Below, piece by piece: positions 1-64,000 of a stretch of DNA of 64,000 bases. Positions within the stretch are counted from its first letter, which is position 1. Each line of letters opens with the position of its first letter. The stretch lies in sequence record NC_017972.1, one strand, 5' to 3'. Below the pieces are notes generated by a model that was not told where the DNA came from, did not search any database, and worked only from the letters and a program-made list of their open reading frames with translations. Position numbers and translations under genes: made by a program.

Positions 1-204
1 AAATTTGAAGGCAGCACCGTAGCCGTCACCGACGAACACGGCGTTGTTTCCTATATCGACCTGTCGAGCGGCGATCACGAAATTCGTGCAGCCGATGCCG
101 AAGGTTCGCAAGCCTCGGGCCGTGGCGCCAAGGCTGATAAAGGTGACGGCAAGAAGAAAGCCAAAGTCACCGATATCAAAGAAGGCAAAAAGAAAAAAAA
201 GTAA
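1..204 (+). CDS. 3' end of a hypothetical protein with a Lys-rich C-terminus (partial, enters from the left edge)
   Basis: Frame 1 is open from base 1: KFEGSTVAVTDEHGVVSYIDLSSGDHEIR...KEGKKKKK, with TAA at 202-204. Not in the ORF track, which shows only a shadow ORF here. Confidence 0.75.
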   Translation, partial: KFEGSTVAVTDEHGVVSYIDLSSGDHEIRAADAEGSQASGRGAKADKGDGKKKAKVTDIKEGKKKKK

Positions 205-257
205 CGAACACTCGTTACGAAGGCGACCTTGACTAAGGTTCTGGTCGCCACCTGCTT

Positions 258-270
258 AAAACTGTAAATA
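258..270 (+). promoter_or_regulatory. AAWACTGTAAATR motif copy 1 (putative phage promoter)
   Basis: AAAACTGTAAATA, intergenic, upstream of the gene at 397. Confidence 0.65.
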
Positions 271-335
271 CATAGTAAGAGCGAACGATTCAGCGAAGGC
301 GCCACTGATAGCCGCCTAGCCGGACACCGCCATAC

Positions 336-348
336 AAAACTGTAAATA
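336..348 (+). promoter_or_regulatory. AAWACTGTAAATR motif copy 2
   Basis: AAAACTGTAAATA, 78 bp after copy 1. Confidence 0.65.
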
Positions 349-396
349 CAGTGTAGATACACCAACTAAACCCAATCGATAAGTCTGGAGTTTCAA

Positions 397-876
397 ATGG
401 CAAAGGCAAAAAACAGCAAGAAAGGCAAGAACAAAGCAGCCCCGGAAATTTCCGCTGATCTGATGAACCTGATCAATCTGGACGTGCTGCAAATCGTTCT
501 GCAAGCCCTGCAAGACGCCGGTTGCGAAACCGCCGAGGATATGATCGGCGCCGTTGGCATGATGCAGGAAAAGCGTGAAGAAGAAGACGAAGACGAAGAC
601 GAAGAGGAAGAAGACGAAGACGAAGACGAAGAGGAAGAAGACGAGGACGAAGAAGACGAGGACGAAGAAGACGAGGACGAAGAAGACGAGGACGAAGAAG
701 ACGAGGACGAAGACGAAGAAGACGAAGACGAAGACGAAGACGAAGAAGACGAGGATGAAGACGAAGACGAAGAAGACGAAGAGGACGAAGAGGACGAAGA
801 CGAAGACGAAGACGAAGAAGACGAAGAGGACGAGGATGAAGACGAGGATGAAGAAGACGAAGACGACGACGAATAA
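397..876 (+). CDS. Hyperacidic protein: 60-aa N-terminal domain plus a 99-residue pure D/E tract
   Basis: GGAG RBS before the ATG; residues 61-159 are exclusively Asp/Glu; a terminator follows. Confidence 0.9.
   Translation: MAKAKNSKKGKNKAAPEISADLMNLINLDVLQIVLQALQDAGCETAEDMIGAVGMMQEKREEEDEDEDEEEEDEDEDEEEEDEDEEDEDEEDEDEEDEDEEDEDEDEEDEDEDEDEEDEDEDEDEEDEEDEEDEDEDEDEEDEEDEDEDEDEEDEDDDE
577..873 (+). repeat. Low-complexity GAA/GAG/GAC/GAT codon tract
   Basis: 297 nt of Asp/Glu codons with recurring units such as GACGAAGAAGACGAG. Confidence 0.9.
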
Positions 877-926
877 GTCGGACTTCGCTTGACCTTCTGA
901 CTTCGATTCTCGAACAGGAATATCTA

Positions 927-957
927 GGAACCCGGACAACCGCATCCGGGTTTCTTT
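927..957 (+). terminator. Intrinsic terminator
   Basis: GGAACCCGGA-caaccgca-TCCGGGTTTC followed by TTT. Confidence 0.7.
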
Positions 958-1000
958 CTGCCCAAATTCAGCTTTTTAAAAAACCAAGGAAATTTTCGAC

Positions 1001-1534
1001 ATGGCAAAGAATGACGTAACCATCAACGGTAAACAGGAAATCTCCCGTCTGCGCAAACAAGAGCGCGCACTGGAAGCCACTCAGAAAGCAAACGAGAAAG
1101 TAGCCGACGCGGTTAACTCGCAGCTGGAAGAAGTGCGCGCCCAAATCAACGCCGTTGAAGGCAAGCTGGGCGGCGACGAAGCCCCAGCAAAAGGCAAAGC
1201 CAAAGCCGCCGCCAAGGCCCCTGCCAAAGCCGACAAGAAAGCCCCGGCCAAAGGCAAAGCCAAAGCCGAAGAAAAACCGGCTAAAGGCAAGAAATCTACC
1301 AAGGAAGAAGAGAAGCCTGCTAAAGGCAAGAAAACTGCCAAGGTAGAAGAAAAGCCTGCCAAGAAAGCCAAGAAAGAAAAGGCCGAAGAAAAACCGGCCA
1401 AGAAGGACAAGAAAGCCAAGGCCGAAGAAAAGGCCCCGAAAAAGTCCAAGAAAGCCGACAAGGCCGAAAAGGGCGGCAAGAAGTCCAAAAAGAAAGAAGG
1501 CAAATCCAAAAAAGACTTTGACGATTTCGAGTAA
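1001..1534 (+). CDS. Histone H1-like Lys/Ala-rich DNA-binding protein with an N-terminal coiled coil
   Basis: Repeated AKGKAKA and EEKPAK units; ends KKDFDDFE; a terminator follows. Confidence 0.8.
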   Translation: MAKNDVTINGKQEISRLRKQERALEATQKANEKVADAVNSQLEEVRAQINAVEGKLGGDEAPAKGKAKAAAKAPAKADKKAPAKGKAKAEEKPAKGKKSTKEEEKPAKGKKTAKVEEKPAKKAKKEKAEEKPAKKDKKAKAEEKAPKKSKKADKAEKGGKKSKKKEGKSKKDFDDFE

Positions 1535-1558
1535 TCGTTAAGCTCTACTGAGTTAGGG

Positions 1559-1582
1559 AAGGGGGCTATGCCCCCTTTTCTT
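1559..1582 (+). terminator. Intrinsic terminator
   Basis: AAGGGGGC-TAT-GCCCCCTT followed by TTCTT. Confidence 0.85.
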
Positions 1583-1584
1583 GT

Positions 1585-2364
1585 ATGCACTGGCTGCATT
1601 CAGTTGACCAGATCATCTACCGCTTAGGCTCTGCGTGTTTCACCTACACCGAATTTGCGCGTTTGCTTTATGAGCTGCGCGAAGATCGTAGGCACGCATT
1701 GGCTATGGCGCACGCTGAGTCACACCGTAGCGGTTCGCGGCAGACTCTATCTACGGAAGTTGTAAAAGACAAAGAAGAAACACAAGCGAATAAGCTAAGA
1801 GCGCAGGCCACTATCCTTGAGGATGGCGCCCGCAATTTAATTGCGCTGCCCGCTCTGTACGCTGCCCGCCTTGAACTTAAATCTATTGAGTTCATCCTCA
1901 CGCAAGTTGAACCTCACGTTAGAAATATCCCCTTTGCTTTCCAAGAATGCCAGCAGCTGGAAAACACTCTAGCGCTGTTGTGGAAATACCACTTGGAAAT
2001 GCGCACGTACAATCAGCCTACCTTCGATACCCTTTCCGAAATCTCCGCAAGGGGATTGGTCTGTCCGAATTTGTCCAATTGGGAAATTTCCCGTGACAAT
2101 TTCCTGAACAATTACAGTTCCAGTTCTATCGCAACGCATAAGCTTCTGCGGACCACTGACCTGCACGGCTTCTACGCGCTGACAATAGAGCATCTGAAAG
2201 CAGACGACGATTTGCTGATTGCAAAATACACGGAAGCCTTGACTGATGAATACAGCTCGCAAGCCGTTCTCGGTTTACCACCAACAGGCATACGAACTTT
2301 TGCAACAGCTAAAGGCCTTGAAGGACGAAGTTCTGGTTTACCAGACGGTCCCGCACGACCTTAG
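1585..2364 (+). CDS. Hypothetical protein (259 aa)
   Basis: Long ORF, co-oriented with its neighbours; overlaps the next ORF by 119 nt. Confidence 0.65.
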   Translation: MHWLHSVDQIIYRLGSACFTYTEFARLLYELREDRRHALAMAHAESHRSGSRQTLSTEVVKDKEETQANKLRAQATILEDGARNLIALPALYAARLELKSIEFILTQVEPHVRNIPFAFQECQQLENTLALLWKYHLEMRTYNQPTFDTLSEISARGLVCPNLSNWEISRDNFLNNYSSSSIATHKLLRTTDLHGFYALTIEHLKADDDLLIAKYTEALTDEYSSQAVLGLPPTGIRTFATAKGLEGRSSGLPDGPARP

Positions 2365-2569
2365 CATTTTCACGTTTGTTGCCTCGCTACGTACCACTGA
2401 TCCAGACGGAATTTCAATCGTTTACGAAGTGACTGTAAATGAAGAGAAGATACGCCTGATCGACGACCTGCCTGTCGAAGTTCTGGCGGCATACGGAATG
2501 TTCGTCAAGTATGTGGAAGACTGGAAAAATGGTGGCGTACTGCACGAACTACTTAGACACGATGATTAG
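2246..2569 (+). CDS. Hypothetical protein (107 aa)
   Basis: ORF whose stop overlaps the start of the next gene; the start is uncertain. Confidence 0.6.
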   Translation: MNTARKPFSVYHQQAYELLQQLKALKDEVLVYQTVPHDLSIFTFVASLRTTDPDGISIVYEVTVNEEKIRLIDDLPVEVLAAYGMFVKYVEDWKNGGVLHELLRHDD

Positions 2570-3221
2570 TTATTTCAGCTGTGGGTGCCACGCGACCGGC
2601 GACATTCCCACGCTGAGCCGCTGCGAAGAGCACGACGGTTATGTGGTTGTCTGTCACAACCAAAATATCAGCGAGCGCAGATTCTCCAACGAAGTCGGCA
2701 CCGTCTGGCAAGGCACGCTGCTGCATAGCCTGCGCAAATTGAAAGACGCCCAATTTTCGTATGTGTTCGCTTACCCCGAGCATCATGTGCTCAACGCCAT
2801 GAATTGGATTACCCCGCGTGCGTGGCGTGATGCAAGCATGGAAATGATGCGCCACCTAAAGCGCGTTTTAAAACCCGGCGGCTATATCAGTTTCATCGTA
2901 GACCCTAGCGTTGCCCACACGGTAATCTATCAGGCCTACAAGCTTGGCATGAGCGTTGACGTAAAGCCGCCAACGTTTGAGTATTTTGCCAAGCAGCCGT
3001 ATAGCGAATTGTCGTTTGCTTTCGCCGACGCGAAAATACGGCTGATCGTTTACACCGAACACCGCTCCCCGATTCCCGCTAGCGGCTCTGCCGTGCTGGA
3101 CATTAGCGGGATCAAGGTTGATCGCGTTCTGCGCCGAAAGAAAAATAACAAATTGTTGGTGCTGGCCGGGCACCCTAAGCAGTTTGAGATTGTGCAGAAG
3201 CGCCTTAGCCAAGAGGCCTAA
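2562..3221 (+). CDS. Degenerate beta-class N6/N4 DNA methyltransferase-like protein
   Basis: GTLLHSLRKLKDAQFSYVFAYP and HLKRVLKPGGYISF echo GDCLELLKKLPDxSIDLIITDPPY and xRVLKPGG; the catalytic DPPY and FxGxG motifs are not intact. Confidence 0.5.
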   Translation: MISYFSCGCHATGDIPTLSRCEEHDGYVVVCHNQNISERRFSNEVGTVWQGTLLHSLRKLKDAQFSYVFAYPEHHVLNAMNWITPRAWRDASMEMMRHLKRVLKPGGYISFIVDPSVAHTVIYQAYKLGMSVDVKPPTFEYFAKQPYSELSFAFADAKIRLIVYTEHRSPIPASGSAVLDISGIKVDRVLRRKKNNKLLVLAGHPKQFEIVQKRLSQEA

Positions 3222-3224
3222 GCT

Positions 3225-3884
3225 ATGGCGATAAAAAAGATCAAAACCCAGTCCGTGAAAAAGAAGCGGACGACAACAAAGCCTAAGAAATCCCAAGCCA
3301 TTCGCGATGCGGAAAAAGCTAAGGAACGTAAGCAGAAAAGCAAAGCTGCGCCGTTGCGTTCCTCGATCCGCGTCAAGGTGCAGGGTATTCCGTACAAGCT
3401 GCGGAAATTTGAAAACCTCGGCGCCCGGAAATTGCCCGAGTCGTATTACACGATGCAGGGCCAGAGCCTCAAATCTCTGATCCGCAACACGCCTAGACTT
3501 TTCATAAATAATGCCGTGGACGTAGAGCCACACCGGATGCCCAAGCGTTCGTTTACCAAAGGCGGCAAGCCTGCGGTCAAAGGCATTATGTGGACAAACG
3601 ATCCGTTCCGACCTGATCGCGTGCGGCGTTACCACGAAACCTACATCGTCGGCCTCGATTTGAATGGTGAGGAAAAACCACTCTACAAGCACAAGAAAGT
3701 TCTTGTGCAATGTACGTGCGAATCCTACATCTACACTTACGAGTATGCGAACGCATGGCACGGAGCTGCATACCTGATTTATTCTAACGGTGAGCCGCCC
3801 GTGTGGATGAACCCGGCGTTTTCTCCGGGCATGTGCAAACACCTGATTGCGCTGTCCAAAATCGTTATCGAAAATAATCTGTGA
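3225..3884 (+). CDS. SWIM-type zinc-finger protein with a basic N-terminus
   Basis: VQCTCESY...GMCKHLIAL (CxC...CxH). Confidence 0.65.
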   Translation: MAIKKIKTQSVKKKRTTTKPKKSQAIRDAEKAKERKQKSKAAPLRSSIRVKVQGIPYKLRKFENLGARKLPESYYTMQGQSLKSLIRNTPRLFINNAVDVEPHRMPKRSFTKGGKPAVKGIMWTNDPFRPDRVRRYHETYIVGLDLNGEEKPLYKHKKVLVQCTCESYIYTYEYANAWHGAAYLIYSNGEPPVWMNPAFSPGMCKHLIALSKIVIENNL

Positions 3885-3891
3885 GGAAAAC

Positions 3892-4344
3892 ATGGAACTT
3901 CTGCAACGCATTACCGGCGACCGTGCCCTTGCCCGCGTCGGCACCGAAAAAGATACCTACCAGCTGCTGACCCGCATTATCGGTGACTACGAGCTGGGCG
4001 CCAAAGCGAAGAAACCAAAAACTGGTGACACTCCGCTGATCGAAATCATTCGCGGCCTGATGGCGGGCAATACCGAAACCATCGGCCTGCTGCAAAAGAC
4101 TCAAGCAACCGAAGAAAATGCTGCGCAGATTCGCCGTCTGCAAAACCAGAATGTTCTGCTGGGCAAATACCTGCCAACCATGCTGACCGATGCGGAAATC
4201 GAAGAGATTCTGCTGTCGCAGCTGGAAGCCGGTCCGGTTTCTATCGGTGATTTCCAGAAGTTCATGCGCGAACATTACCTCAACAAATTCAAGCCGGGCA
4301 CCGTCGCGCAGATTTACACTGCCAACGCCCAAAAGGCTGAGTGA
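3892..4344 (+). CDS. YqeY/GatB-like protein
   Basis: NVLLGKYLPTMLTDAEIEEIL...IGDFQKFM matches the YqeY pattern; GAGG RBS. Confidence 0.75.
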   Translation: MELLQRITGDRALARVGTEKDTYQLLTRIIGDYELGAKAKKPKTGDTPLIEIIRGLMAGNTETIGLLQKTQATEENAAQIRRLQNQNVLLGKYLPTMLTDAEIEEILLSQLEAGPVSIGDFQKFMREHYLNKFKPGTVAQIYTANAQKAE

Positions 4345-4556
4345 GCGTAACGCGCCCGCGCACCACACCTTGCATAGGTCGTTGCTCTCACAATGTTGGG
4401 GACGAAATATGCAAGGGGTGCAAAAGAACAATTGCAGAAGTTCGGGATTGGAATACATATTCTCCCGACGAAAAAATGCAAAAGATGGAAGAGTTGAAGT
4501 TGCGGTCTAGCTCGCTGATCGCGACAGACAAACCGATTATTTCGTGGGACGATTGA
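4341..4556 (+). CDS. DUF1289 family Cys-rich protein
   Basis: TPCIGRCS...ICKGCKRTIAEVRDWNTYS. Confidence 0.85.
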   Translation: MSVTRPRTTPCIGRCSHNVGDEICKGCKRTIAEVRDWNTYSPDEKMQKMEELKLRSSSLIATDKPIISWDD

Positions 4557-4557
4557 C

Positions 4558-4722
4558 ATGCGAAGCAGACAGCGCGGCTTCATCGATTTCTCTGGCATCG
4601 GCACCTTCCTGATCGGCGTCGGCCTCGCAGCCGGGGTTGTGATCGGTGGGATTATTTTCGTGGGCATTCCGTGGGCGTGGCAGTACGTCAAGCCGTGGAT
4701 TCACCAGATTACTGCGGGGTAA
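4558..4722 (+). CDS. Small membrane protein (54 aa) with a prepilin-like QRG/F leader
   Basis: Translated by hand: MRSRQRGFIDFSGIGTFLIGVGLAAGVVIGGIIFVGIPWAWQYVKPWIHQITAG; exactly fills the gap between its neighbours; below the ORF-track cutoff. Confidence 0.75.
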   Translation: MRSRQRGFIDFSGIGTFLIGVGLAAGVVIGGIIFVGIPWAWQYVKPWIHQITAG

Positions 4723-4725
4723 GAA

Positions 4726-5262
4726 ATGAAATACCAAAGTGAACAAATTGAAATCGACGCAATGCTCAAACTGTTCCCCGAGGACATTGCAATTCAAATC
4801 GTGGTGAACGACGACGTTCCGCGTGTGAATGGCCGTCCGATTTCTGAGCAAGAATTCTTTGAAACCGCTTCTACGGAAAAGCTGGCAATTGCCGCTGCCG
4901 TGCGCGGCGTCAAAAAGCTGATCCGTAACAAGGCCCGCGTGAAAACTCTGTTCCTGCGCCCGATGCTTGTGACCGAGCGCGCCGACAAACAATTCACCTG
5001 TTTCATTTCTGCCGCTGTTGTGCTCAAACTTCCACAAGTTGATTTCAGTAAAGCGCTGCTCGCTCTGAAAAATGGTGAGACTGTTCGCCGCGCTGGCTGG
5101 AACGGAGCTAACCAACACGTTTACATGGATGTTTTCGACCGCGACGGCGAATATCTGGAACCGTGTTTCGTGCTGCATAATGCCCAAGGCAAACGCCAGC
5201 CGGGTTGGGTGCCTTCGATGGGCGATATGCTGGCGCTTGATTGGGAAATTCTTCCCGCGTAA
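4726..5262 (+). CDS. DUF2829 (Tad2-like) domain protein with an N-terminal extension of about 105 aa
   Basis: DFSKALLALKNGETVRRAGWNG...GWVPSMGDMLALDWEI is the DUF2829 signature. Confidence 0.75.
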   Translation: MKYQSEQIEIDAMLKLFPEDIAIQIVVNDDVPRVNGRPISEQEFFETASTEKLAIAAAVRGVKKLIRNKARVKTLFLRPMLVTERADKQFTCFISAAVVLKLPQVDFSKALLALKNGETVRRAGWNGANQHVYMDVFDRDGEYLEPCFVLHNAQGKRQPGWVPSMGDMLALDWEILPA

Positions 5263-5286
5263 ATGCGTAAACTGACAGGAGATTCT

Positions 5287-6297
5287 ATGTCTGCTGATAA
5301 GAACATGACGGGCGAACAAATTCAGCAGATTATGGACATGCTTCTGTACAAAGCGCTTGAGCCGCTGGTTTTGTACACGTCTGTTTTCGATGCGCAAGTG
5401 GAATATTTGCTCTGGCTGATTTCCACCAACCGCAAACGCAAACTTAGTTCACTTGAGCGCTCCACTGCCGTGAGTCGGCTGGCCGCTTACTTGAGTGTGC
5501 GGGACCGGCGCCAGCGTTTTGAGTTCGTGCGCACTGCCCGAGTCGAACGCTTTTTCATTCACAAATTTCTGACCACTTTCGTCGAGGCCAACGCGCACTA
5601 CGTCAAGCAGTACAAAGACTTTTTGCGTGAGCCTTCCGAAGAAAAGAAAATTGCCCTTGATCGTTACGCGTCACAGGTTGGACGATGCGAGCGCGGCAAT
5701 TTGTATGTCGCTTTGAAAATTTGCATGGCGTATCTGCAACGGTTTTATTCCTACCGAAACAGCATCGTCGGCCACTACGTCAAGATCGCGAACAAGTGGG
5801 CAAAAGCCCACATCACGCAGACCGGGCGTTCCAGCTACAAAGATTTGGTGCAGTCAATTATCAAGGCGGTAATCACCGCACTCGATAAATACGATAGTCG
5901 CAAAGGCGCGTTGACAACATACATTACTTTCTGGACAAAAAACGCAATGCGTTCGTCTAAGGAACATGAGTACGGCGTGGCTTACACCGTGCCTCAGTCC
6001 CAACGAAAGAAAATGTTTGAAGGCACCAGCAGCTCAATTAACTTCGGTGTCAGTTTAGATTCGCTTTACGCCGATGGCGAAGACGACGAAAACATGGCGC
6101 TACACGCTATCCTTTCGCACGACCGAACAATGGACGACGACATTGAGCGCGACGAATCCTGTTTGCTTGTGCAGCGGATGGCGAAAAAGGTTGACCCGCT
6201 TGGGGTGGCAAGACTGGCGCTGGATATTGGGGAATACTTCACGCCGCAAGAATGCGCAATCATGCAGGCACAGATGGTCGAGGAAGGGTTAGCATGA
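5287..6297 (+). CDS. Phage RNA polymerase sigma-70-like factor
   Basis: YKDLVQSIIKAVITALDKYDSRKGALTTYITFWTKNAM resembles sigma-70 region 2 (DLIQEG..GL.KAV.KFD..RG.KFSTYA.WWI); GGAG RBS before 5287. Confidence 0.8.
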   Translation: MSADKNMTGEQIQQIMDMLLYKALEPLVLYTSVFDAQVEYLLWLISTNRKRKLSSLERSTAVSRLAAYLSVRDRRQRFEFVRTARVERFFIHKFLTTFVEANAHYVKQYKDFLREPSEEKKIALDRYASQVGRCERGNLYVALKICMAYLQRFYSYRNSIVGHYVKIANKWAKAHITQTGRSSYKDLVQSIIKAVITALDKYDSRKGALTTYITFWTKNAMRSSKEHEYGVAYTVPQSQRKKMFEGTSSSINFGVSLDSLYADGEDDENMALHAILSHDRTMDDDIERDESCLLVQRMAKKVDPLGVARLALDIGEYFTPQECAIMQAQMVEEGLA

Positions 6298-6470
6298 CCG
6301 ACAAACAGGAACCGAAAGTAGTCGCAGTGGACTTCAAAAAACCCCGTGATGAAAACGGGAATGTTGTCGTTCACTCTTCACACTCAAAGCTTGCACAGCT
6401 GGACAAGCAACGCCTCTACGACGAAGCGCTCGCGCAGGTTCTTGAGCGGGCCAAGTCGCTAGACTGGTGA
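6294..6470 (+). CDS. Small hypothetical protein (58 aa)
   Basis: MTDKQEPKVVAVDF...; ATGA overlap with the sigma gene stop. Confidence 0.65.
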   Translation: MTDKQEPKVVAVDFKKPRDENGNVVVHSSHSKLAQLDKQRLYDEALAQVLERAKSLDW

Positions 6471-6477
6471 TGAATTC

Positions 6478-6490
6478 AAAACTGTAAATG
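6478..6490 (+). promoter_or_regulatory. AAWACTGTAAATR motif copy 3
   Basis: AAAACTGTAAATG, intergenic, about 50 nt upstream of the SSB-like gene. Confidence 0.65.
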
Positions 6491-6541
6491 GTGAGTATGG
6501 GCAATGCCCTATTCGCTTGACATAAACAAAGAGGAATTTTC

Positions 6542-7825
6542 ATGGGTGCGGCCTTCAAGGGTTTTAGCTCGATTAAAACCAAAAGCAGAAACGATGCGCT
6601 GAAACTGGATGACGTGATCGATATCATCACGCTGCCGAAAAACAAGTATTTCACTTTCCGTATTCTGCCGATCATGCCGCTGCATGTTCGCCAAGTGTGG
6701 ATCAAGCTGTGGGCCGGTGGTAAGGGTAAAGAAAAACGCGTTGTAAGCATTCCGCGTTACGCTATCAACTTCGATCCGAACAATCCAGAAAAACCAAAGA
6801 AAGGCGTTAAGTGCCCGTACATGGAACTGGCTGCGAAATTTGAAGGCCAGAAAGAAGCCCCAGTTCGCGCTGGTGACTTCTGGCTGTTCAACGTGATTGA
6901 CCGCGAAAAGCAGGACGAAGGTGCTCCGCGTAAATCGCCGCCGCCGTCGAAGTCGGAAAAGAAAACCGGTTTCAAAGATATCAACACCGAAACGTGGACC
7001 CCGGTTCGCGTTATGCGTCTGACTTCCACTTCGATCAACCGCCTGCAAGAGCTGTCCGAAGAAAATAGAGTCAAGGACAAGAAAACCAAGAAAACCGCGC
7101 AGTTCGACGCCTCCGATGCGCGTTACGGGTTCGACGTAAAAATCAAATTCAAACCTGATGCACCGGGCACTGATAAATACGCGCTCGATCCAGCTGGTGG
7201 CCCGTCGAAACTGACCGACGAAGAGCAAAGCTATCTGACGTGGAATCTGACCGAGGAACTGCTGGACGCAACCGGTCGTATGACCGAGGAAGCAGCCCGA
7301 GAAGATATCAAACGTATGGAAGTTGTCGGCGGCGAAGCTGTTGACGATGACGAAGACGAAGACGACGAAGATGATCGTCCGCGTAAGGGCAAAAAATCGA
7401 AATCGACCGCGCTGGACGATGACGATGACGATGACGACGAAGACGACAAGCCGAAGAAATCGAAAAAGTCCAAGGACAAGAAATCGTCCAAAGACGGCAA
7501 GAAATCCTCGAAGAAATCGTCCAAGCTCGATGACGACGATGACGACGATGACGACAACGACGAAGAGCCGAAGACGAAGAAATCGTCCAAGTCGAAAGAC
7601 AAGGTGAAGAAATCGTCCAAGGACTCCGACAAGAAATCCTCGAAGTCCTCGAAGGAAAAGTCGTCCAAGAAATCCAAAAAAGACGAAGACGAAAAGCCGA
7701 AGAAATCCTCCAAGGACAAAGCCGGTAAATCCTCCAAGTCTAAGAAAGACGAAGGCGGCGCCAAGAAGAAAGCCAAGAAGACTCCGAGCAAAAAGAAAAA
7801 GTCTGATTGGGATGACGACGAGTAA
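6542..7825 (+). CDS. ssb: gp32-like single-stranded DNA-binding protein with a long acidic/basic tail
   Basis: FRILP, FNVIDR and YGFDVKIK..Y patterns of phage gp32-type SSBs; sits directly upstream of the recombinase; poly-D and K/S tail. Confidence 0.6.
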   Translation: MGAAFKGFSSIKTKSRNDALKLDDVIDIITLPKNKYFTFRILPIMPLHVRQVWIKLWAGGKGKEKRVVSIPRYAINFDPNNPEKPKKGVKCPYMELAAKFEGQKEAPVRAGDFWLFNVIDREKQDEGAPRKSPPPSKSEKKTGFKDINTETWTPVRVMRLTSTSINRLQELSEENRVKDKKTKKTAQFDASDARYGFDVKIKFKPDAPGTDKYALDPAGGPSKLTDEEQSYLTWNLTEELLDATGRMTEEAAREDIKRMEVVGGEAVDDDEDEDDEDDRPRKGKKSKSTALDDDDDDDDEDDKPKKSKKSKDKKSSKDGKKSSKKSSKLDDDDDDDDDNDEEPKTKKSSKSKDKVKKSSKDSDKKSSKSSKEKSSKKSKKDEDEKPKKSSKDKAGKSSKSKKDEGGAKKKAKKTPSKKKKSDWDDDE

Positions 7826-7840
7826 TTAGTCGTTAGTCAT

Positions 7841-7870
7841 GGGGGCCTCCCTGTAGGCCCCCTTTCTTTT
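7841..7870 (+). terminator. Intrinsic terminator
   Basis: GGGGGCCT-ccctgt-AGGCCCCC followed by TTTCTTTT. Confidence 0.85.
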
Positions 7871-7890
7871 CTTCCACCTATGGGAATCGT

Positions 7891-9411
7891 ATGGCAAAGA
7901 CCGTAGCGAAAACCAAAAAAGTAGACCTTGAACTCCCGAAAACGTCGAAGGGCAAAGTACCTGCCGCCCCGGCGAAGAAAGCAGCCAAAGGCAAAGAAGT
8001 TGCAGTAAAAGCTACAAACGTTTTCGATCCGTATGCGAATCTTGAAGACGAACTGGATAATATGGAGAAAAAGGTCGGCCTGACCTCTATCTCCGTAAAC
8101 GAAAAAGAAGACCGACTCGACGCCGGTAACTTGTGCTTGAACCTGCAAATGGCTGGCGGTTTGCTGGCTGGCGGTTGGTACACTTTCTATGGTGCTGAGC
8201 AGTCGTGTAAAACCACGCTTGCAACAACCGTGATGGGTTCCATTGTTCGGAACTTGGCGTTTCAGGGTAAAGCGTTTTTCTTCGACTACGAAGGTTCGTT
8301 CTCCGCTGAATACGCCAACCAAATGTGGGCATACAACGGCGGCGGCAAAGCCTCGCAAGCAGACGAAGTTTTCGGCCAGCGTGGTCGTGACGGCGAATGG
8401 ATTATCAAACCACGAATTCGTAGCTACTCGCCTGCGGTAGGTGAGACTTTCTACAACTCGATGGCGAAGGTTCTCAAATCGCTGCCGTCTGTTCTGAAAA
8501 TCGAAGGCGAATACTTCTACATTTACGACAACACCAAAGCCAACCAGAAAATGGTCAAGGGGTTGTACGATACGAAGTATTTCAAGAAATTCAACAAGTT
8601 CAAAGTTCCGGCGCCGCACGGTTTGCCGCAAGCTGTGTTCCTTGTTGACTCCTACCCGGCCATGCTGTCGAAGCGTATGGACGAAGACGAGGAAGGCAAA
8701 GACGGTCTGGCATCGCAAGCGCGTATGCACGCCGATGGTATCAAACGCGTTAAAGGTTACATGAAAGAAAAACGCGTTATGGTTCTCGGTATTAACCAGC
8801 TGCGTTCCGTGCCGATGGTAATGTACGGACCGACCGAGCAAGAGCCTTGCGGTCAAGCGCTCAAGTATTTCTCCGACGCGCGTTTCCGTATGTCGCCAAT
8901 TGCAATTCCGCACGGCGGCGGCACAAACGGTCTGGAGCAGGAACCGTCGATCACTGGCGAAGGCGTAGACACCTATCGCTATATCAAGTGCCACGCATTC
9001 AAAAACAAACTGGGTGGCCCGCAAAAGTCGAATATGATTTTGCGTCTGTACGTTTCCAACGCGAACGGCGAAGCGCTGGGCTTTGACCGCGTGTGGGACT
9101 GCTACACCTACCTGAAAGAAACCGGCCAAGTCGGCGGCAATCGCTCGAAAATCAAATTCCTCGAAGGTACTCCATTTGCAGGAAACACCCTGACATGGAT
9201 GGACTTCAAGAAAATGATCGACGGCGACAAAGAGCTGATCAAAGCCGCCTGCGAAAAAATGGGTATCAAGCCTATTCGTATTTACGAATGGTGCCGTAAG
9301 CAAATCCAATCCGGCGACGGCTACGATTTGTATCTTGATCAAATCAAGAATACCCACACCAAGAAAGCAGCCAAAGCCGCTGAGAAGGGCGACGGAGACG
9401 ACGAAGAGTGA
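7891..9411 (+). CDS. recA: RecA/UvsX-like recombinase
   Basis: Walker A-like GAEQSCKTT, FFDYEG, Walker B VFLVDS, LASQAR, INQLR, GQALKYFSDAR. Confidence 0.88.
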   Translation: MAKTVAKTKKVDLELPKTSKGKVPAAPAKKAAKGKEVAVKATNVFDPYANLEDELDNMEKKVGLTSISVNEKEDRLDAGNLCLNLQMAGGLLAGGWYTFYGAEQSCKTTLATTVMGSIVRNLAFQGKAFFFDYEGSFSAEYANQMWAYNGGGKASQADEVFGQRGRDGEWIIKPRIRSYSPAVGETFYNSMAKVLKSLPSVLKIEGEYFYIYDNTKANQKMVKGLYDTKYFKKFNKFKVPAPHGLPQAVFLVDSYPAMLSKRMDEDEEGKDGLASQARMHADGIKRVKGYMKEKRVMVLGINQLRSVPMVMYGPTEQEPCGQALKYFSDARFRMSPIAIPHGGGTNGLEQEPSITGEGVDTYRYIKCHAFKNKLGGPQKSNMILRLYVSNANGEALGFDRVWDCYTYLKETGQVGGNRSKIKFLEGTPFAGNTLTWMDFKKMIDGDKELIKAACEKMGIKPIRIYEWCRKQIQSGDGYDLYLDQIKNTHTKKAAKAAEKGDGDDEE

Positions 9412-9611
9412 CAGCAGAAAATTTGCGTACAGAAGTAACGGAAACGGTCGATGTTGCTACTGTGGAAATCGAAGCTTCGTTGCGTATGCTGCGCGGTGCC
9501 CAAGTTAAAGCAAATGCGGCTGGTACTGGTGGTGGCCGGGAAATCGCACTGGCGATTACCAACATCGAAACGGGTTTGCTGTGGCTGCGCGAAGGTGCGC
9601 AGAAAATCTGA
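9408..9611 (+). CDS. Small helical-hairpin protein, Acb2/Tad1-like
   Basis: GREIALAITNIETGLLWL resembles the RExxxAxTxLExxxxW hairpin of Tad1/Acb2-type sponges. Confidence 0.5.
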   Translation: MTAENLRTEVTETVDVATVEIEASLRMLRGAQVKANAAGTGGGREIALAITNIETGLLWLREGAQKI

Positions 9612-9624
9612 TGTAAACGAGATT

Positions 9625-9646
9625 GGGGCCTAGTGCCCCTTTCTTC
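9625..9646 (+). terminator. Intrinsic terminator
   Basis: GGGGC-ctagt-GCCCC followed by TTTCTT. Confidence 0.65.
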
Positions 9647-9669
9647 ATATGGGACGCAAGGATCACGAA

Positions 9670-10230
9670 ATGACAGAATCCATTTTGATTATTGAGAAGA
9701 CCGTAGAAGGTGACAACCTGCGGGTTTTCCGTGTGGCAATTCCCGAGCACCGCAAGCGCTCACAAATAATTTCCTACGGTGCGTTTCGCACACGGGAATT
9801 GAAGCGCGCCTTCCCAACGTTGCGCAAAGGCTACGCGGGCAAGATGAAAACGAATGCGCCTGCGGCAGTCTGGTACAACGTGCAATGGGATTGGGAAAGG
9901 GAATACGATCTTTTCCAAGGCGCATGGGAACGCACCTGCCTGATAGGTAAGCGCGAAGTTCCAGAACGCGCCACGAATAAAAACCAAATCAGACTCCACG
10001 ATCATTTGTTCGACATTATCGACGTGCCTGATTTGTTCCAGTTCTATGCGTTGATTGGTCACGCGTATCGAACGCAGAAATACACACACGAAAGCTTGGC
10101 ATTCCGAGCGCAAACCGATCCAATGGTGAGAACCGAGGTTATACGCGCTGGTCGGAAAACACGACCCCAGCTAGGCACTAGGCTTGACACGCCAGCCCCG
10201 TCTGTGGTAGGCGCGGGCCAGCCGCTCTAG
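9670..10230 (+). CDS. Hypothetical protein
   Basis: ORF of 186 aa with an AAGGA RBS; alternative start at 9649. Confidence 0.7.
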   Translation: MTESILIIEKTVEGDNLRVFRVAIPEHRKRSQIISYGAFRTRELKRAFPTLRKGYAGKMKTNAPAAVWYNVQWDWEREYDLFQGAWERTCLIGKREVPERATNKNQIRLHDHLFDIIDVPDLFQFYALIGHAYRTQKYTHESLAFRAQTDPMVRTEVIRAGRKTRPQLGTRLDTPAPSVVGAGQPL

Positions 10231-10604
10231 CCCGTGGGCCGGGGCCTCTAGGGCATAACTTCCGCTATGCCGTGACGTTGTGCTAAGTCATTGATTCCTG
10301 TACCATTGTGGGGTTGGGGAGAGTGTGCCCGGACGGTACACACTCACGGATTAAGGTAAGTTTCCGAACCAACGTAAATCAATAACAGGCTAACCATAGA
10401 GTAGTAGTAATGGACCGTATGGATATGATGTATCGGGTGCGAAGTGAGCACACCAATGGAAGCGAAAAAACAAATGGCCTCGCCTGTGTGGCAGTAAGGA
10501 TTCCCCCGTGTTGCGAATGAACGCAATGCAAATGTACGAATGGTAATTTTATATTACCGGGCCGATCTATTGGCCCAATCTACGTTTAACGGGGGCATTT
10601 TTCT

Positions 10605-11819
10605 GTGAAAACCAGTCGTTTCGATGAAATCCTCAAGGCGTTGCACGCCTTTGAAGACGGTATGGCTCAAGCTAAACTCAAATCGCGTCCGGCTATTTCC
10701 GAACGCTTGTCGAAAATCTCTTTGCTGTCTACAGCATTGATGAACGAAGGTAGTCTCCCTCCGGGCACGAAATCAACGTTGCTCAAAATCCGAAACCTCT
10801 GCAAAGATACCGTAGATGCACTCGATAACGGGCGTATTTCCAGTCTTACGGATGTTCGGCTATTCTCCCGCGATACGCTCGGCCCTGCCCACACAATGCT
10901 GCGCAAACAATTGGACGGCAAAGAAACTGCCGCCGATAAAGCGCAAATGCGTGAGTACGTCACCGACGAAGACAAGGCACCAGAAATCACTCGGTTGCTT
11001 GAAGCCTTTGATCCCGGCTCGCGCAACTATGGCGGCGAAACGCTTTCCATTGAAGAAATCAATGCACGCGTTGCGCAGTTCCTCGATCTGCATTTCTCGG
11101 CGTCCCAGCTTCGCAGTATTCGCCCTTACGTCCAAGGGGAAGCTACCCCCGGCGGCGAACCGAAAAAAGACCCCAATTGCGAATGGAACCACGTCACCTT
11201 TAAGGACATTGCCGACGCCTCTGGCTCCGATCCGAAAAGCCGTGCCCGCTTGTCGTCCCTCAAGCGTGAATTGGTTCAAAAGCATGACGATGCAATGGCA
11301 ACTATCGCGCTTTCTTATCGCGACATGAACCGCCGTTTGCCGTCGAAAATGCGCGTTCCGTTTGAAGTGATTTACTTCCCCGTTGTCCCTCTGTTCGACG
11401 ATGCGATGGGCGCCAGCAATAAACGCCTGATCAATGCCGGTCTGGACGTTACCTACGTCGGCGATCATTTCCCGGTATTGGAAAACCAATTGCTGCTCTG
11501 CCTAGACCTCGATAAGCTGGGCATTAAAGAGGCGTTTAAGAAAGTCGGGAATCACGAAGAGGCCCGATTGAAAACTGTAAATAATAAAGAAGAGACAGCA
11601 TTTACCATTAGCCGTATCATTGAGGATATCAATGGCATTGCCGAACGCAACGGCCATCGATTTGCCCTCGCTTCTGATCGGATTGTGCGTAACCCAAAAA
11701 ACCCGCGAATCGCCCTCGCGTGGTTGCTTGACGAACGCATTCGTAAAAAGCTCGCCTCCGTGTTGAACAGCGTTCGCGTTGATTGGGATATCCCATACCA
11801 CGGTGAGAAAAAGGATTGA
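10605..11819 (+). CDS. Hypothetical protein (404 aa)
   Basis: Long ORF with a GTG start; first gene after the 375-bp intergenic region. Confidence 0.8.
   Translation: MKTSRFDEILKALHAFEDGMAQAKLKSRPAISERLSKISLLSTALMNEGSLPPGTKSTLLKIRNLCKDTVDALDNGRISSLTDVRLFSRDTLGPAHTMLRKQLDGKETAADKAQMREYVTDEDKAPEITRLLEAFDPGSRNYGGETLSIEEINARVAQFLDLHFSASQLRSIRPYVQGEATPGGEPKKDPNCEWNHVTFKDIADASGSDPKSRARLSSLKRELVQKHDDAMATIALSYRDMNRRLPSKMRVPFEVIYFPVVPLFDDAMGASNKRLINAGLDVTYVGDHFPVLENQLLLCLDLDKLGIKEAFKKVGNHEEARLKTVNNKEETAFTISRIIEDINGIAERNGHRFALASDRIVRNPKNPRIALAWLLDERIRKKLASVLNSVRVDWDIPYHGEKKD
11571..11583 (+). promoter_or_regulatory. AAWACTGTAAATR motif copy 4 (inside a CDS)
   Basis: AAAACTGTAAATA, about 230 nt upstream of the HNH gene. 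Confidence 0.45.
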
Positions 11820-12406
11820 GCACTGAGTTCTACAAAGAGGGCGATTGCACTATTTGCGAAAAGTGGTTTCCGCTTCTTCATTGGCACCATACAATCCCGC
11901 AGTCTCTCGGTGGCAAAAATAGTAAGCAAATCCCTCTTTGTGCTCAATGCCACAACATTCTCCATGCCCATGCGCTGGCGATTGTTGCGAAACGAAAAAG
12001 TGGTCGGCAAATCCGCAAGCAATACTGGACAAGCCCAACCATGGAAAACAACGCAGGCCAGTGGCTAAAAATACTGGTAGAGGCGATCATGAGCGACGAA
12101 TCTGTTTCAGGAAAACAGTACGTCATGCAGTTCACGGCGCCCCCTGCTTTGCATACCGCACTGCATCTGTTCAAATCGGACAGCAACGTGTCATCGCTAG
12201 AGAAGGCGATGATATTGGCAATTAGCGAAACTTTACGGAATAGGGGCTATCTGGACAATGGGCACGAACGACGTAGCGCACCCACGAATCAAAACGCTGA
12301 TGGGGAACGAGGCAGCGGACAAAGATGCGGTGCAGGAACGGCAACGTCTGAAACGACAAAAGGAGTATCAGGCAGAAAAAGGAAGCCTGAAACCAACTTG
12401 TGGTGA
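11816..12406 (+). CDS. HNH endonuclease-like protein with a possible ribbon-helix-helix C-terminal domain
   Basis: CTIC...LHWHHTIPQSLGGKN...LCAQCH. Confidence 0.75.
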   Translation: MSTEFYKEGDCTICEKWFPLLHWHHTIPQSLGGKNSKQIPLCAQCHNILHAHALAIVAKRKSGRQIRKQYWTSPTMENNAGQWLKILVEAIMSDESVSGKQYVMQFTAPPALHTALHLFKSDSNVSSLEKAMILAISETLRNRGYLDNGHERRSAPTNQNADGERGSGQRCGAGTATSETTKGVSGRKRKPETNLW

Positions 12407-13298
12407 TTGCGCTGGGTTTGAAAGCGTCTCGCTTATTCCCGGTAAGGAAATGCCTTGCAACCGTCAAGGCATTGGAGCATTCAGCAAAACTTGTCGGCGT
12501 TATGTACCCGAGACTGGTTTCCTGCGAGAAACCAAACGGGATATCATTCTGAAACAGGTCGAGAATTCTGATGAAGAAATCGAAATCGACGAGAATGATA
12601 AAAGTCTGGATGAACCAGTGTTCCCGGCTACCGCCATTTCTGACTTGGGCGCCTTGATCGGCATCATGTCGGACCGGTCGCTGCGGGCATTCGGTCTGCT
12701 GCTGGTAAACGAAAAGAAAACCCGTGACCAAGGGTTCCGTTTCATGCAGAAGGTTTTCGTTCGCTATCGCGGCCAACGTAACCGCAATTATGTCTCCAAT
12801 TTCCTTGAGGCGTATGTCTACTACGCCACCCCGCGCATTTTCAAACTGATTAGCGCGGATGGTCGCTGCGTCCTGACCTACGATGTTGGTTGCCGCCCGG
12901 TGATTTACACCGAGTCGGAATTCCAGCCGATTTACGAAGGTATGCTTGAGCGCGGCGCCCTGCTTGATCCTGATACAGTGTCGCTGATTTCCAACCGCTG
13001 GCGCTGCGTAGAGGAACACGAACTCGGTCTGTCGGGCATGATCGACAAGATCGCAGTCAGCACAATTGACGATGTATTCTCTGCGAACAACATTCGCAAA
13101 GACAGCAAGAAAAAAGAACTGCCCAACCTCGTTACGCTCGTATCTGCATTGGCCGAAGGCTATCAAAATGTGGATAAAGAATCCAAGATTTACGACAAGG
13201 AAGTTAAGCGCAATCGTGGCGAGTCTGAAAAGGCTCCGCGTCGCAGCTCCGGTGTCCGGGTTCTTACTGTTCGTGGTGATGAAGGGGAAGATGAATAA
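12258..13298 (+). CDS. Hypothetical protein with an N-terminal Cys cluster
   Basis: CGDC...C...C motif; stop overlaps the next start; the start is uncertain (12258 or 12300). Confidence 0.75.
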   Translation: MGTNDVAHPRIKTLMGNEAADKDAVQERQRLKRQKEYQAEKGSLKPTCGDCAGFESVSLIPGKEMPCNRQGIGAFSKTCRRYVPETGFLRETKRDIILKQVENSDEEIEIDENDKSLDEPVFPATAISDLGALIGIMSDRSLRAFGLLLVNEKKTRDQGFRFMQKVFVRYRGQRNRNYVSNFLEAYVYYATPRIFKLISADGRCVLTYDVGCRPVIYTESEFQPIYEGMLERGALLDPDTVSLISNRWRCVEEHELGLSGMIDKIAVSTIDDVFSANNIRKDSKKKELPNLVTLVSALAEGYQNVDKESKIYDKEVKRNRGESEKAPRRSSGVRVLTVRGDEGEDE

Positions 13299-14407
13299 TG
13301 TTGGTTGAATACGTTGCTGAATTGGGCCTCGATCCGCATTCCCGTGACGGCCTGTTGCTGCTGGAAGAGTGCGTTTTGTGTCTGGCTGGTGTGAACTCTG
13401 CTTTTGCGTTCCAACACAACGTCAAAGGCATTGATACCGGCCCGTCTGGTCTGAGTGGTAAACTGATCCGGTTGAAATTGCAGGAACACAGCTATCGGAT
13501 GCTGAACGTGAAATACGCGGCGCTGTATCTGTCCCTGCTCCCGAACAAACCGGAATCCTACGAAAAGCTACGGCCTATGCTGGCTGCGCCTGACGTGGAT
13601 TTGTTCAAGCATTTGTTTGCACGTCGCAAGTTCAAGAGTGCCGTAAAGGCACGCGCAAAATATCTGAAAGTCGGTATCAATGATGTTTGTCCGAAGGCAA
13701 TGCACCGGGACCACAAACGCTTTGACGCATACTACCCGAAAATCATGACTCACATTAACGCTCGCGTCGGCGCAAAGCTGCGCTTCCTGATGCGGGCTGA
13801 GAACATGGTAAGACAGGACTTGTCGCGGGATTTGATGTGTAAGACTTTGCGCTCTTACTACTCGCTGTTGCCCACTAAGCAACCCGAGGCGTACATTCTG
13901 AATTACTTGCGGCGCTCGGCATCGAACGAAACAACCAACATCATCGAAAAATATACAACCGATAAACGCCGCCGCATGATCGACGTGGGCGACGACGGTT
14001 TCGGTGGTCGGGAATACGATGTGATCTGCCGTAGTGAAAACCAAACCGGCGTAGGTGAAACCGAAGGCATGACGGAATTCGCAATGCTGATGGAAGACGT
14101 GGTAGACCCCACCACGCAACACCTCGACTCTTCGATCCTGATTCACCGTTTGTTCAAACGTTTTACCGGGCGCAAGCTCAAAGCTCTGCAAATTTTGGCC
14201 GGTGGTGTGGACGACGGCTTCAATCGTTACCTGCGCAAAAACAACCGCCTGAAACACGGGCAGGACCATACGCTGTTCCAGTCTCGCGTTTCGCACGTTT
14301 CGTTTTTGGAAACACTGGCGCACTACTTGGGTGTGTATATCGAACCTTTCATGAAGTTTGTGCAGTCCATCGGACGGATGCTTACTGCGCATGAGGAATT
14401 TGCTTAA
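13298..14407 (+). CDS. Hypothetical protein, possibly a second divergent sigma-like factor
   Basis: RQDLSRDLMCK...YILNYLRRSASNETTNIIEK (region 2-like) and a C-terminal LETLAHYLGV (region 4/HTH-like); weak similarity. Confidence 0.4.
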   Translation: MLVEYVAELGLDPHSRDGLLLLEECVLCLAGVNSAFAFQHNVKGIDTGPSGLSGKLIRLKLQEHSYRMLNVKYAALYLSLLPNKPESYEKLRPMLAAPDVDLFKHLFARRKFKSAVKARAKYLKVGINDVCPKAMHRDHKRFDAYYPKIMTHINARVGAKLRFLMRAENMVRQDLSRDLMCKTLRSYYSLLPTKQPEAYILNYLRRSASNETTNIIEKYTTDKRRRMIDVGDDGFGGREYDVICRSENQTGVGETEGMTEFAMLMEDVVDPTTQHLDSSILIHRLFKRFTGRKLKALQILAGGVDDGFNRYLRKNNRLKHGQDHTLFQSRVSHVSFLETLAHYLGVYIEPFMKFVQSIGRMLTAHEEFA

Positions 14408-14763
14408 TGTCTGATTTATTTGATCGGGAAGCAGAAGCACTTGCGCTCTGGAAAGTCGAGGCCACGCTGTCGTACAAACGGCATATCATGGTCAACCTGT
14501 ACGATTTGATTCGGCAGGCACACAATCAGACAGACTCTTGGCTGTTTGTTGCGTTGCGGCACCGCTGCCACAACCTGACAAGAACTGAGTTTGAGTGCGC
14601 GCTGGCTTCGCTCAAAGCTTTTGACGTGGTTGGGATTTATCCGGTGCCCGGTGCAGACGGTGAATTTTTCCACGTCAATCGCAAGAAGACGAATGCCCCG
14701 GCATGGAAAAAATATACAAAACGCCTCCGCGCCATCAGCCGAACGCAGGTGGCCCCGCAGTAG
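14407..14763 (+). CDS. Hypothetical protein (118 aa)
   Basis: ORF coupled to the upstream gene by TAATG. Confidence 0.7.
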   Translation: MSDLFDREAEALALWKVEATLSYKRHIMVNLYDLIRQAHNQTDSWLFVALRHRCHNLTRTEFECALASLKAFDVVGIYPVPGADGEFFHVNRKKTNAPAWKKYTKRLRAISRTQVAPQ

Positions 14764-14773
14764 CAGGTAAACT

Positions 14774-16252
14774 ATGCAGATTCACAGTCAGACCGCTGAA
14801 CTCCGGGCGTTGCTCACAGTAACGACCAAAAAGTTAAAGGAAGACAAGCGAACTCTGTGGCTCGGCAAACTCAATAAAGACCATTTTTACACGCCACCGC
14901 TGCGACAAGCTTTCGAGCGAATCACAGCGCTGGCGCGTAAGCGTTTCCAAATCATCAGCTGGAAAAGTCTGCTTGAAGACCCCAGCCTAGACGAAGACAT
15001 TCGCGATATTCTGGCAGAAGTTGACGAAAAACCCTGCCTCAAGAAATCGCAGATGAAGGAGACGCTGGAAACCCTAGAGGAATTCCGAAAAATCCGGCTC
15101 ATGAATGACGTGGCCGAACAGATTTTCAAATCCCTTGATGGAACCGCCGTCGATATTGACAAGCTTGTTGGTCAAGTCGCTGAAAAAGTTACGAAGGCTA
15201 CAAACGCAAAACACCAAGACGTTTTCTTCCTGCGTTTTGGTAAAGACTCAAACAGTGATGAAATCACCGAACAGATTTGTCGAAACGAAACCCTGCCGCG
15301 CATCACGACCGGCATGGCGGAATACGATAAAACGAACGGTGGTTTCCCCGACTCTGGTGTGGTCATTATGGCCGCTACCACGTCGGGCGGTAAATCCACG
15401 ATTGCAATGAACGTGGCTTTGCACATGTACTTCAACGAGAACATGAGCGTTTTCCGTATCTCGTTGGAAATGCAGGAAATTCAAGAAACCCAGCGTATGT
15501 ATGCGCATATGACTGGCGTGCCCCTATCTCGGTTCAAGCACGCGAAGCTTACCGAAGACGACAAGCGCAAAATCCGCAAGGCAAAAGCCAAGCTCGCCAA
15601 GCACGGCGACAAGCACGAAATTCACCACACAATCCATTGCCCCAAGGGCGGATTGTCGATGGAAGAGGCGTTGCAGCTGGCTAAGCCTTTCGGCTACAAA
15701 GTTATTGTGGTGGACTACGTTGGTCTGTTGGATGAAAAGTCCGATAAAGACCAATGGAAAATGTTGATGGACGCGGCGCGTATTGCGAAGAACTACACGC
15801 AAGAAACCGGCGCCCTTGTTATCCTGCTGGCACAGCTCGATGACGAAAGCGATAAGCTGCGTTACTCCAAGGGTATGAAGGAACACGCCGATACCCTGAT
15901 CCAGTGGAACTACGCCCGCCTTGAACAGCGCGAATTGAAATTGATTCCGATGTTTGTTGCTAAGGATCGGGACGGTGAATCTAACTGGGGCTTCGATATG
16001 GAGGAACGCTTCGACATTATGTCCGTATTCAACCCCGGCACTCAGACGGGTGCATCGTCTGGTGGAGGAAATCTTGAGTTTGAAGAAGACGCCGACGAAG
16101 GAAAAGCCAAAAAAGGTAAAAAGAAAAAAGGAACCAAAAAGCTCGAAAAGACCAGCGTTGACCTTGAGCATGAACTCAACCCCGGTAAAAAGAAAAAGAA
16201 AAGCAAAGTTAGGCTTATCGGGTCTGACGATGGGCCAGCCGCTCTCTCTTAG
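14774..16252 (+). CDS. dnaB: DnaB-like replicative helicase
   Basis: MAATTSGGKST Walker A, ISLEM, VVDYVGL Walker B, LAQL. Confidence 0.92.
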   Translation: MQIHSQTAELRALLTVTTKKLKEDKRTLWLGKLNKDHFYTPPLRQAFERITALARKRFQIISWKSLLEDPSLDEDIRDILAEVDEKPCLKKSQMKETLETLEEFRKIRLMNDVAEQIFKSLDGTAVDIDKLVGQVAEKVTKATNAKHQDVFFLRFGKDSNSDEITEQICRNETLPRITTGMAEYDKTNGGFPDSGVVIMAATTSGGKSTIAMNVALHMYFNENMSVFRISLEMQEIQETQRMYAHMTGVPLSRFKHAKLTEDDKRKIRKAKAKLAKHGDKHEIHHTIHCPKGGLSMEEALQLAKPFGYKVIVVDYVGLLDEKSDKDQWKMLMDAARIAKNYTQETGALVILLAQLDDESDKLRYSKGMKEHADTLIQWNYARLEQRELKLIPMFVAKDRDGESNWGFDMEERFDIMSVFNPGTQTGASSGGGNLEFEEDADEGKAKKGKKKKGTKKLEKTSVDLEHELNPGKKKKKSKVRLIGSDDGPAALS

Positions 16253-16256
16253 AGAA

Positions 16257-17030
16257 ATGCGTGCCCGGACGATTGACAAGATCGCCGGGTATGTCAGGCT
16301 GGAGCGTGGGGATAATTTCCCCACGCATAACATATTTGAAGTTGAACATGATCCAGTGCCGGACGGTGTGTTTCTCGCCGATCCGGCGATTCCCCCGTGG
16401 CGATACTCCAAAGCATTGATGATGCAGGATATCCAACCACGGGAACCGGAACATCATCACGAAAATATCAACTACTTTGACGACGCAGAACTTCCACTGT
16501 CGATGAACGAAGTGGAAGTGCCTGATTCGGAATTGGTTGATTTCAACGATCTATATTCGTCGCGCTCGGCAGAGTTTAAATCACTCTTCTACAAGAGCGC
16601 GGCATCTGTTGGTGCTCTTTCTGACGCCGCTGATTATGTGGAGGCTGCTTTGCGAAGCGGCCTCGACATTGACGTAGAAATGGATGAAGCATTAGCAGAA
16701 GCTTTTGTGCATGTTACCCGCCTCGATGCAGTTGCCGCTATGGCGCGCACTACTGCCCTCACGCAAGATCAACAAAACTCCTTTATCGAAAAGATCACGT
16801 CGCTATTTGCCGACCGCACAATGCTCGCAATTAGCCAGCATGATACGGCAGCTGCGCAACGCCGCAACCTGCATACCGCCGCACAAGCCCGTGAACTTTA
16901 CGCCCGTGTCCGCGCTTCAAACTCCCCACGAAATCCGCAAAATCCCCGAGCTGACTTTGATCCCGACCAACAAGGAACATTTGCGCCCCAGCACCAAACC
17001 CAGCTGGGCGTTAGAGGTGCGCGCCGATGA
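16257..17030 (+). CDS. Hypothetical protein (257 aa) directly upstream of the terminase
   Basis: ATG at 16257, just after the dnaB stop; the track's start at 15954 lies inside dnaB. Confidence 0.7.
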   Translation: MRARTIDKIAGYVRLERGDNFPTHNIFEVEHDPVPDGVFLADPAIPPWRYSKALMMQDIQPREPEHHHENINYFDDAELPLSMNEVEVPDSELVDFNDLYSSRSAEFKSLFYKSAASVGALSDAADYVEAALRSGLDIDVEMDEALAEAFVHVTRLDAVAAMARTTALTQDQQNSFIEKITSLFADRTMLAISQHDTAAAQRRNLHTAAQARELYARVRASNSPRNPQNPRADFDPDQQGTFAPQHQTQLGVRGARR

Positions 17031-19957
17031 AGGTGAAAAAGAGCAAGAATTCTAACATTCTGGTTCCCGACAAATCCCTAGAAGTGCCTGACCGAAGTTT
17101 GATCACGTCGGGCAACGCGTTTGATTATTTGCTTTCTCTGAAATCCACTGGGCGCACACCTGCGGCCCGTGTGGACGACCTTGATTCGATTGGCAAATCA
17201 GCTGCATCCACGATCACTGCGATGGACGTGGATTCAGAAATCAACATTGCGAAAACCATCCGCGAATTGATGGATTCCAAAGTCGTCGTGCCCAAGGATA
17301 TGAAGATCGACGACGGCGATTTGCCGATGGCGAAAAACTTCTATGAATGGGTGACGCAAGACAGATTCGGAACAATTGGTGATGAACGGCCCTTTATCGA
17401 GCAATTGATATGGGGCCTTGTCGTTTTCAACGACTATTGCCCGAAATGTTCCGACATGGAATGGCTGCTGCACGCGCACAAAGTCGATGACACCTACACA
17501 AAACTCGAACGGAAAGTTGCGATTTTTGAGAACGGCAAATGCCCTCACTGCAAGCTAGGCCGCGCCAAGGCAGTGAAAAAAGGCCTAATGCCTTATTACA
17601 ACGAACTGGCGGTTAACGCGGGCCAGCGTTGTGTCATTGATTCCACGCCGGTAATTACCCCGCACGGCCTGCTGCACATTGCAGAAGTTTTCCCTGATGC
17701 GCCGGAAGGTTTCACCGACTTTGAATTTGATGTTTTCAACGGCACCGAGTTTGAGACAACATCGCACTACTTCAAAGCCACGCCTGAGCCTGTGTATCGT
17801 GCCATGACTTCACTGGGCTTTTCCGTATGTGGCACAACCGATCACCCGATCCTGACCAAAGAAGGATTCGTGAAAATCGGCGAGCTGAAACTGACGGAAA
17901 AACTGGATGTTGTTTATGGCTCGCGTGTGTTCGGTCCGAAGTCTTACCCGAATGCCTATGCAAACGGCATGAAATTCCGTGATGCAGCGGTAAGCCTGAA
18001 TCTGCGTTGCGCCAACGCGGAAGACGTGACCGATTGGCTGCGCGGTGTGTTTGCTCTCACGCCACGGAAAGCGTTTATCAACATGGTTGTTTTGCGTGAT
18101 ATTTCTGCGCTGCTGTTGAACGCCGGTTATCCGCACAAGATTGACGGCCCGTCGATTGTGTTTAGCTCGGTTGAGCACGAAAACCTGCTCAATAAAGTCT
18201 GGCGCTCCGGTGTAATCGAAGACACAATTACTTCTGTAATTAGCGCAGGCACACAAGCCACCTACGATTTCACTTTGCCGAAGACGCACCAGTTTGTTAC
18301 GGGTGGGATTATCTCGCACAACTCTGGTAAATCTCACACGGTCGGCACCTACCTTGCGCCCTACCATTTGCATCGTTTGTTGAAGCTGCAAAAACCGGCG
18401 CAATTCTACGGCCTGTCGCGAACCACAATGCTGCAAGGCACGTTCGCTGCGCTGACCTATACGCAGGCCAAGGATACTTTGTGGACGCCGTTCTATGGCG
18501 CCCTCACAGAATCCAACTGGTATCGCCAATATCACTCGATGTTGCGCCACTACGAAAACGTTTACGGTGAGCGATTATTTAAGCTGACCGACACCTACGT
18601 CGATTACCGCGTGCGCGGCTTGCAGTATTATCCTGTAGGCCCGGACAAGCGGATTCTTAGGGGAAGGACGAGGGTATTTTTCTCACTCGACGAAATTGCA
18701 TATTTCGACGCCGACAAAGACAGCGCGAAGGTCAAGATTAACGGTCACGAAATTTACGACGCCTTGGCGAACAGTCTCTATACCGTGCGTGGTGCGGCAG
18801 ACGTTTTGCTGGGGCGAGGCCTTGACGACGTTTTGAGTGCGTATGCGATGAACGTTTCGTCGCCTACCGCCAAAAACGACATGATTCATACGCTGTTGAA
18901 TCGTGCAAAAGAAGGTAGTTCGATTTACGGGATTCACCGTCCGACTTGGGAAGTAAACCCCAACTTCAAACGGACTTCCAAAATCATTACCGAGGCCTAC
19001 AAGAAAGACCCGGTTTCTGCTGAGAAAAACTTTGGTGCAAACCCGCCGCTGATTGCGAACCCGTTCCTTGCTAACCATAAGTTCATCATGAACATGGAAG
19101 ACACTAGCAAGAAAAACCCGATCAAAATCGAAGCGCGTTTCAAGAACAGCAAGAAAGTCGGCCAGTCGTACATGTACGGCGAAATCACGAAACTCAAGAA
19201 ATCCGGCAAGCCTTCGATCCTCGCAATTGACGCCGGTTTGAAGGACAACAGTTTCTCCATTGCTGGCGGAACCATCGACGAAAACTTTAATTTATGTGTA
19301 GACCTGATTTGCGAAGTTATTCCGCAACCGGGCTTCTTTATCAACTACTCGCTTATGTATTCGGAAGTAATTCTGCCGATTATGCAGGCGCGTAACGTGA
19401 AGGTTTTGCTGGCTGACCGCTGGAATTCGCTTTCGCTTTTGAGCGATGCACAGATTGATATGGGCGACCCGGATGCCGACGACGGTATGCCGACGTTCAT
19501 TGCGAAACAGCACAGTTTGAAATATACAGAAATGGTTGGTGTGCGCACGCGCATTGAGCAGGGCCAAGTGATTGTGCCTAAGTCGGAAATCAAAGTGAGC
19601 ACTCTGATGGACGCGCTCGATTCCAACTATCGTGAATTCTATGTTGGTTCTCCTATTGCGCATTTGTTCAAGCAAATGTTTACCATTAAAGACCTAGAAA
19701 AAGGCGTAGGTAAAGGCGACGGGTACACCGACGATAACTGGCGCGCTATGGCTTTGTTGCTGTGGGGTTTGCAGGAAGAAGAATTCACCGCAATGCTTAT
19801 GGCCGAACCGATGAATATGCAGCTGGCGCATCCGAGTGTTTTGGGTGCATCGAAACTTAGCAGCGGTGGCGGTTCCAGTGTAGGCTCCGGGGGCGGAGGC
19901 GGCTTGACCACGAAAAATGGTGCGCCGTTGATGATTATGGGAAGTGGGAGACGATGA
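17027..19957 (+). CDS. terL: Terminase large subunit (intein-containing)
   Basis: After removing the intein: GQR-SGKS Walker A, SLDE Walker B, ILAIDAG RNase H-like nuclease; N-terminal CxxC pairs. Confidence 0.88.
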   Translation: MKVKKSKNSNILVPDKSLEVPDRSLITSGNAFDYLLSLKSTGRTPAARVDDLDSIGKSAASTITAMDVDSEINIAKTIRELMDSKVVVPKDMKIDDGDLPMAKNFYEWVTQDRFGTIGDERPFIEQLIWGLVVFNDYCPKCSDMEWLLHAHKVDDTYTKLERKVAIFENGKCPHCKLGRAKAVKKGLMPYYNELAVNAGQRCVIDSTPVITPHGLLHIAEVFPDAPEGFTDFEFDVFNGTEFETTSHYFKATPEPVYRAMTSLGFSVCGTTDHPILTKEGFVKIGELKLTEKLDVVYGSRVFGPKSYPNAYANGMKFRDAAVSLNLRCANAEDVTDWLRGVFALTPRKAFINMVVLRDISALLLNAGYPHKIDGPSIVFSSVEHENLLNKVWRSGVIEDTITSVISAGTQATYDFTLPKTHQFVTGGIISHNSGKSHTVGTYLAPYHLHRLLKLQKPAQFYGLSRTTMLQGTFAALTYTQAKDTLWTPFYGALTESNWYRQYHSMLRHYENVYGERLFKLTDTYVDYRVRGLQYYPVGPDKRILRGRTRVFFSLDEIAYFDADKDSAKVKINGHEIYDALANSLYTVRGAADVLLGRGLDDVLSAYAMNVSSPTAKNDMIHTLLNRAKEGSSIYGIHRPTWEVNPNFKRTSKIITEAYKKDPVSAEKNFGANPPLIANPFLANHKFIMNMEDTSKKNPIKIEARFKNSKKVGQSYMYGEITKLKKSGKPSILAIDAGLKDNSFSIAGGTIDENFNLCVDLICEVIPQPGFFINYSLMYSEVILPIMQARNVKVLLADRWNSLSLLSDAQIDMGDPDADDGMPTFIAKQHSLKYTEMVGVRTRIEQGQVIVPKSEIKVSTLMDALDSNYREFYVGSPIAHLFKQMFTIKDLEKGVGKGDGYTDDNWRAMALLLWGLQEEEFTAMLMAEPMNMQLAHPSVLGASKLSSGGGSSVGSGGGGGLTTKNGAPLMIMGSGRR
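17630..18322 (+). mobile_element. Intein of 231 aa with a degenerate LAGLIDADG remnant, inserted in the terminase Walker A
   Basis: Starts CVIDSTPV; block B TTDHPIL; ends IISHN with Ser at +1; WLRGVFA and ISALLLNAGY look like endonuclease remnants. Confidence 0.9.
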
Positions 19958-19988
19958 AGAGCCGAGTAAAACTTGAGGAAAACAACTC

Positions 19989-21299
19989 ATGGCAAATCAG
20001 ATCGACCTCACGCAATACAAGTGGTTTCAGTACGATGAAAACGCGGCAGAACTTGAGTTTGGCGAACCTCGCCATAACGAAGAGTATTTGCTGGCGCTGC
20101 ATCCGGGCAACGTGTACGGCGTTAAGAAACGTGCGCACGGTATTATCGTTGTCCACAAAAACAGCCCTGATATTACCTTCCACCTGAATGAGCAAGAATA
20201 CAACCGGATTGTTTCGCACAGTCGCGGCTGGTCTGGCAAAGTCAAACGTGTGGCTGTACAGGCGGGCGTCGGCGGTTATGACAAACCAAAAGACGTTCTG
20301 CCGCCCGGTTGGTTTGAGATTGAACTGGACAGTTCCAACCTCAACACCACGATCTACGATTCAAAGAACAAAATTCTCTATGTTGCTTTCCACAACGGCG
20401 CGTCGTGGGCATATGAAAATGTGTCCATGAAAGAATTCCGTGAAATGGAAGCGATGGAGTCTCGCGGTAAGTATTTCAACTGGCGAATCAAATACGTCAA
20501 ACGGCAGTACAAAATCGGTAACAACTTCGACAAGCCGCCGTATGACACAGCGCCAATTGGCGATGCGCTCACGCCGAAAATGCCGAAGTCTGGCCCGCCA
20601 CCGGAATTCGCAGGCCCACCGGATCGCCCCGTACCGAAGAAAGACAAAGCGCCCGCGAAACAAAAGTTCGTCATTCCTGCCGGGATGAAGGTTAACCCGA
20701 AAGCGAAAATCGACATTACCCATTCTGCACACCCCGGTAAGTCCACGACTAAATCGTGGTCGGGCGTAGGCTTTGAATGGCTGGGCGCAAAAAACCCTGA
20801 GCTGGACCGCATTTTGGGCGAGCTGTACAAAAACGGTAAAGCCGAAGTAGACGATGGAAAAGGCATTGCTACTCTGGTGCTGAAAGACAAGATTTTGGTG
20901 CCTGAAAAAGAAGAGCCTGCAAAGCCGCGTTCCTCTGCTGTACAGGTTATGGACGTGAGCGGTGCTACCGAAGAGAAACCCGGTGCTGCTAAACGTACTG
21001 TGCGTATCCCGAAATCCGCGTTTGAAACATGGCTGGACGTGGAGCAGAAAATGGCAACCGGTGGTAAGGATGGTGATGCGTTCAAAATCATCCGGCGCCA
21101 GCGTGTTGATTCAGAAGCGGACATTTTCAAACTGCTGGGATCGCTACGCACCAGCACACTCGCACGGGATCACAAACAGGCGTTCCGCACTGCCGTAGAG
21201 TCTATCGTGTCTTTGGCTGATCAATATCCATTTACCGCGAAAGGCAAAACCACGTATAAAACTCTGCGCAAGCACGTCATTGCGATGGGCAAAGCTTAA
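19989..21299 (+). CDS. KTSC-domain protein
   Basis: LDSSNLNTTIYDSKNKILYVAFHNGASWAYENVS...ESRGKYFNWRIK is a KTSC signature. Confidence 0.8.
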   Translation: MANQIDLTQYKWFQYDENAAELEFGEPRHNEEYLLALHPGNVYGVKKRAHGIIVVHKNSPDITFHLNEQEYNRIVSHSRGWSGKVKRVAVQAGVGGYDKPKDVLPPGWFEIELDSSNLNTTIYDSKNKILYVAFHNGASWAYENVSMKEFREMEAMESRGKYFNWRIKYVKRQYKIGNNFDKPPYDTAPIGDALTPKMPKSGPPPEFAGPPDRPVPKKDKAPAKQKFVIPAGMKVNPKAKIDITHSAHPGKSTTKSWSGVGFEWLGAKNPELDRILGELYKNGKAEVDDGKGIATLVLKDKILVPEKEEPAKPRSSAVQVMDVSGATEEKPGAAKRTVRIPKSAFETWLDVEQKMATGGKDGDAFKIIRRQRVDSEADIFKLLGSLRTSTLARDHKQAFRTAVESIVSLADQYPFTAKGKTTYKTLRKHVIAMGKA

Positions 21300-21320
21300 C
21301 CGCCACCGATAGGAAAATTC

Positions 21321-21932
21321 ATGCCAATTCTCGCCGATGTTTTAGTGGAAACCCTCAAAGACGACGAACCTCGTTACCTGCAAATGATAGAAAGTGGGGA
21401 ATTAGTCTACGACCGAAAAATCGTAGCGATGGCTCGCGTTTATCAACTCTACGTCGGCGTTGATCGGTACGTGGAATCCCTGTCCAACTGTCGCCTAATC
21501 GTTTTGCTCAAAGATGGAGAATGCGTTTATTCTTGTTATTTCAAGGTGGCTCATTCTCCCCACTTTGGCAACCGCGTTGTTCAAACCGAAGTACGCCAAG
21601 CGCCGGGCTGTGAAGGCCTTGCGCGTTCCATGATGAAAAACTACTTCCTCAAGGATTATGACTGCATCCGCACTGACCTTGGCAGCACAACGCAAGGCAT
21701 GAAAATGTGGCAAACATTCTACGACGATTACCGCCGTGAACTCTTTTTCTACAAGGCACAGATTAACATTGATTTGCGCACGTCTGATGGACTTTCAAAT
21801 CAGGATGCCTCTTACACAGAGGTTGCGCGGCGCGTTGGCCGTATCCGGTTAGGGCGTTTGCACCCGAACTGGTGGCACGACAACAAAGCCGGAAACGTAT
21901 GCGTTATCTACGCGTCCAACAATCCTATGTGA
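21321..21932 (+). CDS. Hypothetical protein, possible GNAT fold
   Basis: EVRQAPGCEGLARSMM...TDLGSTTQGMKMW. Confidence 0.4.
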   Translation: MPILADVLVETLKDDEPRYLQMIESGELVYDRKIVAMARVYQLYVGVDRYVESLSNCRLIVLLKDGECVYSCYFKVAHSPHFGNRVVQTEVRQAPGCEGLARSMMKNYFLKDYDCIRTDLGSTTQGMKMWQTFYDDYRRELFFYKAQINIDLRTSDGLSNQDASYTEVARRVGRIRLGRLHPNWWHDNKAGNVCVIYASNNPM

Positions 21933-21941
21933 GAAAAACAA

Positions 21942-23924
21942 ATGCGAGTTAAACGGAAGAGTCCAATTTACGATCCGCGTTTTGCAGCGCCAGCGCAAAC
22001 CCCGGCAAAAGATGCGAGCATGGGGAGTTTCCAACCTTACCCGCGTTCGGCACACCAGCAAATCAAAGAGGCTGCGGCAGAGCAGCTAAATACCGAAATC
22101 TTGGCAACGGCGGCAGGCAACGCGCAAATGTCGCAGCTGCCAATTGAAATCGATATTGACCCGTTGCTGAAAGACATTGTGTTTTCCGAAGACCTTGAGC
22201 AGAAAAAGCTGGTCATGCGGATTTACACTGACATGTATTACAACAGCTCTATCGGCGGTTCGATTGTAGATATCAAATCGCAGCTGATGTTTTCCGACTT
22301 CACTATCTCCGGCATCATGGACCGGAAGGTAATGGATGAATTCATGGAAAACATTGACCGTCTCGACGTGCGTAACCTGATGCCAGACTTGGCAGTCGAT
22401 TACAACGTAAAAGGCGGTTTTGTTGGTTCTCTTCTGTACAACGAAGACAAACAAGTATTCTCGCGCATCATGCCGCACGCGTGGGAAAACACTAAGCTGG
22501 ATCAATTGCCATTCCACGGCACTGACCCGCTGATCACTGTTGCATTCCCTGAGTATATTCGTTCGACAATGGCGTCGGACTCGCCGCGTGTAAAAGCACT
22601 GCGCGAATATCTCGGTTCCAACGTGATGAAACAGCTGAGCAACGAAGCGCTAGAACTTGATCCGAAATCTACGGTTTATGTTCCTCGCCGCTCCGGTGCA
22701 AACAGCACTGCGACCTCCTATTTCCGCCGCATTATGCCGTGGTATTTGCTGGAGAAAAACCTGTTCCGTGGTACGCTTGTGCGTTCGGCAATGCGCCAAA
22801 AAGGCATTTTGCATGTAACCCTCGACGGTGCCGGTGAATGGGAACCAACGCTTGCGGATATGCAAGCGGTAATGGATATGTTTATGAACGCGGATGCTGA
22901 TCCGGTTGGCGCCGTGGTTGCAACGCGTGGTGGTATTTCCACCGAAGAAATCCGTGACCCGCAAGGCGGCTGGACAATCTTCGATAACAAAGATGCCATC
23001 GATTCCATTATGATGAAAGCTTTGGGTATTTCTGATGCGTTCCTTTCTGGTGACGCCTCCTATACCAACGGCGATACGTCTACCACTTTCTTCATCGACG
23101 GCATCCGTACAGAACGGGATTTCCTTACTCGCAAAACTCTGTACAACCGCATTTTCCCGATGATTAGTGCGCTCAAAGGTTACACGCTGAACAAAGACGG
23201 CAAATTGATCGTAAAAGGCAACAGCCTTGAAAAGATGGATTTGCTCGGTTCGTTTGCGCGGCTGGATGATGGTTCCCGTTTGCTGATTCCTAGCGTCCAC
23301 TGGGAAAAGACTTTGCAGCCGGAAGGCGACCAGCAATATCTCGATATGCTGCAAGCAATGTCGGATAAAGGCGTACCGGTTCCGTTGCGTGTTATGGCGG
23401 CTGCTGGTGGCCTCAACCTCGACCGTTTGCTGGCTGGTCAAGATTCCGATTTGCAGACGCAAGAACAGCTGTACCAATTCCAAAAGAAAATCAAAGACCT
23501 GAAAAAGAAATACGGTATTGATGATGGAATGGGTGGTGGCATGGGCGGTGACGGTGGCTTTGCTGCCGCTGCATCCTCGCGTTTCCACACCGGTATTGAT
23601 CCAGCTGATCGTCAAATCCTCGCAATGGCAAAAGCCAACCCGCGTGCTTATGAGCAATTGCGCGCAGAAGCACAATCCATTTATAACGAAAACTTGAACA
23701 GCACCTATTCCGACGTGCTGGCTCACGGTAACGGTCAAATGGTCGGTCTGGCAAATCGCCAATTCGGCGAATCGATGATGGAAGTTGCAGGCGAAACGCA
23801 CGACGGTAAAAAGCGTTATCTGCATAACCAAAAGCTGGCAAACGAGCGGGTTAACAGAAAGATCGTTGACTTCCTCAAGCAGAACGATGCGAAGCGTGGC
23901 GTTTCTGGAAAGCGCCGTAAATAA
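21942..23924 (+). CDS. Probable portal protein
   Basis: 660 aa, shortly downstream of terL; helical core (IYTDMYYN..IGGSIVD, ALGISDAFLSG) and a Gly-rich tail. The call relies on position and size. Confidence 0.6.
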   Translation: MRVKRKSPIYDPRFAAPAQTPAKDASMGSFQPYPRSAHQQIKEAAAEQLNTEILATAAGNAQMSQLPIEIDIDPLLKDIVFSEDLEQKKLVMRIYTDMYYNSSIGGSIVDIKSQLMFSDFTISGIMDRKVMDEFMENIDRLDVRNLMPDLAVDYNVKGGFVGSLLYNEDKQVFSRIMPHAWENTKLDQLPFHGTDPLITVAFPEYIRSTMASDSPRVKALREYLGSNVMKQLSNEALELDPKSTVYVPRRSGANSTATSYFRRIMPWYLLEKNLFRGTLVRSAMRQKGILHVTLDGAGEWEPTLADMQAVMDMFMNADADPVGAVVATRGGISTEEIRDPQGGWTIFDNKDAIDSIMMKALGISDAFLSGDASYTNGDTSTTFFIDGIRTERDFLTRKTLYNRIFPMISALKGYTLNKDGKLIVKGNSLEKMDLLGSFARLDDGSRLLIPSVHWEKTLQPEGDQQYLDMLQAMSDKGVPVPLRVMAAAGGLNLDRLLAGQDSDLQTQEQLYQFQKKIKDLKKKYGIDDGMGGGMGGDGGFAAAASSRFHTGIDPADRQILAMAKANPRAYEQLRAEAQSIYNENLNSTYSDVLAHGNGQMVGLANRQFGESMMEVAGETHDGKKRYLHNQKLANERVNRKIVDFLKQNDAKRGVSGKRRK

Positions 23925-23947
23925 CGCTAATTTAATCTTACAGTCGA

Positions 23948-23960
23948 AATACTGTAAATA
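23948..23960 (+). promoter_or_regulatory. AAWACTGTAAATR motif copy 5
   Basis: AATACTGTAAATA in an AT-rich intergenic region. Confidence 0.6.
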
Positions 23961-24119
23961 TAAATAAAGCTCGATGCTCTCAACTAGACAAGGTTATATC
24001 CCCGATTGTAATGCGATACTAGGCTTAGCTGGCCGCTAGAAAATGCAAAGCAATTGGGTGCGCCTTATACTGATCACAATGGAGCTTTATCAAACCTTTG
24101 CCTAAACCCAAAGGGAACG

Positions 24120-24155
24120 AACCGCGCCCTGTTTAATCGCAAGGCGCGGTTTTTT
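24120..24155 (+). terminator. Intrinsic terminator in the intergenic region
   Basis: AACCGCGCC-14 nt loop-GGCGCGGTT followed by TTTT. Confidence 0.65.
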
Positions 24156-24183
24156 CGTTTCTGGTCCCGAAAAATGGAGATTT

Positions 24184-24483
24184 GTGCGAATGTGGGATAT
24201 CAAAACCCTCCAAGAACAGTTGGACTTTTTGTGTAAGCTGGCAGGTATTAGTTCGGACGAAATCGATCATCGTTTGATTCACGAATGCGAAGAGCGTTTG
24301 AATCACGAACAGCGCACGGCCTACGTCGATTACATTAGTGGCATTGCTGCTGATTTGACTTACCGCCGTATGCACCCGGATTCGCCAGACGCCAGCACGC
24401 TGTTTTATTTCACCATGATGCGTATTCCACGCAACATAAAAGCCAAGATGATTTGGTGTGCAGTGACCGGTAATCAGCCATGA
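24184..24483 (+). CDS. Hypothetical protein (99 aa)
   Basis: GGAG RBS; ATGA overlap with the spike gene. Confidence 0.7.
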   Translation: MRMWDIKTLQEQLDFLCKLAGISSDEIDHRLIHECEERLNHEQRTAYVDYISGIAADLTYRRMHPDSPDASTLFYFTMMRIPRNIKAKMIWCAVTGNQP

Positions 24484-25268
24484 GTGGATCGCCTTTAAAC
24501 AATGCGCGGCACATGAAGAAACAGGGGCTTGATCCTGCAACTGTTTTTGCTGGTGTTGTCGTAGATAACAAAGACCCACGAAAAGCCAGTCGCGTTCGCG
24601 TGCGTGTGCCTGACGTTATGCCTGATGCAATTCCCGATAACCATTTGCCTTGGGCATTGCCAACAAATCAGAGCTACGCGGTAGACGCCGATAAAGCCGA
24701 ACGCGCAGGCAGCGTTGATATTCCGCCAATTGGTGCGAAGGTTGGAGTTCGCTATCCGACCGGCGATCCGCACAAACCAGAACTGGCGCCTTATCCCGGT
24801 GATAAGAAAACCATTCTGAAAGAAGCGGAAAAGAATTACCCGAAACGCAAGGTCGAGCGGCTGGATAACGGCTGCTATATGATCATCGATAAAGAAACGA
24901 ACGAAGTGTTTGTCACCAACCCCGGCGATACCCATTTTGTTTTCCTCGGTGATTACAGCAAAACCGTTGTCGGTAAATGCACGGAAATCGTAACCGGTTC
25001 TGTTGGTGACGTGCCTGAGTATTTGCTGAATGCGTCGGATACAAAGATTCGGGAAATTGCAGCAAAGAGCGCTGGCGGTGTGGCCTTCAAAGGCAGCGGC
25101 GGCGCAGGTTCCAAATACGAACATGTTAAGGGCGATTACACGTTGATCATTGACGGCAATCGTATCGTAAAAGTCAAAGGAAACGACTCATTGAATGTTG
25201 GCCGTAACCGTGACGAAACCGTAACCGGCAACCACAAGATTATGAGTATGCGTTCCGACACGAACTGA
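24480..25268 (+). CDS. Baseplate central spike, gp5/VgrG-like (OB fold plus beta-helix)
   Basis: GVVVDNKDP..SRVRVRVP...LPWA...IPPIGAKVGV OB domain; C-terminal VKGDYTLIIDGNRIVKVKGNDSLNV repeats. Confidence 0.85.
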   Translation: MSGSPLNNARHMKKQGLDPATVFAGVVVDNKDPRKASRVRVRVPDVMPDAIPDNHLPWALPTNQSYAVDADKAERAGSVDIPPIGAKVGVRYPTGDPHKPELAPYPGDKKTILKEAEKNYPKRKVERLDNGCYMIIDKETNEVFVTNPGDTHFVFLGDYSKTVVGKCTEIVTGSVGDVPEYLLNASDTKIREIAAKSAGGVAFKGSGGAGSKYEHVKGDYTLIIDGNRIVKVKGNDSLNVGRNRDETVTGNHKIMSMRSDTN

Positions 25269-25276
25269 GGTTAAAA

Positions 25277-25903
25277 ATGGCTACGCTTATTCAATCGCAT
25301 TTTCAACGGGCGGGCGATACCTACCTTCTAGAAGACGTGGATATTCGCGGTGGTTATCGCAGCGTTGCGACGATTACCGAACGAAACAATATCCCGCCCA
25401 CTGCGCGACGGGTAGGCATGATCGTTTATTGCATCGCTGACCGCACGGAATATCAGTTGATCGGATCAATTGTGAATTCTGCGTGGAGCGTGCGCCCTCC
25501 GTTCTCTGGTAAAGTTCATCAGGTTGCATCCGTTGTCGATGTTGGGCAGTTGCGCCAATATAACCCGTACACGTTTGAGCAGTATGCAAAAGCGCGGGTA
25601 ATTGCGTGGTTTAATGCGCTGCCAGAAGCCAGTCGCATCCTTAGCCACCCTATGTATTTCTTCAAGATTTTGTGTGCTGTTGGGGCGCCTGCTTCAACTG
25701 CGCAGGGCAGCGTTCTGCCAGCGGGCACCGAGTATTTAGGCGAAGTCACTTTCGTTTACGACAACGCCGGTTCTCAGGTTGCCGTCACCTTTATTGATTC
25801 CAGTTTGGTTAGTATTTCCAAAACGTTAATGCCGTTGGGTGATAATGTAATCGCTGCAATGAACGAATATGCAGATCGGAAAAACGCGGAGGCAAACCCA
25901 TAA
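25277..25903 (+). CDS. Virion/fibre-associated protein, paralogous at its N-terminus to 26421
   Basis: GDTYLLEDVDIRGGYRSV...ERNNIP..ARRVGMIV. Confidence 0.6.
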   Translation: MATLIQSHFQRAGDTYLLEDVDIRGGYRSVATITERNNIPPTARRVGMIVYCIADRTEYQLIGSIVNSAWSVRPPFSGKVHQVASVVDVGQLRQYNPYTFEQYAKARVIAWFNALPEASRILSHPMYFFKILCAVGAPASTAQGSVLPAGTEYLGEVTFVYDNAGSQVAVTFIDSSLVSISKTLMPLGDNVIAAMNEYADRKNAEANP

Positions 25904-26082
25904 TGGCTAGTCCTGAATATGTTCGCACCTTTTTGTCTGGCGAATTATTGGTAGGCAATCGCCGCTCCGATCCGCACGGTATTCGTTGGGCAAAGGAGCG
26001 CATACCGCAAAAACACAAGGCTGGAATGCAACGTCAGATTGGACGGTATCTCAGTGACGAACCGTCGAATTACTTGAGATAA
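25903..26082 (+). CDS. Small hypothetical protein (59 aa)
   Basis: Translated by hand, MASPEYVRTFLSGELLVGNRR...; TAATG coupling with a GGAGG RBS. Confidence 0.55.
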   Translation: MASPEYVRTFLSGELLVGNRRSDPHGIRWAKERIPQKHKAGMQRQIGRYLSDEPSNYLR

Positions 26083-26113
26083 GTAAATTCCCCATTAATT
26101 TAATGGTATCAAC

Positions 26114-26431
26114 ATGACTAGACTATTCGAGCCGCGTGTTCTCGGTGCCGGTATTATTATCGAGAAAGCACCGACACTGGATAACCACGGTGTCCGAAAA
26201 ATAGACATGGAATCCCATGCGCAAATCAAGACATATCAAATCACCGATGTGACTAGCGTAGAGATTCCCCTGCTGACCTCGGATTATATCGTGCAGTGTT
26301 TTGACGCGGCAAACTCAATCATTTATCCGAATAATGCGCGTGAAGAAGAAACCAGTCTGATCGTGGAGTTCCTTGCTCCGCAGACTGGTAAAATACGTGT
26401 GTTGTTCGTGGGAGGTAAAGGTGGCGACTAG
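26114..26431 (+). CDS. Small virion-associated hypothetical protein (105 aa)
   Basis: ORF between the two fibre-related paralogues. Confidence 0.65.
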   Translation: MTRLFEPRVLGAGIIIEKAPTLDNHGVRKIDMESHAQIKTYQITDVTSVEIPLLTSDYIVQCFDAANSIIYPNNAREEETSLIVEFLAPQTGKIRVLFVGGKGGD

Positions 26432-27227
26432 CATTTCGCAGCGCTTTGAAAAAGCGGGTGACTTCTATCTGCTGGATGACGTGGATTTACGTGGTGGTTT
26501 TCGCGTTGTAACTTCCATCGCAGAACGTGATGCAATCCCGCTCCCGGCGCGTAAGCAAGGCATGGTGGTCCGCGTACTGGATAAAGTCGCAGGCACAACC
26601 GTAAACTATGAATTGCCTTTCGGTAAACCGATTACCAACGCCAACTGGATCGAATGGAAAGTTGGTGCCGGTGGGGATTTCATTCCAACCGCTGGCGGTA
26701 ATCTGGACGGCGAGTTGAAATTGGGCGCAGCTGCAAGCTTCAATTTTGACGACGCACTGAAAGCAGAAATCGTAGATCGGAATTTGCTGTTTACCCCGGT
26801 CGGTACATTCGACCCGGATGATCCTGAGCCGCAGGGCCTTATGGCTTTCGGTAACGAAACAGAAAACACAATCGAAATCAATCCGTGGATTGGTCAGATC
26901 GTGTGTAAAACCGAAGTGGCGCTGGCATCTGACCGCTCGCTGAAAACGGACATTACTCGCATTGAAAACGCGATGAAAATTCTCCGTCGTATGCACGGCT
27001 ACACGTTCCAGAAAATCGGCAATACCGACCGCATGTTTACTGGGTTGATCGCGCAGGAAGTTGCACAGGTTTTCCCCGAGGCGGTGTGCCATTCCACTGA
27101 TGGAAAACTTGCGGTTTACTACGGCAGTTTGGCAGGGCTTTTCGTTGAGTGTTTGACTGACGTGGACGAACGCTTGATCGAGTTTGGCAAACGCCTTGAC
27201 GCGCTGGAAGCAAAAGGCGAAGCATGA
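26421..27227 (+). CDS. Short tail fibre protein with a C-terminal peptidase S74 intramolecular chaperone
   Basis: SDRSLKTDI...GYTF...GLIAQEVAQVFPEAV...YGSLAGLFVE; GTG start with a GGAGG RBS. Confidence 0.85.
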   Translation: MATSISQRFEKAGDFYLLDDVDLRGGFRVVTSIAERDAIPLPARKQGMVVRVLDKVAGTTVNYELPFGKPITNANWIEWKVGAGGDFIPTAGGNLDGELKLGAAASFNFDDALKAEIVDRNLLFTPVGTFDPDDPEPQGLMAFGNETENTIEINPWIGQIVCKTEVALASDRSLKTDITRIENAMKILRRMHGYTFQKIGNTDRMFTGLIAQEVAQVFPEAVCHSTDGKLAVYYGSLAGLFVECLTDVDERLIEFGKRLDALEAKGEA

Positions 27228-27691
27228 GCTGCGTTTATCCGCCAAGCTCAATATTTAAGGTCGTAGACGCTGACACGGTAAATGCTGGAAAAATGCCGGG
27301 CGTCGTTAGCGGACCAGAAATTATGCAGGTAGGTGAATCCTCCTGCACAACACGTTACGCAAGTATGGCTGCGCGGCTGCAACAAGATATTCTGATCGCC
27401 CATAACCAAACGTTTATGGGATTGGAAATGCCGCAGTTTGTCGTGTTGGCGCACAACTGGGAATACGATAATCCCGACTTCACTATCTCGCAGCATCTGC
27501 ACGAATACGTAGAGTTTCGTGATATTTCCTTGGGCTACCCAATGATGATGAACGCCTATCTGTACGTCACGGATTTGGCTGCGTTCGGATTGCCGGAAAA
27601 TCTCACCGAAACCGACGTGCTGAATAGCGCATTGCGCAACGCGAAGCGCATAACTTATATCGTCGCCAACACGGACCTAGACAATGGCTAA
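27224..27691 (+). CDS. Hypothetical protein (155 aa)
   Basis: ORF with overlapping start and stop junctions on both sides. Confidence 0.7.
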   Translation: MSCVYPPSSIFKVVDADTVNAGKMPGVVSGPEIMQVGESSCTTRYASMAARLQQDILIAHNQTFMGLEMPQFVVLAHNWEYDNPDFTISQHLHEYVEFRDISLGYPMMMNAYLYVTDLAAFGLPENLTETDVLNSALRNAKRITYIVANTDLDNG

Positions 27692-29012
27692 CTATCGATA
27701 CGTCGGCGATGCCGATCTGGTGTATGAGGATGCAAACGACGAATACAATTTGGTCATTGTTTTGGGCGACCGCTTTAGCATGTATCGCCACGGCCAAGTC
27801 TACGTCGTGCATCACGAATCTGATTCAAAAATCACGTTCAAACTGACACTGAAAGAGGGCCGCGCCCTTGAGCGTGCCAGTGAAGAAACGCTGAGTGTAA
27901 TGCCTGATCCAGACAATCCGCCCTACATGATGTTCCAGCCGAAATTTGAAATGGTCCCGCTGCTTTACGACTATTTCAACCGCACGTATTTCAACAACGT
28001 GTGCCCGGTTGTGAAATTCCGCAAATCGAATAACTCTTCGATTTGGGGTATGGCCGAACTGAACTGGGTTCGTGGCAAACCAGTTTACACGTTCCACATT
28101 AACGAATCGTCGATGATCGACCGCGTGTTGTTTACCAACACAATTCTGCATGAAATGATTCACCTGTTTAACTATGCTAAAGGCGCAGCGCTGCTGAGTC
28201 TCGATGCGAAGAAAGGTATGGAATTCATTCACGCGAACCACGGTCCGTTGTTCGTTTCTGAAATGAACCGTTTGAACGGGCAAGGCTTCCACATTATCAA
28301 GGAAGGTACGCACGAAGAATTCAAGCGAAATGCAACCGAAGAATTCCATATCATTATTGCCCGTGTGCTGGCCGGTAAAACCGTTACGCAATGGGCCGCG
28401 TGGTACACACAAAACAGTTTCAAACGCGAAGACCTCGACCGCCTGTGCGCAGGCCTGAAAGATCAGTGGCCTACAGCGGAATTCGATTTGAAAATGGGCA
28501 CCACAACCGACCGCAAACTTACGTCGGGCACCACGCACGTAAAAGGCACGAATACATTTACCGCAGCGTCGCTCAAGAAATTCTTTAAAGGCGAACCTAA
28601 TCTGTCAGAAGTTCACATTTTGGATACCGCGCATATTCTGCCGAGTACCAATGTGATCCTGCCTGAATTCAAAGAAATGCCTGAAAACTACGCGATGCCG
28701 TTCAACATGTTCTGCCGGGCAATGCGCACCTACACTTCCGACCACATGGTACTCAAAGCCAAGTGGATGAAAATGCCGATGCGGATGCTTAATCAGCAAG
28801 TGCAGTTCAAGTTCCAGACGCTGATTGGCCGCATGAATCGCGGTTCCATTCCAGACGCGGATATCGTGAACAACTTGAACGATATTCGCATGTCGTATGA
28901 CGAGCGTGTTTCGCACGAAGCGTACCGCAAAATCATGGCGGACTTTATCAAAGAGTTTGACCGAAAAGGTCATCTTGCGCCTTACGCAAAAATCATGCAG
29001 TTGGTGGTCTAA
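27684..29012 (+). CDS. SprT-like zinc metalloprotease domain protein
   Basis: YDYFNRTYF...TILHEMIHL...HGPLF: HExxH plus the distal His of the SprT family. Confidence 0.8.
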   Translation: MANYRYVGDADLVYEDANDEYNLVIVLGDRFSMYRHGQVYVVHHESDSKITFKLTLKEGRALERASEETLSVMPDPDNPPYMMFQPKFEMVPLLYDYFNRTYFNNVCPVVKFRKSNNSSIWGMAELNWVRGKPVYTFHINESSMIDRVLFTNTILHEMIHLFNYAKGAALLSLDAKKGMEFIHANHGPLFVSEMNRLNGQGFHIIKEGTHEEFKRNATEEFHIIIARVLAGKTVTQWAAWYTQNSFKREDLDRLCAGLKDQWPTAEFDLKMGTTTDRKLTSGTTHVKGTNTFTAASLKKFFKGEPNLSEVHILDTAHILPSTNVILPEFKEMPENYAMPFNMFCRAMRTYTSDHMVLKAKWMKMPMRMLNQQVQFKFQTLIGRMNRGSIPDADIVNNLNDIRMSYDERVSHEAYRKIMADFIKEFDRKGHLAPYAKIMQLVV

Positions 29013-29566
29013 TGGCATATACACGACGGAAGCGAAAACCCAAGGTTCCCAAGCCGCAAGCAATTAACAATGCGCGACCAGCGGACGGAAAGAAATCCCG
29101 AAAGGACGTGACTGAGGCGCTGTATGAAGCAGTCATGTATTATTTCGTGAAGAAAACCTGTAGCGTCCATAAGGAAGTGGGCGTCGAACCTTGGGGCAGG
29201 CGTAGGCTGGATGCGCTGGTAATTGATTACCCCGGCAACCTTACTGGGGTGGAAATTAAAAGTTGCTTGGCAGACTTTCGTTCCGATAAGAAATGGCGCA
29301 ATTATCTGCCGTACACAAATCAGCTTTATTTCTGCTTTGCACCTGAGCTGACAAAGAGCCGCTGCTACCCTGAAATCCGCAAGGAATTGAAAGAGGCGGG
29401 CGTAGGCATTCTGGTGCTGTCGGAAACCGGGCGAATTGTTTGCAGCCAGAAGGCAAAACGCCGTCTCGTTTCTATCGTGTATAAATATCAACTCTTTAGA
29501 AAACTCGCTTGGCGCGAAGGCGACTCAAAGCGAAACATTCATCAGACAAAGCGGGTATATCTGTGA
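29012..29566 (+). CDS. MmcB-like PD-(D/E)XK nuclease
   Basis: RRLDALVI...GVEIKSCLADFRSDKKWRNYLPYTNQLYF. Confidence 0.8.
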   Translation: MAYTRRKRKPKVPKPQAINNARPADGKKSRKDVTEALYEAVMYYFVKKTCSVHKEVGVEPWGRRRLDALVIDYPGNLTGVEIKSCLADFRSDKKWRNYLPYTNQLYFCFAPELTKSRCYPEIRKELKEAGVGILVLSETGRIVCSQKAKRRLVSIVYKYQLFRKLAWREGDSKRNIHQTKRVYL

Positions 29567-30213
29567 AAGGTCTTTTTATTGCGCTGGAATCTCTGGAAGC
29601 TGCTGGCAAAGGAACTGCGACGGATTATGTGGGTGGCTGGGCGCGTCGGCGTGGCCTCGACATGGTATTTACTCGCGAACCGGGCGGCACTGAATTTGCT
29701 GAACCAATCCGGGCGCATATGCTGAGCTGGGAAGGTAAGGTGCCGCCAGCGTGCCAAGCGCTGCTGTCGTATGCGGCCCGCGTAGAGCACACGCAATCGC
29801 ATATCATCCCTAGCCTGAATCGCGGCGCACACGTTTTCACCGAACGTTATTATGCCAGCGCCCTCGCTTACCAGACGCAAACCTATGCAGAAACCCAAAA
29901 GGTTCATGATCTTGTTTCGCAATATCTGGTGAAACCGGACCTGACAATCCTGCTGGATATCAGCCCGGAATTGAGTCTAGAGCGGATGCAGAAATCTCGC
30001 GTAGAGCGCGGCATCGAGCTGGACGAGTTTGAAAAGAAACCAATTGAATATTTCCGGGGCGTGCGTGACGCCTACTATGCGCAGATTGACGATTCGTGGG
30101 CGATTGTTGACGCCTCGCAACCTCTGCCAGAAGTGGAGCGGCAAATTCTCGCAATCCTCGACAAAAAGCTGGGGTTAACAAATGAAGCTGTATCTAACCA
30201 CTGCGTCGGCTAA
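29563..30213 (+). CDS. tmk: Thymidylate kinase
   Basis: FIALESLEAAGKGT, TREPGGT, ERYYASALAYQ, PDLTILLD; GTG start. Confidence 0.92.
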   Translation: MKGLFIALESLEAAGKGTATDYVGGWARRRGLDMVFTREPGGTEFAEPIRAHMLSWEGKVPPACQALLSYAARVEHTQSHIIPSLNRGAHVFTERYYASALAYQTQTYAETQKVHDLVSQYLVKPDLTILLDISPELSLERMQKSRVERGIELDEFEKKPIEYFRGVRDAYYAQIDDSWAIVDASQPLPEVERQILAILDKKLGLTNEAVSNHCVG

Positions 30214-30607
30214 AAAGTATTTGAAAGGTGGGCAGATTGTCCGCCTCGAAAAGAATTATCCGTACATTCGCGACCTCGGTTCTCGCCTGCTGAGACTGCC
30301 GATAATCAAACGCGGAAATTTTGTGGACAAGCTTCCACAGAGTGACGACGCGCTGATCGCCTTTGCACAGCAACGGAAATTCGATCTGTACTACGGCTAC
30401 AAAATCTGTAAATTAAATGGAAGGGACAGCCTATTGGCGTCCCTTTTGTGCGTTGATAAGAGCGGCTGTGTGGTCGAAGACAAGTCCAGCCGCCTCGACA
30501 ACACGTCCTGCTACGTCGGCATTAAGGTGCCAGAAGCGGACATTAAATCGCGAACTTACGCAACAAAATTCAGTCGCGCGGACTATCTGCCAAAGGGTTA
30601 TCAATGA
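30182..30607 (+). CDS. Hypothetical protein with a tag-like N-terminus (MKLYLTTA)
   Basis: First member of the N-terminal motif array. Confidence 0.7.
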   Translation: MKLYLTTASAKKYLKGGQIVRLEKNYPYIRDLGSRLLRLPIIKRGNFVDKLPQSDDALIAFAQQRKFDLYYGYKICKLNGRDSLLASLLCVDKSGCVVEDKSSRLDNTSCYVGIKVPEADIKSRTYATKFSRADYLPKGYQ

Positions 30608-32289
30608 ACGTTCATATTGCTGTTGCGGCGGCATCCGCGCCCGGTAGTGCGGACGCATTTATCAAGCTTCTGGTCGCCATTTACAAGGCGCCCGAATACA
30701 ACTACGGCACCAACTTTTGCACCAAAATGCAGAAATGGCTGGAACAAGCGCAGCCCTTTATTGACCATTACAACATGAAGCGCGTATTCGCTAAAACGCT
30801 GAGCCTGTTGGTTGCCGGTGAAGACGTTGCTGACGAGAAATATTCGCTGATTGTTAACGGCTGTTTTGACACGCTGAAAGCCAAGAAAAAGTCGTTTGAT
30901 AAAGACTCCAGCCTGAGCAAACAGCAACTGCAATTCCTGACCGACGTGCGCCTTGCCCGCAACGGTTCGGAAGCGGCGACCAAGCGCCTGATGCAGCACG
31001 CTGGATACTTCAAAGATTCGCATATCTCGAAAATGTTCCTGCATGAAGACGAACACACCGAGACGACCACGCAAGATGCGTTGTATCAGAGGCTTGAAGA
31101 GCATGTGAAAAAGTACGGCAAGGTGAAAGGCAATGTCATGCCGGAAACCGTGCTGGAAGCGTGGCGAGAAAAAGCGAAGAAACTCGGCAACAACCTGACC
31201 GAGCATCAAGAATATCTGGACATGCGCCGCCAGCGTAAAGCCATTGCCGATAAAGCAATTGCCAACATCGTGCGGGCGTCGGGTGAACACATTGTCGATG
31301 TGGATGTAATCCGCAATCAAATGGGCAACGTGCAGTACGATATTCCTGAATGGTTCGTCGGCAAGATGGACGACAAAGGAAACTACTACACGACCGATGG
31401 TTTGCAACTGCTGAATAAACCAGTTGGTGCGGGTTCGATGAACAAGAACTACACGCCGGGTTCCACGGTTTATTACTGCCAGTACAAGGCCCCGTTTGCC
31501 CAATCGACCACGAACGTTTACACAATTGCAGCGCGTACCGAAGGCCGTGTGCAATCGTTCAACATCGTGCAAGACATGCTGCCTGACCTGCAAAAATATG
31601 TGCGGAAATGGCTTCCTGATTTGGCGAAAGGTCCGGGTTCGCTGCGTGGCGTTGCTGCCGCCGTGTGTGAAATCATTTATCAGACCAGTGCGCGTATCGG
31701 TTCGACCCGTGCGGCCACTGCTGGCGAAACCACTTACGGTATTTCCACGCTGCTGCGCAAGCATCTGAATTTCAATGATCAGCGCGTGATCATGAAATAC
31801 TTGGGCAAGAAGGCCGGTGCGCAAAAGCATGTGATCAAATTCAATGATCAACGGACCGAGATTCTGCATGGCGTTCTGGTGGAATTCCTGCACGAATTGA
31901 AACCGGCGAATCATGTGTTTACTTTCCGTGGCAAGCCGCTGTCGAACTCGCAGGTGAACGGCTATCTGCGCGACCTCGGATTCCCCGAAGGATTTACGAT
32001 TCACAAGTTCCGCAAATTGCGGGGTACGGCGATGGCTAAAGCGCTTATGGATAAATGCCCGTTCGGTGCCCGCGCACGCGAAGCCGACGTAAACAAATGG
32101 ATCGAAACTCAGTGCTTGAAAATCGGTAAAGAGCTGGGCCATATGAGCGGGGAAAACGTGACCGCAACTACGGCCATTGCAAACTACATCGACCCGTCTG
32201 TTTTCCTGCCGGTCTACGAGAAAACCAATACTCGCCCGAACAGCAAAATTCAGAAGGCCATTGACCTCGCCACGAAGAGTACAGAATAA
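30604..32289 (+). CDS. DNA topoisomerase IB-like protein with a long N-terminal extension (tag MNVHIAVA)
   Basis: SARIG, YGISTLLRKH, YLGKK, VNGYL, HKFRK, LGH and NYIDP carry the R-K-R-H-Y pentad. Confidence 0.82.
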   Translation: MNVHIAVAAASAPGSADAFIKLLVAIYKAPEYNYGTNFCTKMQKWLEQAQPFIDHYNMKRVFAKTLSLLVAGEDVADEKYSLIVNGCFDTLKAKKKSFDKDSSLSKQQLQFLTDVRLARNGSEAATKRLMQHAGYFKDSHISKMFLHEDEHTETTTQDALYQRLEEHVKKYGKVKGNVMPETVLEAWREKAKKLGNNLTEHQEYLDMRRQRKAIADKAIANIVRASGEHIVDVDVIRNQMGNVQYDIPEWFVGKMDDKGNYYTTDGLQLLNKPVGAGSMNKNYTPGSTVYYCQYKAPFAQSTTNVYTIAARTEGRVQSFNIVQDMLPDLQKYVRKWLPDLAKGPGSLRGVAAAVCEIIYQTSARIGSTRAATAGETTYGISTLLRKHLNFNDQRVIMKYLGKKAGAQKHVIKFNDQRTEILHGVLVEFLHELKPANHVFTFRGKPLSNSQVNGYLRDLGFPEGFTIHKFRKLRGTAMAKALMDKCPFGARAREADVNKWIETQCLKIGKELGHMSGENVTATTAIANYIDPSVFLPVYEKTNTRPNSKIQKAIDLATKSTE

Positions 32290-32290
32290 A

Positions 32291-32569
32291 ATGAAAATCA
32301 TGCTCGCTACTGCCGCCGAACCTGTTTACTCGGTTGATAAACTACCGAAAGGCTCCAAAGTTATCGGCTACGAAGTTTACCGCCAAGGCACTAAAAACCT
32401 GCTGGGCAAAGGCGCTGCCGGTACTGCGAAACAGGCAATTAAACGTATCGATTTTCATGCGAATACCGGCATGACGGTTGACCTTGCGATTATCGCAATG
32501 GACGGCGAACACAAAATCAGCTTAACAGAAGCGTACAAGCTGAAAGATACCGGTGCCGTAAAAGTTTAA
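32291..32569 (+). CDS. Small protein with tag MKIMLATA
   Basis: ATG at 32291, one base after the upstream stop. Confidence 0.7.
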   Translation: MKIMLATAAEPVYSVDKLPKGSKVIGYEVYRQGTKNLLGKGAAGTAKQAIKRIDFHANTGMTVDLAIIAMDGEHKISLTEAYKLKDTGAVKV

Positions 32570-32596
32570 TCAATTCGCCCCGAAGAGCAAAAGCAA

Positions 32597-32983
32597 ATGG
32601 ACATATACGAAAACGGCGTATGTATTGGTCATGCTGATGAACCGGGTGAACGCGGGCCTGCTGGTGTGGCCGGTATGCCGGGGGCAGATTGGAATGAGGG
32701 GAAGGGCGGCGACAGAGGCCCGTGCGGTCCTGACTGTCACGCGAAATGCAAATGTCGTAAACGCTACGATGTTCTGCTAATTAGCGGCGAAGAGTACGGA
32801 CGCATGATGGCCAAGAAAATGATCGCCGCCATGCAGGAACAAGGCACAGGAATTCACGGTCGGGATTTCGGTCCTGCCGGTCCGTTAGGGATGACTGCCG
32901 CAGATGCAAAACATCATTTGCCGTGGTACGTAGAGCATAATATGCGTGCGCAGCGGCGTGCGCAGAGGAATAAAAAGGTATGA
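32597..32983 (+). CDS. Small protein with short collagen-like G-X-Y stretches (no tag)
   Basis: GERGPAGVAGMPG, GDRGPCGP, GPAGPLG. Confidence 0.65.
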   Translation: MDIYENGVCIGHADEPGERGPAGVAGMPGADWNEGKGGDRGPCGPDCHAKCKCRKRYDVLLISGEEYGRMMAKKMIAAMQEQGTGIHGRDFGPAGPLGMTAADAKHHLPWYVEHNMRAQRRAQRNKKV

Positions 32984-33894
32984 AAATCCAACTGGCACTC
33001 GCCAAGGATCAAGGCTTTGCATTTCACGGCACTAGCTACCGAAATGCAGCCGCGATTATTGAAACCGACAAGCTGCAACTGTCGCAGGTTGCAGGCAAGG
33101 AAGCAGAAGCGCAATTCGCTAAGCATCCTTTCTTTTTGAGTGTGCGTCGCAACCGCCAACTGACTGCGACGAATTTTTATGATGTGACTATCGAATTCAA
33201 AGAGCAGGCGCTGCAATCGCGTATGCAACGGGAATCGGTGGATTACTGGGGCCACGTCGAAGGCAAAGGCAACAGCATCGAACAGGAAGACCGTTATTAC
33301 TACGCGAAACCTATTCTGAAAAACGCTGTTAAACTGATCCGTGCCTTGCATATCAACCTGAACAATTATGATCCGGCGCGTATCGGCTCCGCCATGCGTA
33401 AAATGATCGTGACTGCAAAGAAACTCGGCATTCAGGTTTATCTGTACCGCGACGAAAAAGCCTACAACCGCGTAGACAAGCGCAAGACTGTGCCTCTTTC
33501 CGAAATGGAATACGGTCCAAAAGCCGCGAACATTTTCCGCGAACGAACTGCCGAAGAGGCGGAGCGCGAAGCAGAAGATCAAATGTTCAAAGGTATGCGC
33601 TACAAGCGCGCCCAGTACCCGGAAATCAAGTTCGTTGTGGATATCCTGCACAGCGGTACGGCACCGGAAAACAAAGAAGCGAAATATCAGACCGAACGCT
33701 TTGGCTATCGCCTGTCCGGCCATGAACTTGCTTCGCAGCTGGGCAACATCCTGCATAATGCTTCCCATAGCCCGCACGGCAAAGAGAAACAGTGGGCTGC
33801 ACGCGTTCAAGAATGGATGCGCAAGAATGGGAAAAACGTGGAAGAAACCGCGTACCATATTCGCGAGATTATCCAGCAGAGGGATGGCCGATGA
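32980..33894 (+). CDS. ADP-ribosyltransferase-like protein, paralogue A (tag MKIQLALA)
   Basis: FHGTS, FFLSVRR, VDYW, EQEDR. Confidence 0.6.
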   Translation: MKIQLALAKDQGFAFHGTSYRNAAAIIETDKLQLSQVAGKEAEAQFAKHPFFLSVRRNRQLTATNFYDVTIEFKEQALQSRMQRESVDYWGHVEGKGNSIEQEDRYYYAKPILKNAVKLIRALHINLNNYDPARIGSAMRKMIVTAKKLGIQVYLYRDEKAYNRVDKRKTVPLSEMEYGPKAANIFRERTAEEAEREAEDQMFKGMRYKRAQYPEIKFVVDILHSGTAPENKEAKYQTERFGYRLSGHELASQLGNILHNASHSPHGKEKQWAARVQEWMRKNGKNVEETAYHIREIIQQRDGR

Positions 33895-34067
33895 TCAAGC
33901 CGATTCGTTTGAGTGACCTTAACAAGATTTACGAGAACGAAACGCCAGAGGAAAAGCAAAAGCGTCTGGAAGCAAATCAGGCGCGGCTTGATCGCTGGGT
34001 TAGCGAATGGAAAGCATTCAGGGAAAAACATCCTGACATTGCTGATCGAATGGTGTGCGCCGCATGA
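33891..34067 (+). CDS. Small hypothetical protein (58 aa, no tag)
   Basis: MIKPIRLSDLNKIYE...; ATGA overlaps at both ends. Confidence 0.65.
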   Translation: MIKPIRLSDLNKIYENETPEEKQKRLEANQARLDRWVSEWKAFREKHPDIADRMVCAA

Positions 34068-35011
34068 AAATTCAACTCGCTGTCGCAGGCTCTTCTGTCC
34101 TGTATCACATTACCGAAATGATCAACGCCGTAAGGATTCTGCAAGGGGATAGTTTCATACTGACCCCTACGGCATTGCGCAAGACGGAAATCGTCCACGG
34201 TGGCGGCAAACCTCATTACTTTATGTCGTTTGCTCGCACGCCGCATAACCTGTTCTTCAAAACGAACCAGTCCGGGCGCAACAAAGACTACGTGATTTTT
34301 GTGTGCGACGGGCAGAAACTCGCCTCCAGTTACAAAATCAAACCTGTAGATTTCCTGAGCAATCCAGAATCGGCTGGCGACATTGACGACGAATGGAAGG
34401 GCGGCGACGAAACCGAAGACCGCTTAATCACCACGAAGCACTCCATTCCGGCGATTCGCTATATCAAGGAAATTCACTTTTCCTCCGGTCATGAAGTCGG
34501 TATGACGCCAATGGTTCGCCAGCTGGCGCTGACTGCAAAGCTTCACGATATGAAGCTGTTCCGCTACGAAACTTTTGCCGATTTGATCAAGATGAATCGC
34601 CGAAAAGCTTTGCCTCTGGATATGCGCAAAGCAACGCCGCGCAGACGATTCGGCCAGAAAAAGCGCGATTTTGGCTTGGGGCCTTCTCGCGATTCGCAGC
34701 GGTTCGGCCTCAAAACGTGGTGGCGTGCGCTGAAAATGCCCGTTAAACCCGGCGATAAACAAGCGCAGTTTATGGGCAACACAAAGAATATGGATTCCTA
34801 TTCTTTCCGTGAAGACCTGTGGGAATCCATGTTCGGCGGTGAGGATGGCGGCAAATCCGAGTTCGGCCTAAACATTGCGCGTCGTCGCCTCGGCACCATG
34901 ATTGACACCGGGCGCGCTGATCCATACGGGCAAAAGCTGGTCGAATACATGAAACGCAAAAACATGCAGCCCGCAGAACTCTTCGATCAAATTCGGGATA
35001 GGTGGAAATAA
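34064..35011 (+). CDS. ADP-ribosyltransferase-like protein, paralogue B (tag MKIQLAVA)
   Basis: LYHIT, YFMSFAR, FVCDGQKL, PVDF, ETEDR. Confidence 0.6.
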   Translation: MKIQLAVAGSSVLYHITEMINAVRILQGDSFILTPTALRKTEIVHGGGKPHYFMSFARTPHNLFFKTNQSGRNKDYVIFVCDGQKLASSYKIKPVDFLSNPESAGDIDDEWKGGDETEDRLITTKHSIPAIRYIKEIHFSSGHEVGMTPMVRQLALTAKLHDMKLFRYETFADLIKMNRRKALPLDMRKATPRRRFGQKKRDFGLGPSRDSQRFGLKTWWRALKMPVKPGDKQAQFMGNTKNMDSYSFREDLWESMFGGEDGGKSEFGLNIARRRLGTMIDTGRADPYGQKLVEYMKRKNMQPAELFDQIRDRWK

Positions 35012-35400
35012 TGAGCAAAGATTCTAGCCGTTATGGCGTTGGTCAGGTTGTCTACATGCACCCGGCGGTCGATTCGCTGACCCCTGAGCAGGTTCAAAAA
35101 CACGGTATCATGGCAAAAGTTGTAGGCGTGAATTTCATGGCTACTGCTGTGTCCTATGAGCTGGCGCTGGATGTTGCAGCACCGGGCGCCGAGCCGCAGT
35201 TCTACGAGCAAATTCCTGTCGCCGCTGTGGATTCGTATTTCGTCGTTAGCGCTGCCGATCTTGCCAATCGCGGCGCCGATGAATATCAATCCTATGCCTC
35301 TTCGCGTACCGAACGCAGCGATAAAGAAATTCGCACCTTTGCTTCGCGGTTCCGCATGATTGAATCCGACTTGGCAGAAATGCGAGGCGGCGCACACTGA
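35011..35400 (+). CDS. Small hypothetical protein, possible SH3-like barrel (no tag)
   Basis: YGVGQVVY...AKVVGVNF...SYEL; TAATG coupling. Confidence 0.65.
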   Translation: MSKDSSRYGVGQVVYMHPAVDSLTPEQVQKHGIMAKVVGVNFMATAVSYELALDVAAPGAEPQFYEQIPVAAVDSYFVVSAADLANRGADEYQSYASSRTERSDKEIRTFASRFRMIESDLAEMRGGAH

Positions 35401-35759
35401 TGAAAATCCAGCTAGCGGTTGCGTCCACGGCTTTACCTTATGAGGAAGGGCGTTCGCATGATATTAAAATAGGGGATTCCACTATCTCCTACAGCAAAGG
35501 GTACGGCAATGACTACATAGAGTTGGGTAGTTTGCGCACGCCCGCCTCTAAACGTGGGAACGGTAGTGCGCGAAAAGCAATGGTGGAATTCCTGAAAAGA
35601 ACTGACGCCATGCAAATGGACGTGGAACTGCTAGCCTCCCCTTTGGACAAGAAAACCAAAATTGGAAAGCTTGTGGCGTTTTATCAATCTTTTGGATTTG
35701 AATTGACCGGTAGGCACAACATGGCCTACGAGCCTTATATGCGGAGGCCCCATAAGTGA
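35400..35759 (+). CDS. GNAT acetyltransferase-like protein (tag MKIQLAVA)
   Basis: SKRGNGSARKAM acetyl-CoA loop and LVAFYQSFGF. Confidence 0.75.
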   Translation: MKIQLAVASTALPYEEGRSHDIKIGDSTISYSKGYGNDYIELGSLRTPASKRGNGSARKAMVEFLKRTDAMQMDVELLASPLDKKTKIGKLVAFYQSFGFELTGRHNMAYEPYMRRPHK

Positions 35760-36208
35760 AAATCCAGCTGGCGGTGGCGACCGCAAAAGTTTATTACCAC
35801 GGCACGAAAAAGAAGTTTGAAAAGTTCTCTGAGTATCGACCGGCGTTCTTTTCACCTAGTTTGGCTTACGCGCAAGAGTATGGGCCTATCATCATGAAAG
35901 CCCATTTGGATATTCGCCATATTTTCGATACGCGCCACGACAAGCGTGCGGTCGAGATTTACAACGAGTATTTCATACCGTCCGGGCTTGCGCATGCGGA
36001 TGTTGAGCCTATCAAACTGGGCGAACCTGTCGATATGCTGCATGCGGATGAATTGTGGTCGTACTTGGCGGTCCCTGAATACCCGGCGCCGCACTACGAC
36101 GGCATTGCCGTTAGCGAACATGGTGTTAGCTCTTTGGGTGACAAATTCAAAGATGCAGATATCGCCTACGTTCCTCTGCATCCACAACAAATCCATTTGG
36201 TGAAATAA
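35756..36208 (+). CDS. ART-PolyVal-like ADP-ribosyltransferase (tag MKIQLAVA)
   Basis: YYHGT..KFEKF, AFFS..LAYAQEY, YDGI, YVPLHPQQI. Confidence 0.65.
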   Translation: MKIQLAVATAKVYYHGTKKKFEKFSEYRPAFFSPSLAYAQEYGPIIMKAHLDIRHIFDTRHDKRAVEIYNEYFIPSGLAHADVEPIKLGEPVDMLHADELWSYLAVPEYPAPHYDGIAVSEHGVSSLGDKFKDADIAYVPLHPQQIHLVK

Positions 36209-37124
36209 TGAAAATCCAGCTGGCTGTTGCTGGATCGTCCGTGCTCTATCATTTGATCTACATGGAGCACGCGATTACAGCGCTGAAAAACGACAAGTTC
36301 AAACTGGCCCCGGTTAATGAGGGCATCGAATCAGAGTTCGGTACTGCCCAGTATTTCCTGAGTCTGGCGCGTTCTAAGCATTCCGATTACTTCCTAAAAG
36401 AGGCTGGTGATACCCACGTCGTTTTCGTGCTCGACGGGCAGAAAATGAATGCGAATTACCAGATCAAGGCCGTCGATTACTGGCACAAGCAGGCATTCGT
36501 CGATGACGACGAAAAAGAAGATCGCCTGTTCGCAAACAAAATGTACATTCCGTGCATTCGCTACATCAAAGAAATCCACTTCATGAAAGAAAATCCGAAG
36601 TGGAAGGTTAACGACTCGCTAACGCTGGCACTGCTAGCCAAACGTGCTGGGATTCCGCTGTTCCAGTATTCCAGCATGAACGCTTTCCGCATGTTGGATA
36701 AACGCAAGACAATCAAACTTGAAGTTTCTGACAAAAAGAAACGCAAGTTCGGCACCAAAGTTTCCCAACCGTACACGACCGGCGAACTGGAGGCGTGGTA
36801 CGTTGCATCGCAAATTGTTTTTAAAGGCAGCGAAACGCATTACACGCAATACCTGAAAGGCGCCCGCACCAAGCAAGAACAAAGCAGCCGCGATATGATT
36901 GCCCGTCGTATCAAAACGATGATCAGCATGCACGACGTTGGCAGCCAGCCGGTGCGCGATTTCAACCGGCTGCTGGATGCTGCCAAGGAAGGGCCAGACT
37001 ACAATTCCTTGAGAAAATTAAACGTGTCAAACGTAGGCTGCGCGTCGATACCAAAGGCTTTTTGGATTATGTGCGCAAGCGCTGGATGACGCCCGAAGAA
37101 CGCGAACTACATGGACTAGAATAA
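36208..37124 (+). CDS. ADP-ribosyltransferase-like protein, paralogue C (tag MKIQLAVA), with an apparent 1-nt frameshift near 36991
   Basis: LYHL, YFLSLAR, FVLDGQK, VDYW, EKEDR. Frame 0 stops at 37089, but the -1 frame continues with paralogue-like sequence to a TAATG junction at 37124. Confidence 0.6.
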
Positions 37125-39007
37125 TGCGAATTCAACTCGCAGTAGCGGCGGTGCCTTTGAGTATCGCCCGCCCATACGTCAAAGGATGGAACCGGTTCGG
37201 TATTGGCGTGCAGGCCGTCCGCCGAACCATGCCGAAAGGAACCCGAGGCTATAACAAAGGGTATCGCCTGTATCTGCCGATCAAACCGGGAAAACGACCA
37301 AAAGTTGTGGTGCCGAAATTCATTGATCGAGCTATTTCTTCTGCTGGTTACAGAGTCGAGGATTACATTACCGGCATTGCGGTGGACATGGCCGGTAAGC
37401 GTCGAATAAAAATCGGCAAATTGCTCAAAGACGAAGAGCTGCGCAATCAGTTTGCAAACGACCCGCAGCGCGCTGCATTCAAAAACGATTATGTCTGTGT
37501 GATTTCCGCGCATCCTTACGATGTAATCGGTATGTCTACCGGTCGCCGCTGGGACGATACTTCCTGTATGAGATTGGCGCAGCCGGGTGTGCGCGGTGGC
37601 GCTTTCCAATCCACAGTCAAACACGACGTTGCCGAGGGCACGTTGGTTGCCTACGCGATTTCCCCGAACGATAAAAATATCAACAAACCGCATGGCCGTT
37701 TGTTGATTAAACCGTTCTACGATGAACACCGCAATATTCTGTTCCGCGTAGAAACCACGGTCTATGGTACGCCGGTTCCGGGCTTTGTCGAGACGGTGCA
37801 GCGCTGGCTGAAAAAGGTTAACAAAGACGCAGCGCAAGGCATTTACAAAATTGCGGATGGCCTTTACGACGATGGCGTCGGCGAAGCGTTTATCAACGTT
37901 GACGTAGATAAAAAGTCGGATGCAGAGTTGCTTGATTATTGGCGGAAATCCGACCACGCAGATCGCCGGATGCTGATGCGTTCTGATATTCGCTGGGCAA
38001 AACCTGCAATTCTTTTGACCATTGAGAATAATCAGGACGATCTAGACGGCTTGTCCTACGCGCTTGCGACCGTGTTGACCAGAAGCCATATTCTCTATGA
38101 TCAACCAACCTCCAAAAAGATTGCGAAAATCATAGACGAGGTTATGCCAGAAGACGTTGCACAACAGCTGATGTTGGAAATGCTGTCGCACGGTGGCGAA
38201 AAGGTGGTGAGATATTCCACCAAACTCAAGGCCGCAGCAGACACGTACTATGCGTATGATCCTAACAAGAAATTGCGACTTAGTGTGGCGGTGCAGTACG
38301 CCGCTTATGATCCGCGTTTCCTTGGCAACGTTGAAAGCCTTACTTCCGACGACGCACGCGGTATCTCTGGATTGGCACGGTCGTTTATTCGCGGCTCTTC
38401 CAAAGATACAAAAGAATTCCGCCGCTCCAAAATGGAAGGCTCTAAGCTTCTACGCAGGACGCTGGCTGTAATTGCCGCTGCGCTGATGAAAATTCCAAAG
38501 TCGCACAAAGACAAAGGCGAGCACATTGAGAAAATGGCGCGTTGGTTTAAAACCGACGAATTCTACGACGCTCAAGTGTGGAAAGTTCTACAGACTCGCG
38601 CCCTCGGTATGGTTAGCCGCAGCATCGACATAAGCAGCGGCAACCTCGCTGTCGGTTTGTGTGCTCTTGACGATTCGTGGCCGCGCCAGATTAACGAACT
38701 GGTCGAATCCACCGAGTACATCGAAGAAAGCCCCGAAGCGATGCAAAACGTTTGCAATTGCCGCAACACTGCCGCGCAAGGGCAATTGATCGTTAAGCTT
38801 CAAGCTGGTGGTTATATACGCGATCCCGGCTGGCTGCGCGAACATTCGTACATTATCGGCTTGTTGGAAACCATCGTCAAAGACGAAGATGGCGAATGGG
38901 ATGGCACCCGTATCCAGACAATGGCGCGCAATTCGCTGGATAAACTTGCCAAAGTCGCGCCAGCAAATGGAAGACATTTTCAACGAACTGAAAGACGCCG
39001 GATTTGA
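37124..39007 (+). CDS. Large paralogue 1 (tag MRIQLAVA; conserved HPYD-GMSTGR-SCM domain)
   Basis: Shares an N-terminal domain of about 270 aa with 39063 and 41797. Confidence 0.8.
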   Translation: MRIQLAVAAVPLSIARPYVKGWNRFGIGVQAVRRTMPKGTRGYNKGYRLYLPIKPGKRPKVVVPKFIDRAISSAGYRVEDYITGIAVDMAGKRRIKIGKLLKDEELRNQFANDPQRAAFKNDYVCVISAHPYDVIGMSTGRRWDDTSCMRLAQPGVRGGAFQSTVKHDVAEGTLVAYAISPNDKNINKPHGRLLIKPFYDEHRNILFRVETTVYGTPVPGFVETVQRWLKKVNKDAAQGIYKIADGLYDDGVGEAFINVDVDKKSDAELLDYWRKSDHADRRMLMRSDIRWAKPAILLTIENNQDDLDGLSYALATVLTRSHILYDQPTSKKIAKIIDEVMPEDVAQQLMLEMLSHGGEKVVRYSTKLKAAADTYYAYDPNKKLRLSVAVQYAAYDPRFLGNVESLTSDDARGISGLARSFIRGSSKDTKEFRRSKMEGSKLLRRTLAVIAAALMKIPKSHKDKGEHIEKMARWFKTDEFYDAQVWKVLQTRALGMVSRSIDISSGNLAVGLCALDDSWPRQINELVESTEYIEESPEAMQNVCNCRNTAAQGQLIVKLQAGGYIRDPGWLREHSYIIGLLETIVKDEDGEWDGTRIQTMARNSLDKLAKVAPANGRHFQRTERRRI

Positions 39008-39062
39008 TGACGAAGAGGACGACGAAAACGGCCTCTTCGATGATGAGGATTAAGGGGAACCT

Positions 39063-41726
39063 ATGAAAATTCAACTAGCCACCGCAGCCGTAGCCTTACG
39101 CACTGCAATTCGCTACAGCAAAAACTGGAATAAAAACTCGCCGACCGTGCGCCTGTTGCAGTCGATGATGCCCGATGTTCCCGGCCAGAAAAAAGGTTAT
39201 CGTTATTACATCGACCTGAAACGCGATAACAAGCACTATTCGATTCCGCCTGCTGTAAGAAGCGCGGTGAAAAATGCCGGTTTTGTTATCACTGATTACC
39301 TCGCCAAGAAATGCGTAAAGGCCTCCGACAAAGAGCAGAAAAACGTATTCAACATTGGCAAGGTTATCGCCAAAGACCCGCACGCCAAAGCCGCGTTCGA
39401 CAACGATCCGCAATTGCAGAACAGTAAAACCAGCGAAATCAAAATCGTTGTTTCCTGCCACCCATACGACATTATCGGTATGTCCACTGGCCGGGACTGG
39501 GATAAACAATCCTGTATGCGACTCGACGACGGATATCGAAACGTCGGTGACGCTGGCGCCTACCACAGACATGTAGAGCACGACGTGGCCGAGGGCACAT
39601 TGGTGGCGTATGCAATTCGCGCCTCCGATACCAATATTCAAAAGCCGCTGGGCCGTTGCCTGATTAAACCTTTCCTGAATTCGGACGGGTACGAAGAGGG
39701 TGGTGAACATCACATTTTATTCCGTCGCGAAACTGCTATTTACGGAAACGGCGTGCCGGGTTTTGGTCGCGCATTAAATCTGTTTTTGCATAAACTGAAT
39801 GCCAAGGTTCCGTCCGGGTATTATGAGCGTGTACAGAGTCTGTACGATGACGGCGTAGGCGATGACCATCACCACGACGCTGACAGAGCACAAAGCGACA
39901 AAATCGCCGTGAGTGATGTTGTAGAAGATAATCGTTTGATTATCCCATACATGGATCAGATATTTGAGGAAGATGCTTCGGTGCGAGAGGCGTTAGCGCC
40001 CCTGCGAATGAAAGGTCTTGAGCTGCACGATACGGAAGTTACACATCTTGCCGGAATGTTCCGAGAAGATGATGAAGTAAAAGACGAATTGGATTATCTG
40101 ATTCGCAGCGGTCAAGCCACGACTGCGATTTACAAGCTGGCAAAAGCGTTGGACCTTACCCATAAGAATCAGCCATCTAACTATCGCGATATGTCCCGCA
40201 ACGAGCTTGTCGGCCAAGCGACGCTGAAAGACGAAAAAGCGATGGTGGAAATCCTGAATCGTTTGAATAACGAAGAGACTTCCAAATCTGATGCGGATAT
40301 GATTTATACCAGCTGGTGCAAATCCCGCCTGCCTCTGCCGTCGGCTGATCTACTGCTGAAATATCCAAAGGTTACAGTGAAGCTGGCAAGTCTCGCTAAA
40401 GCCAGTATGAACCTGCGTGCCTTCTTTGATGATGGCGACTTTGACGAATTCGCTTTTGCTTTCCGTGACCTGAATGTCGATCCGGCTTCCTACGGCGATC
40501 ACCGCCCGGAACCGGAAGATTTGCTGAATATGATGTACGCGATTGGTCACTACGAGCTGGCGCTGTGCTGCATCTACGAAGAGTACAAATGGTTGGGCGT
40601 CGTGATTTACGACACGGTAAACCACGACTACGCCGACCGCTTCGACAACCGCAAATTGTACCGCGCATTCAGCAAATTGTCCGATTCCAATATGGACGAT
40701 TACATGGATCGTATACGTGAGAAAATCTTTGAACGCATTATGGCGGGCAGCCGCCTCCAGTTCAAAGACGCAAAACCAGACGTACTGGCGCAGTATCTGA
40801 ACGATCCTGATTTGCTGCGTAACAAGGATCGGTGGGAACCTACGCACATTCATCGTTTGATTGATTTCAGCCTGCCACTAGCCATGATGCTGGACATTCC
40901 GAACGACAGTCTACTGCCTCGCGTTTTGCCTGAGTATTACAAGGCCTTGGTTGCCTACGAAGGCGAGCCGCTGGAAGTCCAATCGGTAAGCATGGAATGG
41001 GCAATGCAGCTGCTAGTTTACGCTAACAAGCTGACCAAAGAAAAACCGGATATTGCCAGCAAGATTGCCGAGTTTGAACCGCTTGATACCGCCACCCTGA
41101 TTGAGAAATATCGGGTACGTAATGCGAAGACATACAACTACGAAAAAACCCTTGCTGCTTTCTGCCTAAGTCTGAAAATCGGCCAAGCTGTAGACGGAGA
41201 ACGCCTTAGCGTGATGGACGATCCGGTCTATATGGCAACGGATTTCGATACTGCGGTTATTACCGCACCTCCGCATAAACTGGCGGAAAACATCCACACA
41301 ATTCTCAACAATCTCATTGAGCGTTCGGATATTCGTCAAATTGTGCGGATGCTGGAAACCGTATCGGAGTCCCTGAATTACCAGCCGGATTTCACGTCGC
41401 CCGACGACTACGCCAACGATAAAATGGAAGAAGAAGTCGTAGACGATTTCGACTACCATATTGTTCGTGAGCAATACGAAGAGGAAGGCCGCGATAGACT
41501 GGAAACTGAACTTGCGGCATTCAGGAAAGTTGCCGAGGCCCACGAAACCCTGCGCGAATTCGTTGGTTACGATGATTCCGAAGAAACATTGGATGTAGAT
41601 TTGCCAAACGTTTCTAAGGAAGATTTGGATCAGGCAGGCGGCGATATTTCCATGCTCATTCAAACCGTCAATGGCAACCAATACAGCATTGATGACTCGA
41701 TTATCGAAGCCGAAGGTATGCTGTAA
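39063..41726 (+). CDS. Large paralogue 2 (tag MKIQLATA)
   Basis: Same N-terminal domain, unrelated helical C-terminus. Confidence 0.85.
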   Translation: MKIQLATAAVALRTAIRYSKNWNKNSPTVRLLQSMMPDVPGQKKGYRYYIDLKRDNKHYSIPPAVRSAVKNAGFVITDYLAKKCVKASDKEQKNVFNIGKVIAKDPHAKAAFDNDPQLQNSKTSEIKIVVSCHPYDIIGMSTGRDWDKQSCMRLDDGYRNVGDAGAYHRHVEHDVAEGTLVAYAIRASDTNIQKPLGRCLIKPFLNSDGYEEGGEHHILFRRETAIYGNGVPGFGRALNLFLHKLNAKVPSGYYERVQSLYDDGVGDDHHHDADRAQSDKIAVSDVVEDNRLIIPYMDQIFEEDASVREALAPLRMKGLELHDTEVTHLAGMFREDDEVKDELDYLIRSGQATTAIYKLAKALDLTHKNQPSNYRDMSRNELVGQATLKDEKAMVEILNRLNNEETSKSDADMIYTSWCKSRLPLPSADLLLKYPKVTVKLASLAKASMNLRAFFDDGDFDEFAFAFRDLNVDPASYGDHRPEPEDLLNMMYAIGHYELALCCIYEEYKWLGVVIYDTVNHDYADRFDNRKLYRAFSKLSDSNMDDYMDRIREKIFERIMAGSRLQFKDAKPDVLAQYLNDPDLLRNKDRWEPTHIHRLIDFSLPLAMMLDIPNDSLLPRVLPEYYKALVAYEGEPLEVQSVSMEWAMQLLVYANKLTKEKPDIASKIAEFEPLDTATLIEKYRVRNAKTYNYEKTLAAFCLSLKIGQAVDGERLSVMDDPVYMATDFDTAVITAPPHKLAENIHTILNNLIERSDIRQIVRMLETVSESLNYQPDFTSPDDYANDKMEEEVVDDFDYHIVREQYEEEGRDRLETELAAFRKVAEAHETLREFVGYDDSEETLDVDLPNVSKEDLDQAGGDISMLIQTVNGNQYSIDDSIIEAEGML

Positions 41727-41748
41727 AACAATAATTTGATAGTAAACC

Positions 41749-41778
41749 AAGGGGATTTGGCGACAAGTCCCCTTTCTT
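41749..41778 (+). terminator. Intrinsic terminator
   Basis: AAGGGGATTTG-gcga-CAAGTCCCCTT followed by TCTTT. Confidence 0.75.
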
Positions 41779-41796
41779 TACATTAGGGACGCACAA

Positions 41797-44496
41797 ATGA
41801 AAATTGCGCTCGATTTTATGGGCACCGCAGCCGTTTCTATGCGTAGCGCGTTGAAGTACCGCCGCAATTGGAACAAGGAAAGCCCAACCGTAAAGCTTTT
41901 GCGCACACTGATGCCAAAAGGCTCAAAAGGTTTTCGTGTTTATTCCCCTATCGGCGCAGGTGCCCACGTTAACCATAACGTTCCCCGTGTTCCGGTCGCT
42001 GTGCGTTTAGCCGTACAGCGCGCAGGTTTCCGCATTACCGATTACCTTGCAAAGAAGTGCGTTAAACGTTCCGACAAAGAGCAGAAAAACGTATTCAACA
42101 TTGGCAAGGTTATCGCCAAAGACCCGGTGGCGAAGGCAGCATTCGACAATGACCCGCAGCTGCAAAACAGTTCGACTTCGGAATTTACGCTGGTTGTTTC
42201 GTGCCACCCATACGACATTATCGGTATGTCTACCGGTCGTGATTGGGATAACACTAGCTGTATGCGGTTAAAAGACGACCGCAAAGGCTATAGCGACGGC
42301 TTTAACTCGCGTTATCTTAATCACGATATCTCTGAGGGCACATTGGTTGCGTATGCAATTCGCTCCAATGACCAGAATATTACTGCACCACTGGGCCGGT
42401 GCCTGCTCAAGCCTTTCCTACGCACCGATGACGACGGCAAACAGCTGGTTATGTATCGTAGGGAAACCAAGATTTACGGCAACCCTGTTCCCGGTATGCC
42501 GGAAGCGTTAAGTGTATTTCTTCGCCGCCTGAATGCTGGCGTTCCGACCGGCACGTATTACATGAATTCCCTTCTGTATAACGACGGCGTGGCCGACGTG
42601 CATGAGCACGACGAAGAAAAAGAAGGCAGCAGTAAAATCGATTGGCTGCACGCCAACGAATATGAGATTTTCCGCGACCGTCCGCAAATGTTCCCAGCAT
42701 ACGTGGAATGGATGGTCAAAAACATTAAAGCTGGCGAGGCCCCGGCCAGCAGCGCGGAAACGATGATCGTCACCTTTGCCGAAAACGTTCCGGCCCGCTA
42801 CGTCAAGCAAGCGGCACGCATGATTGATGATCGCGATTTGCTGATTGCGTTTGCTGACCATATGGTGCTTTCGTCCAGTGGCTCTGACGCGAAAACCTAT
42901 AGCAAATTCTGTGCGTCCAAAACTTTCCGCAAACGCTTGGCAGCTGTTGCCGACGAAGCCTATATGCCGGAAAGCTACGCTGTCCTGTCGCACCTTTCCG
43001 CGAAGTATGCACATAAGTTCTTTGAAGAAGAGAAAAGCCGTGGGGCACTAGACGACCACCGCGATTTGGTTAATCTGGCAATGAATACCATTTATGGTTA
43101 CAACAGCCTGACCAAAACCGACATTGAATCGCTGCCGATGCTGCATTCTCTTGTTTATCACTTTGCCAATTATGTGCGCGCCGCGTCCGTTTATGGCATG
43201 ACTGATTATCAGGAAAACGCGCACAAATACCTGTCGATTCTGGCCGAGCCGCAGCCGCTGCCAATCGAAGCTTATGTGTCTTTGCTGGATTACCTCCGAG
43301 ACGATAAAGCAAACGCGCCTATCCTGTTTGCGATGCTCATGGAAGCGATCAAAAACGACAAAGCAAATCAAATTGATTTGTGCCTGACTAGCGGCTTCGA
43401 CACTAAGCTTATGGCGTCGTGCTTGTACGAACGTCGTATGCGCCGCGCCTTGCTGAATCAGCGGAAAAACCTGAGTGCAAAAGGCGCAGAAATGCTGGCC
43501 GATGGCGTTGCGCAGGTTTATACGGATAGCGACGAAGACGAAAACCACAACGCGACCAGCGCGGCCCGCGAACTGACTGCCTACATTCAGAAAAATACGT
43601 TCGATGCTGTGTCGGCAGAAAACGCCCGCACCTTGCAATACAGCGCGCCAGAACTTATTCCGTATCTGTTTGCATCCGGTGTGCAGATCGACCGTGAAAA
43701 CGTCCTGACTGTGTTGGGCAATCAAATGTTTGCGAGGGCTGCTAGAAACATGCCGCGCAACGAGTCGAACAAAAACATCCTGAAAATCGCCGATACCTTT
43801 GTGGGTATTATTTCACCAAACACGGATTTCCAACGCAGAAGGAAAGATCGTCCAGAACCGAGTGACGAATTCCCAGCCGTGGTGGACCCGGAGGTTTTGG
43901 AGCTGATTCGTAAATCGCTGAACGATTTGCCCGCCTACACTTACGACCTAGACAAATACCCGCAGTTGTACAGCACGCAATTCTACAAGGAAGAGCGCCC
44001 GAACCTTTACACTCTGTACACGTCGGGCAAGCTGCAATCTGTGCTAAAACATATGGATTCGGAAGAGTCCGTAGCACTGATGCGTGCGATTGCTAGCGAT
44101 CTTTCTGGTTTATCGCCAGTGCTCGCAACCATGCGTAACGATGATCGAATGCTGGCCGATTCCTACGCCATGACGCAGCTGATGGGCCTTATGCGTTCGG
44201 CTAGTAAATCCGAGGCGATTGATGAATCCGCAAAAACGGTGCAATCCATTGTAAACGCTGTGCGTAATCTGGAAGCGATGGTGCGTGACGTATTCCCACC
44301 AGTTGGCGCGCATATCGACCAATGGCGCAAAGTTGTTCCACAGCTGGCTGATGCGGAATATCCGTTTGCAGATATCGCCGTAAAAGACATGCTGGAAGGC
44401 GTGCAATCGTTGAAGAAACAGACACGGATTTTTGAATTGCTCGATTCCGAGCTGGCGCAATACTACCCGGACGATTGGCCGAAGGTGACTGCATGA
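41797..44496 (+). CDS. Large paralogue 3 (variant tag MKIALDFMGTAAV)
   Basis: Same N-terminal domain, unrelated helical C-terminus. Confidence 0.85.
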   Translation: MKIALDFMGTAAVSMRSALKYRRNWNKESPTVKLLRTLMPKGSKGFRVYSPIGAGAHVNHNVPRVPVAVRLAVQRAGFRITDYLAKKCVKRSDKEQKNVFNIGKVIAKDPVAKAAFDNDPQLQNSSTSEFTLVVSCHPYDIIGMSTGRDWDNTSCMRLKDDRKGYSDGFNSRYLNHDISEGTLVAYAIRSNDQNITAPLGRCLLKPFLRTDDDGKQLVMYRRETKIYGNPVPGMPEALSVFLRRLNAGVPTGTYYMNSLLYNDGVADVHEHDEEKEGSSKIDWLHANEYEIFRDRPQMFPAYVEWMVKNIKAGEAPASSAETMIVTFAENVPARYVKQAARMIDDRDLLIAFADHMVLSSSGSDAKTYSKFCASKTFRKRLAAVADEAYMPESYAVLSHLSAKYAHKFFEEEKSRGALDDHRDLVNLAMNTIYGYNSLTKTDIESLPMLHSLVYHFANYVRAASVYGMTDYQENAHKYLSILAEPQPLPIEAYVSLLDYLRDDKANAPILFAMLMEAIKNDKANQIDLCLTSGFDTKLMASCLYERRMRRALLNQRKNLSAKGAEMLADGVAQVYTDSDEDENHNATSAARELTAYIQKNTFDAVSAENARTLQYSAPELIPYLFASGVQIDRENVLTVLGNQMFARAARNMPRNESNKNILKIADTFVGIISPNTDFQRRRKDRPEPSDEFPAVVDPEVLELIRKSLNDLPAYTYDLDKYPQLYSTQFYKEERPNLYTLYTSGKLQSVLKHMDSEESVALMRAIASDLSGLSPVLATMRNDDRMLADSYAMTQLMGLMRSASKSEAIDESAKTVQSIVNAVRNLEAMVRDVFPPVGAHIDQWRKVVPQLADAEYPFADIAVKDMLEGVQSLKKQTRIFELLDSELAQYYPDDWPKVTA

Positions 44497-44921
44497 AAAT
44501 TCAATTAGCTATTGCAACCGCTAGCGACGACATGAATGCGCGGGTTAGTACCGACGTGCGGGCAGTAATTGCCAAGTCGTACAGCTCGCTATTTTCCAAT
44601 GTATTTTATCAGGTGCTGGATATTCCCGACCGCAGCAAATCGGATATCCGTCTGGTAAAAGAAATGGAAGACGACTACATTCCTGTCGTGGTGACTGTCG
44701 AAGATCAAGACCATAACAAGGTCACGTTTGTTTTCGCGGCTCACCGGATGCAGCCAATGTTGGGTAACGCAAACCCAACTAGAGGCTGGCTGTTGCACGA
44801 AAATAAAGTCGATGAATTCACGCTGGAATCGCGAGTAATCAAGGTGCGCGGCATAGCGTTTGCAATTGCCGCAATGGTTGCCCGGCGTGCCTCCCGCTTT
44901 ATCGATTTTGGCAATAACTGA
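44493..44921 (+). CDS. Hypothetical protein (tag MKIQLAIA)
   Basis: ATGA overlap with the upstream stop. Confidence 0.75.
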   Translation: MKIQLAIATASDDMNARVSTDVRAVIAKSYSSLFSNVFYQVLDIPDRSKSDIRLVKEMEDDYIPVVVTVEDQDHNKVTFVFAAHRMQPMLGNANPTRGWLLHENKVDEFTLESRVIKVRGIAFAIAAMVARRASRFIDFGNN

Positions 44922-45145
44922 TGAATATATTGCTCACCGTAGCCAAGTCCGGTTCTGCTGAGCGTTGGGACGCGTTGCCCTCTTCTGCTGAAAGATTTGA
45001 TAAGGCAAAAGAGGGCAGGGCGCTCAAAGCTAGTGGGAAAAAGAAATCGAAAAAGAAGCGCACACGTTCGGGCATAATTGACGCACCTACAACAGGTACG
45101 GAAATGCGCCAGACGGACGTTAGCTCAAGGGTAGGATTCCCCTAA
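44921..45145 (+). CDS. Small basic protein (tag MNILLTVA)
   Basis: TGATG coupling; Lys-rich. Confidence 0.65.
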   Translation: MNILLTVAKSGSAERWDALPSSAERFDKAKEGRALKASGKKKSKKKRTRSGIIDAPTTGTEMRQTDVSSRVGFP

Positions 45146-45402
45146 TGAAACTGACAATCAAAGGTCGCGCTCGCCAAGACGACACCACGGAAAACCCCAA
45201 GCATACTGGGGTTCGTGCTGCCGATTGGGAAGACGACGACAAAATGATCAAGAACATGCCGCCCGAAAAGAAGAAATCTTTGCTGCGAAATCAGCAAGAT
45301 ATTCCGAACAAAGGCGCGACCATGCCGCACGACTACATTGAGAAAATGCACGTCTCTAAATCGAACTGGCTTAGCCGGTTAGAGCGAGGGCGTGAACGAT
45401 GA
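45145..45402 (+). CDS. Small hypothetical protein (85 aa)
   Basis: TAATG coupling. Confidence 0.65.
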   Translation: MKLTIKGRARQDDTTENPKHTGVRAADWEDDDKMIKNMPPEKKKSLLRNQQDIPNKGATMPHDYIEKMHVSKSNWLSRLERGRER

Positions 45403-45839
45403 AAATCATGCTTGCTGTTGCGTGCGGCCTGTGCAACGTCGAGATTCCAGAGGACGCGTTTTCTTACGTCGAACCGACTAAAGCTAAGCGCGTAAAAGGT
45501 ATCAGTGAGGACGCAGTAAAAAGCCTGCTGGACAACGAGCTGGCGCGTGCGTCTGATGCCACTTCAAAGCAGCAACACGCTGACCACAAAAAGGACGGCG
45601 CGCTGCAAAAGAAAGTGAAGACGGCACAAGATGCAAAGATGAAAAAGCAGCAAAGCTTGCGCGCTATGCAGTCACAGCTGGTTGCCCTCAACGGCAAGCG
45701 CCCAACTGATCCGAAAAAGATTCAGAATTGGACTAAACGCCGCCGCGCTTTAGCCGAAAAGATCACAGAGAAAAGAAACTCTATTCGCCTTTCCGATTCC
45801 CGTGTCGCTGGCATGAGAAAGGAAGTCCGTGAAAACTAA
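45399..45839 (+). CDS. Basic coiled-coil protein (tag MKIMLAVA)
   Basis: ATGA overlap; K/R-rich helical composition. Confidence 0.7.
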   Translation: MKIMLAVACGLCNVEIPEDAFSYVEPTKAKRVKGISEDAVKSLLDNELARASDATSKQQHADHKKDGALQKKVKTAQDAKMKKQQSLRAMQSQLVALNGKRPTDPKKIQNWTKRRRALAEKITEKRNSIRLSDSRVAGMRKEVREN

Positions 45840-45859
45840 CGAATTGGAGACTGTTGCTC

Positions 45860-46333
45860 ATGGCTACAGCGAGAAAACGGCGGAAACCGCCAGTAAAGAA
45901 GACTAAACCAAAAGCCGGTAAGCCTACGGCTGCAAAGAAACGTTCAGGTTCCAAAAAAGCCAAAGTTAGCCCGGTAGCATCACGGGCGCGCAAACTCGGC
46001 TTAGAATCGATGGGGTACGGTCGCTGGGGTAAGTTGGGGCGTATCACGCACCGGACTGTCGGCGGTAAACTGGTCGAAGTAAAAGACAGTAAACACAACC
46101 GTATCAAAACGAAGGAAGGTAAAGACAAAGCAAAAGGTTTGCTGTCTAAGCTGATCCTGCAATCCACGCAAAAACTGGTCAAGATTCGCATGGCGCTGAA
46201 AAAGGCCGAAGGGCGGAATGACATTGAGCAAGTCAAGCATCTGAAAGCGTTGCTTGAAAAGACAAAGAAAGACACGACCAAAGCCCGCGAGCGTGCAGCT
46301 CAAGTGCATGGCCGTACAAGAAAGGCAGCATAA
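45860..46333 (+). CDS. Highly basic, histone-like protein
   Basis: MATARKRRKPPVKKTKPK...; GGAG RBS. Confidence 0.7.
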   Translation: MATARKRRKPPVKKTKPKAGKPTAAKKRSGSKKAKVSPVASRARKLGLESMGYGRWGKLGRITHRTVGGKLVEVKDSKHNRIKTKEGKDKAKGLLSKLILQSTQKLVKIRMALKKAEGRNDIEQVKHLKALLEKTKKDTTKARERAAQVHGRTRKAA

Positions 46334-46373
46334 AAAAAGCCCCCGCATCCACAAAAGGACCGGGGGCTTTTTT
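46332..46373. terminator. Bidirectional intrinsic terminator at the convergence point
   Basis: A7-GCCCCCG...CGGGGGC-T6 between convergent genes. Confidence 0.85.
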
Positions 46374-46375
46374 AT

Positions 46376-46897
46376 TTACATTGCGTATTCCACGATATCG
46401 AACTCTTTGACGCTTGCCAGATCGGTGCGCTGCAAACGATTAACCATAATGTGATTAAACACCGCTGGAGTGACGCGCACGTCGCAGTTGAAATCACCTT
46501 TAACATGCGTGATACGAACCAAGCTTGCTTTCGGCAGTGCCTGCTGAATCAAATTCGCGCCACCGATTACCCACGCAATATCCGATTCAAAACGGCGATG
46601 GCTGCTGTGAATCAAATACTCAGCGATTTTCAACGCAGTATCAAAACTCTCAGCCAGCCAAACGTCGGCGCCTTCCTCCATGTCAATTTGCTTTGGATTA
46701 GAGCTGACAACGATATGCGGGCGACCGGGCAGCGTTTTGCAGCCCAGCGATTCCCACGTTTTACGACCGAGGATAATCGGCTTGCCGTAAGTTGCAGCCT
46801 TGAAATGCTTCAACTCTTCTGGAAAGTGCCACGGCATAGTATTGTCGCGCCCGATACCGCCTGCTTCGTCACACGCAAAAATAATTCCCAGTTTCAT
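46376..46897 (-). CDS. folA: Dihydrofolate reductase
   Basis: GGIGRDNTMPWHFPEELKHFK, ILGRKTWESL, LPGR, WVIGGA. Confidence 0.95.
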   Translation of the reverse strand: MKLGIIFACDEAGGIGRDNTMPWHFPEELKHFKAATYGKPIILGRKTWESLGCKTLPGRPHIVVSSNPKQIDMEEGADVWLAESFDTALKIAEYLIHSSHRRFESDIAWVIGGANLIQQALPKASLVRITHVKGDFNCDVRVTPAVFNHIMVNRLQRTDLASVKEFDIVEYAM

Positions 46898-47175
46898 AGC
46901 AATTCCATGTTGATATGACAGACCAGAACGTCGCCAGCGTATTGACTGGCGGGCTTGCGCACGCGCACATAAACCATGCCGGATTTCAGCGGGGCACTGA
47001 CTTTCGGTTTCGTGAAATTGGAAGAAACTTCACGCTTGAAAGCTGCAATGCCTTTCTCGCTGCCACTGACTTCGACAGTGTACACCTTGGGCGCATTGCA
47101 GAACTCGGTAAGCATGGTGATTAGTGCGTCACGCGCCTTTTCTTTGGCGTTGGGCGCGTATTCAATTCCACTCAT
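46894..47175 (-). CDS. Hypothetical protein (93 aa)
   Basis: Coupled ORF in the minus-strand operon. Confidence 0.65.
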   Translation of the reverse strand: MSGIEYAPNAKEKARDALITMLTEFCNAPKVYTVEVSGSEKGIAAFKREVSSNFTKPKVSAPLKSGMVYVRVRKPASQYAGDVLVCHINMELL

Positions 47176-47471
47176 TTTTTCGCTTTCCGTTTCGGCACGT
47201 CAATGTAGGAAGTTTCCCAGTAGCCACTGATTCGATTGTAACCAGCAGGCACGCCGTCATCCAGCACAATGCGATTTTCCAAAGTGTCAAAACCGAGCAA
47301 GGAATCGTAGAACTTTTTCTTGTCGGCGCTGACGTGTGGCGCGCAGTTGGTAATGATGATTTCCCTAACATCAGGGTCGTCGTGCGATACCAGCAAACCC
47401 TTACTCAACCACTCCGAAAAACCAAAAGGCAATGCGCGCTTTGTTTTGTCGCAGAGTAGGAAAAGTTTCAC
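47172..47471 (-). CDS. Hypothetical protein (99 aa)
   Basis: Coupled ORF in the minus-strand operon. Confidence 0.65.
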   Translation of the reverse strand: MKLFLLCDKTKRALPFGFSEWLSKGLLVSHDDPDVREIIITNCAPHVSADKKKFYDSLLGFDTLENRIVLDDGVPAGYNRISGYWETSYIDVPKRKAKK

Positions 47472-47800
47472 TTGTAGCGCTCCAGAATTTCGTAACCGCG
47501 AATGGACATGGCAGTAATCACACGAACCGGGGCACCAGACTTGAAATCCAGACGCGGCGAGAACATGGGCAGGCCGTTGAAATAGCCGAGGTGGCCGGGC
47601 GCTTTGGAATCAGCCACAAAGTAAACGTGATCTTTCATTTCCTTCAACATACCGTTGGTGTCGGAAACCACGATAGCCTTGGCGCCCTTGAACAGCTCTT
47701 CCCACTTTTCAGCGGACGGCATTTTGTGAACTTGTGTCCACGCGTTGGTGTGCTGGTAAATCAGGTCGGAAACAACGTTTGCGTCGAGTGCATTTTGCAT
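47468..47800 (-). CDS. Hypothetical protein (110 aa)
   Basis: Coupled ORF in the minus-strand operon. Confidence 0.65.
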   Translation of the reverse strand: MQNALDANVVSDLIYQHTNAWTQVHKMPSAEKWEELFKGAKAIVVSDTNGMLKEMKDHVYFVADSKAPGHLGYFNGLPMFSPRLDFKSGAPVRVITAMSIRGYEILERYK

Positions 47801-47830
47801 GGTAATTACTCCGTTTGGTCAGTGTTGCGT

Positions 47831-48550
47831 TTAGTGTTTTGGTGCAATCCAGATTTCGCGGTGGAATGCGATTGGTTCGTCGGATTTACACAGCGCCGGA
47901 TGCAGACGGGAATCTGTGTATATCTCTACTTTACCATTTACAGTATTAAGCGTGCCGACGTAACCATTCATACTGCGCTCAGGAACGGCCTCGAAAGTAA
48001 ACATGCGACGTTCGACTTCACCGCTTACCAGTTTGGCGTCAAGGTCAGCAATAAAATCGGTGATATATTCACACGGAATGCTGATCGCTTTGACCAGCGT
48101 GAGATACGGCATCATGCCAGCCATCAGGCCATCGTAGGTCAGCGTTGCAGGCGACCACGTATAAGCGCGTTTTTCTTTCATGCCAAGGTATGGGCAACGC
48201 GACAATTCCAATTCGCGGACGTAAGCGCCTGTGAATTGACCGAACAGAACCGGGGCGCCTACTGGGTATTTGTCGGCAGAATAAATATCCGAGAAAATGT
48301 CAGTTCCCAAGTAGGTAGCCATGTAGCCGCCCGCTGTGTTTTCTGGCGTCATTTCTGCAAACTGGAAACCGTGGAATTGCCCAGCCCATTTTGCGACTAA
48401 GCCCCACTGGGTATCCGGCACCAGAACGTAGGCGGCATCGGGCGCCATGAGCCGGAATTGTTCCATAGCTTCAACGGAATCGTTCAGGAATAACGTTTTC
48501 CCGTCACGCGGCAAATCGCGGAAATTGAAACGGTCCTCAATCCTTTTCAT
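47831..48550 (-). CDS. Hypothetical protein (239 aa)
   Basis: ORF in the minus-strand operon. Confidence 0.7.
   Translation of the reverse strand: MKRIEDRFNFRDLPRDGKTLFLNDSVEAMEQFRLMAPDAAYVLVPDTQWGLVAKWAGQFHGFQFAEMTPENTAGGYMATYLGTDIFSDIYSADKYPVGAPVLFGQFTGAYVRELELSRCPYLGMKEKRAYTWSPATLTYDGLMAGMMPYLTLVKAISIPCEYITDFIADLDAKLVSGEVERRMFTFEAVPERSMNGYVGTLNTVNGKVEIYTDSRLHPALCKSDEPIAFHREIWIAPKH
47935..47947 (-). promoter_or_regulatory. AAWACTGTAAATR motif copy 6 (inside a CDS)
   Basis: The minus strand reads AATACTGTAAATG, about 135 nt upstream of the gene starting at 47800. Confidence 0.45.
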
Positions 48551-49002
48551 TGCTCCACCTTCACCAGAACTTCTGCCGCGTAAACGCCGGTAGTCATGGG
48601 GCCTACCAGCCCGCCGTTATCCGGGTGCGAATCGTAGGTTTCGCCGTTGTAGTAAATAACCGAATGATTTGTGCCGCGAACCGAGGTGCCAGAAAGCATG
48701 ATCGGAACGTCGATTTGAAAACTGAGATATTCCTTCACCACATCCCAGTCACCGACCAGCGTAACGCTAAACAAAACGTAGCCTTGCTCTTTCAGATAGG
48801 CACGCATCCGGTTAATGCAGGCGGCACCTTCAACGTCGGAATATTCCGGCTTGAAAGTCAGGCCTTCCGCAAAGTGCGGAACTTCCTCGACCGTTGGTTT
48901 GCATAGCAGGCTGGCTACCACGGTGCGCATACAATCGCCGTTCTGGTGCGGCGGGTTATGTTTGATAGTTTGTTTGTGGTGAATAAACGGCAGATTTTCC
49001 AT
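48547..49002 (-). CDS. Hypothetical protein with a Cys-His-Asp (papain/C39-like) arrangement
   Basis: QNGDCMRTVVASLL...NHSVIY...YDSHP. Confidence 0.45.
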   Translation of the reverse strand: MENLPFIHHKQTIKHNPPHQNGDCMRTVVASLLCKPTVEEVPHFAEGLTFKPEYSDVEGAACINRMRAYLKEQGYVLFSVTLVGDWDVVKEYLSFQIDVPIMLSGTSVRGTNHSVIYYNGETYDSHPDNGGLVGPMTTGVYAAEVLVKVEQ

Positions 49003-49010
49003 GTCAGTTC

Positions 49011-49439
49011 TCACAAGAAATAGTCGGACAAACGCGCTTGGGATTGCGCCATGCACATGCTGATATCGGCAGGGTCTTGCTCGCAGGACTCCAAATATTC
49101 ATCCCACTTCCACCACATGTTATCTACAAACGCTTTCGGACTGCCACGATCCACATAGCGTTTGTTGTAGTCGAATTTCAGGTCGCGCTTCGGGTAGAAA
49201 AGTGCGTATTTCATTCCGGCATCTTGCAGCGCTTTACGCAGCTGCGGCCACGTCGGCACCAGCACAGTAACGCCGGGGATTTTCAATGCTTCGCGGATTT
49301 GCTCCAGATACGGTCCCATGTCGCTTTTGTATTCGGGAAAATCCACGTCCACAAACGCGTAGCTTTGCTGGGCCAGCATGGATTTGCCGGTGCCCGGAAA
49401 TGCGCTAACGATCCGTGTATCGAGCGGCAGCTTTGACAT
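49011..49439 (-). CDS. Small P-loop kinase-like protein
   Basis: IVSAFPGTGKS followed by VDVD. Confidence 0.65.
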   Translation of the reverse strand: MSKLPLDTRIVSAFPGTGKSMLAQQSYAFVDVDFPEYKSDMGPYLEQIREALKIPGVTVLVPTWPQLRKALQDAGMKYALFYPKRDLKFDYNKRYVDRGSPKAFVDNMWWKWDEYLESCEQDPADISMCMAQSQARLSDYFL

Positions 49440-49440
49440 T

Positions 49441-49851
49441 TTATTTTCCAGTGATCGCATCGTTGAGTTTGATTTCTTCGCCGTCCGCCATTTTGCGGCT
49501 GAACAGTTCCATAGTGTAGCCAACGGTGCCGAACAAATCGGTGCCTGCATATTCCTCGGTATCGCGCACGAATTTATGCGCTTCGTCCTGCACCTCCTCC
49601 CACCAGAACAACCAGCAGCCAGTGGTCCCGGCGTCGATCATGTCGCTGATCTTTTGCAAGGTTTCGCGGGTGTGGTAAGCCTTCGGGTTATTGTGGCCGA
49701 GAATCTTTGCATCGAAATTCACATACGTGTTGAATTCCGGCAGGAAGTTGAAACCGGTATTGGTAAGCCAGCCGTGCTCATTTTCCAGCACTTCCAGCCA
49801 CGAGAAAATGTCACCTTCAAACTGCGAAAAATTCGGTACTTTCGGTTCCAT
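49441..49851 (-). CDS. Hypothetical protein (136 aa)
   Basis: ORF immediately downstream of thyA. Confidence 0.65.
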   Translation of the reverse strand: MEPKVPNFSQFEGDIFSWLEVLENEHGWLTNTGFNFLPEFNTYVNFDAKILGHNNPKAYHTRETLQKISDMIDAGTTGCWLFWWEEVQDEAHKFVRDTEEYAGTDLFGTVGYTMELFSRKMADGEEIKLNDAITGK

Positions 49852-49853
49852 TA

Positions 49854-51134
49854 TTAGTTACCTGCGATAGGGGCTTTGATGGTTTCGTAAGATTCGTAGC
49901 CAACCAGATTAACGTCTTCCAGCTGGATATCCAGAATCGAGTTAACCGGACCGCTTTTGATTTCCAGTTTCGGCGATTTGTAGATGATCGGGCGGCTCAG
50001 CTGTTCGCGTACCTGCTCGACGTGGTTGGAATAAATGTGCGCATCGCCGATGGTAATGTGCATATTGCGAGCCTGCAAATCGTGTGCGTGGGCCAGCATT
50101 TCGGTAAGCATTGCGTACTGGGCAACGTTGAACGGCGCGCCCAAGAACATGTCATTGGAACGCATGTACAGCTTGCAATCCAAATAGTATTTTCCGTTCC
50201 CGTTTTTGTTGCTGCTAACGTACCACTGCGCCAGCGTATGGCAGGGCGGCAAACTCATTTCATCCAGCTGCGCAACGTTCCAGCCGGTCAGGATAATGCG
50301 ACGGCCCGCGCTGTGTTTTTCGATTTCGCCATTGTGGAAACGGATTTCGTTTTTGATCGCCTCTTCGACCGCTGCAATCTGGTCAACTTTGCGGCCAATG
50401 GCGATTTCCCAACCGTTAAACATTTTGCCGATAACGGAGTAACCTTTTGCAGCCCAGCCGTCTGGATCGGCACGCCAATCAGCGCTGTCGATAATACGTA
50501 TATCGTCCCATTCGCGCCACTGTTTCCCGTAGATCGGGCCAAGGTCGCCGCCGCTCAGTGCGCGTTCTGGAATGCCCCAGTTATTTAGCTGCAAATCCAG
50601 CTGTGCCCATTGCTCTTCGGTCGCTTTGTCCGTATCCAGAATGAAACCCACACCGGCCTCGATATTTTCAGGCAGCGCGTTTTCATTAACCGTAGACGGC
50701 ACGCCGATATCCCGCAGGAACTGTCGAGCTTTCATGCGTTGGCCGGACGTGCCCAAAAGCATACGCTCTTTTGCGTGCAGTTTTCTGCCTTCGTAAACTT
50801 CGGTGCCCGGTTTTACGTTCTGGTCCCAAATGTTTACGTTGATATCCTTCAACGTTTTCAGATCAGATTTGCCTTCCAGCATCCACTTAATCGTTTCCTT
50901 TTTCATGGTAACGAAGCGCAGAATTTTGGCAGTGATCGCCGGGAAGCCGTCGCGCAAATCCAGCGAGTAATTGACCGAACCGAACACGCTAATGGTTCCA
51001 GTTTTGGTGCGGTCATTGCGCACTTCGCCATGATCCAGAATGTGCTTGAGCACGCCCCGGAATTCAAAATCAAACGTGTTGTCTTCGTAGAAAACACGGT
51101 CCTCTGACGAACGAACCAAACCTGCGTAGAACAT
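49854..51134 (-). CDS. thyA: Thymidylate synthase with large insertions
   Basis: RNDRTKTGT, GDLGPIYG, SLPPCH, YMRSNDMFLGAPFNVAQY, IGDAHIYSNH. Confidence 0.95.
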   Translation of the reverse strand: MFYAGLVRSSEDRVFYEDNTFDFEFRGVLKHILDHGEVRNDRTKTGTISVFGSVNYSLDLRDGFPAITAKILRFVTMKKETIKWMLEGKSDLKTLKDINVNIWDQNVKPGTEVYEGRKLHAKERMLLGTSGQRMKARQFLRDIGVPSTVNENALPENIEAGVGFILDTDKATEEQWAQLDLQLNNWGIPERALSGGDLGPIYGKQWREWDDIRIIDSADWRADPDGWAAKGYSVIGKMFNGWEIAIGRKVDQIAAVEEAIKNEIRFHNGEIEKHSAGRRIILTGWNVAQLDEMSLPPCHTLAQWYVSSNKNGNGKYYLDCKLYMRSNDMFLGAPFNVAQYAMLTEMLAHAHDLQARNMHITIGDAHIYSNHVEQVREQLSRPIIYKSPKLEIKSGPVNSILDIQLEDVNLVGYESYETIKAPIAGN

Positions 51135-51203
51135 GTTAATGCCTCATTTACGTGGATTAAACAGGATAAATCACTGCATTGGTTAATTTATCGGTATATC
51201 ACA

Positions 51204-51216
51204 TATTTACAGTATT
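51204..51216 (-). promoter_or_regulatory. AAWACTGTAAATR motif copy 7
   Basis: The minus strand reads AATACTGTAAATA, in the divergent intergenic region 70 nt upstream of thyA. Confidence 0.65.
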
Positions 51217-51228
51217 GGAGTGCCTGCG

Positions 51229-51522
51229 ATGGGTATGCCCAACATTCGACTAAAGATCGACAAATCCACTGGTCACGGCTGTTTCCCGCCGTCGCTGCCG
51301 GTCGCTGCGTCGATGAACGTTTTCTGCAATGGAATTCCAGAGGTGCGGGTAGGCGATGCGTACATGACGCACTGTTGCCCGTCGAAAGGTTGCCACCAAG
51401 GCACAGCATTAACCGGTGCCACAAAAACATTCACAAATGGCCGACTTGTTCACACTGCTGGCGGCGCAATTGACTGCGGCGACGTGGCGTCCAATGGTAG
51501 CCCAAACGTCTTTTCGGGGTAA
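51229..51522 (+). CDS. PAAR-like spike tip protein (gp5.4-like)
   Basis: TGHGCFPP...VFCNG...RVGD..THC...GSPNVF. Confidence 0.88.
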   Translation: MGMPNIRLKIDKSTGHGCFPPSLPVAASMNVFCNGIPEVRVGDAYMTHCCPSKGCHQGTALTGATKTFTNGRLVHTAGGAIDCGDVASNGSPNVFSG

Positions 51523-51525
51523 CAA

Positions 51526-51915
51526 ATGGTAGAGCGTTCGACGTATCTTTTTTCAGACATTAGCCTAGAGCCAAACCAAACCCAAAGCGCGCTGGTCTAC
51601 GACACCGATGCAATCAATCAAAACCTTTTGATGATTTTCCTGTCGCCTCCGCGTACTGCATGGTTTGATCCCATGATCGGCTCGCTGATCCTCACATTCC
51701 TTTTCGATCCGGTGGATGATTTTCAGGCGGATAAAATTCGCGACGAAATTATGTCGGTACTCCCACGCAATGGCGAAACACGGGTGATCATTACCGGCTG
51801 TGTGGTGGCTCCAATCCCCGACGATCAAATCTACTACGTGAGCATTCAATACGACGTTCCGCAGCTGAATGCCAAGGACGTTGTTTTCAATTTTAACTTG
51901 GGCAGAAACCTATGA
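51526..51915 (+). CDS. Baseplate wedge subunit, gp25-like
   Basis: AINQNLLMI...FDPMIGS...LFDPVD...ETRV pattern; position after the PAAR gene. Confidence 0.8.
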   Translation: MVERSTYLFSDISLEPNQTQSALVYDTDAINQNLLMIFLSPPRTAWFDPMIGSLILTFLFDPVDDFQADKIRDEIMSVLPRNGETRVIITGCVVAPIPDDQIYYVSIQYDVPQLNAKDVVFNFNLGRNL

Positions 51916-53369
51916 CGGACCGTTTCGATTTTCCTACTTCCATCACGGACATTGACGAGGCCGTTGGTTTCTTCCGCGAAAAGCTGAAAGAAACCGGTAC
52001 TTGGGATGACATGTTGCCCACCAACGTCGGCGCATTTATCACACGTATTTTTGGTGGTATGTCGGTAAGCCACCAGCATTCGATTTTGATGGGTGCGCGG
52101 AACGCCTATTTCAAAACCGCAAATCGCGATTCGTCGGTTTACGCACTGACTCGCGGCCAAGGCGTTTTCATTGAACGTCGCAATGGCGCCAGCGCAACTG
52201 TGCGTATGCGTAACGGTGCAAATTCCGCTGTTTTTGTTGCGCCTTACCGCCAGCATTTCGTGGACAAAGTTCCGTTCTACAATCCGCAACAATACTACGT
52301 GATCGCCGGGGAAACTCAGGACGTTATCCTTACCCAAGGTCTGGTGAAAACCAAAACGTTCGACCTCGACACAATCACCAATTTGCAGTTGCATGAATTC
52401 CTGCTGGACGAACCGGGCTTTAACGTTAGCAATGATTTGTACGTTTACACCACGGACAAAAACACCGGTAATACCCAGCTTTGGGAAGCCACTGATCGCG
52501 GCATGTTTGAGCACACTGCTGACGACCGTGTTTATTACCACATGACCACGGCTAACGGTGACGCTTCGTTGGTATTTGGAACGGGTGAATACGGCGCACG
52601 CTTGCCTGCCCGTGCAACCATGACCGTTCGTTACGTTGTAAACGAAGGCACGCGTCACAATTCTATGCTGCCGGGTGTGCGTTCGGTCTATTCGGAAAAC
52701 CCACTTATTCAAGGCGAAACGCTGGAAACTACAGCGGGCGGTGCTGATCCAAAAGAGGCGTCTTTTTATCGCCAATATTCTCCCGTGCTTTATCGCTCGC
52801 GGGATAAGTGGATTAGTCAGGAAGAAATCAAAGCGGGCGTGCGTTCTTATCCGGGCGTTGCGGACTGTGCGGTACTGGGCCAGCGTGATATTGCCCCTGA
52901 TGATAAAACGTGGATGAACACAATTCGGATTTGTGTGCTGCCCGTGAATACCGATACTTGGGGCGGTGGCGATATCAACCCGAAGTCGGCCAGCTGGCAA
53001 CAATTCCTGAAATGGCTTATGCCACATTTGCACGGCTCCATAGAAGTGCAGACGTGGAATCCGACCAAGGTATTTATCAAGGTTCACGTTGCCGTTGCGC
53101 TCTTCGAGTGGGCAGCAAACGACAGCGATAAAATTAAACAGACGATCAATGAAAACATCCTAAAGCTTTTCCGCAAACGGCCCGATATTCTCAACCGTCG
53201 CGTGTCCCGTTCGGATATTGAAAAAGCTTGCCGGGTGAATGGCGTAGACTATATCGAAGTGCTTAGCCCGCTTGAGCGTTCAATCGTTTTGAACGACCCG
53301 ACTTCGTATTGTGTGCTGGCAGAAACGCCGCTCATTGATATCACACTTTCGGAACGCGTAGATGAATAA
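51912..53369 (+). CDS. Baseplate wedge subunit, gp6/J-like
   Basis: GDASLVFGTGEYGARLP, TAGGADPKE, YPGVADC; 485 aa, following the gp25-like gene. Confidence 0.78.
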   Translation: MTDRFDFPTSITDIDEAVGFFREKLKETGTWDDMLPTNVGAFITRIFGGMSVSHQHSILMGARNAYFKTANRDSSVYALTRGQGVFIERRNGASATVRMRNGANSAVFVAPYRQHFVDKVPFYNPQQYYVIAGETQDVILTQGLVKTKTFDLDTITNLQLHEFLLDEPGFNVSNDLYVYTTDKNTGNTQLWEATDRGMFEHTADDRVYYHMTTANGDASLVFGTGEYGARLPARATMTVRYVVNEGTRHNSMLPGVRSVYSENPLIQGETLETTAGGADPKEASFYRQYSPVLYRSRDKWISQEEIKAGVRSYPGVADCAVLGQRDIAPDDKTWMNTIRICVLPVNTDTWGGGDINPKSASWQQFLKWLMPHLHGSIEVQTWNPTKVFIKVHVAVALFEWAANDSDKIKQTINENILKLFRKRPDILNRRVSRSDIEKACRVNGVDYIEVLSPLERSIVLNDPTSYCVLAETPLIDITLSERVDE

Positions 53370-56300
53370 GATCGACTTTTCCAGTCTTGACTTTGAATTC
53401 ATCAGGAACGAGCCTATTTGGGGTTCGTTCCTTGAGGCTTTGCAGGAATTCTACACGGAACAAGTGCGGGAACCACTGTCGCAATTGCAGGAAATTCGCG
53501 ACCTGAAAGCGACCACGCCTTTAGTATTCGTAAAGCAGGCGCTTAACGACCTCGGGATTACCCTTCCGCCCGACATGATTGTCGATCCTGAGCGCCTGTA
53601 CAATTCGGTTTATATGCTGCCTTTGATGCACCAGCAATTAGGCCGGGAATCTGCATACAGAATGATTGCGTATATTCTCGGTCGCCGGGTGACTGTTTAC
53701 CCGCTATACACCGAGGATTATGCAACGTTTTATGAGGAACCGCTGGGCGCCCTGCGAATCGACGGCGGTACGTGGTACAAAACCACGCATATCAATCTGG
53801 AAATGCAGAAAGTTCCAGCCGACCAGAATATCAAACTCCCTACAGGCACAACGCTGAAAGATCGATTCTTGTCAGCGTTTTTTTCGTTGGCGCCAATCAA
53901 TCTGGTTATCGATCAATTCTTTTTCAGCATTGAAGTCGAAAACACAGAAGACCTCGGGCTTACCGGTGTGGTTTATCGCCAGCCGGTGCGCCGCCTGATT
54001 TGTGACGCTGATTACAGCCTAGACAACGCGGTATTTACGCTGGATGGACCGGACGAAGTTTATACCGGTTTTTCTGCATCGTATGTGCTGCGCGCAAAAG
54101 GCCAAGTGTTTGAATCGAATAGCTGGACTTCTACGCACCCCGGCAACGTTTCCATTAGCCAAGGGCACGCTACGTTCTCCGGTTTCACACAGGATACGCT
54201 GGTAACAATTAGCGCCACCATTCGCGGCCAGACTGTCACCAAAGACATTAACGTGCGTCTCGGTATGCAGGATATTCGCCGATTGGAAATTGTCGGCCCG
54301 GATGAAATCTCTAGCGAACAAACTGGTGATTACACGGTTATCGCGTACCACAGCGAAGGCGCCGATCAACTCACGGTAGACCTGAGCGTTTTGAGTCCGT
54401 ATGCGTATTTTGCGGGCGGTACGCTGCACACGCGCCATATGCGAGAAGATCAAACCGTAACGATTCACTGCAAAACCACAATCAACTCGATTCCGTATAC
54501 CGCTGCCAAGAAAGTAAAACTGAAATACATTGATCCTAATGTGCATTTGGTTGGCCTGACGGTTAGCGGTTCCGACCGGATGAAAGAAGGTACGCAACAT
54601 CAGCTGTACTCGACCGCGCATTTCTCTGACGGTTCGACTATGGATGTTTTGTCGCGTTGGGCCTCCAGTAGTCCTGCGGTAGTCGTGGAAAATGGATTGG
54701 CTTCGACAATGCTGGTGGCCGGGGAAACCAATGTAGAAATCACCGCTGAATTTGGTTTCCGCAATCTCGTTATGCGAGCCGATCATGCGGCGGTTGTTTA
54801 TCCTGAATTCGTGGGAGTCGCCGCACTCAACATTCTCGGCCCAGCCCGCGTAACAGAAAACACCAAAGCATCGTATACCTGCATGGCGGTAATGACAGAT
54901 GGTTCCAGCACGCTTGTAACGCCGGAATGGTTTACCAATCAGTTTTATATCACTGATACTGGCAACCTCCACGCGGGCCTGATCAACCAGCCGGAAATCG
55001 ATGCAGAAGTTCGCGCCAGTTATGGTGGGATTTATGCTGCTCTGCCTATCACAATTGCGCGTCCTGTAACCATGCTGGAATCCCTGATTATTCTCGGTTC
55101 CGATTCGATTAAAGAAGGCGACGTAAACCGGTACATTGCCTACGCACAATACACCGACGGACGTGTGCTGAAAATCGAACCAGAATGGAGCGTAACGCCC
55201 GAAACCGACTGGGCCACGATTATCAATGGTGAATTGATTATCGACAAACCAGAAGACGGCCTGATTAGCATCCAGATTACCTATGAGGAAGACGGGCAAA
55301 CTTACACGCAAAACAAAACGATTGTTTGTGTGAGCGCCACCAACTCTTTGACCGGTCTGATCATCACCGGGCCTAATTCGGTAAACGCGCTGGATCGGGT
55401 AATTCTCACGGCGACCGCTGTTTACGAGGACGGCAGCTTTGCCAGCGTTAACCCGAAATGGGAAGTTTACACGCTCGATGCAAACGCGGAATTTATTGCT
55501 GCGGATGTTGCTGGTTATGGTGTGGTGACGGGTCGTAACGTCGATTTCGATATGGACGTTATTGTGCGGGCCACATATTTCCGCGAAGTCGCGGAATATC
55601 CAATGACCGTTAAATACATTCCAACCCTCGGCCCTGATGTTCCGGTTAGCTCGCGTATCATTGGCAACGCGGTTATTTATTCGACGCAGGTTGCTTCTTT
55701 CTCGCAGGCTATCCTGTTTGAAAACTGCCCGAACGAGCTGCTTGTTTCTTCTGATTGGGCGGTCGATAACCCAAACATTACCGTGGATGAAAACGGGTTT
55801 GTTACATGCAAACTAAACGTTGATATGACGTTCACCATTACCGCGACGTGGAATTGCGGCGGGCGTATCGTTATTGATTCGATGGCGGTTACTGTTGTGC
55901 CAATCGATGCCGCCTATACCGGCCTTGGGATTCGCGGCCCCGACACAATACAAATCGGAGTAAAAGAACGCTATTCGGCGGAAGCCTACACGCCCGACAC
56001 CGGCAACGAAGAAGGCAAAGGTTTACCGATTACTCCGAACTGGGAAATCCTTTCCGATTCGCTGAATCTGGTTGTACTTGCGGATGGTTCGCTGCTGGTG
56101 CAAAACAGCGTAGTAAATCAGGTTATTACGCTGGCTGCGAATTTCACCTACGAAAACACGCTGGTTGAAGCGACAAAAACCATTCGTGTTCTCGGCTCCG
56201 GTCCTGTGTACTGTGTAGGCCAACCGGAAACGGTCGATTATGAATCGCTGTTCCCGCTAAGCCTGATGATTTCGGAATCTGCTTTCCGCGATGATGTGCA

Positions 56301-56520
56301 GGGATACGGGTACATGATGGTTCCGGCGGTGTTCGGCTACGTCACATTCTACGACGCAACGAATAATCAAATTTCGCCAGACTGGGCTGGGCCTGATGGT
56401 TCCAATACGCCAGCCGTGCATAAACACATGCAAAACGGTGTGGAAACTACATGGTACGTTTACCGAACCATTAGTGCCGACCTCGGCCAGCGTTCCTACC
56501 GCATTGCGTTTAACGTGTGA
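53362..56520 (+). CDS. Baseplate wedge protein (gp7-like N-terminus) with tandem Ig-like repeats
   Basis: Repeated IxGP...Y.A.A.Y.DGS...V...W modules of about 90 aa. Confidence 0.7.
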   Translation: MNKIDFSSLDFEFIRNEPIWGSFLEALQEFYTEQVREPLSQLQEIRDLKATTPLVFVKQALNDLGITLPPDMIVDPERLYNSVYMLPLMHQQLGRESAYRMIAYILGRRVTVYPLYTEDYATFYEEPLGALRIDGGTWYKTTHINLEMQKVPADQNIKLPTGTTLKDRFLSAFFSLAPINLVIDQFFFSIEVENTEDLGLTGVVYRQPVRRLICDADYSLDNAVFTLDGPDEVYTGFSASYVLRAKGQVFESNSWTSTHPGNVSISQGHATFSGFTQDTLVTISATIRGQTVTKDINVRLGMQDIRRLEIVGPDEISSEQTGDYTVIAYHSEGADQLTVDLSVLSPYAYFAGGTLHTRHMREDQTVTIHCKTTINSIPYTAAKKVKLKYIDPNVHLVGLTVSGSDRMKEGTQHQLYSTAHFSDGSTMDVLSRWASSSPAVVVENGLASTMLVAGETNVEITAEFGFRNLVMRADHAAVVYPEFVGVAALNILGPARVTENTKASYTCMAVMTDGSSTLVTPEWFTNQFYITDTGNLHAGLINQPEIDAEVRASYGGIYAALPITIARPVTMLESLIILGSDSIKEGDVNRYIAYAQYTDGRVLKIEPEWSVTPETDWATIINGELIIDKPEDGLISIQITYEEDGQTYTQNKTIVCVSATNSLTGLIITGPNSVNALDRVILTATAVYEDGSFASVNPKWEVYTLDANAEFIAADVAGYGVVTGRNVDFDMDVIVRATYFREVAEYPMTVKYIPTLGPDVPVSSRIIGNAVIYSTQVASFSQAILFENCPNELLVSSDWAVDNPNITVDENGFVTCKLNVDMTFTITATWNCGGRIVIDSMAVTVVPIDAAYTGLGIRGPDTIQIGVKERYSAEAYTPDTGNEEGKGLPITPNWEILSDSLNLVVLADGSLLVQNSVVNQVITLAANFTYENTLVEATKTIRVLGSGPVYCVGQPETVDYESLFPLSLMISESAFRDDVQGYGYMMVPAVFGYVTFYDATNNQISPDWAGPDGSNTPAVHKHMQNGVETTWYVYRTISADLGQRSYRIAFNV

Positions 56521-56527
56521 GAAATCT

Positions 56528-58051
56528 ATGATTGCACTGACTCCAAACCTGCGGTTAATTAAACCGCTTTCGCGTTATATGGAGCTGCGCATTCGGATGT
56601 ACGGGCGACAAAGGATCGCCCGTTCTTTCGAGTCAAATCGCTCTAATCAATCCTCCGTTGTTTTACCGTTTACTCCGTATAGCCCTGATAAAGTCGAGGT
56701 TTACCTTGATGAAGTGCGCATGGTGGGAGGCTATACGATTGCAGGAAAAACCGTAACGTTTACGCCAACTGTTAGTGGTAAACTGCTGTTTATCGAAGAC
56801 GACGATTTTCCCAACATGAATGACAAATGGCTGGTTATTCCTACGCCGTCGCTTTTGCATTCTGACGACACAAAGGAAGCTGGTTACGGCACCGACCGCC
56901 GCACCGGCCCGCTCATTGCAACCAAAGCAAAACCTATCTGCATTACCCAAGGCGTATTAGGTTTTTGTCGCCCCAGTGCAGACGGTGATCAACTGCTATA
57001 CTGCCCGTACTACGGTATTTACGGACGCGATTCGATTACCTACGCAATCAAATCGGATTTGGGCCAACTCTCCGACTACCGCTGTATTGATATTCGCGTG
57101 CGTGACCCGAACTATATTCCGACCGTGCGTTTGTGTGCCCTGAGTATGACCTCATCGCCTGTGAAATCAGACGGTGTGGTTTACGACATTACCCCGGATG
57201 GTTTTTGGCAGATTTATGGGGAAATCCGTACCGGCGCCAACATCCAATTGCCTAACATCGTTAACGAAACTCTGCGCGAATTCCATTTCGTTATTCAAGG
57301 TGCGGATGAAAATGGCGATTGGTTTGAATTGTCTGAATATTTCGATCCAGAAGATTACAATCTAAACGTTATTGGCGCCATTGGTACGACCGTAACCTAC
57401 GTGGGACCGGCAGACGCATACGGCCACCCTAACGCGGTGCTGATTTCGTTAATGTGCGATTTGAAAGGATCGCAGGCCACAGTAAACCTGACCATTAATG
57501 GAAATCAATCGCTATTCAGTGGGCGTATTTATAGCAATGGTGTTACTGCGCTGGATACGTTGAAGCCTGTTATTGAAAACGAAAGCGTTTCGCTTAATCC
57601 GGGCGTGGCTGAGCCTGATCAAGTGCTTTCGTGGGCGTATAATCCAACGTGGATTTCTGAGAATGGGATTAGCCTCGGTACGACGTGGACAAACTCCGTA
57701 AACGAAACGCGAAATGCAGCAGCCACCATTGCAGCCGATGTTTCGCTGCCTGTGCTTTATGATCCAGTTGCAAAAGCAGATAAAACGTTTACGTTTGCTG
57801 TTAACGGAACGCATAACGGTTCGTTTACTACCGCAGAAGACCCGTCAGAAAACGTCGTGGTTATGCCAGAAAACTTTACCGTTACGACCGGCGATGACAA
57901 GTATTACTGGCAGAATTCCGATCCGTTTAGTGCAGTGTATTCCGGCGTTAAAGAATTCCCGGTTGCATTCAATTGGGATATCTCTCCATACGTTCCGCCA
58001 CCGCCGGAACCCGAGCCGGAACCGGAACCAACACCGCCTGAAAACCCATAG
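56528..58051 (+). CDS. Virion structural protein with a Pro/Glu C-terminal tail
   Basis: Beta-rich; ends PPPPEPEPEPEPTPPENP; start at 56528, just after the upstream stop. Confidence 0.7.
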   Translation: MIALTPNLRLIKPLSRYMELRIRMYGRQRIARSFESNRSNQSSVVLPFTPYSPDKVEVYLDEVRMVGGYTIAGKTVTFTPTVSGKLLFIEDDDFPNMNDKWLVIPTPSLLHSDDTKEAGYGTDRRTGPLIATKAKPICITQGVLGFCRPSADGDQLLYCPYYGIYGRDSITYAIKSDLGQLSDYRCIDIRVRDPNYIPTVRLCALSMTSSPVKSDGVVYDITPDGFWQIYGEIRTGANIQLPNIVNETLREFHFVIQGADENGDWFELSEYFDPEDYNLNVIGAIGTTVTYVGPADAYGHPNAVLISLMCDLKGSQATVNLTINGNQSLFSGRIYSNGVTALDTLKPVIENESVSLNPGVAEPDQVLSWAYNPTWISENGISLGTTWTNSVNETRNAAATIAADVSLPVLYDPVAKADKTFTFAVNGTHNGSFTTAEDPSENVVVMPENFTVTTGDDKYYWQNSDPFSAVYSGVKEFPVAFNWDISPYVPPPPEPEPEPEPTPPENP

Positions 58052-58083
58052 AAATAGTTTAAAAGCCTTAATTTAACCCTAAC

Positions 58084-58108
58084 AAAGCCCACTTAATTGC
58101 GGGCTTTC
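58084..58108 (+). terminator. Probable intrinsic terminator
   Basis: AAAGCCC-acttaattgc-GGGCTTT. Confidence 0.55.
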
Positions 58109-58130
58109 CTATTTCTAGGGAGACTCAAAA

Positions 58131-58355
58131 ATGCGTGATATCGTCAATCCCCTCCAGCTGCTGGAACAGATCGCCACGGCCTCCGCTGCCGAAAAAGCTG
58201 AGCAGGCAGAAACTTTGGCTACCGCGTCCGCACTGACCAACATGAATCCCTCCATTTGCCCTAAGTGCGGCGTGACAATGGGTAAGGCATTTTTGTTTGA
58301 TCGTACCCAAGTTTTCTACTGCGACGTTGATCGCGTAACGCAGCCAATGGAATAA
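58131..58355 (+). CDS. Small zinc-ribbon protein
   Basis: CPKC...YCDVD; GGAG RBS. Confidence 0.7.
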   Translation: MRDIVNPLQLLEQIATASAAEKAEQAETLATASALTNMNPSICPKCGVTMGKAFLFDRTQVFYCDVDRVTQPME

Positions 58356-58359
58356 CAAA

Positions 58360-60669
58360 ATGGCCGATAAACTGGTTTTACTTGATGCCGGGGAAGCGGC
58401 CTTGCTCAATGCGAGCATTGGCGGCATTCTCATTAAACCGGAATCTTTCCGCGTTGGTGACTCCGGTGCATATGCTTCAAATACCCAGCACACTGATATC
58501 GTCGGCAACTTCGTTTGTGGTGGTGATATTCACCACGTCGAAACCCTGAGTTCTCGCGTTGCGCGTTTTGTTTTGTCGTTTGATACGCGCCTGATTACCC
58601 AGCCGACAACCATTCGCGAAGTTGTGGTTTTCTTTGAGGGCAGGATTGCGTTCGGTCGTGCTGTTTTTGCGCAACCGTTTATTCTGATGCCGAATGAGCC
58701 AACCCGCCTTTCCGTTGTGCTGGCTACCACTCGCGCAGATTTGACGCTGATTGACGTTAGCGTGGGCGAGCATGATTCGATTCCTGCTACGCCTTTCCTG
58801 TATCAATTGCCGTCTCCGGGCAATTCTGAGTTCAACGCTATTTCCGTTTTGAACGGTAAGCGTAACCCGGATGGCACCAGTTCCCCAGTGCTCGCGCAGC
58901 GTTACGGCACCGGTAGTTTCCAGTGGGGTTTTACCGACCATTCCCGTGTGTTCAATGGCCGACCAACTTCGGCCACTTCAACCACGTTTAAAATCAGCAC
59001 TTCGGTTTCTTTTGCTGCTGATGAACAGGTAATTGTCCACGTTGTTTCCGGTAGCGGTGAAGGGCAAACCAGACGCTACCGCTACAACGCTGGCGCACAG
59101 GAGTTCCGCGACCCTGATTCTAAACCGCTTCCCAATCTGGCAGCTTCCACAATTGTTATTTGGAAATTGCTGGCAGGTGCTACTAGCGGTTCTGGTGGTG
59201 GCGGAAATCTGGAAATTCCACCGACTACCGAAATCCCACCTGATTGGGTACTGACTCCGGGCGCAGATGGTTCACTGGTGTGGCAACCGCCAAAAGCTGC
59301 AAGTCGGATTATTTCAACATTGTTTACTGAGCCTTCGCGGCTGGAAGTAAACGCGCTGGCGCTTATGGGCACTGGTGATGAATCGCGCTACAGCACGGGC
59401 GAATTGGTGCCGGAAAACGCCAACTATGTTTATCCGGCTGTTGGTCTGGTGACGCAGCACCGTTCGGCTTTCCAGCTGTCTGCATCGGAAATTGAATTTG
59501 CGGAAAACATTCCGTCAAACGTGAGTATCGATCTGCGGGTTTTCACTAAATCGCCGAGCACCGGTACACGCGCAATTTTCACCACGCTGGAATTCATTAG
59601 CGACGGCTCCAAAGTAGAATTCGATTTAGGGCAAACCGTAGAAACCCAAGCGCATGTATTTGCCTTTGTGGAGTCCACGCTGCAACCGTCGTCTACCTAC
59701 ACAATCGACAACGTGACGAAAAAGATTCGATTTAACAGTCCGTATGAGCCGGGTGTAAATATCGAATTGAAGCTGCTGTCGTATGTGTCGGAAACTGGCT
59801 ACAGCACGCGAATTGTCACGCGCACTTACGTTACCAAAGGTGATACGTTCTTCCTCAAACTGCCGACCACTCCGCAGTCCATTGAGCAGGTATTTGTTAG
59901 CCAGTCCGGTGCGCATATTCACCAGAAAAACTATTCGCTGATTGACGACGCACTGGTATTCACTGACAGTCTGGAACCCGACGTAGAAGTCGAGGTGATG
60001 ATTTTCGAGAATATTCAGGCGCAGGGATCGGAACAAACCGGCCTGAACGGCATTGTTGTGGACGGTTATGTTTCCAACCAAACGTTTACCCTGCTGCGCC
60101 ACGGTGCGCCGCCAATTGATTTGCCAATTCCACCGCCTGCAATTTCTGTAGGCGATGGTTTGAGTGTGGACACGTCGAGCGGTGTGGCACACATTTCCAT
60201 TCGTGAAGACGCTTTCCCGGCACAACGGGCAGTGCGTCGCTGGGAAGCGAATCAATCGTTTAAATCGCCTGACGGTCTAATTACTCAGACGATTACTTTG
60301 ACGCCGAACAAACCGTCGATTTACATGGTGGTTGCAGATTTCAGTGTGCGCCTCGGTCCCGGTTACATGAGCGCGGAAGGTACGGAAAATATCGAATATG
60401 TTGTAGGCGTTCGATCCGCACAATCCACCGAGCCTGCTTTCGGTCGGCAAATTCGCGGTACTGGTCAAGCTGGTTTGATTTCTAACGATTCGTCGGGCGG
60501 CATGGCATACGCCAACGCTTCCATGACGCAGACTTACGAAATCGACCCGGTAAACCACAACACCGAGACGATTGATATCGTGGCAAAAGTGCGCGTGAAT
60601 AACGCCAACACTTCTCAGTTTAGCGTGATGGTTAACGTCAACCTGAATATTCTGGAAATCCCGGTGTAA
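58360..60669 (+). CDS. Tail/baseplate fibre-base structural protein (769 aa)
   Basis: N-terminal fibre-attachment-like segment (LDAGEAALLNA...FRVGD) and repeated modules of about 70 aa. Confidence 0.65.
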   Translation: MADKLVLLDAGEAALLNASIGGILIKPESFRVGDSGAYASNTQHTDIVGNFVCGGDIHHVETLSSRVARFVLSFDTRLITQPTTIREVVVFFEGRIAFGRAVFAQPFILMPNEPTRLSVVLATTRADLTLIDVSVGEHDSIPATPFLYQLPSPGNSEFNAISVLNGKRNPDGTSSPVLAQRYGTGSFQWGFTDHSRVFNGRPTSATSTTFKISTSVSFAADEQVIVHVVSGSGEGQTRRYRYNAGAQEFRDPDSKPLPNLAASTIVIWKLLAGATSGSGGGGNLEIPPTTEIPPDWVLTPGADGSLVWQPPKAASRIISTLFTEPSRLEVNALALMGTGDESRYSTGELVPENANYVYPAVGLVTQHRSAFQLSASEIEFAENIPSNVSIDLRVFTKSPSTGTRAIFTTLEFISDGSKVEFDLGQTVETQAHVFAFVESTLQPSSTYTIDNVTKKIRFNSPYEPGVNIELKLLSYVSETGYSTRIVTRTYVTKGDTFFLKLPTTPQSIEQVFVSQSGAHIHQKNYSLIDDALVFTDSLEPDVEVEVMIFENIQAQGSEQTGLNGIVVDGYVSNQTFTLLRHGAPPIDLPIPPPAISVGDGLSVDTSSGVAHISIREDAFPAQRAVRRWEANQSFKSPDGLITQTITLTPNKPSIYMVVADFSVRLGPGYMSAEGTENIEYVVGVRSAQSTEPAFGRQIRGTGQAGLISNDSSGGMAYANASMTQTYEIDPVNHNTETIDIVAKVRVNNANTSQFSVMVNVNLNILEIPV

Positions 60670-60673
60670 GCTT

Positions 60674-61087
60674 ATGAAATATTGGTACGTCGATGGTAGC
60701 CTACGCAAAGGCGATTGGGTGCAGGGTGCAATTGAAATCAGTGCAGCGCAATTTGATTTCTACTCTGCGAATCTTGATACGTTGATGTTGTTTGTGCGGA
60801 ATGGCCGCGTGGTTCACCAAATCGACATGGCTGCTTATCGACGTGCCGCCCTAGCCAAGCTTGAAAACAAAAACTTTGTCGTTGTGGACGGAACGAAATA
60901 CTTTGACGACGAGTTGGGTTATTTGAGCGAAAACTACATCGTTCGATCAGGCGGTCCGTGCCGAATCAGTAAGGAAAAAATGATTGCGCTGGTGACAGAA
61001 AGGAATCGCATTTACACAATGCGCCGTTCTGGAATTCAGACTGCTAGAACACCAGAGGAAGTGGACGAATTATGTCAAATGAATTAA
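60674..61087 (+). CDS. Possible tail fibre assembly chaperone
   Basis: C-terminal IQTARTPEEVDEL resembles the ends of fibre-assembly proteins; follows a fibre gene. Confidence 0.45.
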   Translation: MKYWYVDGSLRKGDWVQGAIEISAAQFDFYSANLDTLMLFVRNGRVVHQIDMAAYRRAALAKLENKNFVVVDGTKYFDDELGYLSENYIVRSGGPCRISKEKMIALVTERNRIYTMRRSGIQTARTPEEVDELCQMN

Positions 61088-61186
61088 CAATTGCCGTCTT
61101 AGACAACAAGTCGGTGACTGTACCCATTGGCGTGACAGTCCTGACAAACAAAAAGAGTCAAAATAGCCTGAAAGTGCAAGACGGCC

Positions 61187-61873
61187 ATGACCGGTGAAAA
61201 GGTTGTGGCTTTGCCTTTCACCAGCATTGACGCGCCGGGCTATGAAGGCGAACAGGCATTCCGCGATAACAGCAGCCAAGTTTATTTTGGAACGCCTGTA
61301 GACCGCCGAGCGCTGCGCACCGTTGAGGCTGTTTTTAACGATGAAACCGGCGTACTGACTTTCTATCGGCAGAACGGGAAAAGTTACGAAATCACTTCGC
61401 TAATGCGGCAGATTGATTTCGGTATCGGTCCCACTGGGCCGCGTGGTGATCCGGGGCGTCCGGGGCGTGATGCCGAAGATGGAAAAGATGGAAAAGATGG
61501 GCAAGCAGGCTGCGCAGGTCCACGCGGGCCAGAAGGGCGCCCCGGTCCTATGGGTGATCCCGGTATTGAAGGCGAAGTAGGTGCGCCCGGTCCATACGGT
61601 CCGCTAGGTCCAACCGGACCGCGTGGTGATATTGGTTTTGCTGGTCCTCCCGGTTTTGAAGGTAAGCGCGGATTGTGTGGTTTTTCTTGCCCCACAACTT
61701 CACGCGGACCGTGTGGGCCACAAGGCAATACCATGAACAAAAACGTTGCGATTGGACCGTATCCAACGCACCTCGATTTGATTTGGGCGGCAGCAGAGGA
61801 TTGTTTGTGTCCGGTTTATCCGAACGAATATGATCTGACTCCTATTACCAATAACCCGGCTGTGTTCCAGTGA
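61187..61873 (+). CDS. Collagen-like protein (about 33 G-X-Y triplets), possible whisker or fibre
   Basis: GPTGPRGDPGRPG...GPCGPQG; the true start may be 61072 through a frameshift. Confidence 0.85.
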   Translation: MTGEKVVALPFTSIDAPGYEGEQAFRDNSSQVYFGTPVDRRALRTVEAVFNDETGVLTFYRQNGKSYEITSLMRQIDFGIGPTGPRGDPGRPGRDAEDGKDGKDGQAGCAGPRGPEGRPGPMGDPGIEGEVGAPGPYGPLGPTGPRGDIGFAGPPGFEGKRGLCGFSCPTTSRGPCGPQGNTMNKNVAIGPYPTHLDLIWAAAEDCLCPVYPNEYDLTPITNNPAVFQ

Positions 61874-61883
61874 GAAATGAACC

Positions 61884-64000
61884 ATGACAAATTGCAGCAC
61901 TTTGCCGGTTATTGTTAACACGCCGCTAGAGCCGCAAAAGATTGTAGCGCAGTGCGATAACTGGATTACTTTGTGTGGCAAAGGCAAGCATAAAATTTCC
62001 TACTTCCTCGGCCAGCTAAACGGCCCGGTGACAATCTGGTACGACCGTGAAAGTCTCGAAGACGAAATTTACGTCTATCAGAATGGGGAGGTTATTGCTG
62101 CTGCACCGTTAAAAGATCAGAAAGGTTCGATGACCTTCGATTATGCTCCAGTGCATGATGGTCCGGGCGGTGACGAGATTGTTTTAACGCACGAAGGCAT
62201 GACCAAAACCTCGCGTGTGCATATTCACCTGCTTTGTCCGGTTGATCCGTGCTTGCCGGAATTCGCGGCAAAACCGGAACCGATTGATACCGTTACGCCA
62301 TGCGGTCGCGCTTGGCACCAGTCTGGATACGTGCGTAAAAACACATTCGATTTAGGTGACAAGCCGGGGCGTGTGGATGTTATTTGGAGCGTGGTTGGTT
62401 CGTCGCTGGTGGTTATTTATCAGGACAACCAACCGCTGTTGACAATGGAGCCTGATCGAGAAGGGTTTTTCCAGTTCGATTATGATCCAGAAAAAGGCGA
62501 AGTTTACGCAATCACACAGGGCATCGGTTCTGTCGATTATGTGTTTACCTGTCCGTATCTGGAAGAGACTCCAGAAGAGGAAGTTTTCCGCTTCGCGTGT
62601 GGTGCTGCCGATTACTACGTCTTCAACGCGCCGCAATTAACGCAAGTAGATTTTCCTGTAATGGAAGGCACCATTGAATTCAGTGCGTCCGTGGTTGAAA
62701 CTGCGCAGCTGGTTTTCTCGCAAAACAACGTGCCGTTTTACGTGGTGTCCGGGCATACCGGCGTTGTGGATTTCACCTTTGATTACATGCCCGACAAAGG
62801 CAAAATCACAATCAACACGCAGGGTTACGGTGAAATCAAAGTAAAGGCGAAATGTCCTTATACGGCGCCCGATCCAATTCCAGAAGAGCTGGATGCGGAT
62901 TGCGGTTCGACGCTAAACACTTACCCCGGTTTCAGTAATATTCGCCTCGATTTGAAAGGCATTAGCGGTGACGCGTTGCTTGACCTAGTGCTGACTGATA
63001 CGACGGTCGGCGTGGTGCATACTGGCACGCAATTAATCACGAAATCCGGTACGTACCCAATCGTTTACGACAAAACGGTGCCGCTGATTTTGCAGGCACG
63101 CGGAAACGATTTCCAAATGCGGATTAGTTGCCCAGTCAGAAAGCCGATTGAGGCCACGCTTGATTGCGGCGTAATTCGCAACTTTGATTCACTGGCAAAT
63201 ATCACGGTGCGCTACGGTTCAACGCCGGGTAATACCACGATTACGACTAGCCAAGACGTGACAGTTTATCGCGACGGTGTGCTGGTTGGTTTTGGTCGCA
63301 ACGTGACGTTTTTCTATCCGGGTTCTGGTGTAGTTCTAGTCAAGTGTGATGTGCTGGATGAATACCTGACAATTAGCGCAACTTGCCCGTCTGTTCAGCA
63401 AATCCATTGCGGCGATCCAATCAAGCAATTCAACGCGGGCGATGTTGTGGACGTAGTTTTCAATACGCCTGCAATTACCGGCCATGTCGCGGTCACTGTA
63501 GAAATCACAGGAAATACAACTGTCGATTTCCGCCTCGGTAACAACGTGGTGAAAACAGTTACACAAACTGAAACGTTTGAAGCGATCTGGAATACCGCTT
63601 CTGCCCTACGCGTAGTCTCGCGTGGTACTGGTCAATTCAAGCTATCGATTGGTTGTGCGCGACCGATTTATATCGTTAACGACGTGGTGAAAACAGAAAA
63701 GGTAAACTGCCAACCGGGTGAAACCGCCGGAGGCTTACCGAACGGAGATACTTTCGTTACTGCAACGTGGCACGAAATTACATGGTCGGACGGTCGTGTA
63801 GAAGTGACGCCGAAAACTTACGATGGGGTGTGCAAACCCGTGGCAGAAATCCCAATTCCACCTGCGCGTTGGGGCGTTGCAATGTTTGCAAACCGTTTGT
63901 TTACTGGCGGTCCAATTGCAGCGGAAATTACCGAGGAAGAAGCCGCATATGGCGTGGTCGCAAACCCAAGCCCGAGCGGAAAGAATTACCAGCACTGGAC
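61884..64000 (+). CDS. Large beta-rich repeat protein with six Cys-bracketed modules (partial, runs off the right edge)
   Basis: Translated by hand: open from ATG 61884 to the window end (MTNCSTLPVIVNTP...); absent from the ORF track. Confidence 0.85.
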   Translation, partial: MTNCSTLPVIVNTPLEPQKIVAQCDNWITLCGKGKHKISYFLGQLNGPVTIWYDRESLEDEIYVYQNGEVIAAAPLKDQKGSMTFDYAPVHDGPGGDEIVLTHEGMTKTSRVHIHLLCPVDPCLPEFAAKPEPIDTVTPCGRAWHQSGYVRKNTFDLGDKPGRVDVIWSVVGSSLVVIYQDNQPLLTMEPDREGFFQFDYDPEKGEVYAITQGIGSVDYVFTCPYLEETPEEEVFRFACGAADYYVFNAPQLTQVDFPVMEGTIEFSASVVETAQLVFSQNNVPFYVVSGHTGVVDFTFDYMPDKGKITINTQGYGEIKVKAKCPYTAPDPIPEELDADCGSTLNTYPGFSNIRLDLKGISGDALLDLVLTDTTVGVVHTGTQLITKSGTYPIVYDKTVPLILQARGNDFQMRISCPVRKPIEATLDCGVIRNFDSLANITVRYGSTPGNTTITTSQDVTVYRDGVLVGFGRNVTFFYPGSGVVLVKCDVLDEYLTISATCPSVQQIHCGDPIKQFNAGDVVDVVFNTPAITGHVAVTVEITGNTTVDFRLGNNVVKTVTQTETFEAIWNTASALRVVSRGTGQFKLSIGCARPIYIVNDVVKTEKVNCQPGETAGGLPNGDTFVTATWHEITWSDGRVEVTPKTYDGVCKPVAEIPIPPARWGVAMFANRLFTGGPIAAEITEEEAAYGVVANPSPSGKNYQHW

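Follow-up and report, generated by a model that had tools for sequence, protein, structure and literature searches.

A clade-conserved single-box element of Pseudomonas jumbo phage Lu11: a probable middle promoter with an RpoD-like phage sigma factor as its candidate reader

An element of about 20 nt (AAAACTGTAAATAnnnAGTA; core, AAWACTGTAAATR), referred to here as motif A, recurs throughout the genome of the Pseudomonas jumbo phage Lu11 and is probably a single-box, -35-less phage promoter of the middle class, with the RpoD-like sigma factor Lu11_0170 as its most likely reader. Judged part by part, motif A very likely functions as a promoter, its timing is likely to be middle, and the chances that Lu11_0170 is the protein that reads it are roughly even. 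We analyzed positions 124001 to 188000 of the genome (NC_017972 / JQ768459); this whole stretch of 64,000 nt is referred to as the window, and all coordinates are those of the window unless a genome is named.

The promoter interpretation is already known from the depositors, who had marked these sites themselves. The GenBank record (Adriaenssens et al. 2012) contains 20 features of 16 nt (CTGTAAATAnnnnGTA) labeled "putative middle/late promoter," including the five intergenic copies in the window. These features give no reader and no conservation, do not split middle from late promoters, and omit both the intragenic copies (e.g., 11571) and a second class of box (GTAATTTAA). One of them has a slip in its coordinates (107991..280538). 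The paper on phage PaBG names one sigma factor and a doubtful second and describes no promoters, and our full-text literature search (motif and jumbo-phage sigma promoters) found no start sites for members of the clade. A search for RNA sequencing runs returned none with Lu11 and only three metagenome contig sets with a low share. What is added here is the extent of the element (about 20 nt), its split by gene class, the second box, the conservation across the clade, a conserved intragenic copy, and the folds of the sigma-like proteins.

A preliminary description of the window had reported seven copies of the motif, all pointing along the local genes, and had interpreted them as a middle-class promoter recognized by the product of the sigma gene at 5287. 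Seven exact copies are indeed present, at 258, 336, 6478, 11571, and 23948 (plus strand) and at 47935 and 51204 (minus strand), versus none in any of 100 dinucleotide-preserving shuffles. The expected number of hits at equal base frequencies is about 0.03 rather than the 0.01 given earlier, which has no practical effect on the claim of rarity. According to the GenBank annotation, five copies are intergenic (258, 336, 6478, 23948, and 51204), those at 11571 and 47935 lie within Lu11_0176 and Lu11_0219, respectively, and all seven match the local gene direction. The copies and the genes of two sigma-like proteins are arranged as follows.

258 to 277, plus strand: motif A copy 1 (AAAACTGTAAATACATAGTA), the first of two tandem copies 5' of Lu11_0161; GenBank feature at 262-277
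336 to 355, plus strand: motif A copy 2, 78 nt past copy 1 and 41 nt 5' of the Lu11_0161 start codon; GenBank feature at 340-355
5287 to 6297, plus strand: Lu11_0170, RpoD-like sigma factor (Pfam Sigma70_r2, phrog_17569)
6478 to 6497, plus strand: motif A, 5' of the SSB gene Lu11_0172
11571 to 11590, plus strand: motif A, intragenic in Lu11_0176 (codons K-T-V-N); absent from the GenBank annotation
13298 to 14407, plus strand: Lu11_0178, sigma-like protein by its AF2 model (pLDDT 84)
23948 to 23967, plus strand: motif A before Lu11_0186; GenBank feature at 23952-23967
47928 to 47947, minus strand: motif A-like copy within Lu11_0219, ahead of the genes from Lu11_0218 to the DHFR gene
51197 to 51216, minus strand: motif A, 5' of Lu11_0223 (thymidylate synthase); GenBank feature at 51197-51212

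For copy 1, the predicted transcription start is the final A (277) or a neighboring position. In HRDY3, the closest sequenced relative of Lu11, the corresponding site is likewise occupied by a tandem pair. The gene behind the pair had been labeled as nucleoid related, for which there is no evidence; the Lu11_0161 protein has a short basic N terminus and a poly-Asp/Glu tail of about 100 residues. The unit behind the 6478 copy closes with a strong terminator (7841 to 7862), and this copy has a counterpart at the 3' end of the sigma gene or before the SSB gene in 15 of 15 IMG/VR relatives. The 23948 and 51204 copies have counterparts at orthologous places in HRDY3 (115430 and 89271, respectively). 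Both are close to copies of the second box, motif B: one (23928 to 23934) lies 20 nt upstream of the 23948 copy, and the other (51184 to 51190, plus strand) is divergent from the 51204 copy and faces baseplate genes.

The intragenic copy at 11571 lies about 240 nt 5' of Lu11_0176A and upstream of a topoisomerase-like gene, Lu11_0178, and a DnaB-type helicase gene. Its codon position is unchanged in 12 relatives, the proteins of which are only 26 to 52% identical, and we predict from the sequence that it is a conserved internal promoter. The weakest case is the 47935 copy, in which position 20 is T rather than A. The near-matches previously placed at 2432 and 30401 exist, as ACTGTAAAT at 2432 and TCTGTAAAT at 30405, and both are intragenic. 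We rejected these two and the 47935 copy as conserved sites, given that none is kept in HRDY3.

Across the Lu11 genome, all 44 sites matching CTGTAAAT[AG] were co-oriented with the local gene (p = 1e-13), and 24 were intergenic, with noncoding DNA making up 5.6% of the genome (p = 6e-19). Most intergenic sites end 25 to 50 nt before a start codon. Motif A has the strand specificity, co-orientation, and enrichment upstream of genes expected of a promoter. Some copies lie no more than 25 nt past a strong terminator hairpin and T-run, so that the downstream genes need a new start. A conserved A sits at a fixed distance 3' of the box. The earlier statement that no -35 element is evident was borne out by the relatives: beyond the 4 nt immediately 5' of ACTGTAAA, information content was at most 0.35 bit at every upstream position (82 distinct sites, 15 relatives). 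Motif A is also unlike a host sigma70 promoter (TTGACA-N17-TATAAT), since there is no -35 element and the hexamer (TAAATA) carries A or G at -7; a consensus scan for sigma70-like sites found none at the motif A copies.

Motif A precedes genes for replication, recombination, and nucleotide metabolism and never virion genes. On the basis of RefSeq product names, about 10 intergenic motif A sites lie before DNA-metabolism genes and 0 before virion or lysis genes, while about 10 TAATTTA sites lie before virion or lysis genes and 0 before DNA-metabolism genes. The latter box, motif B (GTAATTTAA), is missing from the GenBank annotation and probably represents a late class, because it sits upstream of virion and lysis genes. 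Neither motif A nor motif B carries a -35 box.

The element is conserved well beyond Lu11. In 15 related IMG/VR loci (274 kb), ACTGTAAA was found 101 times on the gene strand versus 0 times on the opposite strand (reversed control, 12). In HRDY3, motif A copies remain at orthologous sites even though the intergenic DNA around them has diverged beyond alignment. GTAAATA or GTAAAT was the top or nearly the top upstream k-mer in six of the eight genomes with the Lu11_0170 family, which represent four host genera. Eight sigma-carrying genomes were compared. Each of the seven complete ones had the GTAAA core and the families of both sigma-like proteins (sigma identity, 22 to 73%); the remaining record, Afa-NA1 (78 kb and possibly incomplete), contained the box and the Lu11_0170 family only. 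Variant boxes were found in PaBG (CTGTAAAC) and Afa-NA1 (CTGTAAAG); the idea that Afa-NA1 is a boxless exception was rejected because the variant AATCTGTAAAG is present. Both motif classes occurred in every genome examined; in the three most distant phages, motif B was present only in looser variants. The core of motif A is more uniform across the clade than motif B, and its uniformity parallels the strong conservation of regions 2.3 to 3.0 of Lu11_0170. The reading of motif A as a phage-specific middle-class promoter is thus well supported by the co-orientation and intergenic enrichment of the sites, their distance from start codons, their positional conservation in otherwise unalignable DNA, and the split from the virion-gene motif.

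Lu11_0170 is a genuine RpoD-like sigma factor, comprising region 1.2, the NCR, region 2, the 3.0 helix, the 3.2 finger, and a partial region 4. It matched Pfam Sigma70_r2 with 30.3 bits (cut-off, 24), and the profile of its family matched RpoD regions 1.2 to 2.4 (E = 1e-5). Its AF2 model (pLDDT 83) was aligned by VIA-align to sigma70 residues 110 to 450 with Z scores of 12 to 15.5 (rmsd, 3.6 to 4.3 A; about 220 residues). Whole-chain alignments stop near sigma70 residue 580 to 584 (rmsd, 15 to 16 A), a Pfam region 4 search of the Lu11_0170 frame gave no match, and the Illi-2 homologue ends still earlier. On the basis of the consensus reading and the end points of these high-rmsd alignments, the -35 recognition helix seems to be missing from Lu11_0170, as would suit a promoter with a single box. 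A short gp55-like match (SLDxLY) in Lu11_0170 is better read as an ordinary region 3.2 motif.

The model of the second protein, Lu11_0178, has an ECF-like sigma2 plus sigma4 fold after an N-terminal extension of about 135 residues. The best 50 rows from VIA-align were all sigma factors (Z, 5.5 to 7.6; sigma2 rmsd, 2.5 to 3.0 A), Foldseek E values were at least 0.096, and sequence and profile searches gave no sigma match. With these modest Z scores and no sequence match, Lu11_0178 appears to fold like a second sigma factor. Lu11 gp329, with a weak region 4 match (E = 0.06) and no further support, was rejected as a sigma factor.

In the proposed mechanism, host core RNA polymerase and a phage-encoded sigma factor would bind the element and initiate transcription. 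With TAAATA at -12 to -7, the A at position 20 would be the transcription start and AAAACTG an upstream extension. Searches of Lu11 for T7-type and beta/beta' RNA polymerases gave no match, although the T7-type control matched nowhere, which makes this a weak result. The transcripts would span the genes for SSB, RecA, thymidylate synthase, DNA polymerases, the clamp loader, primase, topoisomerases, and both sigma-like proteins. Early genes would be transcribed from host sigma70-type promoters, middle genes from motif A, and virion and lysis genes from GTAATTTAAnnnTA. Lu11_0170, as the most likely reader, would feed back on its own gene.

The box had been said to recall the T4 late box loosely. 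The likeness is present and closer than that: TGTAAATA equals TATAAATA at 7 of 8 positions, the spacing to the conserved A is compatible, and Lu11 shows no variation in the G at position 2. The late promoters of T4 (TATAAATA at -10, recognized by gp55 together with gp33 and the gp45 clamp) are likewise single-box, -35-less, and A/T-rich near -10. In T4, the host core polymerase works with a phage sigma-family protein, as is proposed for Lu11. T4 late promoters drive virion genes, whereas the Lu11 box stands before replication genes, with no intergenic copy before an annotated virion or lysis gene, and has an upstream extension of 5 to 7 nt (AAAACTG). The proteins differ as well, T4 gp55 being minimal and Lu11_0170 being RpoD-like with regions 1.2 to 3.2; the Lu11_0170 family profile had an hhalign probability of 0.8% against gp55, and profile searches of the Lu11 genome for gp55 (phrog_234) and gp33 (PF16805) gave no match at E <= 10. 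Nor does motif A resemble a T4-type middle promoter (MotA box near -30 plus a sigma70 -10), because the region near -30 shows no conservation and the hexamer differs from that of sigma70 promoters. Promoters of the extended -10 (TGn) sigma70 type are also -35 independent, with contacts just upstream of the -10 and TG before an A/T-rich hexamer. Compared with TGnTATAAT, however, the Lu11 TG is one base closer to the hexamer, there is no T at -7, and the extension is much longer and specific to the phage clade.

In the sigma cascades of SPO1 (gp28 and then gp33/34), phiEco32, and 7-11 (gp36), phage sigma factors re-target the host polymerase in temporal order. The promoters of these phages have their own consensus elements, and the sigma genes are in an earlier class; usually, a phage sigma gene sits in the class preceding the one it activates. 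In Lu11, by contrast, both candidate sigma genes are inside the class concerned, and neither class has a -35 box. This placement speaks against Lu11_0170, which is otherwise a plausible reader, as proposed earlier, given its apparent lack of the -35 helix and its co-occurrence with the box in every genome examined. The tandem motif A pair lies 5 kb upstream of the Lu11_0170 gene and neither a sigma70-like promoter nor a terminator intervenes, so another factor must prime Lu11_0170 expression if this protein reads motif A; in Alexandra, a motif A site lies 41 nt 5' of the sigma gene. We therefore considered an alternative in which motif A would be read by Lu11_0178 or an unrecognized early factor and Lu11_0170, produced from motif A transcripts, would be the late sigma factor for GTAATTTAA; this would agree with the usual cascade order, but we regard it as rather unlikely. 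It draws on the sigma-like fold of Lu11_0178, the occurrence of its family alongside the box in 7 of 7 complete genomes, and the TAATTT of motif B, which holds the canonical T-12, A-11, and T-7 of sigma70-family -10 elements. Since Lu11_0178 and motif B are conserved as widely as Lu11_0170 and motif A, assignment of the reader by co-occurrence failed. However, Lu11_0178 is also downstream of a motif A site (the conserved internal copy at 11571) and faces the same timing problem, its model has a complete sigma4 domain for which neither motif offers a -35 box, and its assignment as a sigma factor comes with modest Z scores and no sequence support. The greater uniformity of the motif A core, in parallel with Lu11_0170 regions 2.3 to 3.0, also favors Lu11_0170.

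It is improbable that the box is read, with no phage sigma factor, by a host sigma70 holoenzyme remodeled by phage early proteins, in the way that T4 MotA and AsiA remodel it at middle promoters. Early units with sigma70-like promoters do encode two DNA-binding regulators, a LytTR protein (gp024) and an HTH protein (gp021), and the AACTGT part of the box may resemble ACAGTT, the core of LytTR sites. The box occurs throughout the clade, but HRDY3 was the only other phage with homologues of the two proteins, which were therefore rejected as universal readers. In addition, an activator bound to a box at about -19 to -7 would clash with the polymerase, TAAATA is without the T at -7 that sigma70 needs, and no -35 or MotA-box-like element lies farther upstream. 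Still less probable is an RNA-level role (in 5' leaders, as a processing signal or translational operator) or the binding of a repressor or replication protein to the box. An RNA signal would likewise be strand specific and 25 to 50 nt 5' of start codons, but several copies lie directly past strong terminators and would be untranscribed from upstream, and no obvious conserved pairing around the box was noticed on inspection. Moreover, the box is A/T-rich and -10-like, with its 7/8 match to the T4 late promoter and the conserved A at a fixed distance, and it partitions by gene class as promoter classes do.

For the clade as a whole, which includes Lu11, PaBG, Alexandra/Y3, PhiXhv-12, Illi-2, and BcepSauron and infects Pseudomonas, Erwinia, Xanthomonas, and Burkholderia, we tentatively suggest that middle and late programs might run on two single-box, -35-less promoter classes (GTAAATA type and TAATTT type) read by two dedicated phage sigma factors. 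One would be an RpoD-like sigma factor that has lost the -35 helix, reads a 13-nt extended -10 box with kinship to the T4 late promoter, and activates its own gene; the other would be a cryptic ECF-like sigma factor missed by current annotation. Motif A itself is a correct, already recorded prediction and chiefly an annotation aid. Together, motifs A and B allow the transcription units of Lu11 and related phages to be mapped directly and flag conserved promoters hidden inside genes. Which of the two candidate sigma factors serves which promoter class would bear on how a widespread group of giant phages without an RNA polymerase of their own re-program the host enzyme.

The sequence was 100% identical to positions 124001-188000 (+ strand) of Pseudomonas phage Lu11 (JQ768459/NC_017972), a 280,538-bp jumbo myovirus whose host is P. 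putida. The GenBank and RefSeq records of Lu11 contain three sigma70-like promoter features and 20 regulatory features of 16 nt each that are called "putative middle/late promoter." Among these 20 are all five intergenic window copies of the repeated AAWACTGTAAATR element (motif A). The promoter reading of motif A is not new; the public Lu11 record has it already. One "putative middle/late promoter" in these records is 172 kb long (107991..280538), evidently a coordinate slip for a 16-nt site at 107991-108006. The motif A copies in the window, named by start coordinate, are as follows.

258, + strand: intergenic; annotated feature at 262-277
336, + strand: intergenic; annotated feature at 340-355
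6478, + strand: intergenic; annotated feature at 6482-6497
11571, + strand: within Lu11_0176 (deposited annotation)
23948, + strand: intergenic; annotated feature at 23952-23967
47935, - strand: within Lu11_0219 (deposited annotation)
51204, - strand: intergenic; annotated feature at 51197-51212

The preliminary description had reported these seven exact copies, five of them intergenic and all pointing along the local genes. The coordinates and strands were reproduced, no match occurred in 100 shuffles, and the deposited annotation confirmed both the intergenic count and the co-orientation (7/7). The repetition is thus correct as observed and far above chance. The whole Lu11 genome contains 20 exact copies, and its commonest 10-mer, with codon repeats for acidic residues set aside, is ACTGTAAATA. 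All 44 sites with the looser core CTGTAAAT[AG] were co-oriented with the containing or following gene (binomial p = 1e-13), and 24 were intergenic, compared with a noncoding share of 5.6% of the genome based on our own gene calls (p = 6e-19). For most intergenic copies, 25 to 50 nt separate the end of the motif from the start codon. The copies at 258 and 336 form a 78-nt tandem duplication. The first gene after this pair, Lu11_0161 (397-876, +), encodes 159 residues, with a short Lys-rich N terminus and a tail, about 100 residues long, consisting of Asp and Glu only. No family match was found for this protein, which might act as a DNA mimic or as a histone-like counter-ion.

When the 20 exact copies were aligned, the conserved stretch proved longer than the 13-mer (AAAACTGTAAATA nnn A G T A); position 20 is A in 17 of them. 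If TAAATA were set at -12 to -7, this conserved A would be the start site and AAAACTG would be an upstream extension. A -35 element, which had not been evident at first reading, is indeed absent: across 82 distinct sites from relatives, conservation was at most 0.35 bit at every position farther than 4 nt upstream of ACTGTAAA. Of the eight bases TGTAAATA in motif A, seven agree with the T4 late box (TATAAATA).

Motif A is conserved in related phages. In HRDY3, the closest sequenced relative (DNA identity, 76% in places), the consensus of the 51 ACTGTAAA sites is RAAACTGTAAAYA. Copies were present at places equivalent to 258 and 336, which form a tandem pair there as well, and to 6478, 11571, 23948, and 51204, even though the BLAST alignments around the window copies break off within the neighboring genes and leave the intergenic DNA uncovered. 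The 47935 copy and the near-matches at 2432 and 30401 had no counterpart in HRDY3. In 15 IMG/VR loci with sigma factors 55 to 74% identical, ACTGTAAA had 101 occurrences, all of them on the sigma strand (reversed control, 12), and every locus had a copy either where the sigma gene ends or ahead of the gene for SSB. The intragenic 11571 copy encodes K-T-V-N, with identical codons at the identical place in 12 of 12 relatives examined. Because these codons are kept while the proteins are only 26 to 52% identical, selection probably acts on the DNA itself, which indicates a conserved internal promoter within Lu11_0176.

An element conserved in this manner might instead be a signal at the mRNA level, a reading that we favor less than that of a promoter. 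Some intergenic copies follow a strong hairpin and T-run at a distance of at most 25 nt (3/25 in Lu11, 3/25 in HRDY3, and 7/26 in Alexandra). Upstream transcripts should stop at such structures before reaching the box, so transcription of the genes behind it has to begin anew, and these copies speak for a promoter. Overall, the promoter reading put forward in the preliminary description is well supported by the evidence, all of which comes from sequence.

An unbiased count of k-mers in the upstream gaps of Lu11, HRDY3, and PaBG yielded two families, namely, motif A and a TAATTTA-type box (motif B; GTAATTTAA). Motif B, (G/C)TAATTTA(A) n3-4 TA, has the geometry of motif A with TAATTT replacing TAAATA. 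Only 20 TAATTTA copies exist in the whole Lu11 genome, and 14 of them are in co-oriented upstream gaps (18/19 in HRDY3 and 12/14 in PaBG). The box is conserved in HRDY3, PaBG, and Alexandra (there as CTAATTT) and is absent from the public annotation of Lu11. The window contains the following copies.

19288-19294, + strand: motif B, within Lu11_0182
23928-23934, + strand: motif B
26096-26102, + strand: motif B
30409-30415, - strand: motif B, antisense in Lu11_0196
51184-51190, + strand: motif B
58069-58075, + strand: motif B

According to RefSeq product names, the Lu11 genes behind motif A include those for DNA polymerases, clamp loader, primase, topoisomerase II, SSB, RecA, an endonuclease, and thymidylate synthase, with no virion genes. 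Behind motif B were both tail sheath genes, baseplate wedge, tail fiber, the head-gene block, and an endolysin, with no replication genes. This split, read from product names and not blind, was complete at approximately 10 informative sites per side. On the basis of this division between replication and virion/lysis genes, the proposed middle class is supported for motif A, and motif B is probably a late-class promoter.

Neither a T7-type nor a multisubunit RNA polymerase was detectable in Lu11, so the host core enzyme must serve. Lu11_0170 (5287-6297), an RpoD-like sigma factor, was the sole Sigma70_r2 match in the genome; no gp55 or gp33 homologues were found. A profile of 68 homologues matched RpoD regions 1.2 to 2.4, and the AlphaFold model (pLDDT 83) aligned with sigma70 residues 110-450 (Z, 12 to 15.5; rmsd, ~4 Å over ~220 residues). 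Beyond region 2, the family consensus resembles the 3.0 helix and the region 3.2 finger (SVSLD...DD), followed by a short helical end. Whole-chain alignments, which had high rmsd values, ended at sigma70 residues 580-584, shortly ahead of the -35 recognition helix, and the Illi-2 homologue stops even sooner. Lu11_0170 is thus likely truncated before this helix, and a sigma factor that does not read a -35 element fits a single-box promoter. Directly upstream of its gene is Lu11_0169 (4726-5262, +), the C-terminal half of which matches Pfam PF11195, Tad2-like (Thoeris anti-defence 2; E = 1.2e-20).

A second candidate is Lu11_0178 (13298-14407, +), annotated as a hypothetical protein. It is the counterpart of PaBG gene 112, which was termed a doubtful sigma factor in the PaBG paper. 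Pfam, PHROG-function, PDB-sequence, and profile searches gave no sigma match. The best 50 structural matches of its model (pLDDT 84) were sigma factors only (Z, 5.5 to 7.6); residues 139-369 covered sigma2 through the end of sigma4 in an ECF-like arrangement, and the sigma2 domain alone gave an rmsd of 2.5 to 3.0 Å. For a helical protein such scores are modest, and we therefore call Lu11_0178 sigma-like only, a putative sigma factor by predicted fold. By profile search, each of the seven complete genomes of the clade has a member of its family. The family is absent from Afa-NA1 (PV550095), a 78-kb record labeled a complete genome that begins within the sigma-SSB-RecA block typical of 250- to 310-kb jumbo phages and in which an IS605 transposase adjoins the sigma gene; this record may be a partial assembly.

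We compared eight genomes with the Lu11_0170 family (Lu11, HRDY3, PaBG, Alexandra, Afa-NA1, PhiXhv-12, Illi-2, and BcepSauron; sigma identity, 73% down to 22%). GTAAATA or GTAAAT was at or near the top of the upstream k-mers in six of them, e.g., ATCCTGTAAATA in PhiXhv-12 (17/19 copies upstream) and TAGTAAATAA in BcepSauron (17/21). Variant words were AAACTGTAAAC in PaBG and AATCTGTAAAG in Afa-NA1. B-like words (CTAATTT, CCCTAATT, and CAATTTTA) were likewise found and were more variable than those of motif A. Co-occurrence cannot pick the reader, because both protein families and both word classes are widespread. A sites lie upstream of both sigma genes. The tighter conservation of motif A parallels that of regions 2.3-3.0 of Lu11_0170, which are strongly conserved, and gives a slight lean toward this protein, for which we judge the chances of reading motif A to be about even. 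The proposal of the preliminary description that the sigma factor encoded at 5287 would read the box is a reasonable hypothesis. That Lu11_0178 or another factor reads it appears less likely. Early LytTR and HTH regulators were excluded as general readers, since their homologues occur in HRDY3 only.

One such regulator is gp024 (1937-2449, -, of the Lu11 stretch L001), a protein of an early unit with a LytTR DNA-binding domain (PF04397; E = 5e-12) and with a homologue in HRDY3 alone among the compared genomes. The same stretch contains two (~130-200 and ~1815-1885) of five copies of a ~60-nt leader, located at Lu11 positions 6261, 9866, 11552, 243869, and 276374, all on the - strand. The leader consists of a hairpin (CGGGC...GCCCG), CACTCAC-like bases, and TTAGGGAAGTTT, directly followed by ATG. 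At least three copies lie just 3' of the sigma70-like promoters of the record, and the copies look like early transcription units sharing a 5' leader.

The stretch from the tandem A pair to Lu11_0170 contained neither a sigma70-like promoter nor a terminator. A B site lies within 9 kb upstream of a sigma gene in only two cases, the Lu11_0170 homologue of Illi-2 (5.3 kb) and the Lu11_0178 homologue of PaBG (2.3 kb). ECF sigma factors are self-activating. The position of the sigma genes equally fits a cascade, in which motif A would make the sigma factor for motif B, and a sigma factor that would activate itself.

Follow-up and report, generated by a model that had tools for sequence, protein, structure and literature searches.

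The block of genes gp202-gp219 in Pseudomonas phage Lu11, a giant Pseudomonas putida phage, raises the question why proteins that are mostly unrelated should begin with the same eight residues. Within the window (the whole 64 kb analysed, positions 124001-188000 of NC_017972.1, to which all coordinates refer) 14 genes of this block start with the pattern M-[KRN]-[ILV]-x-[LI]-[AT]-x-A, and all 14 starts named in a preliminary description coincide with CDS starts in RefSeq. They are listed here with an arrow at the predicted end of the leader:

30182..30607, + strand: gp202, 141 aa, basic (pI 9.6), no family match; leader MKLYLTTA↓S
30604..32289, + strand: gp203, 561 aa, type IB DNA topoisomerase (TopIB); leader MNVHIAVA↓A
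32291..32569, + strand: gp204, 92 aa, basic; leader MKIMLATA↓A
32980..33894, + strand: gp206, 304 aa, predicted DarT/Tpt1-like ART fold family; leader MKIQLALA↓K
34064..35011, + strand: gp208, 315 aa, predicted ART-fold family of gp206 and gp212; leader MKIQLAVA↓G
35400..35759, + strand: gp210, 119 aa, possible small GNAT; leader MKIQLAVA↓S
35756..36208, + strand: gp211, 150 aa, GTG start, weak ART-PolyVal match; leader MKIQLAVA↓T
36208..37089, + strand: gp212, 293 aa, DarT/Tpt1-like ART domain (predicted structure); leader MKIQLAVA↓G
37124..39007, + strand: gp213, 627 aa, conserved N-terminal domain after the leader; leader MRIQLAVA↓A
39063..41726, + strand: gp214, 887 aa, N-domain family of gp213; leader MKIQLATA↓A
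41797..44496, + strand: gp215, 899 aa, N-domain family of gp213 and gp214; variant leader MKIALDFMGTA↓A
44493..44921, + strand: gp216, 142 aa; leader MKIQLAIA↓T
44921..45145, + strand: gp217, 74 aa, very basic (pI 10.5); leader MNILLTVA↓K
45399..45839, + strand: gp219, 146 aa, basic (pI 10.1), probably helical; leader MKIMLAVA↓C

Five genes in the block carry no tag:

32597..32983, + strand: gp205, short collagen-like Gly-X-Y stretch
33891-34067: gp207
35011-35400: gp209
45145-45402: gp218
45860-46333: gp220, pI 11.5

Using the regular expression M[KRN][ILV].[LI][ATD].[AM] on every ATG, GTG and TTG start of ORFs of at least 40 aa, the 14 block starts were the sole matches on both strands of the window. 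A loose DNA pattern for the tag peptide gave 12 matches versus 1.3 expected, all of them gene starts within the block, and none of 100 shuffles reached 12. The core [LI][AT]xA at residues 5-8 was observed in 16 of 391 genes versus ~0.22 expected (Poisson P ~1e-24), and each of these starts lies inside the block or beside the head protease gene. The preliminary description had seen the tag on no gene outside the block, which holds for the window but not for the rest of the genome, as a genome-wide scan found three further tagged genes and only these, gp068 (MKVYLAIA), gp074 (MFISIAWA) and gp078 (MIISLAAA), all flanking the gene of the head maturation protease gp072. Lu11 has at least 17 mostly unrelated proteins with this common N-terminal peptide. 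That the proteins are mostly unrelated had also been claimed, and BLAST of the tagged block proteins with the tag removed bears this out for eight singletons but reveals two three-member paralogue families (gp213, gp214, gp215 and gp206, gp208, gp212), so that about ten families are present among the 14. As proposed before, it is the peptide that is conserved rather than the DNA or RNA: the third codon base differs from gene to gene (Ile ATC/ATT/ATA, Gln CAA/CAG, Leu CTG/CTC/CTA/CTT/TTA, and each of the four codons of Ala and of Val) and the 25 nt upstream of the tagged starts are unrelated to one another. The 11-residue leader of gp215 ends in G-T-A, and its long-leader relatives likewise end in G-[TL]-A. 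Most of the cargo is basic (pI 9.4-10.5), as are the internal proteins of T4.

The last four residues of the tag (h-A-x-A) form a motif that is also present inside the scaffold-like gp067, the major capsid protein and the portal. A search of 158 kb of Lu11 for the internal version, [LIVFM]A[VTLI]A[STAG], gave 23 copies versus 6.3 expected, eight of them in gp067 and one each in gp066, gp074 and gp109. The major capsid protein gp065 has one copy, V-A-T-A↓S after residue 71 of 364 (19.5%), the predicted propeptide boundary, and the internal-motif scan also pointed to one site close to the N-terminus of the portal gp191 (gene 21942-23924):

22101..22115, + strand: candidate protease site in the portal, residues 54-58, L-A-T-A↓A

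The block cargo lacks the internal motif except for one copy in gp216, and the internal scaffold sites are without K-I-Q. Matches in gp197 and gp181 are better read as autocleavage sites of Peptidase_S74-type chaperones. Two of the tagged proteins in the head module, the acidic gp074 and gp078, look scaffold-like; gp078 matches KMPT-N. In PaBG, a relative, the capsid protein is reported to become ~20% lighter during maturation, in keeping with the predicted boundary in gp065, and several virion proteins are cleaved multiple times (PMC7412058). APSA↓R is located at residue 72 in the capsid protein of PaBG, followed by EEAVAA (residues 74-79).

The head maturation protease gp072 has 110 homologues in which His136 and Ser190 are invariant. 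Unlike the T4 enzyme it shows no Pfam Peptidase_S77 match and has a CCCH zinc-ribbon insert. For its AF2 model (pLDDT 80.9) the top 15 PDB matches in Foldseek are T4 gp21 and herpesvirus assemblins only, a coherent list with weak E-values (0.025), and according to this model gp072 has the gp21/assemblin fold. At P1 and P3 the protease seems to favour small residues, not Glu. The proteases themselves start with tag-like leaders, e.g. MKKELSLS↓FSVG.

Because the end motif of the octapeptide recurs in the scaffold, the capsid protein and the portal, we consider it likely that the octapeptide is an N-terminal propeptide which marks proteins for the Lu11 prohead and is then removed by gp072. In T4 the N-terminal part of the capsid targeting sequence (CTS) is responsible for targeting and the C-terminal part for processing (PMC9026906), and by analogy the Lu11 tag may also consist of two parts. 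Residues 5-8, with small residues at P3 and P1, would be the processing site, and from the shared motif we infer cleavage after Ala or Ser (A↓X). Such cutting at h-A-x-A would divide gp067 into small pieces, take the ~71-residue propeptide off the major capsid protein and trim the portal. Residues 2-4 (K-I-Q in Lu11) are a candidate targeting determinant, since the cargo conserves them and the internal scaffold sites lack them; combined with their constant spacing from Met1, they might dock the cargo onto the assembling core. After cleavage the cargo would be free inside the head, packaged alongside the DNA, and would probably exit with it at infection. It would comprise TopIB, three DarT/Tpt1-like ART-fold proteins, an ART-PolyVal-like and possibly a GNAT-like protein (the latter weakly supported), the three large members of the widespread N-domain family, and a number of small basic proteins. 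The targeting, ejection and effector roles, and with them the 'injected effector arsenal' of the preliminary description, are what we infer for this cargo. If true, this cleavable label for loading enzymes into the head would be a new flavour of T4 capsid targeting sequence. The earlier idea of a T4-like label with different recognition and cleavage is strengthened by the motif common to scaffold, capsid protein and portal, by the tagged genes beside the protease and its predicted fold, and by the lineage-specific leaders, the virion homologue and the PaBG virion band gp83 described below.

Judging from their gene starts, relatives have the same tagging system in their own sequence versions, the pattern being kept with other residues. 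HRDY3 has the same block with leaders MEMMLALA and MELQLALA, and its homologues of gp068, gp074 and gp078 are also tagged, while the leader in Yoloswag is MEIVISLS. A leader of the same kind is present in 23 of 23 full-length gp203 orthologues. In three TopIB fusion proteins a tag-like motif, h-x-A-A-[AS], is retained inside the protein at the junction, where a cleavage site would be expected, and TopIB is also found fused to a tagged GNAT-like protein. In many phages, homologues of gp213-215 bear leaders of 8-9 residues whose last residue, A, S or E, falls at one fixed boundary. Among the best 150 of 1922 cluster representatives of the gp214 N-domain family, the leader ends exactly at the domain boundary in 50 E-type, 46 A-type and 21 S-type cases, five additional S-type leaders were recognized by eye, and the modal leader length is 8-9 residues. 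We take the E-type leaders to resemble the T4 CTS. The constant leader length on homologous cargo, in the flavour to be expected for the protease of each lineage and including the T4-type L-x-E, supports the proposed propeptide. RsoM2USA, which encodes Portal_T4, Gp23 and Peptidase_S77 (a T4-type protease), has a gp214 homologue with an E-type leader, ORF132 (MKTFKQFLNTLME↓ALPLS...), that was detected as an abundant virion band by LC-MS/MS (PMC8504454). The covariation of tag and site is imperfect in HRDY3, where tags favour L-A-L-A and scaffold sites are mostly A-T-A or A-V-A. In Yoloswag the scaffold motifs (F-A-S-E-S) agree with the S-x-S register only if moved by one residue, and may be x-E↓ sites instead. 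Among 14 abundant PaBG virion bands there is no clear tagged-enzyme member except gp83 (PMC7412058), whose atypical leader has 12-13 residues and ends in A-V-A-A.

Could the tag be a prohead-protease site only? The proteins would then reach the prohead otherwise or be accessories to core and scaffold that end up degraded or expelled, acting as assembly factors or being activated by clipping instead of being delivered as effectors. The motif is clearly common to tag and scaffold sites, and the acidic, scaffold-like gp074 and gp078 in the head module would suit such a role. However, a mere site needs neither a leader of exactly eight residues nor conserved positions 2-4, and K-I-Q is missing from the scaffold sites. 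Cargo without internal sites, the one motif in gp216 excepted, would survive intact, TopIB and the ART-fold enzymes have no obvious assembly role, and the RsoM2USA homologue is still present in mature virions (PMC8504454), all of which makes this explanation unlikely to us.

A signal for another fate, by which the protein would be exported, inserted into a membrane, degraded (as with a ClpXP-type N-terminal degron) or imported into a phage compartment, seems very improbable. The tag is indeed hydrophobic, its Lu11 version begins Met-basic-hydrophobic and A-x-A resembles the signal peptidase I rule, but a Sec or lipoprotein signal needs far more than eight residues, a hydrophobic core region is absent downstream, Glu replaces Lys at position 2 in HRDY3 and Yoloswag, which does not suit a basic degron, and the tie to scaffold, capsid protein, portal and protease would have no counterpart. 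We give almost no credence to a nucleic-acid-level feature with a functionless peptide, already disfavoured, in which the starts would be a translation-initiation enhancer or a handle for cassette-shuffling recombination. The genes are tightly packed and perhaps translationally coupled, and initiation can benefit from A/T-rich starts and from AAA in second position, yet synonymous positions are free, the upstream regions show no relation to one another, head proteins and fusion junctions contain the same peptide motif, and in relatives the pattern persists at the peptide level with other residues.

Regarding the cargo of the proposed head-loading label, TopIB had been suggested and gp203 indeed matches Pfam Topoisom_I (E 1.7e-12). 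As for the suggested ART-like proteins, predicted structure supports gp206, gp208 and gp212, and gp211 is weakly ART-PolyVal-like by a match to PF18760 (E 1.6e-4, 22.9 bits) under the 31.2-bit cut-off. In the AF2 model of gp212 (pLDDT 76.4, residues 1-8 below 50) the tag is disordered and outside the fold, a DarT/Tpt1-like ART domain begins at about residue 11, and the top seven Foldseek matches are DarT and Tpt1 (E 3e-4 to 2.5e-3, prob 1.00). Since gp206 is a distant paralogue of gp208 and gp212 (BLAST gp206 versus gp212, E 1.5e-11), this supports DarT/Tpt1-like ADP-ribosyltransferase folds for all three. The GNAT claim fares less well: weak matches came from tagged proteins of HRDY3 that may be homologous to gp210, making gp210 a possible small GNAT. 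In gp213 the leader is followed by a conserved N-terminal domain of ~270 aa (AVPLSIARPYVKGW...CHPYD..GMS).

Like the T4 CTS (IPI, IPII, IPIII and Alt; prohead protease gp21), the tag would be a short N-terminal propeptide on otherwise unrelated, often basic proteins, ending in the protease motif also used on scaffold and major capsid protein. T-even internal proteins are highly diverse with the CTS alone conserved (PMC3012670), and gp21 may itself bear a CTS-like propeptide (PMC9026906). In contrast to T4, P1 would be Ala (Ser in relatives) and not Glu, the motif is h-A-x-A and not L/I-x-E, the leader has 8 and not 10-19 residues, and more genes are tagged (at least 17), many for DNA or nucleic-acid enzymes. 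The phages phiKZ, 201phi2-1 and SPN3US are jumbo myoviruses like Lu11 and, as proposed here for Lu11, have many head-internal proteins processed by a gp21-like protease, paralogue families among them and a small residue at P3 (S/A-X-E), but the propeptides of their head and ejection proteins are heterogeneous, have tens to >100 residues and are cut after Glu (PMC9026906), whereas the Lu11 octapeptide is uniform with a presumed small P1 residue. Herpesvirus assemblin shares the predicted protease fold, and its sites, of consensus (V/L/I)-x-A↓S, are cut between Ala and Ser downstream of a hydrophobic residue. Assemblin differs in cleaving only itself and the scaffold, and we know of no set of N-terminally tagged cargo enzymes in herpesviruses. 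Phage polyvalent proteins (Iyer et al. 2017) and P1 Dar deliver ART, GNAT, protease and nucleic-acid enzymes within the virion, as we suppose for Lu11. Further likenesses are the weak ART-PolyVal match of gp211, the KMPT-N match of gp078, the TopIB fusion to a tagged GNAT-like protein and some gp214-domain proteins that are multi-copy giants. The Lu11 modules differ as separate genes, each labelled, from one giant polyprotein, and packaging of P1 Dar relies on specific protein-protein hierarchies, not on a common octapeptide.

The genes gp192-gp220 have many overlapping stop and start codons and no excess of sigma-70-like promoters was seen in the block. They probably form one late transcription unit, because no promoter is annotated between the block and the following one, downstream of the portal gene:

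23952..23967, + strand: putative middle/late promoter (record annotation), the last before the tagged block

On the coding strand a single strong terminator-like hairpin is present, between gp214 and gp215:

41749..41774, + strand: terminator-like hairpin, 11-bp stem and T-rich tail

Each of the 14 starts at which the preliminary description had placed a shared N-terminal octapeptide (the tag, e.g. MKIQLAVA) proved to be an annotated CDS start (gp202, gp203, gp204, gp206, gp208, gp210–gp217 and gp219). The 16-kb region shows 100% identity to Pseudomonas phage Lu11 (JQ768459 / NC_017972), adding 124000 to a window position giving that in the record. Lu11 is a jumbo myovirus of P. putida with a genome of 280,538 bp, and the block of tagged genes lies on the + strand, 3' of the large terminase gene (gp188), the portal gene (gp191) and an annotated middle/late promoter (window 23952-23967), with a strand switch at a dihydrofolate reductase gene directly after its end. 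A regex applied to every possible start of ORFs of 40 aa or longer, on either strand, gave these 14 matches only, so within the window the tag is indeed limited to the block, and a degenerate DNA pattern for the tag peptide gave 12 matches vs 1.3 expected from shuffles. This limitation does not extend to the genome, as a DNA pattern search of the whole record together with a translated scan of record positions 30001-188000 added three annotated gene starts, and only these: gp068 (MKVYLAIA), gp074 (MFISIAWA) and gp078 (MIISLAAA, a protein with a KMPT-N domain). All three are located in the head-morphogenesis module, where they flank the gene of the head maturation protease gp072 near that of the major capsid protein gp065. 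Among 391 genes the core [LI][AT]xA at residues 5-8 was seen 16 times vs 0.22 expected, always in the block or beside gp072.

At third codon positions the tag uses the full range of synonymous codons, and the 25-nt sequences preceding the tagged genes are unrelated to one another, showing that it is the peptide that is conserved, as had been proposed from the codon usage, and ruling out promoter or RBS conservation as the cause of the shared start. A signal peptide or lipobox, also for gp219 (MKIMLAVAC), might be suspected, since small residues appear to be favoured at P1 and P3, positions before the predicted cut, much as in the signal-peptidase A-x-A rule and in herpesvirus assemblin sites. 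However, a leader of 8 residues directly followed by a folded domain is too short for this, and it does not conform to the Sec/lipoprotein pattern of a charged n-region, a hydrophobic core of at least 7-15 residues and an A-x-A or lipobox. A ClpX N-motif is contradicted by the relatives of Lu11, which have Glu at position 2. The observations fit better to a leader of the type of the T4 capsid targeting sequence (CTS): it is common to 17 Lu11 genes from about 13 sequence families and it ends in a motif that recurs within the scaffold-like protein and at the predicted propeptide boundary of the capsid protein.

Leaders and internal sites (the arrow marks the predicted cut)
Scaffold-like gp067, record 39347-41251, internal sites: FALA↓T, VAVA↓S, IAVA↓T, LAVA↓A, VATA↓S, LATA↓A, VATA↓S, VAVA↓S
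Protease gp072, record 42570-43379, leader …GELALG↓FTLG in Lu11; MKKELSLS↓FSVG and MKHLSTS↓FSLG in homologues
HRDY3 leaders: MEMMLALA, MELQLALA, MELLIALA, MKTEIAIA, MNFELAVA and similar
Erwinia phage Yoloswag leaders: MEIVISLS, MEILISLS, MEKVVSLS, MKITLSLS
Leaders ending in Glu (E-type) on homologues of the gp213-215 N-terminal domain: MKLQQLLE↓, MRFKEIIAE↓

The internal sites are most numerous in gp067, which is annotated as 'ATPase', has a scaffold-like composition with a long poly-Asp/Glu tract and holds 8 copies of h-A-[VTL]-A-[STA] (h, hydrophobic). With a tract of ~70 residues and many protease-type sites this protein resembles a scaffolding protein, and the gene of its HRDY3 counterpart (L017 10230-12205) is in two parts, the second beginning with MATA↓S, at a site. 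The major capsid protein gp065 contains Q-V-A-T-A↓S-S with a predicted cut after residue 71 of 364, removing 19.5%, the portal gp191 contains L-A-T-A↓A at residues 54-58, and further matches were found in gp066, gp074 and gp109. With 23 occurrences in 158 kb of Lu11 vs 6.3 expected from residue shuffles, the distribution of the motif looks like that of a prohead-protease recognition site. This agrees with the one pertinent experiment in the clade, on the maturation of phage PaBG, whose major capsid protein loses ~20% of its mass and several of whose virion proteins undergo cleavage at more than one position (PMC7412058 section 3.2). In the capsid protein of PaBG, A-P-S-A↓R is located at residue 72, followed by E-E-A-V-A-A (residues 74-79).

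The motif …ALA↓SDR in gp197 (window 26421-27227) and near the C-terminus of gp181 (window 10605-11819) was rejected as a prohead site, being better explained by Peptidase_S74 autocleavage. In gp197 the Peptidase_S74 intramolecular-chaperone domain begins exactly at the Ser of this motif (Pfam E 1e-13), and this is thus probably the site at which tail-fibre chaperones are known to cleave themselves; the Pfam search with gp181 gave zero matches. A single L-A-I-A↓A is present at about residue 53 of gp173 (window 4726-5262), annotated as hypothetical, the C-terminal half of which matches the Tad2-like family (Thoeris anti-defence 2, PF11195, E 1.2e-20). A 74-aa ORF in the tail/baseplate region (window 58131-58355) has two protease-type motifs (LEQIATA↓S and AETLATA↓S) and a Cys-rich C-terminal stretch, and is either a head protein or a case of coincidental motifs.

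For the protease gp072 both a Pfam search and a PDB sequence search gave zero matches, and the fold search alone was informative. With its AlphaFold model (pLDDT 80.9) as query the Foldseek top 15 consisted only of T4 gp21 (5jbl, prob 0.96, TM 0.50) and herpesvirus assemblins, the E-values being weak (best 0.025) but the list of matches coherent. From metagenomes 110 homologues were collected, and His136 and Ser190 are invariant in 39 aligned sequences; their spacing of 54 residues corresponds to the ~50-55 residues of the gp21/assemblin fold. The preliminary description had considered that recognition and cleavage may differ from T4. This is supported by the missing Peptidase_S77 match in Pfam and by the Lu11 leaders, which have no Glu at P1 as cleavage after L/I-x-E would need, but the fold of gp072 is still gp21-like. 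Just after the catalytic Ser the gp072 family carries an invariant C-x2-C…C-x-H (CCCH) insert resembling a zinc ribbon, and some homologues possess an additional N-terminal domain of ~60-130 residues. Neither gp21 nor the assemblins are known to have such an insert. The homologues themselves begin with tag-like leaders that end just ahead of a conserved F-S-x-G block, in parallel to the CTS-like propeptide suggested for T4 gp21 (PMC9026906 section 2.6).

A scan of relatives, as had been recommended, revealed that HRDY3 and Yoloswag bear the tag in versions of their own. HRDY3 as the closest phage has a syntenic block with 13 tagged genes; its homologues of gp068, gp074 and gp078 are likewise tagged, its scaffold and capsid protein contain the same internal sites, and in Yoloswag S-x-S motifs are abundant in these two proteins. 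Together with Lu11 these leaders define the general tag M-x3-h-[AS]-h-[AS], positions 2-4 being uniform inside one phage and different among phages. Strict covariation of tag flavour with the sites inside the scaffold was looked for: Lu11 conforms to it, HRDY3 does so only loosely (tags L-A-L-A, scaffold sites A-T-A or A-V-A), and Yoloswag is ambiguous, since its register can be S-x-S↓ or x-E↓. In metagenomes 23 of 23 full-length orthologues of the type IB topoisomerase (TopIB) are tagged, and three fusions of a tagged GNAT-like protein with TopIB keep an internal tag-like motif at the junction, as would be expected of a cleavage site. In these fusions (P0010, P0013 and P0018) the GNAT-like part comprises ~125 aa and the junction reads …NVSIAAS↓PGSADAL; they look like small polyproteins, midway from individually encoded tagged proteins to polyvalent proteins. 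The close homologues of gp212 are all tagged and the most distant one starts differently (MDFLNQLE…).

The N-terminal domain of ~270 residues common to gp213, gp214 and gp215 has 1922 cluster representatives, and in the best 150 of these a short leader, with a modal length of 8-9 residues, ends at one fixed boundary before a conserved A-[VL]-x-[LP]-S…Y-x-K-x-W block. Among these 150 the leader ends in Glu in 50, in small-x-A in 46 and in small-x-S in 21 cases (plus 5 S-type by eye). The E-type leaders resemble the T4 CTS. One E-type member is ORF132 of phage RsoM2USA (MKTFKQFLNTLME↓ALPLSTARDYSKNW), which LC-MS/MS identified as one of the ten abundant bands of the virion (PMC8504454). As RsoM2USA encodes Portal_T4, Peptidase_S77 and Gp23, this leader fits the known L/I-x-E specificity of gp21, and thus the cargo domain bears a label suiting the protease of its own phage. 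Of the comparative arguments for a CTS-like, protease-processed label in Lu11, this matching of leader and protease is the strongest. Two giant proteins, P0200 (1817 aa) and P0225 (1844 aa), contain 4-6 copies of the domain of the gp214 type, which therefore also occurs as a repeat in polyvalent-like proteins.

Further, indirect backing for the label comes from PaBG, where the genes of gp84 (TopIB, MHTSLSA↓V) and gp83 (MLIKINLLEAVAA↓K) immediately precede those of the scaffold and the capsid protein and gp83 is one of 14 virion bands (PMC7412058 Table 1). PaBG gp191 (L018 4631-5629), found in multiple virion bands (PMC7412058), was rejected as a tagged virion protein, since this Lys/Ala-rich, histone H1-like protein of 332 aa has no N-terminal tag; it is a candidate for a DNA-condensing internal protein. 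The PaBG virion bands gp261 and gp263 belong to tail-module genes and have no bearing on the label.

The proteins of the block had been described as mostly unrelated, and all-against-all BLAST with the tag removed left 8 singletons but also two paralogue families, gp213/214/215 and gp206/208/212. They are mostly basic (pI 9.4-10.5). gp203 is confirmed as TopIB (Pfam Topoisom_I, 47.6 bits vs a cut-off of 23.7, E 1.7e-12). The gp212 model is disordered over residues 1-8 and folded from about residue 11 onwards; the seven best matches to it in the PDB are with DarT DNA ADP-ribosyltransferases and with Tpt1 of yeast (E 3e-4 to 2.5e-3, prob 1.00), so that gp206, gp208 and gp212, for which Pfam searches found nothing even across 21 homologues, can be assigned by this model to the DarT/Tpt1-like ADP-ribosyltransferase fold as putative enzymes. 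H15, E102 and E104 are invariant in this family. The earlier ART-like assignment is supported for these three proteins; gp211 shows only a resemblance to ART-PolyVal (PF18760, 22.9 bits, below the 31.2-bit cut-off). The GNAT assignment, with gp210 as candidate, is weak, the matches in tagged HRDY3 proteins being weak but consistent. A PHROGs search left 12 of the 14 cargo proteins without a useful match, and the other cargo proteins have no recognisable family.

In T-even phages diverse internal proteins with only the CTS in common are established (PMC3012670, citing Repoila 1994; PMC9026906), and residues 4 and 7 of the T4 CTS govern targeting and residues 8 and 10 processing (PMC9026906). 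By analogy, residues 5-8 of the Lu11 tag would be the processing site, and residues 2-4, which are conserved among cargo and missing from the internal scaffold sites, would form the targeting determinant together with their fixed distance from Met1. Cargo would bind to the assembling core, be freed by gp072, stay with the DNA and exit with it; cut position, targeting and effector roles are what we infer for Lu11. Many head proteins of the phiKZ-group jumbo phages are processed at S/A-X-E (PMC9026906), and the small P1/P3 preference of Lu11 is unlike that of the Glu-specific gp21 and phiKZ proteases. In the titles and abstracts of literature mentioning Lu11 and in the text of the PaBG and Dickeya papers, the latter of which reports no proteomics, we found no description of the label. 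Compared to the T4 CTS we rate as new the different motif and protease branch, the uniform octapeptide and the larger, enzyme-rich tagged set, and a wider new observation is that leader flavours swap on homologous cargo across lineages.

Proteins carried in the head act first in infection, e.g. in anti-restriction or host takeover, and are hard to identify without proteomics. A lineage-specific N-terminal label would allow their prediction in genomes and metagenomes, would point to type IB topoisomerase and DarT-like ADP-ribosyltransferases as unusual packaged cargo, and might serve as an 8-residue handle to load foreign proteins into jumbo phage capsids, like the T4 CTS. The predicted shift of prohead-protease specificity from Glu to small residues would bear on the evolution of the phage/herpesvirus protease family. 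It is conceivable, although we lean slightly against it, that short N-terminal leaders direct proteins to the head interior by a general address code common to distant lineages of tailed phages. There would then be at least three flavours (x-E↓, small-x-A↓ and small-x-S↓), each matched to the specificity of the lineage's gp21/assemblin-fold protease, and sequence alone would suffice to list the proteins that an uncultured phage packages and ejects. Lu11-like phages would load DNA-directed enzymes (TopIB, DarT-like ADP-ribosyltransferases) acting on capsid DNA or the host chromosome within the first seconds of infection, and the Ala/Ser-P1 branch would tie phage proteases to herpesvirus assemblin specificity.

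Two further features are located within the block. The untagged gp205 (window 32597-32983) includes a brief run of Gly-X-Y repeats of the collagen type (Pfam Collagen E 8e-4), and the syntenic HRDY3 gene (L007 9741-9959) has a similar starting sequence. Between gp214 and gp215 lies a strong hairpin with an 11-bp stem and a T-rich tail (window 41749-41774), the sole element of terminator type on the block's coding strand; attenuation of transcription or stabilisation of the mRNA are its possible roles.

Follow-up and report, generated by a model that had tools for sequence, protein, structure and literature searches.

Three ADP-ribosyltransferase-like paralogues sharing an N-terminal octapeptide in Pseudomonas phage Lu11: predicted fold, candidate active site and possible loading into the capsid

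What are the three related proteins that carry a common octapeptide at their N-terminus in phage Lu11, and at which point of the infection would they act? They are encoded in a window of 64,000 nucleotides (bases 124001-188000 of Pseudomonas phage Lu11, JQ768459; record NC_017972.1), to which the coordinates below refer, and a first-pass annotation had described them as tagged paralogues of about 305-315 aa, similar to ADP-ribosyltransferases (ARTs). The three open reading frames are all present on the plus strand and their products are paralogues: BLASTP gives 35% identity between gp202 and gp206 (E 7e-38), 27% between gp200 and gp206 (E 3e-15) and 24% between gp200 and gp202 (E 3e-9), gp200 being the most diverged of the three. 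Their features are as follows:

32980-33894, plus strand: gp200 (Lu11_0200), open reading frame of 304 aa, with the tag at aa 1-8, the ART-like domain at about aa 12-175 and a helical C-terminal domain
32980-33003, plus strand: N-terminal tag of gp200, MKIQLALA
33025-33027, 33133-33150 and 33280-33294, plus strand: H16, FLSVRR and EQEDR of gp200
34064-35011, plus strand: gp202 (Lu11_0202), open reading frame of 315 aa, with the tag, then the ART-like domain, then a basic C-terminal domain (net charge +13)
34064-34087, plus strand: N-terminal tag of gp202, MKIQLAVA
34106-34108, 34220-34237 and 34409-34423, plus strand: H15, FMSFAR and ETEDR of gp202
36208-37089, plus strand: gp206 (Lu11_0206), open reading frame as annotated, 293 aa
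36208-36231, plus strand: N-terminal tag of gp206, MKIQLAVA
36250-36252, 36355-36372, 36511-36525 and 36577-36579, plus strand: H15, FLSLAR, EKEDR and H124 of gp206
36208-36999, plus strand: first piece of gp206 (frame 0, 264 aa), covering the tag, the whole ART-like domain and the greater part of the C-terminal one
36999-37124, plus strand: second piece of gp206 (41 aa, in another frame), with the conserved basic C-terminal helix

The motifs pointed out by the first-pass annotation are each found at their coordinates. The first strand carries FH in gp200 and YH in gp202 and gp206, the xDGQK motif (CDGQK and LDGQK) occurs in gp202 and gp206 only, VDYW is present in gp200 and gp206 and VDFL in gp202, and the ExE motif starts at 33280 (gp200), 34409 (gp202) and 36511 (gp206). 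The size proposed for the proteins holds for gp200 and gp202, but gp206 reaches about 305 aa only when read through a frameshift. A relative that is otherwise 100% identical differs in length by a single base at 36999/37000, the site of the break, which is probably due to a sequencing error. The annotated open reading frame runs on out of frame as far as 37089; the stop of the second piece (37122-37124), which is the end given for the trio in the first reading, overlaps the ATG of gp207.

The ART-like domain, comprising the first 175 residues or so, is widespread: 2,380 representative clusters of proteins contain it at E<=1e-3, a number that falls to 1,651 when E<=1e-10 is required. It is often found in tandem within giant multi-domain phage proteins, with 2-6 copies per protein (one of them, P0096, has 6 copies by hmmsearch and 8 stretches in the cluster search), and these giant proteins pair it with ART-PolyVal or with LysM and SLT domains. 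Among 118 diverse copies of the domain, mostly 22-35% identical to gp206, the residues S52, E102, E104 and R106 never vary, H15 and R55 are each kept in 116, and D105 and H124 are nearly invariant; Y154 also belongs, with R55, D105, R106 and H124, to the conserved residues outside the classic triad. The consensus of the first strand reads L-Y-H-x-T and that of the second [FY]-[LM]-S-x-[ATS]-R, with an invariant Ser and an aromatic residue (F/Y50) two residues before it. Moreover, S54, R57, E101, E103, D104 and R105 are invariant in an 11-sequence alignment of the gp200 subfamily. Judged from the alignments, the motifs of the three proteins are not a product of chance, because the residues are kept across 118 diverse homologous domains. 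As to the C-terminal halves, thought at first to have diverged and possibly to select different substrates, they are diverged yet still homologous, forming a single conserved basic helical domain (with a net charge between +11 and +13 in proteins of the gp202 and gp206 types), and the loop preceding the ExE motif differs among the paralogues too, being about 11 residues longer in gp202 than in gp206.

Structure prediction allows the ART reading to be examined, the criteria for the fold being taken from PMC9503650. In the AlphaFold model of the gp206 domain (pLDDT 88.2, pTM 0.85) strands and helices alternate, and the ART-like fold starts at residue 12, straight after the tag, confidence being low for residues 1-8. 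When the model was compared with the PDB by Foldseek, the top 13 matches were all ART folds (Tpt1, DarT, CC0527, cholera toxin A, CteC and SopF), 12 of the 13 being the best-supported rows by probability (0.51-1.00), and the full-length model gave identical top matches. The best match was Tpt1 7yw4 (E 1.4e-4, TM 0.64 on the target), while the DarT structures 7omx, 7omw and 7yk3 (E about 2e-4) reached TM-scores of only 0.42-0.52, the support being modest as a whole (E about 1e-4, TM-scores 0.42-0.64). Remote viral matches include putative RNA 2'-phosphotransferases. According to DSSP, H15 lies in strand 12-18 and S52 in strand 49-54, and E104 opens strand 104-109; in the model, His, Ser and ExE occupy core strands 1, 2 and 5 in the numbering of the canonical ART scheme, which are the ART catalytic positions. 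An ART fold is supported by these predictions for gp200, gp202 and gp206, nothing in the predicted fold contradicting the first reading, and the three proteins probably use NAD+, even if the conserved His, Glu and Asp could equally form some other active site.

Scans of the three proteins with Pfam, NCBIfam, PHROGs and PADLOC returned nothing above noise, and the ART models of Pfam and NCBIfam did not match gp200, gp202 or gp206 at E<=1. Searches of PDB sequences with phmmer and hmmsearch (using a single protein and profiles of 16 and 118 sequences) produced chance matches only, and neither curated ART models nor PDB sequences were matched even at E<=1 to 10. Weak signals come from Tox-ART-HYD1, the second most recurrent sub-threshold Pfam match (5 of the 118 copies), and from the protein P0039, in which HYD1 and PARP models touch or lie near the start of domain copies. 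A search of plasmids for the domain gave no match, and a narrow-alignment scan of bacterial genomes, relying on short patterns and thus having little bearing on absence, gave a single weak locus.

Compared with the H-Y-E clade (PARP, diphtheria toxin, DarT2), the trio has the His and the Glu, but an invariant Ser replaces the Tyr; compared with the R-S-E clade (Alt/ModA/ModB, cholera-toxin-like), it has the Ser motif of strand 2 and the (Q/E)xE, but neither the strand-1 Arg nor a match to the curated models. The first-pass description of His-Ser-ExE as a mixed configuration is correct with respect to these canonical triads, although the combination has a precedent in DarT1, whose H-S-E active site shows a conserved Ser in place of the Tyr (PMC11543638). 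DarT1 and DarT2, which ADP-ribosylate bases of ssDNA in DarTG toxin-antitoxin systems, share with the trio the strand-1 His and the catalytic Glu of strand 5, and are among its best structural matches. However, the trio has no sequence match to the DarT (DUF4433) model of Pfam, presents ExE-D-R instead of a single Glu, bears the additional conserved basic C-terminal domain and is phage-borne and tagged, whereas DarT is a chromosomal toxin. No DarG-type Macro or NADAR partner is annotated among the neighbours of the trio, which are tagged phage proteins.

The Tpt1/KptA enzymes combine an N-terminal winged-helix domain with an ART domain and use an Arg-His-Arg-Arg tetrad. Tpt1 provides the best single structural match, and the L-Y-H-x-T first strand resembles that of KptA-type enzymes; the trio, though, has neither the winged helix nor the tetrad, its invariant Ser and ExE are not used by Tpt1, and the Pfam PTS_2-RNA model matches neither the trio nor the 118 copies. 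Protein ARTs specific for arginine typically carry an ExE. T4 Alt, ModA and ModB, which are phage-encoded paralogue sets as well, likewise bear S-x-[STA] in strand 2 and have their ExE ahead of strand 5; the late synthesis and N-terminal address peptide proposed here for the trio would be a further likeness to Alt and the T4 internal proteins. The trio's family differs from them in its strand 1 (His in 116 of 118 copies, Arg in 2), and the trio has no Pfam match to Alt/VIP2-type models. Finally, ART-PolyVal (PF18760) occupies the same niche, being present in giant phage proteins either once or repeated many times in tandem, and co-occurs with the trio's domain in the proteins P0036 and P0041 and in the gene cluster itself (gp205, see below), but its pattern is H-Y-D (PMC5512222), not H-S-ExE, and the trio does not match PF18760. 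A link between the two at the sequence level was rejected, as hhalign against the gp205 family aligns only 18 columns, in the tag and the first strand. As far as sequence comparison goes, the trio is in no curated ART family, nor in the Alt/Mod group; surveys from the Aravind laboratory may already count the domain family among the jumbo-phage ARTs.

The tag is not restricted to the trio. It heads at least 11 genes in a single 15-kb stretch between 30604 and 45839 (154.6-169.8 kb of Lu11) and is found nowhere else in the 280-kb genome, with looser variants in gp196, gp209 and gp211:

23951-23959, plus strand: 'putative middle/late promoter' motif ACTGTAAAT, nearest upstream plus-strand copy, just past the portal gene
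30604-45839, plus strand: tagged cluster, comprising gp197 (topoisomerase IB), gp198, gp200, gp202, gp204 (GNAT-like), gp205, gp206, gp207, gp208, gp210 and gp213
35756-36208, plus strand: gp205, tagged, 150 aa, with a GTG start

The cluster sits between the terminase/portal and baseplate modules, downstream of the promoter motif and on the same strand, and its genes appear to be transcribed with the late structural genes. Its gp205 is a second ART-like cargo, unrelated to the trio, with a weak match to ART-PolyVal PF18760 (E 1.6e-4, 22.9 bits, under the 31.2-bit cut-off), and a homologue of gp208 is present in agrobacterium phage Atu_ph07. Synonymous sites within the tag vary, and what is conserved is hence the peptide; a role as a DNA or RNA signal was discarded for the same reason, and a Sec signal peptide was discarded on inspection, on account of its length of eight residues and the lack of a hydrophobic core. 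One short N-terminal peptide is common to otherwise unrelated proteins, as in the T4 capsid-targeting sequence (CTS), the precedent for Alt and internal proteins (PMC3012670). Furthermore, the tag is uniform within a genome and different between genomes (identity 0.60 versus 0.39; 0 of 5000 permutations), a concerted variation that, by analogy, would resemble that of the CTS, although its sequence is unrelated to the latter. Homologues in Dickeya phage JA11 are devoid of the tag, and inspection of the tags revealed no obvious cleavage motif for the prohead protease. The literature yielded no virion proteome of Lu11 or its tagged relatives, nor a usable one for Dickeya and Erwinia phages, and that of PaBG lists no relevant homologue.

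These data are best explained by a model in which gp200, gp202 and gp206 are tagged, capsid-packaged members of a large, uncurated, phage-borne ART clade, a proposal to which about an even chance may be given. In each protein the octapeptide would be followed by a catalytic domain with an ART fold (about 165 residues) and then by a basic helical domain (about 130 residues). NAD+ would be held by His15 of strand 1 and the F-L-S-x-x-R of strand 2, the catalytic glutamate would be Glu104, with which strand 5 begins, and Glu102 would stand two residues earlier, in the manner of ExE enzymes. Target choice would fall to the C-terminal domain together with the variable loop ahead of ExE, and the three paralogues would then probably modify different host molecules. 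The tag, for its part, would be an address label loading its bearers into the capsid, as the CTS does for Alt, and the tagged proteins would be ejected alongside the DNA, so as to act when the next infection begins. Capsid loading, about as likely as not, is suggested by the apparent late co-transcription and by a tag that the trio has in common with a topoisomerase IB, with GNAT-like and ART-PolyVal-like proteins and with several unknowns.

A variant of this model, in which the target alone differs, makes the trio DarT- or Tpt1-like enzymes acting on nucleic acids, either ADP-ribosylating DNA or RNA bases or ends (of the host or a competitor) or handling RNA 2'-phosphates. Tpt1 and DarT being the closest solved structures, the Ser at the Tyr position of guanine-specific DarT1, the KptA-like first strand, the charge of the C-terminal domain in the gp202 and gp206 types and the tagged topoisomerase IB all point in this direction. 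On the other hand, ExE speaks for arginine in proteins, the Pfam DarT and Tpt1 models find nothing, there is no room for a winged helix ahead of a fold that begins directly after the tag, no Macro/NADAR partner adjoins and the TM-scores with DarT are low; a nucleic-acid target is therefore regarded as possible, though rather doubtful. Another chemistry on the ART scaffold (an NAD+ glycohydrolase, degradation of an ADP-ribose-derived immune signal, or a metal-dependent hydrolase using His, Glu and Asp), or an inert internal head protein, seems quite improbable. The lack of matches to true ART models and the conserved residues in excess of the classic triad would fit such an activity, and NADases do exist among ART-fold proteins (PMC9503650), but the invariant residues lie exactly on the ART catalytic strands of the model, four invariant polar residues would not have persisted in an inert protein over 118 sequences so distant from gp206, and NAD+ depletion would presumably harm the phage itself.

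It has also to be considered that the ART-fold trio is never packaged and remains intracellular late in infection, the tag serving, for instance, to direct localisation, to provide a context for translation initiation or to be recognised by a phage chaperone or protease. The untagged JA11 homologues, the absence of a recognisable T4-type cleavage site and the low AlphaFold confidence of residues 1-8, which gives the tag the look of a flexible peptide, agree with this explanation. It is nevertheless unlikely, given that the variable synonymous sites argue against an RNA or DNA signal, and that diverse cargo encoded in a single late cluster, flanked by head and baseplate genes, with a tag varying in concert, fits the T4 CTS model; homologous domains are found, moreover, in polyvalent proteins with LysM/SLT cell-wall domains, and polyvalent phage proteins have been read as injected (PMC5512222; PMC9503650).

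Returning to the proposed ART clade, its interest lies in the fact that a large domain family (the 2,380 representative clusters) is missing from every curated library searched, and that its active-site pattern blends both textbook triads. Its substrate, once found, would be a new entry among phage-host modifications and could show how the H-Y-E and R-S-E enzymes are related, while the common tag offers a simple handle on how a jumbo phage picks the proteins delivered with its DNA. A bolder version would see in Lu11-like jumbo phages a swappable arsenal of enzymes loaded into the capsid through a co-evolving octapeptide, and in H-S-ExE an undescribed ART clade of about 2,400 clusters bridging H-Y-E and R-S-E and modifying nucleic acids, not proteins; taken as a whole, this is speculative and unlikely. 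The arsenal so proposed comprises the three H-S-ExE ARTs, the ART-PolyVal-like protein, the GNAT, the topoisomerase IB and three large unknowns.

The proteins gp200, gp202 and gp206 of Pseudomonas phage Lu11, a jumbo myovirus of 280.5 kb with P. putida as host, very probably have the ADP-ribosyltransferase (ART) fold, as judged from structure modelling. In megablast, 32980-37124 matches Lu11 (JQ768459) at 100%; subtracting 124000 from a position in the record gives that in the window. The products concerned (Lu11_0200 to Lu11_0206) are all annotated as 'hypothetical protein' in the record, and the three genes are found at:

32980-33894, + strand: gp200, ORF of 304 aa
34064-35011, + strand: gp202, ORF of 315 aa
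36208-37089, + strand: gp206, ORF of 293 aa

Their paralogy was established by pairwise BLASTP (E 7e-38 for gp202/gp206, 3e-15 for gp200/gp206 and 3e-9 for gp200/gp202), and the shared motifs reported in the first-pass annotation were all located at the expected places in a coordinate check. The same annotation had proposed an ART fold, and the prediction bore it out: the top 13 PDB matches of the domain model in Foldseek are ART-fold proteins, including yeast Tpt1 (E 1.4e-4), the DarT of Thermus and M. tuberculosis (E about 2e-4 to 1e-3), CC0527, cholera toxin A, Clostridium Tpt1, CteC and SopF, while below them come unrelated proteins with E > 0.5. This model, built from a 118-sequence alignment, is good (pLDDT 88.2, pTM 0.85); the full-length model, of moderate quality (pLDDT 76), has the same leading matches. 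In the viral structure library, members of the family itself rank first in Foldseek, followed, more weakly, by proteins of phages G and SP-15 and by putative RNA 2'-phosphotransferases from PaBG and Bodo saltans virus. At the sequence level, Tox-ART-HYD1, a weak match, ranks second in recurrence among the sub-threshold Pfam hits (5/118 members); moreover, P0039, a giant multi-domain homologue, shows a weak HYD1 match at the start of one domain copy and a weak PARP match just ahead of, and partly over, another.

The putative active site was delineated on an alignment of 118 domains, the majority with 22-35% identity to gp206, whose numbering is used here. S52, E102, E104 and R106 are invariant; H15 and R55 are each found in 116/118 domains (the remaining two have Arg in place of H15), Y154 in 114, H124 in 110 and D105 in 109. 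The family signature reads [LV]-[YF]-H-x-T ... [FY]-[LM]-S-x-[ATS]-R ... V-x-F-V-x-D-G ... P-V-D-Y ... E-x-E-D-R ... K-E-I-H. According to DSSP, H15 lies within the first strand, S52 within strand 49-54, and E104 opens strand 104-109, preceded by a low-confidence loop (90-103). In the model, these residues occupy the places (beta-1, beta-2 and ARTT-loop/beta-5) at which ARTs have their catalytic residues. Since the core residues are unchanged even in the divergent gp200 subfamily, all three Lu11 copies look catalytically intact. NAD+-dependent transfer by them is likely.

The earlier description of the triad as a hybrid is accurate with respect to the textbook classes, strand 1 being H-Y-E-like, and strand 2 (motif S-x-S/T/A) and the ExE motif R-S-E-like. 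This combination is not without precedent, because in DarT1, a guanine-specific DNA ART, the Tyr position is likewise occupied by a conserved Ser (PMC11543638). ART-PolyVal domains are H-Y-D (PMC5512222) and have no detectable kinship with the family beyond the first strand. As to the substrate, the ExE motif argues for protein arginine; nucleic acid is favoured by the DarT/Tpt1 neighbours, by a Ser like that of DarT1 and by the basic character of the C-terminal domain. Variation among the paralogues is greatest in the C-terminal domain and in the loop preceding ExE, where gp202 has about 11 extra residues; by analogy with ART biology, these two regions would be expected to choose the substrates. 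The C-terminal half (about 130 residues) is also one conserved domain, which is helical throughout the family and, for the gp202 and gp206 types, strongly basic; iterative search joined 128/134 of the C-terminal tails.

The apparent shortness of gp206, whose close homologues mostly have about 295-309 aa and commonly 305, is due to a frameshift dividing it into a 264-aa and a 41-aa piece. Frame 0 encodes residues 1-264, to 36999; the other frame adds 41 residues identical to the homologue's tail and ends at a stop (37122-37124) overlapping the start codon of the next gene. The break at 36999/37000 is a one-base length difference with respect to L018, a near-identical metagenomic relative, the sequences being otherwise 100% identical over 191 bases. 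Since the sequence beyond the break shows no decay, the cause is probably an error of sequencing in the record, which dates from 2012, or else a mutation of very recent origin.

The domain belongs to a large family. A profile of the N-terminal ~175 residues, run against 1.84 billion proteins, retrieved 2,380 representative clusters at E<=1e-3, of which 1,651 at E<=1e-10. The typical member has 280-320 aa (median 305) with the domain at the N-terminus, starting within 25 residues of it in 145/162 single-domain members. There are also giant proteins with 2-6 tandem copies (hmmsearch), or 8 domain stretches by cluster profile search in the case of P0096, which pair the domain with ART-PolyVal, or with LysM and lytic transglycosylase; such architectures have been named 'polyvalent proteins' and read as injected with the DNA (PMC5512222). 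Members were found by tblastn in Vibrio, Dickeya, Rhizobium, Salicola, Alishewanella and Salmonella phages, and none in the plasmids searched. Neither the Pfam, PHROGs, NCBIfam and PADLOC models nor the PDB sequences searched gave a match to the family. In Dickeya phage JA11, two tandem untagged homologues (L002:7159-8921) are separated by about 5.3 kb from the gene for the prohead core protease.

The three proteins share with other products of the region an N-terminal octapeptide tag, MKIQLAVA or a close variant. In the window it starts 11 ORFs, and scanning of the entire 280-kb genome confined it to 154.6-169.8 kb (window 30.6-45.8 kb), with all copies on the + strand in a cluster (30604-45839) between the terminase/portal and baseplate modules. 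Looser versions were observed in gp196 (MKLYLTTA), gp209 (MKIALDFMG...) and gp211 (MNILLTVA). The tagged cargo is diverse, comprising, besides the three ART-like proteins, a topoisomerase IB, a GNAT-like protein, the ART-PolyVal-like gp205 and the large paralogues gp207-gp209; these and an untagged neighbour are listed below:

30604-32289, + strand: gp197, type IB topoisomerase (Pfam Topoisom_I, E 1.7e-12; PHROG 23460), tag variant MNVHIAVAA
32597-32983: gp199, 128 aa, untagged, with a short collagen-like Gly-x-y stretch conserved in HRDY3
35400-35759, + strand: gp204, tagged, 119 aa, HRDY3 orthologue annotated as GNAT N-acetyltransferase
35756-36208, + strand: gp205, tagged, 150 aa, GTG start, sub-threshold ART-PolyVal match (E 1.6e-4)
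37124-44496, + strand: gp207 (627 aa), gp208 (887 aa) and gp209 (899 aa), paralogues

The gp204 gene is missing from the otherwise near-identical L018, which points to quick cargo turnover. On its sub-threshold match, gp205, whose orthologues conserve the motifs Y-H-G-T, F-F-[ST] and V-S-E, is a putative second ART-like cargo, unrelated to gp200, gp202 and gp206. Furthermore, gp207, gp208 and gp209 share at their N-termini a conserved domain (about 260 aa, with motifs such as SCHPYDIIGMSTGR and HDVAEGTLVAYAI) for which no family match was found; it occurs in jumbo phages of Erwinia and Dickeya, there with the local tag, and in those of Ralstonia and Agrobacterium. In the relative contig L013 (275 kb), a tagged 190-aa protein (9427-9999) weakly matches the ATLF (anthrax lethal factor-type) Pfam family.

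The synonymous codon positions of the tag vary between copies, which shows that selection acts on the peptide. Moreover, the tag is uniform within each genome and different between genomes (MKIQLAVA in Lu11, MEMMLALA in HRDY3 and contig L014, MKVMLSLA in L013, M-E-I-x-V-S-L-S in Dickeya JA11 and Erwinia Yoloswag), with an identity of 0.60 within vs 0.39 between, a difference equalled by 0/5000 label permutations, which indicates a common receptor co-evolving with the tag. In JA11, the homologues of the ART-like proteins are untagged and open directly on the first strand, so the tag is a portable add-on. In T4, a capsid-targeting sequence also serves the ART Alt. This sequence, the nearest precedent for the Lu11 tag, is a conserved peptide at the N-terminus of internal proteins that otherwise differ (PMC3012670).

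In the proposed mechanism, gp200, gp202 and gp206 would be made late, addressed by the tag to the capsid, for which the chances are about even, and delivered by it, and would then catalyze ADP-ribose transfer through His/Ser/ExE. If the tag means packaging, gp197 would be a topoisomerase delivered by the virion, as in poxviruses. ARTs carried by phages, packaged ones included, are already well known; according to surveys, >40% of jumbo phages carry ARTs (PMC9503650), and the authors may already have counted the Lu11-type family among them. Three things are apparently new: a very large clade that the curated libraries searched do not contain, the H-S-ExE-D-R signature of that clade, and a genome-specific address tag.

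Regarding transcription, the annotated 'putative middle/late promoter' has the core motif ACTGTAAAT, of which the window contains 8 copies vs 0.25 expected:

261, 339, 2432, 6481, 11574 and 23951, + strand: copies of ACTGTAAAT
47936 and 51205, - strand: copies of ACTGTAAAT

The copies at 2432 and 11574 bear no promoter annotation in the record, and that at 23951 is the last on the + strand upstream of the tagged cluster. Finally, the strongest hairpin of the cluster (41749-41774, 11-bp stem, then a poor T-run) lies between gp208 and gp209 and is followed by a sigma-70-like hexamer pair (41777-41804).
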